Below, in pieces: positions 1 through 64,000 of a stretch of 64,000 bases of DNA (its first letter is position 1; the number at the start of each line of letters is the position of its first letter). Under the pieces are notes generated by a model that was not told the DNA's origin, did not search any database, and saw only the letters and a list, made by a program, of their open reading frames with translations. The stretch is from assembly GCA_965202585.1 (NCBI GenBank), contig OZ241834.1, positions 31,682,001-31,746,000 on the forward strand, written 5' to 3'. Position numbers and translations under genes: made by a program. The stretch is from Thalia democratica (lineage: Eukaryota).

Positions 1-2305
1 CTATTTTTCAATATATTGAAAAATTTTATACAGTTTGAATTCGTTAAAAAGCCTTAAAAACTAATCGACAAAACGAGTTAGAAACAATTAATCTTTGAGA
101 TAAATTTAAATATGCTTAAAAGCTTATTAATTATTCTAAACGAAACATTAAAACTAAACAATCAAAGAAAAACTTCTTAAAACTGTTTTTGTGTCATCTT
201 ATCAGTTTTAAAAATGTGCATCTAGAACAAATTCTGTGTATTAAGAAAAATAAGTTACATGTGTTCTTCGTTAGCATATTATAACTAAATTTTAATTTTT
301 TTTTAAATTTGCGACTTATAAACTATAAATTATTAGATGCTGCTAACTAAATTTTAAAAATAATTTAAATTTGAAGCTATATATGTTATCTAAAGATTAA
401 AAAAAAACTTAGTCTGCATATGTTGTAATATGCTTAAGTATTATCAAAAAAATAAAATAATTTTATTTATTTTACTGGAGTTAATTTTTTTTTTTACTGT
501 TTCTATTTTAATTTCAATGGTTTGAAATATATTTATAAGTAGTCAGCGCATAAACATGCAATAACTTTAATAAATATTGTTCAATAGTAGATTATTTAAA
601 ATGTGCTGGAGAAAATTTTAAATGGTATCCAAAAAGTTTGCGACTTGATAACCGAAAGGTTCTTCGTGCACCAGGTTCCAAGACCAAATACTTTGAGCGC
701 TTACTTTTACCGTTCAATAAAAAATAAAGTAAAACCTATAAAATCAATATAAAAACTGAAGTTTAAAAAAATTTCAAACACATAGCATTTTTATACGTTT
801 CAAGTTTTGATTTATGCATATACTTTGACTTTTATCAAAATTAATTTGCAAGTTCTGTTAGTAAAAGTTCTGAGGAAGCTTACCTACATTTACTTTAAAT
901 TAAGTTGTTCTATCTAAAACTGGTTGATAATATTCTTAGATGTAATAAAAGAAGACTAACCTTTAAATTAAGTTCTAGAACTTTAAATTTTGAAAGAACT
1001 TATTGTGTCAAAAAAACGTTGATTTTTTTATTATTAGGATAAAGTCTAAAGTGAAACTGTTAGTATACTACATATTTTACAGTAATTATAAAATTTTTAT
1101 CGTTAACTATGTCTTTAAATGCTTATTTTAACAAATAGTTTTTAATTTTTTATTTCTTGATTGATCATATAAATTAAATTGCTCACATGTAGTTCAATGT
1201 TTTAAAAGTTAATATTTTATTAGTTTTTGATTGTTAACATTAAGGGTATGATTAACTTTAGATTTTAAGATCCTTTAAAATTCATAATTAAACTTTGTTC
1301 ACTGTTTAATAAACTTCAAAATACTATTTTATAAATTTTATCAACAATTGAATACTAAAAACAACTACTTTTTAATTTACTTAATTCAAGATTTTGAAAT
1401 TTTAATGTTTTTTTTGCTTTAGTACTTTTCAAAATTGTTTGAGGAAATGTTGTTAAGCTCATTCAAAAAAAGTAAGTTAGTTTGTGGAAAAACTGCACTA
1501 CTAGTCGGTTATATTATTACTTTTTTAAACATACAAACTAACTTGTTTATCACTCATTTTTATCTTTAAAGTTATTTGAAATAATCACTTACATAATAGT
1601 TTTTAGCATATAATAAAATATGTTTTTATGCAAATTCATAATACTTTTTGTTATAATAGTGAAAGTTTAGTTTTAGTTTAGAAAATTGAAATGTTTTTTA
1701 ATAAACGACTACAAAGTTACGAGGTTTATTAGTAAACAATTAAATTGTATAAAAACATTTGATAAAGAGTATTTTAAAAGTCGAACCTTAATTTTTTTTA
1801 AAAAAACAGAGATCTGTATTTTCAACTTTTCATATAAAGTTTTTTTTTAATCTGCAAAACAACAGTCGAACAAGTACAATTAGCAATATTAAAATACCAA
1901 GCAAGTTTTATTTTGTTTTCTATTTATAAAAACATAAAAATATTCTGTAAACTACTATTTGAAAAAAAAAAGTAAAAATATATAAAGTAAAACTTAAAAA
2001 ATGTCAAGTTTTTGATGTTCTAGAACGCAAATGTTTTGAATATGAATAAGGTTTTAATAGCAGTATTTCACTAATAATATTTTAGAAATGTTAACTTTCT
2101 TGTGAACACAACTTTGTAAAAAACTTTTGAACAATGTAATAAAATGAAAATATATATTACGACAATACAGCTTTTACTTACAGAGAAAACAGAGAATTGT
2201 TTAATATTATTTACTTAATTAAAAACAACTAAATTTTTATTGTTGTTGTTGTTGAAACTTAAGTCTAATCTTTATAATGATAAGCAAGTAGAAAATAAGA
2301 ACTAC

Positions 2306-2439
2306 TGATAGTAAGAATTTATAAAATTTGCTATTTTTAACACTTTAGTTATGTTATTAATTCAAAAGGATTGTTAACTTCATAGATTTTTTTAAAACAT
2401 AAGATAGAGTCTAGCAAATTTTATAAATTCTTACTATCA
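2306..2439. repeat. Perfect 28-bp inverted repeat (miniature foldback/MITE relic)
   Basis: TGATAGTAAGAATTTATAAAATTTGCTA at 2306-2333 and its reverse complement at 2412-2439; no convincing TSD. Confidence 0.8.
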
Positions 2440-2580
2440 CTAGGATAGAATAACGCTTAACGTTTACCTCAAAGTATAAGATAGTGTGAGTTCGAGATAA
2501 AAAATTTGCATTCTTAAGAAAAACGTTTGAAATAATTTAAAAGGCAGCTATTATTGAAAGATAGCTCACACACCTTAGTC

Positions 2581-5500
2581 CAGTGGTCGGCACGGTGTAC
2601 ACTGGTGCACACTAGTGTACACGAAACTTTTTTTGGGGTGCACGAAACTTTTAGGGTACACAAAAGTCATTTAGGGGTGCACGAAATTTTGAGATTACAC
2701 AAAACTTTACTTTTTGTCTTATTATTATTATATTTATTTAGTTTAAGCAACATACTTAAATATTTAAGTTAAATCCAGCCCTGGTGTTTAGTTTAGCTTT
2801 TAGTTTATTGGCCATTTTACTCTCATGATCTATTTTGGTATTAAAAATCACATATCATTCTTTATATCAACATTGAGGCTGCAGTTTGCATCTGAAAGAA
2901 TAGAGAGAATGCTCGAAGATCTTTTGAATTCAGTTCACTGAATCGGAGGAAGCTTTCATCCAGCTACGACCATGATTATATTTAAAAGGTTAGTATTTTT
3001 CATTTTACTTATAGTATTAGTAGATTACAATATTTTTCTTAGTGAAGAAAGTTCCTTTTATAAATTATTAATATTACCTACTTTTAAAACTAAACTATAA
3101 TTTCTATTAGAATATTCACATGATAATTATATTATTAGTTCAATAATGGTGAAAATTTAGAGATAATTTTTATACTTACAGGAAAATAAAAGAATTTATG
3201 TTCAATAAAAAATACTTAAATTAAGATAAAATAGTTAAAGTATATTAATAATTCTCTCTAAATAGATGCATAACAGTAGTAAAGAACAAGTTTTAAGTAA
3301 CAGCTTTAGGTTTTGAATAACACAAGTTAAATAAATATTATACCTTTAAATTTATTTTTATATTTAATTAATTAACCTATCCATAACTGAATAGTAAATA
3401 TAAAATTTAAAGAAACTATAGGCTTAAATTGACATTGAGTTACTACACACTGAGGATAGTTTGAATCTTATAAATGTTTTTGAAAATCTCAGGATGGCCA
3501 AAAACTTTTCTTTTTTTTGTAAATCTCAGGCTAGCTAGGTATGCTTTTTATTAAACTACTTGTTACTTAAATTTATTGACTTTGAAAGTTAAAAAAATTA
3601 TTCTCTTAATTATTTTATTTACTAGCTATTTTGATCTGTTGGTTTAACAAAATATGTTGTATCTGTTGTATGATTGAAGGTTGCTCAGCCTAAGTAATTT
3701 TTATATTAGAAATAAAGTCTTATTAAGCATGTTTTTTTCTTGCAAAAGGTAGTCTAGTTTTGGTACTTGTGTAAAATCTTTGAATACATTTATGATTTTT
3801 TTTTGAAGCATGAAAAATATATTTAGTCATTTATCAAAATATTACTTTAAGTATACTGCTACTTTTGAGCTTTGGCTTTCTCTTTTCTTTATTAAACTCA
3901 AGATGACCAAGGCTAGTTTTATTGTAACTTATACAGAGTCCTACACTTAGTGCAACTCAGGACAGTATAAATATTTTTGTTCAAATGTTTGTTTCAAAGA
4001 GAAGCAACCCTGGTCTTTATATATTTAAATTCTTATTTTTTTGCAAATTATTGATTGTCCTTTTAACTTTTTTTTTGCATTTTACATCTTTTACTTACTA
4101 AAACTCTGATTTTAAAGATAACTTCTTTTATTAAACTAAGCTAAAAAAAAATATAACACAATAATAATTTTAAATATTTACAGTAATATATCAAATTTAC
4201 TGTATATTACTTATCTTAAACCAAATATTTTACTTAAGGTGGTTTTTTATATTTTTTATAGAAATAAAAAGTTTTATAAGTTTGATCAGGACAATTTTTT
4301 TAAAGCTATAAAGTATTTTTTTAATATTGATTAAACTAGATTAGAAATCAGTAATGACATTAGTTTTTTGATAAACTTTTTACACACTCAAACTACTTTG
4401 GATAACTCTTATGTTATTTTAAAGGTCGGAAAACTTTGGCAACTTAACTTTTAAAAAGATACTTATGCTGAGGCATTGTACCTCAATTGAAGAACTTACT
4501 TGAAAAAAGGAACCACAACCCAGGAGCAGTTCTAATAAACAGCTCATTATGGTAGGATAGTTTAAGAATAATAGGTCTCTCGGTATTTTAGTCTCTTAAT
4601 TACACTAAAAAAATTAAAAGTCAATGTCTCTTCTACTAATGTTGTTACATTTTTAAATTTTACAAAAATGATTTATTCATTTTTATAAGTGCTTAATAAC
4701 TTTTGAGAAAAATCTAATTATTATTATGTTAATTTTTATTAATTTTCATTAATTTACTTGTTTTTTTTAAATCATTAACATTTTAATTAGATTAAAAAAT
4801 TACTTGTTTTTATTAGTAACAGCTTTTTTTGCTTTTTTTTTTTGAACGTTGTAGTTTTATTTTCTTTATGTTATAGCTCATTTTTATTCTTACTTATTTT
4901 AATAAGTAAAATAGTAGAATCCAAATTCTTAAACATACTTTTCAAAACTTAAATATATATAAGTCTTGTTTTTTTTAAGACATGTAAAAGATTTTAGTTT
5001 TAAATTTAAAAACCTTTCAGGTTAAAACTTTACCTTTTAACGTAAAATTCAATATAGATTTTATGTGTGTATGATGTTAGATACTATTATATAATTTTTT
5101 GTTTGTTGATACTTTAGTTTATAAAAAATAGTTAATGTTTTAAATTTTAATAGTAAGTTTTTTGTTTTAGAGTTTGAATTTTAACTGTTAAGTTTTTTTT
5201 TTTAATTTTTAGCTCATTATAAATTTGATTAAAGTTGGGTATGCAACTCGATGACCGAGAGGTCTTTTTGTGTATCCAGGTCCTTCAACCAAAAATAACT
5301 TTTGGGCATATAAACCTCATTAAGACCTGAATTATTACTAGGCATTAACTTTAAAACCGAAATTTTAGGTTTGATCAGACTCGTGCTAGCAACAAGACCA
5401 ACATAGACAGTTCCAGGTCAACAAAACGGATTTAGCTGTGATAAGATTTTTCATGTTTTTTTTTCCGTTACTTTTTGGTGTAATTTTTGTTTTTGCTATT

Positions 5501-5915
5501 TTTTCGTGGCAATACATTTGTTAAACACATATAGTAATCGCTTAATAAAACTTCATTAAGTTAAGTTAACTAAATAATTAAATTTACCATGCACTAAAAA
5601 GTACCAAGACTGCTGATTGTTAATTTGGATTGTGGTAATCTAGTTAGTATTTTAGACTTGGGTGATAAAAGTAAAATATTGTTGTAAAAATTAGATCATC
5701 GATATAAGTTTATTAAAATGGATAGGGTAAAGTGGTCAATTTTAAGTTAGCGTGTAAAATTAACTGGGTGTTCTCGAATTATTAGTAAAAAAATCGATTG
5801 AAAGTATTTACATATTCTTCAACACTAGCGGTGCTAAAGAATGAAAATTGGGGTGCATCGAATTTTAATTTTGTGATTTAGGGTTCACGAATTCAAATTA
5901 GCGTGCCGACCACTG
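2581..5915. mobile_element. Non-autonomous hAT element (Buster-type target), 3,335 bp
   Basis: Perfect 14-bp TIR CAGTGGTCGGCACG / CGTGCCGACCACTG; perfect 8-bp TSD CCTTAGTC (2573-2580, 5916-5923; nnnTAnnn); subterminal GGGGTGCACGAA-like motifs at both ends; no transposase ORF. Confidence 0.93.
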
Positions 5916-8900
5916 CCTTAGTCAATAACAAACTCAATAAAAAACTGAGTTCAAATTTACCGTCTCAGATTACGGCTATTTTTAAACCGTAATCTGCAGT
6001 CAGGTTCAAAGCCGAATGACTGGTACCTACAGGCAGAGTAAATAAAAGCAAGCAGAGTTAAATAACTGGAAATGGATGATAAAGTTCTGCTAACGTTAAC
6101 ATTCGAGTAATCACAAGTTTATGTTTGTTTTGTATATACAAACCCGGTAATTTAATTTCTACGCATTATTTTTTTTTCGGTAAAAATTTATAGGAAACTT
6201 AATTTTAACTCTAAAACATAGTTTGAAGACTGTTTATAGTATTTGTTGTATAAGCCTTACACAACTTAAAATAAATTATCAGAGTGTTTGTCTCAGTTTT
6301 CAGTTTGTTAACGTTTAAGGTGTGTTCATAAATGAACTCTTTGTAGTAATTGATTTAAAGAGCTCTCGCGTATTTTAATAAAGACCTAGATTTAGACGAC
6401 GAAAATAGAAAGTCGAAAAAAAAAACTGGTTTCGTGTAGTACTCGATTTAAATTTAAGAGCTGAAACTAAAAACTTTCAATCTTCTTTGCAGACTAGCAT
6501 CAAAGTGTAAAATGACGCGGTAAAACATAATTGGTGATTGTTTGCGGGTCGGAAAGTTTGTTTTCAAAACACTTGCAGGAAAAAAAACGTGACTTCATTT
6601 TGTAAGTCTACACAACTTGGTTGACTTCCTGTCAATTTTATAACTTAATCTAAGAATTAACATAAAAGTTAAAGTTTAAATTTGTATTCTGTGACATAGA
6701 TTAAGGTATTTAGTGTTTTTTTTTTTTGCTTTATAACGCATAAGTGACATAAATCTTATTAAAAACAAAAATAACATTTTTAAGCTAAATATGAATATTA
6801 TTCATGCTTTAGAATTAATCTGGCATATAACGTTACTTAATTAGTTGGAAAGTTTTTAATATATTTTTGGTTGTTTTGAAATGTTGTTACTTAATTAACC
6901 GTTTAATTTATTTCACAGAACTGATTTAAGCTACGTATAATGATTATATGTTATTTATGTTTTCATAAAGTTCCAACTCTACATTAAAAGTTGTTTTTCA
7001 TACTTTATTTACAAAAACATATTTTTCTGACTAAACATCGTGTTTTTTTTTAACAATATTTTTGACCAAAATTGATATAATATAACTCAGACTTGTGTAC
7101 TATTTCAAAACAAGGTCTTTTTACTTAGAAATAAACACTTTGATAAAATTTTATACGTGTACTATTAAGTAATCTACAAGTATGTTTAAAACTTACCTTC
7201 TACAAATTTAGAATTCGACAAAGTTAAGATAAATCAGCATTTTATAAGCTTAAAGTAAGTTGAACTTTATTTAAATCTAAAGCTATGCACAGAATGACTT
7301 ATCCAATATTCAAATAAGAGCTTCTAAAAACTATAAATGAATTAAAAACACTTTTTTCGTTTTTAGATTGGTTTAATCAAACAAAATATGTTTGTAAATC
7401 TAAATTAAAGTGTGGCGCTACTTAAGTTTGAGAGGTTTTGGTTTTACAACATTTATTTTTTCTTATATAAATACTAGCATCACTTTGCGAAAAAAGACAA
7501 CTGTTATCTCGCTATTAAGACACTTGAGTTTTTTATGGAAGTTTAACACATGTGTACGAACTTTACTCGAACTAACACAAATTGGAAAATTTTTCACTTG
7601 TACAAATAACTAATTTTAACTACTTTTTAAGTAAACTTAAAAAACCTAGAAAATAGAACTACTTCATAGTTTTTAATCAAGCTTTGCTTTTAAAAAAATC
7701 ATTAAGTAGTAGTCCTATACAAATGATCAAAAACTAATGTCAATTGTCAAGTAAATGTTCAGATGGATATTTTAGAAAATTTACCACATCAAAAGTATAA
7801 ATGTTAGTTTTATTTATAAGAATAAAGGACAAGGTGAAAATTTTATTTACGGAAAAAAATGAATTTAATCATAAAAAAAAATCAGGAGTTTTGTCTAAGT
7901 TTGTGACTAAGTATATTTGTATAAGCTTTAAAAAACACTAACTGACCACTTTCTTAGGAATGTTAGTAAAACGTCTATACAGAGAATTTACTAGAACAGT
8001 TTAAAAACTATACAGTATTTAACTAACTTAATTATTTTTAAAACATAACAATATAATAAAATAGAATCGTATAACGAACATACTATAAAAGTCGTAGAGT
8101 TACATAAACTATCTTAAAAACACAGGTGAACAGCTCCAATGTGTTTTTGATGTAGTTTGCAGAACAACAACAACTTATCAATAAGTGGAGTCGCTTGACC
8201 AAATTTTTTTTGCACGTGATCGCGCGAATACTTCGAATTTCGCTTTTCAGTCCGTGGCACGTTTTCGCTTCACAGTTTCTCCCCAAACACAGTTCTAAGT
8301 TGTGACCAGAGGCAATATTCGCTACTCGGGAGTTGAATATTGCCAGCGAAACGGCAGTAGTAGAGCATCTTTGAGTTTTTTTGTTTTCAGTTTTTGTATG
8401 AGTAGAATGTGTTTTACAGTAAATCTTTCAGCTGTTGTATTTTCATGAGTTAGAATATTCATTTGTAGATATTTATGTTAGAGTTAATTTTATATAGAAA
8501 ATATTAATATGAAAGTTATACTATATCCTATGAAGTTGTAATGTATTTATGTTTGTTAAATTGTTAGTATGCTTTATAACAGATATCAGCTATCTTTAAA
8601 ACTTAAAGATTTTAGCTTTTATAGTTGCCAAGAGTATTTGTAAAAAGCCTATAAAATAACCTGAAGGAAATAATTTAAAACAACAAATTCCATTGTTTGG
8701 AAACTTTTTATTAACTTTAAACAGAGTCTTATAGACTTGTACAGTTTTATATGTAAGGAGTAAAAGTGTATTAGTAAAAACAAAAAATCTTATAATATGT
8801 AAAAAAAAATTTAAATCTACTAAATTACTTGGGAAGTAGCTTTAGTTCTGTTAAATAATTGAAAGATTTCTATATATTATTTGATAAAAAATTAAACTTA

Positions 8901-11702
8901 AAATAAAGTTTTTGTATAAGATTTATTTTTGCTTACTTCTAGCTTAAAAATAAAAACAATTTTTTAGAATCCAAAAAAGTATAGTTTAAAGCGTAGAAAT
9001 AATACTTTCTTTTTATATATCAATTAATGAACATCCGTTTTATATAAGCATCTTAGTTATCATTAATAATCAATGTACACTTTAGAACTAAAAATAGGAA
9101 ATACCTTTAAACTGTTAGTCTCTTTAAACTAATTTTATTTTGTAAAAAAAAAAAATTCTTGTTTGTTACGCTAAGAGAAGCAGTACAACTATTTATTACG
9201 TCTTTAAAGTTTTCTAAAAACCTAAATACTTTAGCTATATAAAAAGTTAATATGTTCTCAAAAAAGTGTGCACCTATGAACAAACAGTAGTAATATTATT
9301 TGTAAAATTGAAACAAAACTGTTTTTTCAAATAAATGTGCAAAAAAAACTTTTATAAAGTAATTTTTTTTAATGTTTTTATACTTAAATAGAACATTAAA
9401 AACTGAAAGCTATTCCAGAGTAAAGTAAAGGCAGAAACTTGGTTAAATTACTTGTTTTAACAAGATGTGTTAAAAGCCATGCTGATCCAGCATGTGACAA
9501 AAGTGTGTGGGAATTTGTGGGAAAATTTATACTTTATAACTAAGTCTTGCATAACAAAATACGGTAACTTGATATTATTAAAAGTGGTCGAAAAGCTTCT
9601 TCCTTTAATTTTTTTCGATCTTAAAACTAAAAAAAAAGTCGTTTGGCTTAGTATTTTGAAAAAGTTTTAGTTTGTTTTAAACTAAATTTTTTTAAGACAT
9701 TTTTGTGGTAGATGTGTAGTACGCATGTTTTTGTTTAAAATGAATGACACATATTCTAATCAAATATCAAAAGCTTAACAATGCTAAAATTTTTGTTTAG
9801 AAATGATGCTTTGTAAATACATCTTTTACATGTCCTTTACTATATACTTTGAGGTTATACTTTGTAAATTTGTTTTGTAAATACTAAACACGTTGAAACG
9901 AGTATTAATTATCTATAAACGTGACAGAACTGCGTAGAACGATGTTTTGCATGAGTTTTATACTTTTGTGTTGTTGGAGTTGAGTTAGATCTTATCTATT
10001 GGTTTATAGTACCTTATGACCACATCTATGGTTATAAAATTATAGAAAAAGATTTTTTTTTGACATTAAAAGCTTATAAAACTTAATAAAAAGTTCAATA
10101 TAAACTTAAAATTTTACTTTTGAATTATAAGCTTATCAAGCTTTGATTTTAGCTAAAAGTAAAAGAATAAAACTTGATTATTATCCTAAAACTTTTTTGT
10201 TATCATACATATGTAATAAGAGCTTGCTTGTTTTTGTATTAAGGTAATCATAAAATGTTTGTAAATTTATTTTACTGTAAGGTGTAAGTAAGTATAATTA
10301 TAACTACAGAAACAAATTTATTTAAAAACTTTAAAGATAAAACTTTAGCTTAGACTTTTAACAGCTACTTTTGTACTTATATTACTTTTGTTACAGGTTT
10401 TGAAAAGTTTTTTATATACTTTAAAAATCTTAATTGTGCAAACAGAACAAAAAAAACATTTAAAGACTTTTACAAATAAAATGCCTGAAAATATATTTTG
10501 ATTAAGTAACAAATTTTATATATAAGTTTGTGATAACAAACAAAAAAGTAGTCTAACTTTAAAGTAGATTGCATTTATAAAAATAATTACAACTAATTTT
10601 TAGTTTAAATATAATTCAATTAAAGTATGGTTTTTAACAATAAACTGTTATGTAAACAAACAATCTTAATGAACTAACCTGGTCGTAACATAACGACTAA
10701 ATCTTACGACTAAATCTAAACTTATCTTTTTAAGTAGTTTATTATGTTACTGTGTTATGCTAATTTTATAACACTGTTCTCCGGAGCTTTTAAATACTTG
10801 TTTATTCAATTGCATTGTAATTTAATTAAAAAACTGAAACGTAGTATGTTCAAAGATTTACAGTACTTGAATAAATCGTTGTTATTAGCTAAATTCTCAA
10901 ACATTCAACTAAATACACAGATTTTAGTTTGATAGTTTGTTTGTAAAAAAATTACTCCGGAAGTAGTAAAAAAGTAAGTCATTTTTATAAATAAAACCTT
11001 TATATGCTTTTTAAGAACACAAATGCAACAACATTTAAACATTTAGCATCTTTATCATACTAAAAGAAAACTTTTATAGTTTGTTTAATTTAACTTGCCC
11101 TGTTTATTATCTAAGCTATTATAGCTGCCTAAAGTTTTCTTTTATGATAATTATTTTTTCTCATTTTAAAAATAAAATCTTACATATAATTACAGATTTC
11201 TGCGCCATTCTTCGAGAACAAATTTAGGAAATCAAAATCAGCTTTACAAAGCCTTTTAAATAGTAAGTTTTTTTTCCGAATTATGTTGGTTAAAAAGTAC
11301 TTACTTTAGCAGTTACTATAAAAATTCTAAAAAAAGTAAGTGTTTTGTTATATTCCAATTTTGACTGCAAGAACACATTTTGACACAAACAACAAATGTA
11401 TACATTATACTTTTTTTTCTTGTGTAGATCTATATACAAACAAACATCATATTAAATGACTCATAACTTTTTTGATAATCAGTGTTTCATGACTCATTTG
11501 ATAACCTGTTTGGTTAATTTTCTTTAACGTGTTGACTTAATATCATACATAAACTTTAAATATTTTCGCACAGATTTATGAAAAACTCAAGTTGATGAAC
11601 AAACGTGAAAAACTTAACTGTTGTTTGAAAGACTTTTTAGTTCACTAATTAAGTAAGTATACATTTCAAATCAAGTTTATAACAATTAAAAAAACATAAA
11701 AG

Positions 11703-11826
11703 TAATACTACTACTACTAATAATAATAATAATATTAATATTAATAAAAAAGAAAAAATTATAATTGTAATAACAATAATGATAATAATAGTAATTATGG
11801 TAATAATAATGATAACAATAACAATG
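11703..11826. repeat. Degenerate (TAA/TAC/CAA)n microsatellite just upstream of the first coding exon
   Basis: tactactactactaataataataat...aataatgataacaataacaatg. Confidence 0.8.
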
Positions 11827-11906
11827 AAAAAAAAAAGGTTAAACAGAGGTGTTAATTTATAATTATTTGGAATTGTTTTAGTAACAACACTGCAAACTAA
11901 TAACAG

Positions 11907-12049
11907 ATGATAGTTTCATGGAGCATCCTGTTGTACTTACTTGCAAGCACCCTTAAATCGGCAACGGCCCAGTGCAATGTCGGCGTTTATTCGAGGTCTC
12001 CGTGCGACTTCAGATTCCCGATAATCGACAAACTGACATGTGAACGGAG
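11907..12049 (+). CDS. First coding exon: signal peptide plus first half of trefoil-like domain 1
   Basis: aacag|ATG; [47 protein letters not shown]; donor AG|gtacgt (phase 2). Confidence 0.88.
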
Positions 12050-15000
12050 GTACGTTTTACACTGATTTAAAATTTTTGTTTTAAATAAAGTGAACTGGAT
12101 TTTTTTTCGTTACTTTAAACTATTCCTTTCAAGACTAACAGTAAAATTGATTTATTTTACTTATTTTGTAAATAGCTTATACATATTAGATTGGTTCAAA
12201 AAATAGTTTAAGTCAATTTCAAAAAGAAAAATTCAAAAAAAAAACTGTGAATAAAAAGAGTAAATACTAAAACTAAATATACTCAATAATGCTAACAATA
12301 ACTTATAACTTAAAATATGAAAAGCCCTTTTAGATATCATAAACAATTTTTTCTGCTTGTTTTAGAGTTTGTTAGAAACATAGTAATTTAGTTTATTTTT
12401 ATTTGCAGAAACTGTTGCTTCGACGACATCCCCTTTCTAGGGTTGTACGCCAGATGCTACAAAAAAGGTAAGAATACTTAGTAGTTTTAGATTAGCAGCA
12501 AATAACTTGATGTTTTTGAATTTCAGGATCAACTTCGCTGATGTTCCAGCCCTCTGTTTCCCCTCGTGAACAAAATAAACCAAGTAGTATTAATTTTTAA
12601 TTTTTATTTATTTCTTAAAATATTAAAAAATTTTTACACTTGAATGAGTAGTTTGTTAGTAGCAAACATTAAGTTATAAAAGTAATCCGCTTTAAAAGAC
12701 TTTGTTTGTTATTTTTAATTGATTGTTATTTGAAAAAAACATACAGTTTGATATTTATTTAAACCATTAACTTAAAAATGTTTTATGTATTTTAAATGTA
12801 ATCTTTATCTATAACTGTAGTTTAAAATCCATTTTAAAAATCTTGTTTTAAGTAGCTATGTGTTTCTAAAAAAAGTATTTTAAGTTTTAGAAATATTATA
12901 AACAAGAAATATATACACAAAGTATATGTTCTATATTCTAAAAGCTCATGACAGATGTAGGTTTTATTTTGGTAATCACAACAGAATTATAAACTATTGA
13001 CGGCTTTCTAAATAAGTAACAATAATTTATAACTATTTTTAGTTAAACTATATCAGAAATTAATCTGACAAAACATTTTATTTAAAAGGAGAATTGACGG
13101 TCGGGGGAAGAGAAAGCTATCGGGGCTCCCTTTTGTTGAGGAGCTGCACGAACACCGTACAACTATGTAACAGATATTTCAGATATAACAGGTACTTTTC
13201 TAAACATTAACACTGAATATAAATTGCTGTTTTATTTATACTGTGCCTACATACATTTAGTTTTATATAAAGTATTTCTGGTTATTTTCATTTGAATAAA
13301 GCTATTAAAACTTTGAAAGAGGAGCATCAACTAAAAATTGTACCTAGCAGTTAAAACTGAGTAACTTTTTTTTCGAATGCGTACACAAAAAAAAATTACA
13401 AGCAAAAACATTGAATAATTTTGCGTTTTGAAGCAACTAAAAAAAATAAATAATATGTTTTTAATTTATAAAATATTAAAATTGAAACAGAGCCGACTGC
13501 TTGAGGTTATCTTGCTGTTACATCGATGGTAATTGTTATAAGGCAGTGTTTAACAGTAAGTTTGTACAAAAGTATTTCTTGTTATTTTGTTGTTTTATTT
13601 TTAATGAATAAGATAGCTTTGTGCTCTCTTAAAAGTTAATTTTTATTTAAAGAGTTTAAAAAAAAAAGAAGCTATTACTTTATAAAGTCTTTACCTTAAA
13701 AGTAGTATATTTTCTTATCTTGAGTAAAATAAATATAAAACACTGGGTTTAATTTAAATCAAGTAGCTTACAGTTTTGAAAAGCGAAACCTAGCTAAGAT
13801 TAAGAAAAATTAAAAGGTGTCGAAGAAATAAAAAATAACTTTATTAAATATAAAATTAAACTAATTTAATAATAAAAATTAAAATTAACTTTAACGTAAA
13901 AAAAAAAGAAACAACCAAATTTTCAAATACTTTTTTAGTTCTTCACCTTCGAGATAAATGCGAACCGGGTTACGCGAATCCTCCCCAATGTAAAGGTAAT
14001 TTGAAAAATATAGTTTTGTCGGTAGTGTTTTTAGTTTTAGTCTACTAGATTTAGAAACAACACCTTTTAGTTCTAAACAAAAATTTAGCTAAAACAACAT
14101 TAAAACTAGTTATAATTTAAATCAAGTTTAACTAAACTTTAGCATTTAAATTTAATTTGTGTTTAATTACTCGACAAAAAACTAATTGTAAAATGCAAAA
14201 ACGTCAGATTTTCTTGCAAACAAATAACAATAACTCTATACATCCATTCTAATGTAAAACTAAAATTACCTGTTTCAGAAATAAACGAGTGCGAGTCCAG
14301 TCCCTGCATCAACAACAACGAAGTTTGCGTTGACAAGGTGAACGATTACGAATGCGTTTGCCCCACCGGCCTCGTTTGCGAGCAGAGTTGGTTGATTTTG
14401 TGTTAATATGTAAGAATTAACTGTATTTAAAAATTAATTAAAAAGTTGGTTGATTTTGTACAAACACTTTAGAACTTACAGTGTTTAAAAATTTATAAAA
14501 AAATGTTTTTTTTTTAGTAGAGCAGCAGTTTAAAGGTATTTTGAAAACAAATTGATATTAGATTGATTTTTTACATGTTTTAAATGTATAGTTGTTGTTA
14601 CTTGTAGTAAAATACGTAGTAATACTTTTAGTAATAAAACGTTGCATTGAGCATGTAAAATAAGTTTTGGTTGTTTGCGGTAATGCTTAACTTTTTAAAG
14701 TGTCTAAAATTATTAAAAAATATTCTTGCTGATTTTACTTTTTTTCATGTGTACATTATTGACGTTTTGTTAGTTATAAAACAACAATTTTAAAATCTAT
14801 TATGACAAAGTAACACTAATCGTTTAAATACAAACTTAATCTTTTACTTTTAGACATACTATAATTATAACGAAAATAGCTATACTTCATGTTTTACAAG
14901 TTTTATAAAAAAATAACTTTTCAAGTGTTTTAGGATTAGAAAAAATTTAAACTCTATGTAAAACTCAATTAGGTGTTAGAAGTTTTTTAATTTTTCGGTT

Positions 15001-18000
15001 TTATTTTATTCTAACTGGAAAAATAAATACGTTTTTAGTTTTATTACTTTTCAACTTAATTAATTAATGCAACTTTTGTGAACAATATTTAAAGCTCATC
15101 ATTTTATTTAGCTACAATTTTTCACAAAATTTTTTGTAGTAAAAACTTTGTTTATTTTAACGCATATTATACTTATGAAAATATAACGGTTAGTAGCTAA
15201 CAGTTTCATTTTAAAACCAGTCGAAAAATAATGTCACATTAGCTTAATTTGTTTTTTCAATTTTAAAAGTACTGTTCAGACAAATACATTGTTAAGGCTT
15301 GCGACTAAACGGAACAAAACTTCGACTGTATCGTGTATTCTTCTTGAACTAGGAAACACATGTTTTTTAATAAAAAAAACCGTTAAAACTTTTGTTTCAC
15401 TTTTAAGCTTTTCTTACATCTAAGCACCTGTTTTACTCCTGAACGTCTACATTAACCATTTATAAAGCCCTCATACACACCAATTTTGCTACCGTGAATC
15501 ACGAAAGCCTTTAACAAGTGTATTGGCGACGCTTAAGCACGCGCAACGCGATACCAAAACAAGGTGTTTATTCAGGATTAAGCCATAATGGAACAAGATT
15601 CCGTGAAACGACTGCCTCGAGGCTTTGTGATATTTCAAAAATTTTGTGCAATCTTGTTTAATGCGGATTTATACTGTTTTTATCATTTGATTTAATAACG
15701 CTTGTTTTGCTTCTTTGTTGCTTAAGTAAAATTATTTTAAATACATGTGGATTTAAGATTTTTTTAAAAGAGTTGATAAGATAAGATAACTTTATTATTG
15801 ATTGTAGAATAGTTTATTAGTTAACTTTTTTTATTATCATTAAAAAAAATAATTATAAATTTTTTTAAACTGTGATTTAGTTTTAAACACAAAAAAATAC
15901 AGACAATTTCTACAACCAAGGTTAAAGGTTTTAGTTATGATCCAAATCAAACAAAGTTCAGGGAAGCCTGCCTTTACTGACCTAGTTTAGCTGTGTATTT
16001 GTTGTTCAGTTTCACACAACGCCTGATACGAGCTGTTTAATCGTTAATCTTGAAAAGTGTTTTGCCTGCGGCTGGAAACGCGCCAGAAAAGTTTGCGAGA
16101 ATGTTGCAAGATAACCTACATGCGTCAGACAAAAATTACAGGTATGCAGATAAAAGAAGTATAAGATATTTTTGGGCTCGATGTTAATTTTGAAACATTT
16201 TCAGGATAGTCGATTTTTTCGAAGCATCTTTGATCTAATAAAGTTATTTACAAATGCTTAAATATGCCAATAAAAAAGTCCTTAAATTAAAATAAAACCG
16301 ACGGCAAAGTAAGTTTACAGGAGAAGTAGTATTACATGTATTTAAATAAATATATACAATGTATATTGTACATATACATACAGCCGTTTACTTGAATAAA
16401 TTCGGGCATCTTAACTTACATTTTTTATTTCAGACTGTGACGTCATACCCGAAAATCCCACTTACACGCTGACGTACGACGCGAGCAACGTGCTCTACAA
16501 CGCAGTGGCGGCACCAAGCGGACAAAAACACCCGAGGACGATTGCCACTCTCGAGTGCGCCACCGGCTGGTTCCTGCCTTACTCAATCACCGGATCGCTG
16601 ACGCCTGTGACATCACAGAGCTACTCGTGCGACGGGGGGAGCTTCAACGCCGGGTCGCCAGTCTGCAGACTCGGTATTGTCTTGTTTTTATTGCTTTTTT
16701 GATATTTTTGTTGCCGGTTTTTGTTTTCCAGTTTAACAACCAATATGTAATTGACGTTTGAGTTACGCCGCTTTTTAAACTAAAACCTAATACAAAACAC
16801 CAACTTAACAAAAATAACGGTGAAACATTAAAATGTCAATTTTAATTTTGTTGACTGTTAAGTAAAGTTATCCTCGGTTTAAGACGTAGTAAATCCCAAG
16901 CTACAATACAAGCTTTACTAAAAAAACTGAAAGAAGTAAAACATACTTTTCAAGCATGAATACAAAAAAAAATTTTAGTAAAAATTTGATAAACTAACTC
17001 GTTAAATAAAACAAAAAACAGGATGCCCGGGCGTGGAAGATCTGACCGACGGCAGCGTCAACTGGCCGGTGGCGGGGTTGGAACAGGTGCTGGCCGGCGA
17101 GCACGTGACCTACTCGTGCGACGGCGGGTTCACGATGGCGGCGGGCGCGGTGAACCGTATCGACTGCCAGAACGACGGCTCGCTGAGCGGCACCCTCGCC
17201 TCGCAGGGCATACAGTGCGACGCCGGTACGTTTTGTTGATAAGTTAAATTTAAATTAAATGTAAACTATGGTAGTCTTCCTTTGTAGCAGCTTCAAGTCC
17301 GAGTTTCCGGTTAAATACTGAAATTTGAGCCAGAAAAATCTGTTTAAAAAAATTTATTTCTGAGACTGGTATTTTTGAGGTTAGAACGTCTTATTGAGTG
17401 CGTTTTTTTTGGGCTGTAATTGGAATGCGTAATAGAAAACAGTATACTTTATAAAGTTATTGAAACAATCTAAAAAGTTTGATTATTTTTACCAAAAACC
17501 ATTGAGTGCTTTGCCAGTAGGTTTTTGTAAATAACTTTTATAATGTTATAACTAATTTAAGTCTTTAAATCAAAAAAATCAGTAGTAATCTCGTATAGAT
17601 AAGTTTATTTGTTTTAGGTACATGCAGAATTATTTGAATAAATATTTTAAGAGTGTTAAAGCAGCTGAGTTAAAAACCGATAAAATACTATTTAAATGTA
17701 CAATAATATTTTGCTATATTTTGGCTTCTTTACTTGCTGTCTGTGTTGACACAGTCATTATGTAAAAGTAGAGAAACACTATTCATTAAGTTTTACTTAG
17801 AACTGTTCATTAATATTTGTTGCATTGTATGATGTACTACTGTTTACCTTTTTTAAACCTTATTCAGGTAAAAGCAAATAGTATTAATTTTTAACTGAAG
17901 ACAGACTTACAGGCTGCACTTGTTAATAATAAATAATACAACTACTCCATTTCGCCTTATCAATGTTTAATTTTAGAATTAATTCTTTACTTTCGTCGTA

Positions 18001-21000
18001 TTTCAACAGAGTGCAGCACCATCCCAACTGTAACTGGTTCAACAGCGACCGTTAATGGACAAACACCCGTCACCCCGATCGATTACAATACACAGGTAGA
18101 TTATACTTGCAATTCTGGGTATTCACCCAATACGGTTCAGTCGGTGAAGTGTGGAGTGACGACTGCCGGTCAAGTTGACGTGTCAGGCGTTGCTTGTGCA
18201 AGAAGTAATCACTTTTATCTAATATTTAGTATTTACAAAAAAAATTATTCTGCAATATTTTTTGAAAAACTAAGTCTTGTTCAGGTAATACATGTCTTGT
18301 AAAAAGTAATGAATTTTTTTATTATGCTTTGTACTTTAAGGTCTATTTTTTGAAAACCATGTCTTATTTAAGTAATACAGGTCTTGTAAAAAGATAATTA
18401 AACTTATGCGCGCATTACCTAATTTAATAAGTTTCTATTTCAACTATTTTAAAACAACGATTGTAAATTTCATTTCAGTTTTTACAGTTTATACAAGAAA
18501 AGAGGGAAATCATTTTTCTTAAGTAAAACCTCTAACTGACTACTAACTAAGTTACACAGAAACATTTAACTTTAATAATAAAACTTAAACAGAATGCCTA
18601 TCAGTGGAAACTTTAACCGATGGCAGCGTGAACTATCCAATCGGGAAGACGTATGTGACGGAGGGGGAGTCGATCAGCTACTCGTGCAATAACGGTTTCA
18701 CGATGAACACGTTAGCAGTCAACAGCATCAGTTGTCAGTCCGACGGAACTCTCAGTGTCACTCTCGCCGATCAAAACATTGAATGCTTTGCTAGTACGTT
18801 TTTGTTATTAATATTTGTATTGTTATATCTACTGTTAGTCGGTAAACCAAATAAAACTAATTTGATGTAGGTGTATTCAGAATATTTTGAATTAACTTTC
18901 TAAGTGAATTAATACACAAGAGTAATAAACTATTCAAATACTATAAAAATATCATAACAAAATCGAAACATTACTCTTAGTTCTTTACTTGCTGTCTGTG
19001 TTAATACAGTTATTGTGTAGAAAGTAGAGTAATACTACATATTTGAAATTATTTATTTTTTTTTTTTCCATTGTAATATGTACTACTGTACAGCTTTTTT
19101 TTAACACTTGTTCAGGTAAAAAAAAAATAATACAAAATTTTAGGTGAAGACAAACATACAGGATACTCAACATTTGCAAATAACTACTCCGTTTTGCTCT
19201 ATAAGTATTTTATTTCACAAATAGTTCTTTATTTTTGTCGTTTTTCAACAGAGTGCAGTACCATCCCAACTGTAACTGGTGCAACAGCGGCCGTTAATGG
19301 ACAAACACCCGTCACCCCGATCGATTACAATACACAGGTAGATTATACTTGCAATTCTGGGTATTCACCCAATACGGTTCAGTCGGTGAAGTGTGGAGTG
19401 ACGACTGCCGGTCAAGTTGACGTGTCAGGCGTTGCTTGTGCAAGAAGTAATCACTTTTTTCTAATATTTAGTATTTACAAAAAAAATTATTCTGCAATAT
19501 TTTTTGAAAAACTAAGTCTTATTCAGGTAAAACAAGTCTTGTTATATAATAATTATACAAAATGTGTTTAAACTAATTTATTAAGTTTCTATTTAAACTA
19601 TTTTAAAACAACGATTGTAATTTTTACTTCAATTTTACAGTTTATTTTAAAAATGATGAAAATCAATATTCTAAAGTAAAAACTCTAACTGACTACTCAT
19701 TAAGTTACACAGAAAAATTTAGCTTTATTAATAAAACTTGAACAGAATGCCTATCAGTGGAAACTTTAACCGATGGCAGCGTGAACTATCCAGTCGGGAA
19801 GACGTATGTGACGGAGGGGGAGTCGATCAGCTACTCGTGCAATAACGGTTTCACGATGAACACGTTAGCAGTCAACAGCATCAGTTGTCAGTCCGACGGA
19901 ACTCTCAGTGCCACTCTCGCCGATCAAAACATTGAATGCTTTGCTAGTACGTTTTTGTTATTAATATTTGTATTGTTATATCTACTGTTAGTCGTAAAAC
20001 CAAATAAAACTAATTTGGTTTAGGTGTATTCAGAATATTTTGAATTAACTTTCTAAGTGAATTAATACACAAGAGTAATAAACTATTTAAATACTATAAA
20101 AATATCATAACAAAATCGAAACATTACTTTTAGTTCTTTACTTGCTGTCTGTGTTAATACAGTTATTGTGTAGAAAGTAGTGATGTACCGGACCCGGATC
20201 CGGACTTTTTTTTCAAATCAGAATCCGGCCGGAACCGGATCCGGACTTTTTTTTCAAATTAGAATCCGGCTGGAACCGGATCCGGACTTTTTTTTCAAAT
20301 TAGAGTCCGGCCGGATCCGGATATCAGACAAAAATGGCAATATTCGGCCGGACCCAGACCCGGATAGTGATTCCAGTACATCATTAGTATAAACTAGCCT
20401 GAGTCAGAATGAGGTTTTTAAAAACTAATAAAAAAAGAGCTTTAATATAATAATAAGTAGAACAACTAACCACAAGGTTTACAAATTTAGGAGTTATTTA
20501 CAATTGAAAATCTTAAATCAAGTTTTTAAACAAAATACACTAGAAAATTACAAAATATTGAAAACTGGATTAACTCAAACTCATTCAAAATCTAAAAGAA
20601 AACTAGCCTGAGTTTTTATAAAAAACTTAACTAGCTTGAGGCACTCCAAGATTTTTAAAAATTCCCAAAAATTTTCAAACTAGCAGGGTTGCCACTGTTT
20701 AAGTCAATAAAACTAGCTAGAGTGAGTATAAACAAGCCTGAGTCAGAATGAGGTTTTTAAAAACTGAAAAAATAACTTTAATCTAATAATCAGATAACAG
20801 CTAGCAAAGGTTGACAATTTGGTAGTAAAGTTGTGGACTGATTGTGGTACACTTAACTTATTAGTACTACCCATCATAATTAAATCCTACCTTATTTAAT
20901 TAATATCTAACAAATACTAAATTCTAACTGAGACTACTTTCTATAATCAGACACGACAGTTTTGAGTGATGAATCTTTTATATAAAAAACAACAAGAAAT

Positions 21001-24000
21001 ACTAGCATATACAAAGTTATTAATTACTTTGGTAATAATTTAAAAACTGGAAGCTATTTAAATCTATATCAAAAGACTTAAAACAATATACTAATAATTA
21101 AATAAAACTTCTAGTAAACAAGAAACTGTAAAATTTTACATAAATTATTAAAATATAAATCTGGTTTAAATATTTAAACAATTAAACACCAGTTGAAATA
21201 TTCACTTTAAAAAAAAACTACTTACAATAAGCATTCTCAAAAAGTTCAAGATATTTTGTTGCTTCAAGCTGCACACCAAACTAACTAACTGCTTACATAT
21301 AAACTGCCTGTCATGTTCTGATGTTTTGTAGCATCAGTATTTAGTTTGAAACATTTCGTCATATGATTCTCATTGGCTCGTACATTCAACCGTATTAACT
21401 CTAAATATTCTCTGAGCTCAACTTTAAACATCAAATAATGCAAGTATTCACTCCAACGTTTTCCATTTTACAACATATGTGAAGAGTTGCATTTCTAAAT
21501 GTTTATTTCATAGTTTAAATGTAAACAAGTGTAAATTAGTCACGTGTACAAGATGAGCCAATCGGGGTAGGTGTTTGATTTTAAGTGACGAAAATGACTC
21601 TTATTAAATTACACAGGGTTTGTTTTTGAAAAAAAACTTTTCAGTATGCTTTTTTTTACTAACTAGATCCGGGTCCCGACTTTTTTTAAAAATTAGAATC
21701 CGGCCAGAACCGGGTCCAGACTTTATTTACAAATTAGAATCCGGCCGGACCCGGATATCAGACAAAAATGGCAATATCCGGCCGGACCCGGACCCGGATA
21801 GTGAGTCCGGTACATCACTAGTAGAAAGTCGAGTAATACTACATATTTGAAATTATTCATTTTTTTTTTTCATTGTAGTATGTACTACTGTACAGCTTTT
21901 TTTAACACTTGTTCAGGTAAAAAAAAATAATACAAAATTTTAAGTGAAGACAAACATACAGGATACTCAACATTTGCAAATAAGTACTCCGTTTTGCTCT
22001 ATAAGTATTTTATTTCACAATTAGTTCTTTATTTTTGTCGTTTTCCAACAGAGTGCAGTACCATCCCAACTGTAACTGGTGCAACAGCGGCCGTTAATGG
22101 ACAAACACCCGTCACCCCGATCGATTACAATACACAGGTAGATTATACTTGCAATTCTGGGTATTCACCCAATACGGTTCAGTCGGTGAAGTGTGGAGTG
22201 ACGACTGCCGGTCAAGTTGACGTGTCAGGCGTTGCTTGTGCAAGAAGTAATCACTTTTTTCTAATATTTAGTATTTACAAAAAAAATTATTCTGCAATAT
22301 TTTTTGAAAAACTAAGTCTTATTCAGGTAAAACAAGTCTTGTTATATAATGATTATACAAAGTGTGTTTAAACTAATTTATTAAGTTTCTGTTTAAACTA
22401 TTTTAAAACAACGATTGTAAATTTTACTTCAATTTTACAGTTTATTTTAAAAATGATGAAAATCAATATTGTAAAGTAAAAACTCAAACTGACTACTCAT
22501 TAAGTTACACAGAAAAATTTAGCTTTATTAATAAAACTTGAACAGAATGCCTATCAGTGGAAACTTTAACCGATGGCAGCGTGAACTATCCAGTCGGGAA
22601 GACGTATGTGACGGAGGGGGAGTCGATCAGCTACTCGTGCAATAACGGTTTCACGATGAACACGTTAGCAGTCAACAGCATCAGTTGTCAGTCCGACGGA
22701 ACTCTCAGTGCCACTCTCGCCGATCAAAACATTGAATGCTTTGCTAGTACGTTTTTGTTATTAATATTTGTATTGTTATATCTACTGTTAGTCGTAAAAC
22801 CAAATAAAACTAATTTGGTTTAGGTGTATTCAGAATATTTTGAATTAACTTTCTAAGTGAATTAATACACAAGAGTAATAAACTATTTAAATACTATAAA
22901 AATATCATAACAAAATCGAAACATTACTCTTAGTTCTTTACTTGCTGTCTGTGTTAATACAGTTATTGTGTAGAAAGTAGTGATGTACCGGACCCGGATC
23001 CGGACTTTTTTTTCAAATCAGAATCCGGCCGGAACCGGATCCGGACTTTTTTTTCAAATTAGAATCCGGCCGGAACCGGATCCGGACTTTTTTTTCAAAT
23101 TAGAGTCCGGCCGGAACCGGATTCGGACTTTTTTTTTTCAGTTTAGAGTCCGGCCGGATCCGGATATCAGACAAAAATGGCAATATTCGGCCGGACCCAG
23201 ACCCGGATAGTGATTCCAGTACATCATTAGTATAAACTAGCCTGAGTCAGAATGAGGTTTTTAAAAACTAATAAAAAAAGAGCTTTAATCTAATAATAAG
23301 TAGAACAACTAACCACAAGGTTTACAAATTTAGGAGTTATTTACAATTAAAAATCTTAAATCAAGTTTTTAAACAAAATACACTAGAAAATTACAAAATA
23401 TTGAAAACTGGATTAGCTCAAACTCATTCAAAATCTAAAAGAAAACTAGCCTGAGTTTTTATAAAAAACTTAACTAGCTTAAGGCACTCCAAGATTTTCT
23501 AAAATTCCCAAAAATTTTCAAACTAGCAGGGTTGCCACTGTTTAAGTCAATAAAACTAGCTAGAGTGAGTATAAACAAGCCTGAGTCAGAATGAGGTTTT
23601 TAAAAACTGAAAAAATAACTTTAATCTAATAATCAGATAACAGCTAGCAAAGGTTGACAATTTGGTAGTAAAGTTGTGGACTGATTGTGGTACACTTAAC
23701 TTATTAGTACTACCCATCATAATTAAATCCTACCTTATTTAATTAATATCTAACAAATACTAAATTCTAACTGAGACTACTTTCTATAATCAGACACGAC
23801 AGTTTTGAGTGATGAATCTTTTATATAAAAAACAACAAGAAATACTAGCATATACAAAGTTATTAATTACTTTGGTAATAATTTAAAAACTGGAAGCTAT
23901 TTAAATCTATATCAAAAGACTTAAAACAATATACTAATAATTAAATAAAACTTCTAGTAAACAAGAAACTGTAAAATTTTACATAAATTATTCAAATATA

Positions 24001-27000
24001 AATCTGGTTTAAATATTTAAACAATTAAACAGCAGTTGAAATATTCACTTTAAAAAAAAAACTACTTACAATAAGCATTCTCAAAAATTTCAAGATATTT
24101 TGTTGCTTCAAGCTGCACACCAAACTAACTAACTGCTTACATATAAACTGCCTGTCATGTTCTGATGTTTTGTTGCATCAGTATTTAGTTTGAAACATTT
24201 CGTCATATGATTCTCATTGGCTCGTACATTCAACCGTATTAACTCTAAATATTCTCTGAGCTCAACTTTAAACATCAAATAATGCAAGTAATCACTCCAA
24301 CGTTTTCAATTTTACAACATATGTGAAGAGTTGCATTTCTAAATGTTTATTTCATAGTTTAAATGTAAACAAGTGTAAATTAGTCACGTGTACAAGATGA
24401 GCCAATCGGGGTAGGTGTTTAATTTTAAGTGACGAAAATGACTCTTATTAAATTACACAGGGTTTGTTTTTGAAAAAAAACTTTTCAGTATGCTTTTTTT
24501 TACTAACTAGATCCGGGTCCCGACTTTTTTTAAAAATTAGAATCCGGCCAGAACCGGGTCCAGACTTTATTTACAAATTAGAATCCGGCCGGACCCGGAT
24601 ATCAGACAAAAATGGCAATATCCGGCCGGACCCGGACCCGGATAGTGAGTCCGGTACATCACTAGTAGAAAGTCGAGTAATACTACATATTTGAAATTAT
24701 TCATTTTTTTTTTTCATTGTAGTATGTACTACTGTACAGCTTTTTTTAACACTTGTTCAGGTAAAAAAAAATAATACAAAATTTTAAGTGAAGACAAACA
24801 TACAGGATACTCAACATTTGCAAATAACTACTCCGTTTTGCTCTATAAGTATTTTATTTCACAATTAGTTCTTTATTTTTGTCGTTTTCCAACAGAGTGC
24901 AGTACCATCCCAACTGTAATTGGTGCAACAGCGACGGTTAATGGACAAACACCCGTCACCCCGATCGATTACAATACACAGGTAGATTATACTTGCAATT
25001 CTGGGTATTCACCCAATACGGTTCAGTCGGTGAAGTGTGGAGTGACGACTGCCGGTCAAGTTGACGTGTCAGGCGTTGCTTGTGCAAGAAGTAATGATTT
25101 TTTTTCTAATATTTAGTTTTTACAAAAAAATTAATTCTGCAATAATTTTTGAAAAACTAAGTCTTATTCAGGTAAAACAAGTCTTGTTATATAATGATTA
25201 TACAAAATGTGTTTAAACTAATTTATTAAGTTTCTATTTAAACTATTTCAAAACAACGATTGTAAGTTTTACTTCAATTTTACAGTTTATTTTAAAAATG
25301 ATGAAAATCAATATTCTAAAATAAAAACTCTAACTGACTACTTATTAAGTTACACAGAAACATTCAACTTTATGAATAAAACTTGAACAGAATGCCTATC
25401 AGTGGAAACTTTAACCGATGGCAGCGTGAACTATCCAGTCGGGAAGACGTATGTGACGGAGGGGGAGTCGATCAGCTACTCGTGCAATAACGGTTTCACG
25501 ATGAACACGTTAGCAGTCAACAGCATCAGTTGTCAGTCCGACGGAACTCTCAGTGCCACTCTCGCCGATCAAAACATTGAATGCTTTGCTAGTACGTTTT
25601 TGTTATTAATATTTGTATTGTTATATCTACTGTTAGTCGGTAAACCAAATAAAACTTATTTGATTTATGTGTATGCAGAATATTTTGAATTATCCTTCTA
25701 AGTGAATTAATGCACAAGAGTAATAAACTATTTATATACTATTTTTACAATAAAAATCGAAACAATATTCTTAGTTCTTTACTTGCTGTCTGTATTAATA
25801 CAGTCATTATGTAGAAAGTAGAGTAATGCTACATGTTTTGAATTATTCATTATTTTTTTTTGTATTGTAATATGTACTACTGTACAGCTTTTTTTAACAC
25901 TTCTTCAGGTAAAAAAAATAATATAAAATTTTAAGTGAAGACAAACATACAGGATACTCAACATTTGCAAATAAGTACTCCGTTTTGCTCTATAAGTATT
26001 TTATTTCACAATTAGTTCTTTATTTTTGTCGTTTTTCAACAGAGTGCAGTACCATCCCAACTGTAACTGGTGCAACAGCGACCGTTAATGGACAAACACC
26101 CGTCACCCCGATCGATTACAATACACAGGTAGATTATACTTGCAATTCTGGGTATTCACCCAATACGGTTCAGTCGGTGAAGTGTGGAGTGACGACTGCC
26201 GGTCAAGTTGACGTGTCAGGCGTTGCTTGTGCAAGAAGTAATGATTTTTTTTCTAATATTTAGTATTTACAAAAAAATATATTCTGCAATATTTTTTGAA
26301 AAACTAAGTCTTATTCAGGTAAAACAAGTCTTGTTATATAATGATTATACAAAAGGTGTTTAAACTAATTTATTAAGTTTCTATTAAAACTATTTTAAAA
26401 CAACGACTGTAAGTTTTACTTCAATTTTACAGTTTATTTTAAAAATGATGAAAATCAAAATTCTAAAGTAAAAAATCTAACTGACTACTTATTAAGTTAC
26501 ACAGAAATATTTAATTGTGTTATTAAAACTTGAACAGAATGCCTATCAGTGGAAAGTTTAACTGATGGCAGCGTGAACTATCCAGTCGGGAAGACGTATG
26601 TGACGGAGGGGGAGTCGATCAGCTACTCGTGCAATAACGGTTTCACGATGAACACGTTAGCAGTCAACAGCATCAGTTGTCAGTCCGACGGAACTCTCAG
26701 TGCCACTCTCGCCGATCAAAACATTGAATGCTTTGCTAGTAGGTTTTTGTTATTAATATTTGTATTGTTATATCTACTGTTAGTCGTTAAATCAAATAAA
26801 ACTTATTAGATTTATGTGTATGCAGAATATTTTGAATTATCCTTCTAAGTGAATTAATGCACAAGAGTAATAAACTATTTATATACTATTTTTACAATAA
26901 AAATCGAAACAATATTCTTAGTTCTTTACTTGCTGTCTGTGTTAATACAGTCATTATGTAGAAAGTAGAGTAATGCTACATGTTTTGAATTATTCATTTT

Positions 27001-30000
27001 TTTTTTGTGTTGTAATATGTACTACTGTACAGCTTTTTTTAACACTTGTTCAGGTAAAAAATAATAATACAAAATTTTAAGTGAAGACAAACATACAGGA
27101 TACTCAACATTTGCAAATAACTACTCTGTTTTGCTCTATAAGTATTTTACTTCACAATTAGTTCTTTATTTTTGTCGTTTTTCAACAGAGTGCAGTACCA
27201 TCCCAACTGTAACTGGTGCAACAGCGACCGTTTATGGACAAACACCCGTCACCCCGATCGATTACAATACACAGGTAGATTATACTTGCAATTCTGGGTA
27301 TTCACCCAATACGGTTCAGTCGGTGAAGTGTGGAGTGACGACTGCCGGTCAAGTTGACGTGTCAGGCGTTGCTTGTGCAAGAAGTAATGATTTTTTTTCT
27401 AATATTTAGTATTTACAAAAAGCTAATTTTGCAACATTATTTGAAAAACCAAGTCTTATTCAGGTAAAACAAGTCTTGTTATATAATGATTATACAAAAT
27501 GTGTTTAAACTAGTTTATTAAGTTTCTATTTAAACTATTTCAAAACAACGATTGTAAATTTTACTTCAATTTTAAAAATGATGAAAATCAATATTCTAAA
27601 ATAAAAACTCTAACTGACTACTTATTAAGTTACACAGAAACATTTAACTTTATGAATAAAACTTGAACAGAATGCCTATCAGTGGAAAGTTTAACCGATG
27701 GCAGCGTGAACTATCCAGTCGGGAAGACGTATGTGACGGAGGGGGAGTCGATCAGCTACTCGTGCAATAACGGTTTCACGATGAACACGTTAGCAGTCAA
27801 CAGCATCAGTTGTCAGTCCGACGGAACTCTCAGTGCCACTCTCGCCGATCAAAACATTGAATGCTTTGCTAGTACGTTTTTGTTATTAATATTTGTATTG
27901 TTATATCTACTGTTAGTCGGTAAACCAAATAAAACTAATTTGATTTAGGTGTATTCAGAATATTTTGAATTAACTTTCTAAGTGAATTGTTACACAAGAG
28001 TAATAAACTATTCGAATACTATAAAAATATCATAACAAAATCGAAACATTACTTTTAGTTTTTTACTTGCTGTCTGTGTTAATACAGTTATTGTGTAGAA
28101 AGTAGAGTAATACTACATATTTGAAATTATTCATGATTTTTTTTGCATTGTAATATGTACTACTGTACAGCTTTTTTTAACACTTGTTCAGGTAAAAAAT
28201 AATAATACAACATTTTAAGTGAAGACAAACATACAGGATACTCAACATTTGCAAATAACTACTCCGTTTTGCTCTATAAGTATTTTATTTCACAATTAGT
28301 TCTTTATTTTTGTCGTTTTTCAACAGAGTGCAGTACCATCCCAACTGTAACTGGTGCAACAGCGACCGTTAATGGACAAACACCCGTCACCCCGATCGAT
28401 TACAATACACAGGTAGATTATACTTGCAATTCTGGGTATTCACCCAATACGGTTCAGTCGGTGAAGTGTGGAGTGACAACTTCCGGTCAAGTTGACGTGT
28501 CAGGCGTTGCTTGTGCAAGAAGTAATGATTTTTTTCTAAAATTTAGTATTTACAAAAATATATTCTGCAATATTTTTTGAAAAACTAAGTCTTGTTCAGG
28601 TAATACATGTCTTGTAAAAAGTAATGAATTTTTTTATTATGCTTTGTACGTTAAGGTCTATTTTTTGAAAACCATGTCTTATTTAAGTAATACAGGTCTT
28701 GTAAAAAGATAATTAAACTTATGCGCGCATTACCTAATTTAATAAGTTTCTATTTCAACTATTTTAAAACAAAGATTGTAAATTTCATTTCAGTTTTTAC
28801 AGTTTATACAAGAAAAGAGGGAAATCATTTTTCTTAAGTAAAACCTCTAACTGACTACTAATTAAGTTACACAGAAACATTTAACTTTATGAATAAAACT
28901 TAAACAGAATGCCTATCAGTGGAAACTTTAACCGATGGCAGCGTGAACTATCCAGTCGGGAAGACGTATGTGACGGAGGGGGAGTCGATCAGCTACTCGT
29001 GCAATAACGGTTTCACGATGAACACGTTAGCAGTCAACAGCATCAGTTGTCAGTCCGACGGAACTCTCAGTGCCACTCTCGCCGATCAAAACATTGAATG
29101 CTTTGCTAGTACGTTTTTGTTATTAATATTTGTATTGTTATATCTACTGTTAGTCGGTAAACCAAATAAAACTAATTTGATTTAGGTGTATTCAGAATAT
29201 TTTGAATTAACTTTCTAAGTGAATTAATACACAAGAGTAATAAACTATTCAAATACTATAAAAATATCATAACAAAATCGAAACATTACTCTTAGTTCTT
29301 TACTTGCTGTCTGTGTTAATACAGTTATTGTGTAGAAAGTAGAGTAATACTACATATTTGAAATTATTCATTATTTTTTTTTCCATTGTAATATGTACTA
29401 CTGTACAGCTTTTTTTTAACACTTGTTCAGGTAAAAAAAAAATAATACAAAATTTTAAGTGAAGACAAACATACAGGATACTCAACATTTGCAAATAAGT
29501 ACTCCGTTTTGCTCTATAAGTATTTTACTTCACAATTAGTTCTTTACTTTTGTCGTTTTCCAACAGAGTGCAGTACCATCCCAACTGTAACTGGTGCAAC
29601 AGCGGCCGTTAATGGACAAACACCCGTCACCCCGATCGATTACAATACACAGGTAGATTATACTTGCAATTCTGGGTATTCACCCAATACGGTTCAGTCG
29701 GTGAAGTGTGGAGTGACGACTGCCGGTCAAGTTGACGTGTCAGGCGTTGCTTGTGCAAGAAGTAATCACTTTTTTCTAATATTTAGTATTTACAAAAAAA
29801 ATTATTCTGCAATATTTTTTGAAAAACTAAGTCTTATTCAGGTAAAACAAGTCTTGTTATATAATGATTATACAAAATGTGTTTAAACTAATTTATTAAG
29901 TTTCTATTTAAACTATTTTAAAACAACGATTGTAAATGTTACTTCAATTTTACAGTTTATTTTAAAAATGATGAAAATCAATATTCTAAAGTAAAAACTC

Positions 30001-33000
30001 TAACTGACTACTTATTAAGTTATACAGAAACATTTAACTTTATTAATAAAACTTGAACAGAATGCCTATCAGTGGAAACTTTAACCGATGGCAGCGTGAA
30101 CTATCCAGTCGGGAAGACGTATGTGACGGAGGGGGAGTCGATCAGCTACTCGTGCAATAACGGTTTCACGATGAACACGTTAGCAGTCAACAGCATCAGT
30201 TGTCAGTCCGACGGAACTCTCAGTGCCACTCTCGCCGATCAAAACATTGAATGCTTTGCTAGTACGTTTTTGTTATTAATATTTGTATTGTTATATCTAC
30301 TGTTAGTCGTAAAACCAAATAAAACTAATTTGGTTTAGGTGTATTCAGAATATTTTGAATTAACTTTCTAAGTGAATTAATACACAAGAGTAATAAACTA
30401 TTTAAATACTATAAAAATATCATAACAAAATCGAAACATTACTCTTAGTTCTTTACTTGCTGTCTGTGTTAATACAGTTATTGTGTAGAAAGTAGTGATG
30501 TACCGGACCCGGATCCGGACTTTTTTTTCAAATCAGAATCCGGCCGGAACCGGATCCGGACTTTTTTTTCAAATTAGAATCCGGCTGGAACCGGATCCGG
30601 ACTTTTTTTTCAAATTAGAGTCCGGCCGGATCCGGATATCAGACAAAAATGGCAATATTCGGCCGGACCCAGACCCGGATAGTGATTCCAGTACATCATT
30701 AGTATAAACTAGCCTGAGTCAAAATGAGGTTTTTAAAAACTAATAAAAAAAGAGCTTTAATCTAATAATAAGTAGAACAACTAACCACAAGGTTTACAAA
30801 TTTAGGAGTTATTTACAATTAAAAATCTTAAATCAAGTTTTTAAACAAAATACACTAGAAAATTACAAAATATTGAAAACTGGATTAGCTCAAACTCATT
30901 CAAAATCTAAAAGAAAACTAGCCTGAGTTTTTATAAAAAACTTAACTAGCTTAAGGCACTCCAAGATTTTCTAAAATTCCCAAAAATTTTCAAACTAGCA
31001 GGGTTGCCACTGTTTAAGTCAATAAAACTAGCTAGAGTGAGTATAAACAAGCCTGAGTCAGAATGAGGTTTTTAAAAACTGAAAAAATAACTTTAATCTA
31101 ATAATCAGATAACAGCTAGCAAAGGTTGACAATTTGGTAGTAAAGTTGTGGACTGATTGTGGTACACTTAACTTATTAGTACTACCCATCATAATTAAAT
31201 CCTACCTTATTTAATTAATATCTAACAAATACTAAATTCTAACTGAGACTACTTTCTATAATCAGACACGACAGTTTTGAGTGATGAATCTTTTATATAA
31301 AAAACAACAAGAAATACTAGCATATACAAAGTTATTAATTACTTTGGTAATAATTTAAAAACTGGAAGCTATTTAAATCTATATCAAAAGACTTAAAACA
31401 ATATACTAATAATTAAATAAAACTTCTAGTAAACAAGAAACTGTAAAATTTTACATAAATTATTCAAATATAAATCTGGTTTAAATATTTAAACAATTAA
31501 ACAGCAGTTGAAATATTCACTTTAAAAAAAAAACTACTTACAATAAGCATTCTCAAAAATTTCAAGATATTTTGTTGCTTCAAGCTGCACACCAAACTAA
31601 CTAACTGCTTACATATAAACTGCCTGTCATGTTCTGATGTTTTGTTGCATCAGTATTTAGTTTGAAACATTTCGTCATATGATTCTCATTGGCTCGTACA
31701 TTCAACCGTATTAACTCTAAATATTCTCTGAGCTCAACTTTAAACATCAAATAATGCAAGTAATCACTCCAACGTTTTCAATTTTACAACATATGTGAAG
31801 AGTTGCATTTCTAAATGTTTATTTCATAGTTTAAATGTAAACAAATGTAAATTAGTCACGTGTACAAGATGAGCCAATCGGGGTAGGTGTTTAATTTTAA
31901 GTGACGAAAATGACTCTTATTAAATTACACAGGGTTTGTTTTTGAAAAAAAACTTTTCAGTATGCTTTTTTTTACTAACTAGATCCGGGTCCCGACTTTT
32001 TTAAAAAATTAGAATCCGGCCAGAACCGGATCCGGACTTTTTTTAAAAATTAGAATCCGGCCGGACCCGGATATCAGACAAAAATGGCAATATCCGGCCG
32101 GACCCGGATAGTTAGTCCGGTGCATCACTAGTAGAAAGTCGAGTAATACTACATATTTGAAATTATTCATTTTTTTTTTTCATTGTAGTATGTACTACTG
32201 TACAGCTTTTTATTAACACTTGTTCAGGTAAAAAAAAATAATGCAAAATTTTAAGTGAAGACAAACATACAGGATACTCAACATTTGCAAATAACTACTC
32301 CGTTTTGCTCTATAAGTATTTTATTTCACAAATAGTTCTTTATTTTTGTTGTTTTTCAACAGAGTGCAGCACCATCCCAATTGTAACTGGTGCAACAGCG
32401 ACCGTTAATGGACAAACACCCGTCACCCCGATCGATTACAATACACAGGTAGATTATACTTGCAATTCTGGGTATTCACCCAATACGGTTCAGTCGGTGA
32501 AGTGTGGAGTGACGACTGCCGGTCAAGTTGACGTGTCAGGCGTTGCTTGTGCAAGAAGTAATGATTTTTTTCTAATATTTAGTATTTACAAAAAACTAAT
32601 TTTGCAATATTATTTGAAAAACCAAGTGTTATTCAGGTAAAACAAGTCTTGTTATATAATGATTATACAAAATGTGTTTAAACTAATTTATTAAGTTTTG
32701 GTTTAAACTATTTTAAAACAACGATTGTAAATTTTACTTCAATTTTACAGTTTATTTTAAAAATGATGAAAATCAATATTCTAAAGTAAAAACTCTAACT
32801 GACTATTTATTTAGTTACACAGAAACATTTAACTTTATCACCAAAACTTGAACAGAATGCTTATCAGTGGAAACTTTAACCGATGGCAGCGTGAACTATC
32901 CAGTCGGGAAGACGTATGTGACGGAGGGGGAGTCGATCAGCTACTCGTGCAATAACGGTTTCACGATGAACACGTTAGCAGTCAACAGCATCAGTTGTCA

Positions 33001-36000
33001 GTCCGACGGAACTCTCAGTGCCACTCTCGCCGATCAAAACATTGAATGCTTTGCTAGTACGTTTTTGTTATTAATATTTGTATTGTTATATCTACTGTTA
33101 GTCGTTAAATCAAATAAAACTTATTTGATTTATGTGTATGCAGAATATTTTGAATTATCCTTCTAAGTGAATTAATGCACAAGAGTAATAAACTATTTAT
33201 ATACTATTTTTACAATAAAAATCGAAACAATATTCTTAGTTCTTTACTTGCTGTCTGTGTTAATACAGTCATTATGTAGAAAGTAGAGTAATGCTACATG
33301 TTATGAATTATTCATTATTTTTTTTTTGTGTTGTAATATGTACTACTGTACAGCTTTTTTTAACACTTGTTCAGGTAAAAAATAATAATACAAAATTTTA
33401 AGTGAAGACAAACATACAGGATACTCAACATTTGCAAATAACTACTCCGTTTTGCTCTATAAGTATTTTATTTCACAATTAGTTCTTTATTTTTGTCGTT
33501 TTTCAACAGAGTGCAGTACCATCCCAACTGTAACTGGTGCAACAGCGGCCGTTAATGGACAAACACCCGTCACCCCGATCGATTACAATACACAGGTAGA
33601 TTATACTTGCAATTCTGGGTATTCACCCAATACGGTTCAGTCGGTGAAGTGTGGAGTGACGACTGCCGGTCAAGTTGACGTGTCAGGCGTTGCTTGTGCA
33701 AGAAGTAATCACTTTTTTCTAATATTTAGTATTTACAAAAAACTAATTTTGCAATATTTTTTGAAAAACTAAGTCTTATTCAGGTAAAACAAGTCTTGTT
33801 ATATAATGATTATACAAAATGTGTTTAAACTAGTTTATTAAGTTTCTATTTAAACTATTTTAAAACGACGATTGTAAATTTTACTTCAATTTTACAGTTT
33901 ATTTTAAAAATGATGAAAATCAATATTCTAAAGTAAAAACTCTAACTGACTACTTATTAAGTTACACAGATACAATTAACTTTATGAATAAAACTTGAAC
34001 AGAATGCCTATCAGTGGAAACTTTGACCGATGGCAGCGTGAACTATCCAGGCGGGAAGACGTATGTGACGGAGGGGGAGTCGATCAGCTACTCGTGCAAT
34101 AACGGTTTCACGATGAACACGTTAGCAGTCAACAGCATCAGTTGTCAGTCCGACGGAACTCTCAGTGCCACTCTCGCCGATCAAAACATTGAATGCTTTG
34201 CTAGTACGTTTTTGTTATTAATATTTGTATTGTTATTTCTACTGTTAGTCGTTAAACCAAATAAAACTAATTTGATTTATGTGTGTGCAGAATATTTTGA
34301 ATTAACTTTCCAAGTGAATTAATACACAAAAGTAATAAACTATTCAAATTCTATCAAAATATCATAACAAAATCGAAACATTGCTCTTAGTTCTTTACTT
34401 GCCCGTCTGTGTTAATTAGTGATGTACCGGACCCACAATTTCGGATCCGGCCGGACCCGGACCCGGACTTTTTTTTCAAGTTAGAATCCGGCCGGAACCG
34501 GACCCGGACTTTTTTTTCAAATTAGAATCCGGCCGGAACCGGACCCGGACTTTTTTTTCAAATTAGAATCCGGCCGGAACCGGATCCGGACATTTTTTTC
34601 AAATTAGAATCCGGCCGGATCCGGATATCAAACAAAAATGGCAATATCCGGCCGGACCCGGACCCGGATAGTGAGTCCGCTACATCACTAGTATAAACTA
34701 GCCTGAGTCAAAATGAGGTTTTTAAAAACTAAAAAAAAAGAACTTTAATCTAATAATAAGAAGAACAGCTAGCCACAAGGTTTACAAATTTAGGTGTTAT
34801 TTACAGTTAAAAATCTGAAATCAAGTTCTTAAATAAAATACACTAGAAAATTAGAAAATATTGAAAACTGGATCAGCTCAAACTCATTCAAAATCTAAAA
34901 GAAAACTTGCCTGTGTTTTTATAAAAAACTAAACTAGCCTGAGGCAGTCCAAGATTTTCTAAAATTCCCAAAAACTTTGAAAATAGCAGGGTTGCCATTG
35001 TTTAAGTCAATAAAACTAGCTAGAGTGAGTATAAACAAGCCTGAGTCAGAATTCAACCGTATTAACTCTAAATATTCTCTGAGCTCAACTTTAAACAATA
35101 AATAATGCAAGTATTCATTCCAAAGTTCTTAATTTTACAACATTAAAACAGTTGCATTTCTGAAATGCTTATTTCATAGTTTAAATGCAAACAAATGTAA
35201 ATTAGTCACGTGTACAAAATGAGCCAATCACGGTAGGTGTTTAATTTTAACTGACGAAAATGACTCTTATTAATTTACACAGGGTTTATTTTTGAAAAAA
35301 TACTTTTCAGTATGCTTTATTTTACTAACTAGATCCGGGTCCGGCCGGATCTCTGTTAGGATCCGGCCGGACCCGGACCCGGACTTTTTTTTCAAATTAG
35401 AATCCGGCCGGAACCGGACCCGGACTTTTTTTTCAAATTAGAATCCGGCCGGAACCGGATCCGGACTTTTTTTTCAAATTAGAGTCCGGCCGGATCCGGA
35501 TATCAGACAAAAATGGCAATATCCGGCCGGACCCGGACCCGGATAGTGAGTCCGGTACATCACTAGTGTTAATACAGTTATTGTGTAGGAAGTAGTGTAA
35601 AACTACATATTTGAAATTATTCATTATTTTTTTTTTCATTGTAGTATGTACTACTGTACAGCTATTTTTTAACACTTGTTCAGGTAAAAAATAATAATAC
35701 AAAATTTTAAGTGAAGACAAACATACAGGATACTCAACATTTGCAAATAACTACTCCGTTTTGCTCTATAAGTATTTTACTTCACAATTAGTTCTTTATT
35801 TTTGTCGTTTTTCAACAGAGTGCAGTACCATCCCAACTGTAACTGGTGCAACAGCGACCGTTAATGGACAAACACCCGTCACCCCGATCGATTATAATAC
35901 ACAGGTAGATTATACTTGCAATTCTGGGTATTCACCCAATACGGTTCAGTCGGTGAAGTGTGGAGTGACGACTGCCGGTCAAGTTGACGTGTCAGGCGTT

Positions 36001-39000
36001 GCTTGTGCAAGAAGTAATCACTTTTTTCTAATATTTAGTATTTACAAATAAATATATTCTGCAATATTTTTTGAAAAACTAAGTCTTATTTAGGTAAAAC
36101 AAGTCTTGTTATATAATGATTATACAAAAGGTGTTTAAACTAATTTATTAAGTTTCTATTTAAACTATTTTGAAACAACGATTGTAAATTTTACTTCAAT
36201 TTTACAGTTTATTTTAAAAATGATGAAAATCAATATTCTAAAGTAAAAACTCTAACTGACTACTTATTAAGTTACACAGAAACAATTAACTTTATGAATA
36301 AAACTTGAACAGAATGCCTATCAGTGGAAACTTTGACCGATGGCAGCGTGAACTATCCAGTCGGGAAGACGTATGTGACGGAGGGGGAGTCGATCAGCTA
36401 CTCGTGCAATAACGGTTTCACGATGAACACGTTAGCAGTCAACAGCATCAGTTGTCAGTCCGACGGAACTCTCAGTGCCACTCTCGCCGATCAAAACATT
36501 GAATGCTTTGCTAGTAGGTTTTTGTTATTAATATTTGTATTGTTATATCTACTGTTAGTCGTTAAACCAAATAAAACTTATTTGATTTAGGTGTGTGCAG
36601 AATATTTTGAATTAACTTTCCAAGTGAATTAATACACAAGAGTAATAAACTATTCAAATACTATAAAAATATCATAACAAAATCGAAACATTACTCTTAG
36701 TTCTTTACTTGCTGTCTGTGTTAATACAGTTATTGTGTAGGAAGTAGTGTAAAACTACATATTTGAAATTATTTATTATTTTTTTTTTCATTGTAGTATG
36801 TACTGCTGTACAGCTTTTTTTAACACTTGTTCAGGTAAAAAATAATAATACAAAATTTTAAGTGAAGACAAACATACAGGATACTCAACATTTGCAAATA
36901 ACTACTCCGTTTTGCTCTATAAGTATTTTATTTCACAATTAGTTCTTTATTTTTGTCGTTTTTCAACAGAGTGCAGTACCATCCCAACTGTAACTGGTGC
37001 AACAGCGACCGTTAATGGACAAACACCCGTCACCCCGATCGATTACAATACACAGGTAGATTATACTTGCAATTCTGGGTATTCACCCAATACGGTTCAG
37101 TCGGTGAAGTGTGGAGTGACGACTGCCGGTCAAGTTGACGTGTCAGGCGTTGCTTGTGCAAGAAGTAATCACTTTATTCTAATATTTAGTATTTACAAAA
37201 AAAATTATTCTGCAATATTTTTTGAAAAACTAAGTCTTATTCAGGTAAAACAAGTCTTGTTATATAATGATTATACAAAATGTGTTTAAACTAATTTATT
37301 AAGTTTCTATTTAAACTATTTTAAAACAACGATTGTAAATTTTACTTCAATTTTACAGTTTATTTTAAAAATGATGAAAATCAATATTGTAAAGTAAAAA
37401 CTCAAACTGACTACTCATTAAGTTACACAGAAAAATTTAGCTTTATTAATAAAACTTGAACAGAATGCCTATCAGTGGAAACTTTAACCGATGGCAGCGT
37501 GAACTATCCAGTCGGGAAGACGTATGTGACGGAGGGGGAGTCGATCAGCTACTCGTGCAATAACGGTTTCACGATGAACACGTTAGCAGTCAACAGCATC
37601 AGTTGTCAGTCCGACGGAACTCTCAGTGCCACTCTCGCCGATCAAAACATTGAATGCTTTGCTAGTACGTTTTTGTTATTAATATTTGTATTGTTATATC
37701 TACTGTTAGTCGTAAAACCAAATAAAACTAATTTGGTTTAGGTGTATTCAGAATATTTTGAATTAACTTTCTAAGTGAATTAATACACAAGAGTAATAAA
37801 CTATTTAAATACTATAAAAATATCATAACAAAATCGAAACATTACTCTTAGTTCTTTACTTGCTGTCTGTGTTAATACAGTTATTGTGTAGAAAGTAGTG
37901 ATGTACCGGACCCGGATCCGGACTTTTTTTTCAAATCAGAATCCGGCCGGAACCGGATCCGGACTTTTTTTTCAAATTAGAATCCGGCTGGAACCGGATC
38001 CGGACTTTTTTTTCAAATTAGAGTCCGGCCGGATCCGGATATCAGACAAAAATGGCAATATTCGGCCGGACCCAGACCCGGATAGTGATTCCAGTACATC
38101 ATTAGTATAAACTAGCCTGAGTCAGAATGAGGTTTTTAAAAACTAATAAAAAAAGAGCTTTAATCTAATAATAAGTAGAACAACTAACCACAAGGTTTAC
38201 AAATTTAGGAGTTATTTACAATTAAAATCTTAAATCAAGTTTTTAAACAAAATACACTAGAAAATTACAAAATATTGAAAACTGGATTAGCTCAAACTCA
38301 TTCAAAATCTAAAAGAAAACTAGCCTGAGTTTTTATAAAAAACTTAACTAGCTTGAGGCACTCCAAGATTTTCTAAAATTCCCAAAAATTTTCAAACTAG
38401 CAGGGTTGCCACTGTTTAAGTCAATAAAACTAGCTAGAGTGAGTATAAACAAGCCTGAGTCAGAATGAGGTTTTTAAAAACTGAAAAAATAACTTTAATC
38501 TAATAATCAGATAACAGCTAGCAAAGGTTGACAATTTGGTAGTAAAGTTGTGGACTGATTGTGGTACACTTAACTTATTAGTACTACCCATCATAATTAA
38601 ATCCTACCTTATTTAATTAATATCTAACAAATACTAAATTCTAACTGAGACTACTTTCTATAATCAGACACGACAGTTTTGAGTGATGAATCTTTTATAT
38701 AAAAAACAACAAGAAATACTAGCATATACAAAGTTATTAATTACTTTGGTAATAATTTAAAAACTGGAAGCTATTTAAATCTATATCAAAAGACTTAAAA
38801 CAATATACTAATAATTAAATAAAACTTCTAGTAAACAAGAAACTGTAAAATTTTACATAAATTATTAAAATATAAATCTGGTTTAAATATTTAAACAATT
38901 AAACACCAGTTGAAATATTCACTTTAAAAAAAAAACTACTTACAATAAGCACTCTCAAAAAGTTCAAGATATTTTGTTGCTTCAAGCTGCACACCAAACT

Positions 39001-42000
39001 AACTAACTGCTTACATATAAACTGCCTGTCATGTTCTGATGTTTTGTTGCATCAGTATTTAGTTTGAAACATTTCGTCATATGATTCTCATTGGCTCGTA
39101 CATTCAACCGTATTAACTCTAAATATTCTCTGAGCTCAACTTTAAACATCAAATAATGCAAGTATTCACTCCAACGTTTTCAATTTTACAACATATGTGA
39201 AGAGTTGCATTTCTAAATGTTTATTTCATAGTTTAAATGTAAACAAGTGTAAATTAGTCACGTGTACAAGATGAGCCAATCGGGGTAGGTGTTTAATTTT
39301 AAGTAACGAAAATGACTCTTATTAAATTACACAGGGTTTGTTTTTGAAAAAAAACTTTTCAGTATGCTTTTTTTTACTAACTAGATCCGGGTCCCGACTA
39401 TTTTTAAAAATTAGAATCCGGCCAGAACCGGGTCCAGACTTTATTTACAAATTAGAATCCGGCCGGACCCGGATATCAGACAAAAATGGCAATATCCGGC
39501 CGGACCCGGACCCGGATAGTGAGTCCGGTACATCACTAGTAGAAAGTCGAGTAATACTACATATTTGAAATTATTCATATTTTTTTTTTCATTGTAGTAT
39601 GTACTACTGTACAGCTTTTTTTAACACTTGTTCAGGTAAAAAAAAATAATACAAAATTTTAAGTGAAGACAAACATACAGGATACTCAACATTTGCAAAT
39701 AACTACTCCGTTTTGCTCTATAAGTATTTTATTTCACAAATAGTTCTTTATTTTTGTCGTTTTTTAACAGAGTGCAGTACCATCCCAACTGTAACTGGTG
39801 CAACAGCGACCGTTAATGGACAAACACCCGTCACCCCGATCGATTACAATACACAGGTAGATTATACTTGCAATTCTGGGTATTCACCCAATACGGTTCA
39901 GTCGGTGAAGTGTGGAGTGACGACTGCCGGTCAAGTTGACGTGTCAGGCGTTGCTTGTGCAAGAAGTAATCACTTTTTTTCTAATATTTAGTATTTAAAA
40001 AAAACTAATTTTGCAATACTTTTTGAAAAACTAAGTCTTATTCAGGTAAAACAAGTCTTGTTATATAATGATTATACAAAATGTGTTTAAACTAATTTAT
40101 TAAGTTTCTATTAAAACTATTTTAAAACAACGATTGTAAATTTTACTTCAGTTTTACAATTTATTTTTAAAATGATGAAAATCAATATTCTAAAGTAAAA
40201 ACTCTAACTGACTACTTATTAAGTTACACAGAAACAATTAACTTTATGAATAAAACTTGAACAGAATGCCTATCAGTGGAAAGTTTAACCGATGGCAGCG
40301 TGAACTATCCAGTCGGGAAGACGTATGTGACGGAGGGGGAGTCGATCAGCTACTCGTGCAATAACGGTTTCACGATGAACACGTTAGCAGTCAACAGCAT
40401 CAGTTGTCAGTCCGACGGAACTCTCAGTGCCACTCTCGCCGATCAAAACATTGAATGCTTTGCTAGTACGTTTTTGTTATTAATATTTGTATTGTTATAT
40501 CTACTGTTAGTCGTTAAACCAAATAAAACTAATTTGATTTAGGTGTATTCAGAATAATTTGAATTAAGTTTCTAAGTGAATTAATACACAAGAGTAATAA
40601 ACTATTCAAATACTATAAAAATATAATAACAAAATCGAAACATTACTTTTAGTTTTTTACTTGCTGTCTGATTAATACAGTTATTGTGTAGAAAGTAGAG
40701 TAATACTACATATTTGAAATTATTCATGATTTTTTTTGCATTGTAATATGTACTACTGTACAGCTTTTTATTAACACTTGTTCAGGTAAAAAAAAGAACA
40801 CAAAATTTTAAGTGAAGACAAACATACAGGATACTCAACATTTGCAAATAACTACTCCGTTTTGCTCTATAAGTATTTTATTTCACAAATAGTTCTTTAT
40901 TTTTGTCGTTTTTCAACAGAGTGCAGCACCATCCCAACTGTAACTGGTGCAACAGCGACCGTTAATGGACAAACACCCGTCACCCCGATCGATTACAATA
41001 CACAGGTAGATTATACTTGCAATTCTGGGTATTCACCCAATACGGTTCAGTCGGTGAAGTGTGGAGTGACGACTGCCGGTCAAGTTGACGTGTCAGGCGT
41101 TGCTTGTGCAAGAAGTAATGATTTTTTTTCTAATATTTAGTATTTACAAAAAACTAATTTTGCAATATTTTTTGAAAAACTAAGTCTTATTCAGGTAAAA
41201 CAAGTCTTGTTATATAATGATTATACAAAATGTGTTTAAACTAATTTATTAAGTTTCTATTAAAACTATTTTAAAACAACGATTGTAAGTTTTACTTCAA
41301 TTTTACAGTTTATTTTAAAAATGATGAAAATCAATATTCTAAAGTAAAAACTCTAACTGACTATTTATTTAGTTACACAGAAACATTTAACTTTATCACC
41401 AAAACTTGAACAGAATGCTTATCAGTGGAAACTTTAACCGATGGCAGCGTGAACTATCCAGTCGGGAAGACGTATGTGACGGAGGGGGAGTCGATCAGCT
41501 ACTCGTGCAATAACGGTTTCACGATGAACACGTTAGCAGTCAACAGCATCAGTTGTCAGTCCGACGGAACTCTCAGTGCCACTCTCGCCGATCAAAACAT
41601 TGAATGCTTTGCTAGTACGTTTTTGTTATTAATATTTGTATTGTTATTTCTACTGTTAGTCGTTAAACCAAATAAAACTTATTTGATTTAGGTGTGTGCA
41701 GAATATTTTGAATTAACTTTCCAAGTGAATTAATACACAAGAGTAATAAACTATTCAAATACTATAAAAATATCATAACAAAATCGAAACATTACTCTTA
41801 GTTCTTTAGTTGCTGTCTGTGTTAATACAGTTATTGTGTAGGAAGTAGTGTAAAACTACATATTTGAAATTATTCATTATTTTTTTTTTCATTGTAGTAT
41901 GTACTGCTGTACAGCTTTTTTTAACACTTGTTCAGGTAAAAAATAATAATACAAAATTTTAAGTGAAGACAAACATACAGGATACTCAACATTTGCAAAT

Positions 42001-42773
42001 AACTACTCCGTTTTGCTCTATAAGTATTTTATTTCACAATTAGTTCTTTATTTTTGTCGTTTTTCAACAGAGTGCAGTACCATCCCAACTGTAACTGGTG
42101 CAACAGCGACCGTTAATGGACACACACCCGTCACCCCGATCGATTACAATACACAGGTAGATTATACTTGCAATTCTGGGTATTCACCCAATACGGTTCA
42201 GTCGGTGAAGTGTGGAGTGACGACTGCCGGTCAAGTTGACGTGTCAGGCGTTGCTTGTGCAAGAAGTAATCACTTTTTTCTAATATTTATTATTTACAAA
42301 AAAATATATTCTGCAACATTTTTTTTTAAAAACAAGTCTATTTAGGTAATACATGTTTTGTTATAAAACATTTAAAGTTCGTGGCGCCTTAACTAATTTA
42401 TTAAGTTTATTTTTAACTGTTGAAAATAAACAATTGTAAGTTTTACTTCAGTTTTTAAAGCTTATACAAAAAAAAAGATGAAAATCAATATTCTAAAGTA
42501 AAAACTCTAACTGACTACTCATTTAGTTACACAGAAATATTTAACTTTATTAATAAAACTTGAACAGAATGCCTATCAGTGGAAACTTTAACCGATGGCA
42601 GCGTGAACTATCCAGTCGGGAAGACGTATGTGACGGAGGGGGAGTCGATCAGCTACTCGTGCAATAACGGTTTCACGATGAACACGTTAGCAGTCAACAG
42701 CATCAGTTGTCAGTCCGACGGAACTCTCAGTGCCACTCTCGCCGATCAAAACATCGAGTGCTTTGAAAGTTAA
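11907..42773 (+). CDS. Gene 1: multi-exon secreted protein, signal peptide - 2x trefoil-like - cbEGF - 32x Sushi/CCP-like (about 2,326 aa)
   Basis: Exons 11907-12049, 12409-12467, (12527-12583), 13089-13191, 13491-13555, 13939-13995, 14279-14386, 16434-16673 and 17022-17225, then 15 x (195-nt B + 201-nt A). All introns are GT-AG with compatible phases. Spliced length is 6981 nt, open to TAA at 42771-42773. Confidence 0.88.
12409..12467 (+). CDS. Second half of trefoil/P-type-like domain 1
   Basis: tttgcag|; [20 protein letters not shown]; |gtaaga. With the previous exon it gives the six-Cys C..C..C..CC..C trefoil pattern, including CCFD. Confidence 0.88.
12527..12583 (+). CDS. Possible 57-nt linker exon (S/P-rich)
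   Basis: tttcag|; [19 protein letters not shown]; weak donor gtagta. Symmetric phase 1-1, so the frame holds with or without it. Confidence 0.55.
13089..13555 (+). CDS. Two exons (13089-13191, 13491-13555): linker plus trefoil-like domain 2
   Basis: [34 protein letters not shown] / [21 protein letters not shown]. Six Cys with a CC pair, split by a phase-2 intron as in domain 1. Donors gtactt and gtaagt. Confidence 0.8.
13939..14386 (+). CDS. Two exons (13939-13995, 14279-14386): partial EGF-like plus calcium-binding EGF
   Basis: [19 protein letters not shown] / [36 protein letters not shown]; matches the C-x-D-x4-Y-x-C-x-C Asx-hydroxylation pattern. Confidence 0.88.
16434..16673 (+). CDS. 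Unique Sushi/CCP-like exon 1
   Basis: ttttcag|; CDVIPENP...[12 protein letters not shown]...[18 protein letters not shown]; |gtattg; 240 nt, phase 1-1, four Cys. Confidence 0.85.
17022..17225 (+). CDS. Unique Sushi/CCP-like exon 2 (diverged relative of the A exon)
   Basis: [18 protein letters not shown]...[11 protein letters not shown]...[22 protein letters not shown]; |gtacgt; 204 nt, phase 1-1. Confidence 0.88.
18010..18793 (+). CDS. Unit 1: CCP-B exon 18010-18204 + CCP-A exon 18593-18793
   Basis: B = [14 protein letters not shown]...VDYTCNSGY...VKCG...VACAR; A = [18 protein letters not shown]...SYSCNNGF...ISCQSDG...IECFA; long B-A intron (388 nt). Confidence 0.9.
19252..19946 (+). CDS. 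Unit 2: CCP-B 19252-19446 + CCP-A 19746-19946
   Basis: Intact phase 1-1 exons, cag|...|gt. Confidence 0.9.
20178..21820. mobile_element. Composite hAT MITE, copy 1 (intron after unit 2)
   Basis: TIR TAGTGATGTACCGG / CCGGTACATCACTA; 8-bp TSD GTAGAAAG; empty site visible in other units; 41-bp CCGG-rich subterminal repeats. Confidence 0.95.
22052..22746 (+). CDS. Unit 3: CCP-B 22052-22246 + CCP-A 22546-22746
   Basis: Intact phase 1-1 exons. Confidence 0.9.
22978..24664. mobile_element. Composite hAT MITE, copy 2 (intron after unit 3)
   Basis: Same TIR and TSD GTAGAAAG; one extra 41-bp repeat on the left. Confidence 0.95.
24896..25591 (+). CDS. Unit 4: CCP-B 24896-25090 + CCP-A 25391-25591
   Basis: Intact phase 1-1 exons; B variant TVIG. 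Confidence 0.9.
26043..26738 (+). CDS. Unit 5: CCP-B 26043-26237 + CCP-A 26538-26738
   Basis: Intact phase 1-1 exons; A variant ESLT, donor gtaggt. Confidence 0.9.
27189..27871 (+). CDS. Unit 6: CCP-B 27189-27383 + CCP-A 27671-27871
   Basis: Intact phase 1-1 exons; B variant TVYG, A variant ESLT. Confidence 0.9.
28327..29108 (+). CDS. Unit 7: CCP-B 28327-28521 + CCP-A 28908-29108
   Basis: Intact; B variant TTSG; long B-A intron (386 nt) like unit 1. Confidence 0.9.
29567..30261 (+). CDS. Unit 8: CCP-B 29567-29761 + CCP-A 30061-30261
   Basis: Intact phase 1-1 exons. Confidence 0.9.
30493..32130. mobile_element. Composite hAT MITE, copy 3 (intron after unit 8)
   Basis: Same TSD GTAGAAAG; right TIR CCGGTGCATCACTA (1 mismatch). 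Confidence 0.95.
32363..33056 (+). CDS. Unit 9: CCP-B 32363-32557 + CCP-A 32856-33056
   Basis: Intact; B variant PIVTG. Confidence 0.9.
33510..34203 (+). CDS. Unit 10: CCP-B 33510-33704 + CCP-A 34003-34203
   Basis: Intact; A variant YPGG. Confidence 0.9.
34417..35565. mobile_element. Composite hAT MITE, copy 4: divergent, internally deleted, independent insertion (intron after unit 10)
   Basis: Same TIR but TSD GTGTTAAT (34409-34416, 35566-35573); 1,149 bp; deletion junction near 35052. Confidence 0.95.
35819..36513 (+). CDS. Unit 11: CCP-B 35819-36013 + CCP-A 36313-36513
   Basis: Intact; donor gtaggt. Confidence 0.9.
36970..37664 (+). CDS. Unit 12: CCP-B 36970-37164 + CCP-A 37464-37664
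   Basis: Intact phase 1-1 exons. Confidence 0.9.
37896..39538. mobile_element. Composite hAT MITE, copy 5 (intron after unit 12)
   Basis: Same TIR and TSD GTAGAAAG; 1,643 bp like copy 1. Confidence 0.95.
39771..40465 (+). CDS. Unit 13: CCP-B 39771-39965 + CCP-A 40265-40465
   Basis: Intact; A variant ESLT. Confidence 0.9.
40920..41614 (+). CDS. Unit 14: CCP-B 40920-41114 + CCP-A 41414-41614
   Basis: Intact phase 1-1 exons. Confidence 0.9.
42071..42773 (+). CDS. Unit 15 (terminal): CCP-B 42071-42265 + terminal CCP-A 42568-42773
   Basis: A ends ATC GAG TGC TTT GAA AGT TAA (IECFES*) instead of ATT GAA TGC TTT GCT A|gtacgt, and is followed by sequence unrelated to the array introns. Confidence 0.85.
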
Positions 42774-44099
42774 TATTAAAATTTCATTTAGTTTTAGTAT
42801 GTTTTAAAAAATATTTTATGTTTAGAAAAAAATAATTTATGTTTTCTATAATGTTTATTGCTAACCACTATTTGTTGTACTATTAGTTAAAAGTAAAAGA
42901 GAGACTGGTGTATACTACTTAAGTGTTTTTTTTTACTTAAATTTGGTGCTTATACAATATTTTACTATACATCTCACTCATATTTTACTTTTACAAATCA
43001 TGATTGGACAACGTCAACCGAGTGCACTTTTATAAGCCTCTGAAATGTTAAGTCAATTTTACTTTTTTTAAAAACACATCTCAACCTTTTTGGAGAAATA
43101 ACGACTTTTTTTTAAACTTAGGAAATCATGTCTTCAGCTAATCCTAAGAAATATGTGACAACTTAAAAAATTTTTTTTTCTAAGTTATTTTAATAGTTCG
43201 ATCTGATGTTTTATGGTTAAGTGTTTTAGGTGCTTTAAAAGTGTACTTCGTACTTATATTAAATAAATCCTGTTTGTTTAATGTTTATTCTAAGTTTCAG
43301 TGCAACTTAAAACAAATAGTACTAGTAAATAAAACGAAAACCATAAGAAATAACATTTGCTAAACGTTTTAGTTAACTTTGCAAATGTTGTTGTCTTTTG
43401 TGTATTTTTTTCTCAAAGTTTGCAAACAGGTTTAGTGGAAAACTTATTTATTCAGAATTATCTAAGTCAAACTATTATAAAATACAAAGTTACTCTAACA
43501 ATGATTATAATCTATAGAAGAAAACTTATTCCACACTTTCTGTCATAACAAGTTTCAAAAGTGAGTTTGTTTTAGCTTTTGTGGCGCTTACATTTTATGA
43601 TTGTAACTTTGTATATCATTTTTAAAAGCTTCAAAATCTTAGACTTGATTTGATAATGATTAAAGAAAATAAATTTATTGTTTTTTTAAAGTTTTACAAA
43701 CAGGTAGTGAAAAATGCTGCCTAGAAAAATTAAGCTTTACTAACTGCCGTTATTTAGTCTTTGAAGTTATGACTAATGAAACAAACAAAGATCTTTCAAT
43801 GAAGCCTGGACCTAAATGTAAGATGGTGAACGTATGGTGGTGAAATCCATCACATCTTTACTGATGATTGCTAAAAACATTACTACCAGTGTAACTACAT
43901 ATTAAACTTAAGTTTTTTTGCATAATTTTTTTTACTAGTTCAAGACTTAACGGCTTATCTTAAATAAAAGCATATGTTTTTGTACTCAGTTTTACAAGCG
44001 TTTCTAATCTAAACAATAACCATTAAGAAAGTAACTTTGTTCACTGTGCTTATCAGTTTACTTTTTTTCAAAACCAAAACAGGTTATCAGATTTTTCAT
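42774..44099 (+). repeat. 3' flank / putative 3' UTR of gene 1, duplicated downstream of gene 2
   Basis: Colinear with 47927-49259 (same motifs, e.g. gagactggtgtatactact, gaagcctggacctaaatgtaagatggtgaacgtatgg); similarity ends at ...aggttatcag(a/c)tttttcat. Confidence 0.92.
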
Positions 44100-44325
44100 G
44101 TATACATTATAAAAGAATTTGTGGTTTAAAAATTAAACTAATTTTTACTTTTATTTTATTGATAAGAATGTTTAGTTTTAAATTATTATTTTCTTTAAAA
44201 TCTTTTAATACACAATTTTAAGTGTTAATTAAGTAAAAACTTATTCAATAAATGTTTGGTAGTGTTTATTATTTTAAATAAAATACGAATCAAAACTTTA
44301 GTGAACCTTCAAATTTTCCACTATA
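44098..44325 (+). repeat. Dispersed AT-rich repeat, second copy at 63623-63839
   Basis: Shared ATGTATACATTATAAAAGAATTTGTG ... CAAAACTTTAGTGAACCTTCAAATTTTCCACTATA. Confidence 0.85.
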
Positions 44326-45452
44326 CAAAAAATTTTTACTTTAATTACTTTATTATTTATAAATGACTTTTAGCTACTCATAGTTTAAATTATAAATATT
44401 TATTGGAATAAATTTACGTTTATTAATATACTTAAGATTTAATAAAATACTAACGTTCTTAAATACTTAATAAGCTAAGTTTAATATTTTTTTTATTATT
44501 TTACTTACAACCTTACTATCTTTAATAACCGAGCTTGAAAAAAGGTTTATGGGACACTTTTAAAATTTTTTTATACTATGAACTACTTTTCATATTTTAA
44601 AAATATTAACATTTGAAAATAATTTTTTGCGTCAAAAGTTTTTCGTTTTCAGTTTTTAAAAAACTTATTAATTAGTTAATTAAATAAAACTAATACCTAT
44701 TTGTATTATAGAAAAGCTAAAACAAATTCTCTAACATAACTAATGGTCAAATACTTTAATATAATACAATAGTAGTAATTAATTAGTTTTTTTTCATGGC
44801 TGCCACTTTAAAAGCAAAAAATGTCTGAGTTATATCAAACCAGCTTAAATTTATCAAAATTAAAAAAGTTAAAAATTTGTTCTTAATCAAGGTAAGTACC
44901 TATCTAAAATATTTCCATAAAAAAAATACACAATATTTAAAAGACAGGAAAAAATAAATTAGTGAGCTACACTACAGACATAAAAATGTTCTGAGATTTC
45001 GAAGATTTATTCAAAGTGTTCAAATAGATGCTTAACACACACCTGAGTTGTTAAAAAATATATTCAATAGGTTTAAAATAGTCTAAGTTTTTCAAATTTT
45101 TAAACTAGCTTGTGTGTTTGGCAACGGTGTTTAAAATAAAATTCAAAAATAAAGAAATAACAAAGTTTATTCACAATATATATATATATAACTATCTTTA
45201 TAATAATTTTTATAATATTTGATTTTGATAATACCATCTAGATAACCTATAACGGGCTTCCTTAATAATTTTTTTAGTTGTAATTACACAGAATTAAGTC
45301 ATTAAAGTTTATAAGAACTTTAAACGCTTTTAAAGTTTTAGTAAAATAGAAACATTTAACATGTTGCTGTCGCTAGTACAACAAATGCGTTTCAGTTCTA
45401 AGATGCTGCAGTTGATGTAAAAATTTATTAAACTTAAGTCGTATTTACCAAG

Positions 45453-47926
45453 CCGACACTCGAACATTGCTTTTTTACTTTGCTTTGCTTACATTTTGGA
45501 TTTTAAACTTTCGTATTAACGTTCAGTGCGACGACGGTGATATGCAGCCGAAAGATGGCGCCACAATTCCATACGAGTGCCCCGGTTATGGATGTGAGTG
45601 TTGTTTGTTGAATATTTGTTTGTTAAGTACAATTTGAGACTGTTTAAAATACAATGTATTGTAAATATTACGAACAGTTTTTAAAAACAGGTAATACTAC
45701 GAGTCGTTTTAAAGTTTTATAAATTCTAAAAGTTTCTTTTTCGATTGAAACTTACTACTTTAATATTCTCAAAAGTATCATTTAGTTCATGCCACAGCAC
45801 AAACTTTTTAACTTTTGTGTTAAAAGTAAACAGGTCTAAATAGTTTATGTTTTAGAAAAACTGTCAAAAAGTAGTGTAGTCATTAACTCAGGATTTTTTT
45901 ATTTTATCTCGATTCAATGACACTAAAAAATATGCATTGGAATACTTGCTTTTTAAAACCAATTCACAAACGACTGTAGCTTAACCAGCAGAGTTTTGCG
46001 AAACAACGTGCCAACTAGCACTTTCAGTCAAAACTCAACCGACGTCTCAAACTGCCAGCGTTCAACGCTCGCACATCAACGGATCACAACTTACAATCGC
46101 GCCCCTCAAACTTTTACTCGTTCAGATTGCGACCCGCTGACGGGCTTCGACGGTCCTGAATACGACGTCGTCGATTACCCGGGCGCGCAAGTGTACTCGG
46201 ACGGCACCTACCCCCCGGGCACGGTGGCGGACATTTGGTGCTCCGGACGACATTACTACTACAACGACAACAGGAACCAGAGGAAGTCGAAAACGTGCGT
46301 GAAGAGCGTCGGGTTCGTGAACGACGACGCCGGCACTTACGAGTGCACCAGAGGTTCGTTTTTTTTTTTCATGTGCTATTGTTCTTGTGGTTGTGAGTTG
46401 AGCGCGAATTGAACTGTTTTGATAATTTTTTTTAGAATAAAGTTAAGTGCCGCTAAAGCACCTTTGTGTTGTTGGTACTTTGTTCAAGAAAAAGTTTGTA
46501 ATATTGATTGTTTTCCAATGATAAATACACGTGGATGTATTTAAATGATGTAAGCTTTTTCCTTTAAACAGTAACTTGCAGTAGTCACAATCATACGTTT
46601 GTTATGTTCAAAATAAGCTAAAACGCTGATCATAGGAACATACACGCATAGCAACTCTACCAAATACCTTCCTTTGATTTTAGTTGATCGGACCGTAAAA
46701 TATTTTAAAATAAACACGTGACGTAAGCGAAAATGTATCAACCAATCACATATAAGCAAAAATATGTCAACCAATCACGTTTCACAGAATGTACCGCTCC
46801 GACGCTGCAAGACGGATCGTACGAATACAAGTCGAGGCCGGGCGGATTCTTGTCGGGCGACGACCAGTCCGTCGTAGTCTACCAGGACGTCATCACGTAC
46901 ATTTGCGACAGCACGCACACGATGGACCCCGCAGTGACGTCACCAGATATGACGTGCGGGGCGGGCGGAGCCATCCCGACCCTGGCCAGTCAGAACATCC
47001 AGTGCTCTGAAAGTTGGTGTTTCATTTTGATGTTCACTTTTTTTGAGATAAATATTTAAACTGTGCGCTTGGGATGGCTGAAAAGTTACGTCACAATGTA
47101 TGTGAACAGTGTGAGAGGAACTGGTGCATATTTTTGTTAGTTAAACTAAACGTTGGCTATCAAATCTAAACTCTTGCATTAAAAATATAACTCATTTGCA
47201 ATCATGTAAGTTCCTGTTTTTTTTAACAGAGTGCAGCACCATCCCAACTGTAACTGGTGCAACAGCGGCCGTTAATGGACAAACACCCGTAACCCCGATC
47301 GATTACGGTACACAGGTAGATTATACTTGCAATTCTGGGTATTCACCCAATACGGTTCAGTCGGTGAAGTGTGGAGTGACGACTGCCGGTCAAGTTGACG
47401 TGTCAGGCGTTGCTTGTGCAAGAAGTAATGATTACTTTTTCTTTAATTTTGTAATTACAATAAATTATGCTTTGCTTTATTTTTGTAAAAACCAAGTCTT
47501 ATTAGGTAGTATATGTTTTGTTTTGATTTAAAAACACTTACACGCGTTTTAATACGTTGGTAAGTTTTTTAATTATTTTAAAACAACGACTGTAAATTTT
47601 CTTCAGTTTTTAAATATTATTCTAAAAATTACGAAAATCATTGTTCTAAACGAAAAACTTTAACTGACTACTCATTTAGTTACACAGAAACATTTATCTT
47701 TGTCATCAAAACTTGAACAGAATGCCTATCAGTGGAAACTTTAACCGATGGCAGCGTGAACTATCCAGTCGGGAAGACGTATGTGACGGAGGGGGAGTCG
47801 ATCAGCTACTCGTGCAATAACGGTTTCACGATGAACACGTTAGCAGTCAACAGCATCAGTTGTCAGTCCGACGGAACTCTCAGTGCCACTCTCGCCGATC
47901 AAAACATCGAGTGCTTTGAAAGTTAA
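45453..47926 (+). CDS. Gene 2: short paralogue, signal-like peptide plus 4 Sushi/CCP-like domains; start codon unresolved
   Basis: Exons ~45453-45593 (RTLLFYFALLTFWILNFRINVQC-DDGDMQPKDGATIPYECPGYG |gtgagt), 46126-46353, 46788-47012, B 47230-47424 and terminal A 47721-47926 (FES*). Phases are compatible from 45593 onward. The 5' boundary is uncertain. Confidence 0.7.
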
Positions 47927-49259
47927 TATTAAAATTTCATTTAGTTTTAGTATGTTTTTAAAAATAGTTTATGTTTAGAAAAAAATAATTTATGTTTTTT
48001 ATAATGTTTATTGCTAACCACTATTTGTTGTACTATTAGTTAAAAGTAAAAGAGAGACTGGTGTATACTACTTAAAATTTTTTTTTTTTAATTAAATTTG
48101 GTGCTTATACAATATTTTACTATACATCCCACTCATATTTTACTTTTACAAATCATGATTGGAAAACGTCAACCGAGTGCACTTTTATAAGCCTCTGAAA
48201 TGTTAAGTCAATTTTACTTTTTTTAAAAACACATCTCAAACTTTTTGGAGAAATAACGACTTTTTTTTAAACTTAGGAAATCATGTCTTCAGCTAATCCT
48301 AAGAAATATGTGACAACTTAATTTTTTTTTTTTTTCTAAGTTGTTTTAATAGTTCGATCTGATGTTTTATGGTTAAGTGTTTTAGGTGCTTTAAAAGTGT
48401 ACTTTGTTCTTATATTAAATAAATTCTGTTTGTTTAATTTTTATTTTTAGTTTCAGTGCAACTTAAAACAAATAGTAGTAGTAAATAAAACGAAAACCAT
48501 AAGAAATAACATTTGCTAAACGTTTTAGTTAACTTTGCAAATGTTGTTGTCTTTTGTGTATTTTTTTCTCAAAGTTTGCAAACAGGTTTAGTGGAAAACT
48601 TATTTATTCAGAATTATCTAAGTCAAACTATTATAAATCCATTAAATTTATAAATTGCAAAGTTACTCCAACAATGATTAGAATCCATAGAAGAAAACTT
48701 ATTCCATTCCACGTTTTCTGTCATAACAAGTTTCAAAAGTGAGTTTGTTTTTAGCTTTTGTGGCGCTTACATTTTATGATTGTAACTTTATTTTTCTTTG
48801 TATATCATTTTTAAAAGTTTCAAAATCTTAGACTTGCTTTAATAAGGATTAAAAAAATTAATAATTGTGGTTTAAAGTTTTACGAACAGGGAGTGAAAAG
48901 TTCTGCCTAGAAAGTTTAAGTTTTACTAACTGCCTTTATTTAGTCTTTGAAGTTATGACTAATGAAACAAACAAAGATCTTTCAATGAAGCCTGGACCTA
49001 AATGTAAGATGGTGAACGTATGGTGGTAAAATACATCACAACTTCACTGATGATTGCTAAAAACATTACTACATAGTTCATTTACATAAAAGTTTTAATT
49101 AGTTTAAGACTTAACAGTTTTGCAATAACTACAATAAAAGTATATGTTTTTTTTTACTCCGTGGATTTTTTCAACAATAACCATTAACAAAGTAACTTTA
49201 CTTACTGTGCTGATCAGTGTCCTTCTTTCAAAACCGAAACAGGTTATCAGCTTTTTCAT
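47927..49259 (+). repeat. 3' flank / putative 3' UTR of gene 2 (copy of 42774-44099)
   Basis: Direct alignment by eye with scattered substitutions and indels. Confidence 0.92.
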
Positions 49260-50417
49260 TGACGGATTCGCCAGCCAGTCAAATCAAATCATGACGTTTA
49301 AATCTATGACGTCAACTGATTTGACTTGCAAGTCGGACAGTAATACAACAAGTTTCTAAGAATTTCAAAATGGTTTTAAGCTTCCAAAAAAGTCTTTGTA
49401 AAGAAATTTTAACTTTGAAAACCTCGTTGAAAAAAAGGTAAACTTTTTGATATCCTGTTAAAAATAGCTTGTTGTTTTTTATTGTTTTAACTTCAGTTTA
49501 TATTAAGATTAAAACAACACATAATATTTTATACAGTTACAAACAAGTTTCAATCACTTCTCATAGTAATTGTAAATATTATTTTACTAGAAGTTTTTCG
49601 TAAAACGTTTAATAATGTTTTTATTACTACTTGGGTACCTCTTAACGTCTAATATAACAATAAACAGTAGTCTGTTTCAACGATTTAAGGACTAAGTAAG
49701 ATACTTTAAAATCATGCAGTTCTGACTTTAAAATTTTCATAGCTTAAATAGTTGTAGGTTTCTTTCAAAGGTTTAAAGTAAAAAGGTACAAATTCGGGAA
49801 CAAGTTTTCATTTTTCAACGAACTTATTAGGATTTTTATTTTATTGTCAACTTAATTTTATAAGATTTTTTTTATGGAGAACTATAATAAAAAAAATTGT
49901 GAATAAAGTCCTTACCACCTAATATACAAAGCCCTATATAGTTTTGTTGGCCATTTATATTAGTTTTAATTCTAGTTGTAAAAAATATAACAGTAGATGA
50001 TATTTAGAACACCTTTAATCTTCAACAATGATTGCAGTTTTTTATTAAAGAATTAAAAAATGTAAAATAACAAATTTTATGTAGATGTATGTTAAAGATA
50101 TCAAGAATTTTATTTTACAAATAGTTATAAGTGACATTCGTTTAAGGAAACAAACTTTTTGTAGCTGATTTTATTGCTTCGGCTAAATATATAAGCTTAT
50201 TCTTAAATGTACCATGTATAAGTTATTTGATAAGTTGTAAAAAATAGCTGAACTTTAACACTTGCAGTTGTAAAAAGACTAGTAAATGTTTTACAATTAA
50301 AGCTTAACGCTAAACAATTCATTTGATAACAAACTAAAGTTTAACAAAATAAATATAACTAGTCTACTTTGCGGGCAAACAATTTGATAGTTTTGATTCA
50401 CAGGCCTGTTCCTAGAA

Positions 50418-50731
50418 CAGGGGTCGGCAAACTGCGGCCCGCGGGGTCCTTCTCAGCCAGAAATGTACATTTAAAGACAATAAAAATTGTAAGATTCTAA
50501 TAAAAACTTACAGTAAGGCTCTTAAATACAATATAAGTACTCTTTATTAGTGCTCTAATTTTGCCTAGTTTATCATCTTTTTTTGATCTTAGATAATATT
50601 TTTCTACTGAATACTAAAACTTATTTTAAAATAAATGCTGTCCTCAAAGATTTTTTTTTAATAGTGCGGCCTGCGAGCAAATTTTTCCAAGGAAAATTGG
50701 CCCGCGAGTTACATAAGGCTGCCTACCCCTG
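50418..50731. mobile_element. hAT (Charlie/Buster-like) MITE, 314 bp
   Basis: TIR CAGGGGTCGGCAAACT / AGGCTGCCTACCCCTG; GCGGCCCGC subterminal motifs; TSD TCCTAGAA / TCCTGGAA (7 of 8 match). Confidence 0.88.
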
Positions 50732-52937
50732 TCCTGGAACAATAAGTTGTGGAAGTTCTGACAATCCTAATGTTCTTTTCTTATGAATCTAGTGAAACTC
50801 CAACTAAAAATCTCACGTAAGAATAAAATATATATTACAAAGTTTAAATTTACTATGGTGTTGTAAATATTTTGTATTGACCACTAAAACTGTTTTACAA
50901 TAACTGCGGCCCACAAAGATTTTTCTTCTATAAAGCGACTTATAAAGTATTTTTTATTACAAATTAAATAAACGTAGAAATACAAAAAACTTATTAACTA
51001 CTTTATTTTATACTTAACTGCTTTTTTACTATTTGAGAAAAAAAAGTAATTTTTCAGTTTAGATAAATTAAAAATTGATTGTTTATCTTAGTTTTTATTT
51101 CATTTTAACATTTTATTTGTTAACAGAGCTCTAATCATGGACTAACAGTTAAAACAAAATAATCTACCTCAAGAAGTATAGAGAGAAAGCTGCTGTTTTA
51201 ACTGCATAGAATTGATTTGAGTAAAAAAAAACTGTTGCTATTCTATTTGTTTTACCTTTTTAAATAATTTTTTTTAAAGTTAAAATGTTTCTGGTTTATT
51301 ACCATAACCTCCATCAGTTAATACTAAAACTCTCAAATTTTCTTTTAAAACACACATCTTAAGTCTTACCTTAATATACTCAGAGATAAAACAAATTGAT
51401 TGAAATAAAGTGTAAAAATAAAACATTATGTTCGTTTTTATTAACTACTTCTGTACTACTGTACACAAAATTTTATTTTTACCTAGATTTTAAAGTCTAG
51501 TAGTTTATTTAAAAGCTGCTTATTTGGTTTTTGTTGAGCTTTCAAAATAAAACTTTGTTCAACTTACTATGAATTTTTAAGAACAAAAGTGTAATACGTC
51601 CTACAGTGAGAAAATTAACAGATTAACAAGTATTCTAGCATTTTTAAAGCATTTATATAGCCAGTTAAAATTAATTTACTCGAAAAGATTATTTATAAAC
51701 TACAAATCCAAAAAAAAATGGAAGTTTGAAAGTAATTTGCTAATATTTTAAGAAATCATTGTTGACAAAAAAAAAAGACACATAAATCTCATTTTGAATT
51801 TGTTAATTTTCTATCACAAAACACAAATTTAAACAGTACAATTTTTAATGTATTTTGAACGTTTTTTTGAAATATCATGTAGTTTTTATTTTTTGTTAAC
51901 CAATCTAAAACTCCAGTCTTTAATTAAACTGTTGACTTCGTGCTGGTAAACACCGTCAGTATTAAAATAAGTATTTAAATTTATCTTTAAAGAAAAAGTT
52001 TAAAATATTATATATTAAAAATCCATCATTTTAAAGAAACACACTTGGTTTGATGATATTTAATAAAAAACAAAATAACGGTTCAAACTCAATAACTTGT
52101 AATAAAAAAACAAGTTGTAATTGTTCTTGTGGAATCAGCAAATAGTACCGAATATTTTTATTGCAGAAAAAAAAATTGAGGTAGAAAGTATGTGCTAGAA
52201 TAGTCTTGTTCTTTTTTGCATCTTTAAAAGTTTTAACACGTTACGCAGCTATTAAAACAACTTAAGGTTAATAAACAAATTAATCAACAAATAGTTTAAG
52301 CTTATTTGCTGCTGCGCGCAAGCTCTTGAGAACCACTAATTTGTTGTTTTATTTACTTGTAAATTGCTTCTAAAAGCAAGACTGTAAACACATGCTTTTA
52401 AGTTTTATGTTTGCAAAATGATATCTAAAGTACCTTTGTTTGTTTAAGTAGAGCAACAGACGCAAGGAAAAATTTCATTCAATAGTTAAAACAAAAAATT
52501 AAATTAACAAAAATTAATTCGTGAGTATAAATTACTAAAACTGAATCAAACTAAACTTGATTAAAATCAAACAAAAACTAAACTTAAAAAAAAATTGAAA
52601 AATCAAATTAAAGATCAAAAGTAGAATCAAAAATAAAAGTAATGACAACTATTTTTTTATTTAAATTTTTGGATAAACTTGAAATTCATAAAGTAAATTA
52701 ATCAAAACAATAAAAAAAAACAAGAAAAAAAAACAACTTTAAATAAAAAATAAGTATAATTTTAAATTGATGGCAAAAAAAAGTTTTGCAATATTTTATT
52801 TTATTTAAAATAAAAACAAAGTTTTCTAAGATAGCAATAAAGTATAATTTAAAAGGTTTTACTACAAAAAAAAGACAATAAAGTTTAGCAGAGCAGCTAA
52901 ATAACAAATTTCAGCTAATTCAAGTTAAAAAAATGTG

Positions 52938-53180
52938 AACGCCTTGTAAATAAACTACAATTAGCACCTGTTTCTTTTTTTGTGGCTATTTAAACCCGAT
53001 GACGTGTGAAACAATTTGCCGCAGTTCGCGCAAGAGTGAGTCGGCTCGAAATGGCACTGCATGTGTTCCTTCAAGTTGCTCGGCCTGTGGAACTTCTTTC
53101 CGCAAACGGTGCAAGCGTGCTTTGGCTCGTAATGGTACCTCATGTGGACGGTCAAGCAGTGCTTGGTTTTAAAGAACCTT
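52938..53180 (-). pseudogene. 3' fragment of the C2H2 zinc-finger exon (last 2.5 fingers, stop and 3' flank)
   Basis: FFKTKHCLTVHMRYHYEPKHACTVCGKKF...KRNRC*; near-identical to 58524-58765; truncated at the 5' end. Confidence 0.92.
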
Positions 53181-53197
53181 AAAAGCTAACTTTTCAG

Positions 53198-53578
53198 ATT
53201 GAAAACTCTCAATACTTCTTCATATGATAAGTCAACTCTAAGTGATGTAACAACAAAAGGCACTGGAAGTGTTAGAGGTACTTTTAGCATATTAATCATT
53301 AAGTTACTCAACTTTAGTTGCTTTCCTGTAGTTCAAACAAACCAATTTTTAAGTTTTTACTTATGGTAACAACAAATTCTTGATAATTAACAACAGACTC
53401 ATTACAGTTTGCATTTGATAATAACAAATTGAAAAAATTAACAGAAGTCAAATTAGAGCCGAAAGTTTATATTTATACAAACAAAGTTCCAGCTAAAAAA
53501 CTGCAAGCAATTCTGAACTACTACAAAATATTAAGAAACCTTGTGGTAGAAAAACTGGTCAGTTTGATTGCATTATAA
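53198..53578 (+). pseudogene. Orphan exons 53198-53277 and 53397-53578 of an uncharacterised gene
   Basis: ttttcag|LKTLNTSSYDKSTLSDVTTKGTGSVR|gtactt, then a phase-compatible exon SLQFAFDNNKLKKLTEVKLEPK... open for 59 codons. The first exon is paralogous to 61554-61633 (-). Confidence 0.6.
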
Positions 53579-53908
53579 AATAAAACTGTAATTAGACTAA
53601 TCAAAGTTGGAAAGTTTTGTAGGTTCTGTACATAAGGCACATACTAAAACGACAAAAAAATGTTATTACAACTTTTAACTATTAATGTTAAACTTTTAAT
53701 AAATTAATCATTGATATTTCTATTTTATATTAATTTTTGGCAGTTTTAGTAAATTTTAAAACTTGTCCATTTTCTGAAATGTTTATCTATAAGTTTTGGT
53801 TACAATGTTTTTAAAATTAAACTTGTGTCTGCTTTTAAACTAATAAATATGTCACTAAAATTAATAACTTTTAGACAAGCGCACGCAAAATCACCCTTTT
53901 CTATCCCT

Positions 53909-53948
53909 CTTTTATACCCTATAAACTCCATCGGGATATATAGTTTCG
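53909..53948 (+). mobile_element. DINE-1/Helentron-like terminal motif (relic)
   Basis: TTTTATACCC...GGGATATATAGTTTCG stem, resembling HINE/DINE-1 5' ends; motif only. Confidence 0.35.
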
Positions 53949-54099
53949 TTTATAACAGTTTTGTCTATTTTTACAACTAACAAAATATAAACAAGTACGT
54001 TTAGGTGTTTAAGTTTAATTTTTTAAAATTTTATTGTGTTCATTTTTCTTAAAAAAATGTTTTTTAAATACCAAATACAGCATTATGTCTGGGTGCACG

Positions 54100-54496
54100 A
54101 CTATTCAAATTCTGACAATTCAAATTCTGACAATTCAAATTCGGACAATTCAAATTCCGACAACTCAAACTCGACAATTCAAATTCCGACAATTCAAACT
54201 CCGACAACTCAAAATTGGACAATTCAAATTCCGACAACTCAAACTCGGACAATTAAAATTCCGACAACTCAAATTCAGACAATTCAAATTCCGACAACTC
54301 AAATTTGGACAACTCAAATTTAGACAATTCGAATTCCGACAACTTAAATTCGGACAATTCAAATTCCGACAACTCAAATTTGGACAATTCAAATTTCGAC
54401 AATTCAAATTCGGACAATTTAAATTCGGACAACTCAAATTTGGACAATTCAAACTACGACAACTCAAATTCGGATAATTCAAACTACGACAATTGA
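54100..54496 (+). repeat. 15-bp minisatellite (AATTCAAATTCCGAC)n, left arm
   Basis: About 26 imperfect copies; source of the ORF-track peptides at 54034-54496. Confidence 0.95.
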
Positions 54497-56949
54497 ACTA
54501 TTTAAACAAGACGACTAAAATGTACGCATATGTTACAATAAATTATGTAATGAGAATTATAAATTATATCAAATGTTGCTTTTTAGATTTGAGATTTTAA
54601 AGTTTTTATAGAATTATTTTTTTACTAAAAGAAAATATTTATTTTTTATTTAAATTTTTAAACAAATTATTAGATATAATATTATGTAACAAAAATAAAT
54701 GACTATGTAGAAATTATTTTAAAATTTTTAAATAACTTTAGACATAAAAATTGTGTAATCTAAAAAATATGCATAATTTATTTTGTAAGTAAAAAAATTA
54801 TGATTGTTAATATTTTTTTGTTTATTGAACAATTAAAAAAAGCGCTCAAAAAGTATGGTCTAAAGACCTAGGATACAAAGGAACTTTTTGGTTATCGAGT
54901 CGTACACTACATACTTATAAAATTTCTTACGAGCTATTACACATAATTTTTTACTATTTAAATATCTAAATCTTTAGTAATAAAATAATCAATTAAACGA
55001 AATGAAAGAAAAGCAAGCTAAGAGAATGTTTTCTGAATTTTCTTTAAATTAAATAAATTTCTTAAAGACTTGTTTAGTTAGTTACATAAGAACTAATAAG
55101 CTTATATAACTTTAAATTAACTTATAAAACGAGACCAACAATACTAAGAGCAAACATGTGCTTATTGAATGATAGATTACAACCTCTATAAAAAAAGTAA
55201 AAATGTAAAACGCTGAAACACTTTAACGTTTAATTTAATCAGTATTTTGTGCTAAAAGTGTAATTTTTATTTTATTTAACAACTTTACCTGAACAGTAAA
55301 AAAATCTTTACATTTGTATAGATAAACAAACTGTTGTATATTTTTATAATAATTTTAAAGAAGTAAAATCTACCATAACTGAACTTAACTTTTATAAATA
55401 AAAATATAAAGAAAAGTATTGTAAAATTTTAGCTTTTGATAAGCAAAAATAATAAATAAATAAAAACAATAACAATATTAACAACATTAGCATAAACCGA
55501 TTTAAAAAACAATATTGAGTTTTTATGTAAAAATATAAAGTAAATGTACTATTTGTAAAGCGTAGTTCTAGTTTATTTAGATTAAGTATCATTAAAACAA
55601 AAATTGATTATCACTGTTTTATAACAAGCTAAATTTTTAAAATTTTAATGATCGCCATTAAAACATTACTTAACAAGAAACTGCTTAACAAAACCTATTT
55701 TCAAATACATATAAAATATAAATAAGAAATAAACTGATTACAAATAATAATTCGATAGTCTAACTAGACTTATGCATTGTAGTCAATAATAAGAAGCTGA
55801 GATCCGAGTCACGGTGACAAGACCAAGACCCGAGTTCTAAATGCAAAAATTAAAACGAGTATTACAATACTTTTCTTAAAGTAAACATTATAATTTATAA
55901 ATATTTATTTTAAATTTTAATATTTACAAACTGTTGGTAATACTTTTTTAGTACTTTTTTATAGTGGTTATGCTTATGATAATAAATTTTAATTTAATTA
56001 TGTAATTAAAAAGTATTGTTTCGTTATAAAACAATAATTCAAATCAGTACAAGGCAAATAATTATTGTTTATATAAAAAAACCACAGTTACTTGACAACT
56101 TGTTACTTTTTTATTAACACAAATTAAGGGATATTAAAGTCGTTGTAAGCATCTCTGAATAATAAAATAGGTAATTTTAATGTTTAAAAATGTTATTATT
56201 TCTAAAAACTACGAAATATTTTTAATTTTAGTGTAATGCTTTATTTCAAAAAAATGTTTAAATTTCTAGAATGTTTTTTACGACACTATATTAATCCATA
56301 ATATTTCTTGTTTTCGTCGCTTCGGCTGTTAAGTCGAAGTGTTTCTTGTCGAACTATTTTGTTAGTACAATTTGTTGTAGTTTATTGCACATTTATTCAT
56401 TGTAAATATAACCTAAACTTATTGAATTGATTTCATTTTACAAGTAGGTTAAGCTTTCTAACAATCTTATAAACCTACTTCAATAAATTGTAGTTTAAGT
56501 AGTCTAATTGCTTTGTAAAACTATTGCAATAAACAGATAGCTTTAATCAACACTTATAACCTATTAAATTAATAGTATAAGTCCAATTTATATTTTATAT
56601 ACCTAATTTATTAATTAACGAGATTAATCTAAAAAGTATCGTAGAACTACCTAAGGATATCATTTTAATAGCGCGTTATAATCAGTAAAAAGTATGGATG
56701 TATATGTATACAATCAAAAGTTAAAATTAAAATGAATTCTTATTGTTAAACATTTTATAAAATATAATTTTACTTTGATTATATTTTGTATTGATTTTAA
56801 AGTTAAAATTTATTATTTAAAATAATAATAAAGTAAACAATCAATGCTGTCAAAGCTTTAATAACAAAAACTGAAACGAGGTTACTTGCTATAAAAATAA
56901 ATAACTCTTGAAACTTTAATTTTTATGTTGTTGGTTTTATTTATCGGAG

Positions 56950-57480
56950 CTTTAGTTGTCGGCATTTGAATTGTAATCTAAAATTGTCAGGTTTGAAATG
57001 TCGTAGTTTGAGTTGCTAAAATTCAAATACTTCGAATTTTAATTGTCTGAACTTAATTTATCGAAATATAAATTGCCACAATTTGAGTTAAAAAATATGA
57101 AATGTTAGAGTTTGGATTGTCAGAATTCGAGTTGTCGGAATTTAAGTTGTCCGAATTTGAATTGTCGTAGTTTGAATTGTCCGAGTTAGAGTTGTCGTAG
57201 TTTGAATTGTCCGAACTTGAGTTATCGGAATTTGAATTGTCCGAACTTGAATTGTCCGAATTTTAATTGTCCGAATTTAAATTGTCCGAGTTCGAATTGT
57301 CGTAGTTTGAATTGTCGGAATTTGAGTTGTCGTAATTTGAATTGTCGGCATTTGAGTTGTCGGAATTTGAATTGTCGGAATTTGAGTTGTCGGAATTTGA
57401 ATTGTCGTATTTGAGTTGTCCAAATTTGAATTGTCGGAATTTGAATTGTCGGAATTTGAATTGTCAGAATTTGAATAGTC
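56950..57480 (-). repeat. 15-bp minisatellite, inverted right arm
   Basis: (GTCGGAATTTGAATT)n, degenerating inward. Confidence 0.93.
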
Positions 57481-57625
57481 ATGTAACCATTATGTCTGAC
57501 TTAGTAATTCAACTGTTATAACTTATAGCTTTAAATATTTTAAATTTCTGTTTTTCTTATAATATTAATACATGATCCAAAAAATATAAGCTATCCCCAC
57601 GTAAAAGAAAAATAAAAATAAATAG

Positions 57626-58743
57626 TCATTTATAAAATTCAAACATCAAAAAACGCATCTGTAACAAGTTCTGATGTTTTAGATGAAGACATTGTATTGC
57701 AACCCTCAAAGTCAAATAAATCTTCTAGCTATAATAAGCAAAGTAAGTTATTATATAAAATAGGTTTAAATCAACTAAAATATTTTTTTTAGAATATATA
57801 TGTTTAGTTGAAGTTAAATTAGTCTTCTAAGTTTGTTATCAACTATATTTTTATATTGTTTGCTTTCAGTATACATAGCTTAACATTAACGTTTTGGATA
57901 ATTGTTTTATGTATTTTTTTTTTTGATTTATAATTTCTATAGCTACTAATATTTTTTGATGTGCTACTTTTATTTGATTTTTGTAGTTATGTGCTTTATT
58001 AGTTGTAAGTTTGTATTTACACTTTAAAACTTTTTAAACACATAAAAATTCCTTTGAAGTATCATTGAGTTTACCTCGATTTCAAACTAATCTAGTAATA
58101 ACTAACCATTCTCAAAGCACCTTTTTGTCTGTATTAACGCATTAGACAGATCAAGCAAATCCCTTTAAATCTAAAAGATTAGAATAAATTTAAGCTGTAA
58201 AATAAATACGAAACTTCAGACAGCAGGGGTCAACAGCAGAAAGAAAAAAGGTTCAGCTGCCCCAATTGCGGCAAGACGTTTTCAAGAAATTACTCCCTGA
58301 CCCTTCACAAGAACACCCACGACGAAACCCACCAGTGCCAAGTTTGCCTCAAGTGCTTCGGAAGCCAATATTACCTTGACAACCACATGAGGGTGCACTC
58401 GGGGGAAAAACCTTTCGAGTGCGCCTCTTGCGGCAAAAGATTCTCTCAATAGGTCAATTTGCGAAGACACCAGAAGACGCACAGCAATGAGAGAGCGTAC
58501 AAGTGCAGGGTTTGCCCGGAAGGAAGGTTCTTTAAGACCAAGCACTGCTTGACCGTCCACATGAGGTACCATTACGAGCCAAAGCACGCTTGCACCGTTT
58601 GCGGAAAGAAGTTCCACAGGCCGAGCAACTTGAAAGAACACGTGCAGTGCCATTTCGAGCCGACTCACTCTTGCGCGAACTGCGGCAAATTGTTTCACAC
58701 GTCATCGGGTTTGAATAGTCACAAAAAAAGAAACAGGTGCTAA
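57626..58743 (+). pseudogene. C2H2 zinc-finger pseudogene (linker exon 57626-57742; six-finger exon 58220-58743 with in-frame TAG)
   Basis: Fingers CPNC, CQVC, CASC, CRVC, CTVC, CANC with an HSGEKPF linker. CAA TAG GTC at 58450-58452, where the paralogous fragment has CAA AAG GTC. The upstream exon ends A|gtaagt in a compatible phase. Confidence 0.88.
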
Positions 58744-58778
58744 TTGTAGTTTATCTACAAGGCGTTTTCATTAGTTCT

Positions 58779-59075
58779 CGCAAAGCGCGCTTTTGTGCTA
58801 GCCGAATAAGGCAGATAAATAATTTTATAAGTAAAAAAAAAAATAATTAGAAGTTTTTTAATTTTATGATAATTTTCAAATACTATAAAAGATTCTTAAA
58901 ATTTCAGAATATTGCTGTTTTAACTAAGTATTAGAACAAATTAGTTTGAAACAGAAAATTTCAAAAGAAGAAAAAAAAAAGCTAAATATATCTACTCACT
59001 TAATTATAAAACAAAAGGAACTATATCAGTAAGAAAATAGTTTGTAATAAATAGCTAAAAGTATCGCACACCGCG
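58779..59075 (+). mobile_element. One ~295-bp Helitron-like unit, opened at its hairpin
   Basis: Begins CGCAAAGCGCGCTTTTGTGCTAG and ends ...CACACCGCG; same unit as 60813-61105. Confidence 0.6.
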
Positions 59076-59082
59076 ATACTTT

Positions 59083-59212
59083 TGCGCCTCTTGCGGCAAG
59101 AAGTTCTCTCAAAAGGTCAATTTGCGAAGACACCAGAAGACGCACAGCAACGAGAGAGCGTACAAGTGCAGGGTTTGCCCGGAAGGAAGGTTCTTTAAAA
59201 CCAAGCACTGCT
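59083..59212 (+). pseudogene. Internal fragment of the zinc-finger exon (finger 3 to mid finger 4)
   Basis: [43 protein letters not shown]; no stop codon; several differences from 58423-58550. Confidence 0.92.
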
Positions 59213-60777
59213 AAAATCAAGCAAAAGAGTCAAGTGTTTTACTTCATTTGTTTTTTTAATTTTACTTCAGATATCTGAGAATTTAGTTAAAAACTTATAT
59301 TGGAAAATAATATTTTGTTATACGGTGTCGTTTTCTAAATTTGTTTTAACCTTTTTTGTTTTAATCACTTCAAATTGTTTAATTCTAAAAAACGTTAAAA
59401 ATATAATAGCAAGTATGCTTTTTTAGTAGACACTTAGTGTGTAGCTTTTAAAGAAGTTAAACTCTAGTGTTCTTTATTTTGATTATGATAGAACTTAATA
59501 GTTAGTGTATTACTGAACACATAAATACTAATAAAAATTTTATAACATACGTCTGCCATTGTTAAGTTTTGAGTTTCTTCCACAAGTTTATTTTATTCTT
59601 CTGGCTTGCATTTCTTTTAAGCTTGATAAAAAGCAAATTGTAAGTCGATTAATCGTTTGTAATTTTATTGTTAACATTCTTAGTTCTTTAATCTTTTTAT
59701 TGTGATGTTTAAAACGTGTTTCTGAGCACTAATACGCAACGCTAATTTTAGTAAATATTGACGCATAATATAATACAAGTTGTTTTCCAAACAACCTTAA
59801 CGAAAAAAAGTACCTTTAAGTTTGAATTTTGATATATAAAACACTAATGCTAGAACTTAATCAAAAGTTAATAAATTATTTTTAAGAGGGTTTAAAAATG
59901 ATATGTTTTGTTATGTAAAGTTTGTTTTATTTAATTATATTATACAATATTTAAAAAAAAAAGATTTTTTGTTTGTTTTTTAGAAAAACTTAAACTAACT
60001 TTCTGTTGTCATCATAGCAAGTTTTTATTATTATTTTGTAGTACATAAAAATATGAATAGTATTTTTTTTTTTTATAACAATTTATTTCTTATCTAATCT
60101 AATTTCATAATTTTAGATATTGAAATTGTTCGTTTTTCCTGTTTTTTTTTTAATGGTTTTCAATTAAAGTCTATGAAATAATTTAACTTAACATTTTTAT
60201 AAGTCTGATTAAAATTTGCATAATGCTGAAGCTAGGAGTATATAATTTGTTTAATATGAAAATAACTTAACAATATACTTCATTAAAAGTTTTAAAAGTA
60301 TGTTTGAAATTATTATTTTAGTTTTACTATAGACTAAACACCAAGCAACAAAGTGGAAGATATTGAAAAAACAATATCAAACTGGAACTGGCTGCTGAAA
60401 AAATCAACAGATTTTGATTCATCGGGCCAACTGGTTGAAGCTGAGATGGAATACAAAATGTCAGTTTATCAACAATTTTGATATTTTAAAAAGTAAAAGT
60501 TTGTACATAACTATTTGTAAAGTTTTATATACCTTATTCATATTTAAGTTTTTCATTCTATTTGTCATTTAGAAATAAAATGTGTTTTTACTGTATATTA
60601 GTTTTGAATTAGCTGTAAAGTAAAAAATTATTCAATTTAAACAAAAGTATTGAGATAGCAAGTTATATATTTTCTTAGAGTGGTCGTTTTAAGGTTAAAT
60701 ATATCTATGAAGTAAACTACAAAACAATTAAGAGGTACTTTAAATTGAAAACAGATTTTAATAAATAGCCAAGAGCA

Positions 60778-61268
60778 TCGCACACCGCGCGCAAAGCGCG
60801 CTTTTGTGCTAGCCGAATAAGGCAGATAAATAATACAATAAGTAAAAAAAATCATTAATTAGAAATTTTTCAACATTATGATATTTTTGAACTACTATTA
60901 AAAACTCTTAAAATTTTAGAAAACTTATGTTTAAACTAAGGATTAGAACAAATTAGTTTAAAACAGATAATGTAAAAAGAAGAAAAAAACTAATATATCT
61001 ATTCACTTACATATAAAACAAAAAGAACTACATAAGTAAGAAAATAGTTTGTAATAAGTAGCTAAAAGTATCGCACACCGCGCGCAGAGCGCGCTTTTGT
61101 GCTAGCCAAATAAAGCAAAAACTAATAAATAATAATAAATAATAAAGTAAACAAAATTATAATTAAAATGTTACATATATTAGAAATTTTAAGATTTTCT
61201 ACTATTTTTCAAATACTCTTCAAAAATACTTCAAGTTTTTAAAAACTGCCGTTTAAACTAAGTATTAA
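60778..61268 (+). mobile_element. Tandem Helitron-like units (period 293 bp) with GC hairpin plus CTAG
   Basis: GCGCGC-AAA-GCGCGC TTTTGTG CTAG at 60787-60812 and GCGCGC-AGA-GCGCGC TTTTGTG CTAG at 61080-61105. A hairpin shortly before CTRR is the Helitron 3' signature, but the base after CTAG is C, not T. Confidence 0.55.
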
Positions 61269-61284
61269 AGCATAAATACTCAAC

Positions 61285-61545
61285 TAATTTTAACTTTAAA
61301 CAAATCTAAATTCGTTAGCCTAAATTTCTGAATGGCCTAAATTCTACCAGAAAGTTGATATTATTTTACCTTAAAACAAATCTAAATTCGTTAACCTAAA
61401 TTTCTGCCTCAGAAAGCTCGCTTTCCTTGGTTTTGCTTCGCAAAAAAAAGGCACGCTTCGCGCGCGATCTTGCTTTAACTTTCATGCCTCAAAAGCTTCG
61501 CTTTCTTTGTACGTTCCAACCTCAGAAAGCTTCGCTTTCTTTACA
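61285..61545. repeat. Short internally repetitive element (possible Helentron/HINE core)
   Basis: 2x AAACAAATCTAAATTCGTT(A/G)..CTAAATTTCTG; 3x CCTCA(G)AAAGCT(T)CGCTTTC; hairpin GCACGCTTCGCGCGC. Confidence 0.45.
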
Positions 61546-61553
61546 AAAAGTAC

Positions 61554-62519
61554 CTCTAACACTTCCAGTGCCTTTTGTTGTTACATCACTTAGAGTTGAT
61601 TTATCATATGAAGAAGTATTGAGAGTTTTCAATCTAAAAAGTTAGCTTTTAAGGTTATAAACTTTAAAAAATAAGTTCATAGATGTTTACAACTGATGAC
61701 AACAAGTTTGTTGTAAACTGCACATTTGTTAAGCTAGCTAGACAAATTTGTGAGTACATACTGTTAATGCAGAAATTACAACATAATATAAAATTGTTTT
61801 AGAGTTAAAAATTTCTAAGTAAGTTTCCCATAAAGATTTATATATAAATTTTTTAACAATGTACATTAAATTAGTGTAAGAAACATTATAGTTTTTAACA
61901 TTTACCTTGCGTTTTTCATCTTAAGTTCTACCTCTAATATTGAAATTTTCTCTTTTAGTTTTTCATGTGATTCAGCCATTATCATATTTTCCATTTCTAA
62001 ACTGAGAAAACTTTGTAACTTAAAAACTAATGCTTAAAACTAAATTATTATGTACTAGATTCCTAAATTACTTTTTATTTTCATATATTTATAAATACTA
62101 TACAGATTACAGTATATACGCTGAAGATAAAAAATAAGCAATTACAACTTTTTGTTTTTAACACAATATTCTTTTTCTAAATTATTCATCTTCTCTAACA
62201 AGTTAACATTTGCACTTGCAAGGTTTTCATTCTCCATACTTAATATACTATTTTAGTTTTGCAACTGTTTATTTTCGTTGTGTAGTTTTTCAACAACTTT
62301 TTTTAAAGCTGACATCAAAAACTCAGCTTGGTTTAAATCTAAAAAATATATAACTACAATAACATACTATTTAGTTTTTTGTTTAACCAAATACTAAGTT
62401 AAATGAAGTAAGTTTGATATTTCTTGTTTACAACATTTTTAAGGTTTATGAAAATTATTAATTTTTTTATTGATAAACTCACTTTCATCTAGTATGGTAC
62501 TTTTTCTCATATAATCCAT
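61554..62519 (-). pseudogene. 5' exons of a coiled-coil gene with an in-frame stop
   Basis: Exons 62519-62483 (MDYMRKSTILDE |gtgagt), 62338-~62150 (LNQAEFLMSALKKVVEKLHNENKQLQN*NSILSMENENL..., TAA at 62255-62253), 61996-61906 (MENMIMAESHEKLKEKISILEVELKMKNAR |gtaaat) and 61633-61554. The donor of exon 2 was not resolved. Confidence 0.6.
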
Positions 62520-63622
62520 TTTAAAGTAACTAATAAGGTATCTATGATAATGTTACTAAATAAGTACATTAAATTTAGTTTGCAAAAAAATACTAATCAA
62601 AAAATTAACTTTGCTTCATCTTTTAAACATACATTAACAAAAGTTAAATCAATACTAAAACAACATAATTAAAAACATAAAAAAATTAGAAGGTTTATTG
62701 TTTGAAAAAAAGAATAAAATATCATCAGACAAAGTTAAACATTTTCAAGTCCGATAGTATTGGTGTATCTTCAAACAATAAAATAATACAACGTTGAATT
62801 TACTTCAAATAAATGAAAGACAGAGACTTGAGCTAGAAAGACAGAGTTCATACTGAAGGACAGTTTTGGTTGAAGACCATAACCATTTTTTTAGCAAAGT
62901 TATTGCAAATGTAATTTTAAAACTTATGTACATACTATTAAAGAGCATTATGTTGCCTTATTTAAAATAAAGCCAATTCATTGAGTAATTATGCCAACTA
63001 AAAAATCAAAAATGTTAAAGTCCACTAAGTAAAAACTATATTTCTAAGGTTTAACTTGGAATTCAAATAGTGTAACTTGATTGTAATCAATAATATGTAT
63101 ATAAATTTTCATACTATTGGTGCAAAAACTTAACAAAAACAGTTTGTTAACCAGAATTGCACTTAAACTGTTTTTATTTACTAAGTTTATGCTGAAATCT
63201 ACTTAAATTTATTGAAAACTATATTTTAACCTTTACTTTTAAATTTTTAAACTTAAATACTTAGGTAATATACTCTATGGGTAAGCAAACTGCAGCAAGC
63301 AATTCAACTTTTCAGCTGAAAATACTTAATTTTTTTTTTATCAGTTTGTTGTTGTAAAAACTTACAACTAAGCTATTAATAATTAGCAACCATACTGTTT
63401 TTTTTTGCTTAAATTATCACTTTTCTGGTTTAAAATTGAGTTTTTTATTTATATAAACAGCTACTTTAAATAACTTAGGCGCATAGAATACTTTTTGTTT
63501 TAAATTACTTCCCTGAAATACTTATAATAGGAAAACTAGTCTCTCGATGACAAAAGACTGTTAAACACATTATATATGCAAACCAAAGATTTAGTAACTA
63601 AAATTGAGCATTTAACTTATCT

Positions 63623-63839
63623 ATGTATACATTATAAAAGAATTTGTGATTTGAAAATTAAACTATTTTTTATTTTATTGATAAGAATGTTTAATTTTAA
63701 ATTATTAATGTTTTTAAACCTTTTAATACACAATTTTAAGTGTTATTTAAGTAAATTTAATTAAGTAATTTGGTAGTGTTTGTTATTTTAAATCAAATAC
63801 AAATCAAAACTTTAGTGAACCTTCAAATTTTCCACTATA
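63623..63839 (+). repeat. Dispersed AT-rich repeat, copy of 44098-44325
   Basis: Direct alignment by eye. Confidence 0.85.
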
Positions 63840-64000
63840 TTCCAGTATAGTCTATGTACTACCGAAACAAGTACAATAACACTATATAATGACAGTTTTT
63901 AACTTGCCACAGCTTAGACACAAATGAAATTATTAATTATTAACAACTAAATTATAGCTTGTCCTCAGAAATTTATAGTGGCAACAAAAATGTATGGGGA

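Follow-up and report, generated by a model that had tools for sequence, protein, structure and literature searches.

An intact 39-exon gene of Thalia democratica encodes a predicted secreted protein with a trefoil head and a concertedly evolving array of CCP modules

Introduction

Arrays of multi-exon units that lie within one gene, stay in frame and evolve in concert are known from the long homologous repeats of CR1 and from kringle IV-2 of apolipoprotein(a). In selectins, a chain of CCP (Sushi) modules serves as a spacer, while the trefoil domain is a three-loop fold closed by disulfides 1-5, 2-4 and 3-6.

Proteins built from such modules also occur in mucus and in extracellular matrices. 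Trefoil factors have been described as secreted lectins for mucin glycans (PMC7221086, available part). The house proteins of the pelagic tunicate Oikopleura (oikosins) are secreted, carry CCP, C-lectin and EGF/EGF_CA modules and often form lineage-specific multigene families; their lectin modules have been proposed to contact the cellulose scaffold (PMC3390340, available part). Here, we describe a gene of Thalia democratica that combines several of these modules in a single long chain. The window analyzed comprises 64,000 nucleotides of the forward strand of contig OZ241834.1 (assembly GCA_965202585.1), and all coordinates below refer to it.

Results

Gene structure and predicted protein

The gene is real and intact, with the anatomy laid out in Table 1. 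An independent rebuild joined 39 exons on the forward strand (11907-42773) into a single frame of 6,981 nt and 2,326 amino acids (predicted mass ~250 kDa), with canonical AG...GT borders throughout the model and one stop only—the TAA at 42771-42773, to which the last B exon continues. A sequence-only reading of the same DNA had proposed a frame of about 2,326 residues, 30 intact repeat exons with four Cys each and a strictly alternating B-A pair; the rebuild reproduced the frame, the intactness of 30 out of 30 repeat exons and the strict alternation of 15 A with 15 B exons. The modules follow one another as signal peptide, trefoil, linker, six-Cys module, half-EGF, EGF, X, B0 and 15 × (A,B), and the 148 Cys residues divide into 20 in the head and four in each of the 32 modules behind it. 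The N-terminal signal peptide is the only hydrophobic stretch (maximum at residue 1) and, since no membrane span accompanies it, the protein is predicted to be secreted, in line with what the earlier reading had surmised.

Table 1. Coordinates of the gene and of the repeats inserted in its array (positions within the window).
Feature	Position	Strand	Description
Exon 1	11907-12049	+	Start codon, signal peptide ~21 aa (A-T-A before the cut), N-terminal trefoil half
Exon 2	12409-12467	+	C-terminal trefoil half (CC-F-D-D ... C-Y)
Exon 3	12527-12583	+	Linker, kept among paralogues
Exon 4	13089-13191	+	Linker and first two Cys of the six-Cys module
Exon 5	13491-13555	+	Rest of the six-Cys module (C-x4-CC-Y-I-D-G-x-C-Y)
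Exon 6	13939-13995	+	Two-Cys half-EGF loop (13-residue stretch)
Exon 7	14279-14386	+	EGF domain, of calcium-binding type by its consensus; phase 1-1
G+C-richer single-copy stretch	15280-16140		Inside the 2-kb intron 7
Module 1 (X type)	16434-16673	+	79 aa, four Cys, putatively CCP-like
Module 2 (B0)	17022-17225	+	CCP, 60% identical to the B units
15-unit array	18010-42773	+	A exon 195 nt, intron ~300 nt, B exon 201 nt, intron ~455 nt
A exon starts	18010, 19252, 22052, 24896, 26043, 27189, 28327, 29567, 32363, 33510, 35819, 36970, 39771, 40920, 42071	+	
B exon starts	18593, 19746, 22546, 25391, 26538, 27671, 28908, 30061, 32856, 34003, 36313, 37464, 40265, 41414, 42568	+	
1.64-kb dispersed repeat copy	20181-21820		B-to-A intron, unit 2; 41-bp subterminal tandem repeats
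1.64-kb repeat copy	22981-24664		Unit 3
1.64-kb repeat copy	30496-32130		Unit 8
1.64-kb repeat copy	37899-39538		Unit 12
Different ~1.15-kb insertion	34417-35568		Unit 10, B-to-A intron, but at a different site

Domains of the head

The conserved N-terminal head measures ~175 residues and had been read as two trefoil-like domains plus a calcium-binding EGF. The first trefoil holds: exons 1 and 2 together match Pfam PF00088 with 29.0 bits (cut-off, 21) over model positions 1-42 of 43, with all six Cys present, and the family's trefoil aligns with the canonical trefoils of this genome at E 5e-5 (hhalign). The second is not confirmed: the six-Cys module of exons 4 and 5 found no Pfam Trefoil match in the profile search. 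Profile-profile alignment paired 9-14 of its columns, around C-x4-CC, with trefoil profiles (E 0.17 and 0.005); the module is trefoil-like only in its C-x4-CC-[FY]-x-D core, with loops 1 and 3 shorter (x6 and x5), and it resembles the TMEM190 profile at E 0.009 and 0.05, below any threshold. A language-model search with this module gave no usable match, and the 59-aa peptide of six-Cys module and half-EGF returned no candidates in a search whose length window hides longer proteins. The half-EGF exon is the most conserved exon of the head (74-81% identity to the paralogues).

As for the EGF exon, a plain EGF assignment stands (PF00008, 26.5 bits; cut-off, 21.5), whereas the calcium-binding model PF07645 (EGF_CA) stays under its cut-off (18.1 bits against 27); the calcium-binding label therefore comes from the consensus read by eye, which shows x-I-N-E-C at the N terminus as well as a C-x-D-x4-Y-x-C motif. 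The G+C-richer stretch in intron 7 was considered as a missed exon or an RNA gene and rejected: it has no Rfam match and is unique in the genome, its one small ATG-led open reading frame ends in the wrong phase, and both the paralogues and the transcript L053 (see below) splice the EGF exon straight to X.

Modules of the rod

All 32 module exons are of phase 1-1 and encode one module each. Judged by their profiles, B and B0 are CCP modules, and A is probably one. Pfam Sushi (PF00084; cut-off, 20.7) matched B0 with 30.6 bits and B with 28.4 bits, and A came to 20.0 bits, just short of the cut-off; the A profile matched 19 PDB entries, every one a CCP protein (best, 6.8e-6), the B profile likewise matched CCP proteins throughout (best, 9e-17, to CR2), and the matches of both comprise only factor H, CR2, DAF, CR1 and beta2-GPI. 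By BLASTP, A is related to B at 6e-5 and B0 to B at 4e-27. CCP modules typically carry a Trp between the third and the fourth Cys; this residue is absent from A and B, which lack any Trp, and Trp makes up 0.1% of the whole protein.

The first module behind the head (X) is a different matter. None of ten X-type exons matched Sushi in the profile search, the X profile had no match in the PDB, and hhalign gave a probability of 3% for X against B. The language-model neighbours of X are Sushi clusters (score 0.95, low recognition); X is putatively CCP-like only by its Cys spacing, exon phase and protein-language-model neighbours. AlphaFold2 predictions of X reached a pLDDT of 38.9 (single sequence) and 44.1 (10-sequence alignment), too poor for a fold search. 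The 32 CCP-like domains claimed earlier thus become 31 CCPs, the 15 of A type being probable ones, plus one module that matches no Sushi model.

Two other ideas about X were discarded. An Ig-like assignment was prompted by antibody matches (E 0.004 or worse) that were gone with a cleaner alignment; nor is its Cys spacing that of an Ig domain. Descent of A from X is not supported (BLASTP E 0.16). A stands closer to CCP exons at other C5 loci, its nearest relatives (50-63% identical), than it does to X, and after the units themselves the next best A-like exon of this genome is only 63% identical.

Concerted evolution of the A-B array

The 15 A and 15 B exons are all intact, of phase 1-1 and 0-6 nt apart from one another within their kind, in a genomic unit of ~1,150 bp. 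The array evolves in concert—its exons are near-identical (0-2% different) and its introns drift (5-20%), with unit-to-unit identity falling sharply at the exon edges. Mean pairwise difference is 0.018 at silent sites, 0.007 at non-silent sites (pN/pS across the array, ~0.4) and 0.096 in the 300-nt intron between the A and B exons; silent sites are hence ~5 times less diverged than this intron. In protein, the units of this genome are 98-100% alike and ~84% identical to the units of a relative. Intact exons would be expected even without selection, since the units are only 1-2% diverged.

Moreover, whole units have been re-duplicated, one of them carrying a transposon. The four copies of the 1.64-kb repeat in units 2, 3, 8 and 12 occupy the same intron position, share the same ~11-bp duplicated flank and are 98-100% alike, against 88-94% identity to copies elsewhere in the genome; they go back to one transposon insertion that unit duplication carried along. 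No two units are identical, with unit-specific indels and two kinds of insertion telling them apart, which argues against a duplication introduced by the assembly.

A lineage-specific family and its transcripts

The gene belongs to a lineage-specific, previously undescribed family. At least five other loci of the genome have kept each of the seven head exons, with exon 1-like sequences lying upstream of arrays of X type (C2:57.45 Mb, C2:59.74 Mb, C1:88.66 Mb, C1:88.80 Mb and C6:27.07 Mb), and the same seven-exon head is found in the transcript-level relatives L053/P0152 and P0153. Behind the head, the paralogues have paired four-Cys modules, the first X-type (41-45% identical to module 1) and the second B-type (60-67% identical to those of this gene). 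CTLD-like exons occur in five out of five paralogous loci, which end in, or repeat, this domain; it scored 17.6 bits against Pfam (cut-off, 22.6) and, by eye, is without an EPN/QPD or WND motif. The usual family plan is a head, then between none and about 9 X-B pairs, then a tail of C-type-lectin-like kind: the paralogues and relatives have X-B pairs (0, 1 or about 4-9) and a CTLD-like end, whereas this gene has 15 A-B pairs after one X-B0 pair and no CTLD. Across the family, the head is followed by 0, 2, roughly 12-18 or 32 modules, and this gene has the longest rod. The earlier proposal of a small head on a variable spacer fits this family, in which the head is kept in the paralogues and in two relatives' transcripts and the module count runs from 0 to 32.

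A search of the whole 64-kb window, the DNA downstream of the stop included, found no trace of a CTLD-like exon at thresholds as loose as E 50. Without such a tail, the gene could be a truncated offshoot that may have lost its function.

In other samples, close relatives of the gene are expressed. The intron-free JGI contig L053 encodes signal peptide, trefoil, six-Cys module, half-EGF, EGF, X, B and CTLD in one complete frame of 483 aa, and its exon junctions, including that between the two trefoil halves, agree with the gene model presented here. P0153 is a 296-aa member in which the CTLD-like domain follows the head directly, with no CCP. Two further proteins, P0001 and P0151, each show a spliced B-A-B-A-B-A chain with 81-86% identity to this array; their source is the MERC catalogue, for which Tara Oceans eukaryotic metatranscriptomes were assembled with Plass, and the order and number of their units are unreliable, since Plass builds from short reads and can mis-join repeats. 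Taken at the level of homologues, these transcripts support the splice pattern: they prove the joins B|A, A|B and those of the head for proteins 80-90% identical to this one rather than for this locus.

Discussion

Proposed role

We consider it probable that this locus encodes an intact, 39-exon secreted protein—a derived, tail-less member of its family—in which a glycan- or matrix-binding head is held on a spacer rod with a concertedly evolving A-B array. In this member, X gave way to another CCP type (A) and the two-exon A-B unit was expanded 15-fold by tandem duplication, the lectin-like tail being absent. The trefoil head may bind a glycan or a mucin-like partner outside the cell, and the CCP chain may act as a semi-rigid spacer or as a multivalent surface of roughly 0.1 micrometre, the length of which would be set by the number of units. 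By analogy with the known systems, the protein would then be part of a secreted, carbohydrate-rich matrix, i.e., a mucous filter, house or tunic. Anatomy, family, array history and the expression of close relatives are observed here; the binding partner, the role of the rod and the tissue are inferred.

A bolder extension, which we offer as speculation and hold to be quite unlikely, would make the whole family a set of molecular rulers of the secreted carbohydrate matrix. A CCP rod would keep a trefoil-type lectin end at a distance from a C-type-lectin-like one; tandem duplication of exon pairs would tune the length of the rod (0, 2 or ~12-18 modules) and thereby fibre spacing or mesh size in the mucous filter, house or tunic of pelagic tunicates; this gene would serve as a one-ended, extra-long cap, brush or spacer, and exon-limited gene conversion would keep its exons identical.

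What is new is a coherent lineage-specific family, expressed in relatives, with head and lectin-like tail set apart by a rod of 0-32 modules. As such, the family offers a natural series for asking what effect spacer length has in a secreted matrix protein of a filter-feeder, and the array is informative about the parts that gene conversion, G+C content and selection play in shaping such repeats.

Alternative explanations

The protein might instead be a soluble innate-immune recognition molecule or resemble a complement regulator, its CCP chain providing a binding surface for microbes or complement-type factors, its head serving attachment or recognition, and host-pathogen pressure driving duplication and repeat turnover. 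Among proteins of solved structure, those nearest to A and B are all complement regulators and receptors, which speaks for it, as do a multi-copy family with rods that differ in type and length, and the fact that non-silent changes account for about half of the variants between units. However, CCP similarity of this kind is generic (20-30 bits) and silent on ligands, the units are homogenized rather than diversified, as the non-silent and protein-level figures given above indicate, and the protein has no membrane anchor or effector domain. We regard an immune role as unlikely, if worth keeping in view, and continue to favor the matrix-protein reading.

TMEM190 is a trefoil-bearing sperm protein (PMC8674074), and a role as a gamete-coat or self/non-self recognition protein, comparable to TMEM190 and to the trefoil-bearing zona pellucida proteins, would let repeat number or sequence confer species or individual specificity. 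That the six-Cys module faintly resembles the TMEM190 profile agrees with this idea, and so does a divergence of ~15% in protein from the units of the nearest relative combined with homogeneity within the genome; but that resemblance is sub-threshold, both a ZP domain and a membrane anchor are missing, and the EGF-CCP-CTLD make-up of the family points to matrix or lectin proteins, making a gamete function very improbable.

Least credible of all is a misread locus, i.e., a unit number inflated or mis-ordered by the assembly, or a young, untranscribed and truncated duplicate in decay: the assembly holds no second haplotype copy for comparison, the CTLD-like tail of every other genomic member is lacking and intactness is uninformative at such low divergence, but every unit can be told apart by its introns (1-20% different), indels and insertions, the four transposon copies differ by 0-2%, the usual assembly error is collapse rather than expansion, the same type of A-B chain is found among a relative's transcripts, and the pN/pS value also stands against it.

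Comparison with known systems

Since all of its parts are familiar extracellular modules, the gene does not constitute a new kind of system. In agreement with the earlier impression that it is not a named gene, neither a search of 5.8 billion proteins nor the literature searches returned a named gene, homologue or paper with this architecture, and the literature on proteins that combine trefoil with sushi modules, whether from tunicates or any other source, yielded nothing relevant. The search of 5.8 billion proteins likewise found no sequence relationship to the oikosins, and the available part of the oikosin account lists no trefoil among their domains and describes no long CCP arrays (PMC3390340).

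With trefoil factors, the protein shares one domain with a Pfam Trefoil match, the six-Cys pattern and the CC-aromatic-D core. The second loop of this domain has 11 residues, against 9-10 in classical trefoils, and an even Cys count leaves no free Cys for dimerization; moreover, trefoil factor peptides have one or two trefoil domains, whereas here the domain heads a chain of 2,326 aa.

Three module types of the family, EGF, C-type lectin and CCP, also occur together in selectins and in the G3 region of the lecticans versican and aggrecan, and clusters of versican, aggrecan and selectin proteins are the language-model neighbours of the full-length member L053 (scores 0.85-0.87, lead level only). 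The family differs from them in its reversed order, with the lectin-like domain C-terminal, in the added N-terminal trefoil head and in lacking both a membrane span and a proteoglycan core. Compared with selectins in particular, this gene has a trefoil head instead of a CTLD, which is absent from the window.

Finally, the units of this gene lie head to tail and in frame, as in CR1 and apolipoprotein(a), and protein length follows unit number. The unit consists of two CCP exons in ~1.15 kb, against seven CCPs in the CR1 unit, and, unlike in CR1 and apolipoprotein(a), only the exons are homogeneous here while the introns diverge—which makes this locus a clear instance of concerted evolution ending where the exons end.

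Gene structure and domain composition

The window (C10:31,682,001-31,746,000, in an assembly of 802 Mb and 1,833 contigs) is A+T-rich outside genes (G+C 21-26%), with G+C-richer exons. Between 17.8 and 42.8 kb, a genomic unit of ~1,150 bp occurs in 15 copies, each carrying an A exon (195 nt) and a B exon (201 nt), with copies 0-6 nt apart. As the sequence-only reading had held, all 30 array exons are intact; each is bounded by AG and GT, is of phase 1-1, stays open in frame and encodes four Cys. Placed 5' of the array were seven small exons for the head and two for divergent modules, giving 39 exons that splice into 6,981 nt and 2,326 aa (148 Cys)—exactly the length counted earlier—with a single, terminal stop (42771-42773); the protein ends two codons past the last B module. 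Its sole hydrophobic segment is N-terminal, which indicates a signal peptide and no membrane anchor. We also observed that all 2,326 residues contain no N-x-S/T sequon, despite 7.4% Asn and 24% Ser+Thr; this may reflect N-glycosylation avoidance, though the repeats leave a small effective sample.

The anatomy first described was confirmed, with two domain calls downgraded. Of the two proposed trefoil-like domains, the one encoded by exons 1 and 2 is a trefoil (Pfam, 29.0 bits against a cut-off of 21) and aligns with canonical trefoil exons of the same genome (hhalign E 5e-5), whereas the other, a six-Cys module, had no match to Pfam Trefoil. Profile-profile comparison of the latter gave only a short alignment around C-x4-CC-aromatic-x-D. 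The module also matches TMEM190, a trefoil-bearing protein (PMC8674074), weakly. Exon 7 encodes an EGF domain (26.5 bits) with a calcium-type consensus visible by eye, but its score lies under the cut-off of the calcium-binding model. The rod had been described as 32 CCP-like modules. Pfam Sushi recognizes the second module, B0 (30.6 bits), and B (28.4 bits), with A marginal (20.0 bits against 20.7), and the only solved structures matched by the A and B profiles were those of CCP proteins (factor H, CR2, DAF, CR1 and beta2-glycoprotein I); the Trp typical of CCPs is absent from both. The first module, X, was not verified as a CCP: X-type modules matched Sushi in none of ten family members, no relative was found among solved structures, two AlphaFold2 models were both unusable and language-model neighbours alone point to Sushi.

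Other features of the window are listed below. The downstream neighbour gene shares the C-terminal ending of the window gene; relative to unit 15, divergence is nil in the B exon, 3.1% in the A exon, 3.7% in the 3' flank and 27% in the A-to-B intron. Family head exons are absent from it, and no convincing start or signal-peptide exon was found. The G+C-richer stretch in intron 7, which could be a regulatory element, matched nothing in Rfam, contains no exon of compatible frame and occurs once in the genome. The inverted 15-bp arrays might mark the two termini of a mobile element.

Features of the window other than the gene itself
Feature	Position	Remarks
Downstream neighbour gene	45453-47926	Same strand; four four-Cys exons: 46126 and 46788 (both CCP-like), A 47230, B 47721
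Single-copy G+C-richer stretch	15280-16140	31-45% G+C; within A+T-rich 2-kb intron 7
15-bp tandem repeat, two arrays	54098-54494, 57111-57480	~25 copies each; inverted orientation, ~2.6 kb apart
1.64-kb dispersed repeat copies	20181-21820, 22981-24664, 30496-32130, 37899-39538	

A gene family within and outside the genome

By sequence similarity, the window gene is one member of a family. On other contigs of the assembly, X-type exons form arrays with a ~2.7-kb period at C1:88.66 Mb, C1:88.78 Mb (opposite strand), C6:27.04 Mb and C2:57.45 Mb, and a single X exon lies at C2:59.74 Mb. An exon-1-like sequence lies directly upstream at each of these five loci, all of which keep the seven head exons in order (spliced head compared with the retrieved loci by local tblastn). 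Behind the paralogue heads, X and B-type exons alternate. Every paralogue carries CTLD-like (C-type-lectin-like) exons, terminal at four loci and, at C2:57.45 Mb, inside a repeated EGF-X-B-CTLD unit; none was found in the 64-kb window even at E 50. The CTLD-like assignment is itself weak: the domain scores 17.6 bits on Pfam Lectin_C against a cut-off of 22.6, yet spans the full model, and its alignment showed no EPN/QPD or WND motif. The four-module unit (G000:C2:57447000-57466999; loci L032 and L043) would yield a protein with several lectin-like domains along its rod. At C1:88.65-88.81 Mb (L034-L037, L041), two members whose exons hardly differ form an inverted pair, separated by ~150 kb.

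Trefoil exons also lie inside other CCP genes of this genome, e.g., at C5:23.777 Mb, so the trefoil-CCP pairing is recurrent. There (C5:23762000-23791999; L050-L052), the canonical trefoil exon (23777766) is surrounded by diverse same-strand CCP exons, two of them A-like; trefoil matches close to A-like exons were also seen at C5:11.9-12.1 Mb and C5:25.3-25.5 Mb.

Outside the genome, an exhaustive HMMER search with B returned generic sushi proteins and, with them, a 291-aa protein that is 80% identical. It forms a B-A-B-A-B(-A) chain, as does a 363-aa member of its cluster; both are from MERC, for which 775 eukaryotic metatranscriptomes of Tara Oceans were assembled with Plass (bioRxiv 10.1101/386110). 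In A and B units, the two share 81-86% identity with the array of the window, against 63% for the best other A-like exon of the genome, which places them in another taxon. L053, an intron-free JGI contig of 2,062 nt whose nearest genomic locus is C2:59.74, encodes a complete 483-aa member in the order signal, trefoil, six-Cys module, half-EGF, EGF, X, B, CTLD-like domain; in another protein, P0153, the head joins the CTLD-like domain directly, with zero CCPs. Comparison with these relatives confirms the predicted exon junctions, in homologues rather than at the window locus, and their recovery shows that the family is expressed, likewise in relatives rather than at this locus in T. democratica. 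A full-length query against 5.8 billion proteins found nothing further and no description of such a protein was found in the papers searched, in keeping with the earlier view that the architecture is not a recognized named gene.

History of the exon array

One 1.64-kb dispersed repeat occupies an identical position in the B-to-A introns of units 2, 3, 8 and 12, each time with the same duplicated flank of ~11 bp. Among themselves these four copies are 98-100% alike, whereas their similarity to copies in the rest of the genome is 88-94%, so a single insertion was multiplied by unit duplication. The repeat is high-copy (>3,900 candidates genome-wide on first look) and non-coding; tandem repeats of 41 bp lie close to either end, and its target duplication measures ~11 bp. 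Unit 10 carries a separate insertion. Units 1 and 7 have in common a longer A-to-B intron (2.6% apart) and are each followed by a transposon-bearing unit, which suggests block duplication.

Averaged over pairs of units, silent sites differ by 0.018, non-silent sites by 0.007 and the A-to-B intron by 0.096; for units 1, 7 and 15, the intron differs by 0.16-0.20, yet silent sites by no more than 0.015-0.035. Unit-to-unit identity shifts abruptly at exon borders. Units nearly match one another within the genome but differ by ~15% from those of the relative, a pattern that we read as concerted evolution affecting chiefly the exons. Gene conversion in short, perhaps G+C-biased tracts may underlie it.

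Possible function and relation to known proteins

The predicted chain is secreted, modular and Cys-rich, and the idea of a head on a variable spacer gains support at the family level, where rods of 0 to 32 modules follow a conserved head. Since CCPs in factor H and CR1 measure about 3.5-4 nm per module, the window chain would form an extended spacer of an estimated ~0.1 micrometre. The head may bind a glycan-bearing partner, given that trefoil factors are described in one account as lectins for mucin glycans (PMC7221086). By analogy with the Oikopleura house proteins reported to carry CCP/C-lectin/EGF_CA modules (PMC3390340), the protein may reside in a secreted, carbohydrate-rich matrix. A role of the chain in immune recognition is unlikely, and one in gamete or self recognition very improbable. 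An inflated or silent locus is about as improbable. No two array units are identical, which argues against an assembly artefact, though less strongly than long reads would.

Versican, aggrecan and selectin clusters—the language-model neighbours of the full-length relative L053 (0.85-0.87)—serve as leads only. The gene itself is a mosaic sushi-repeat protein gene with an intragenic tandem exon array, a kind already known.
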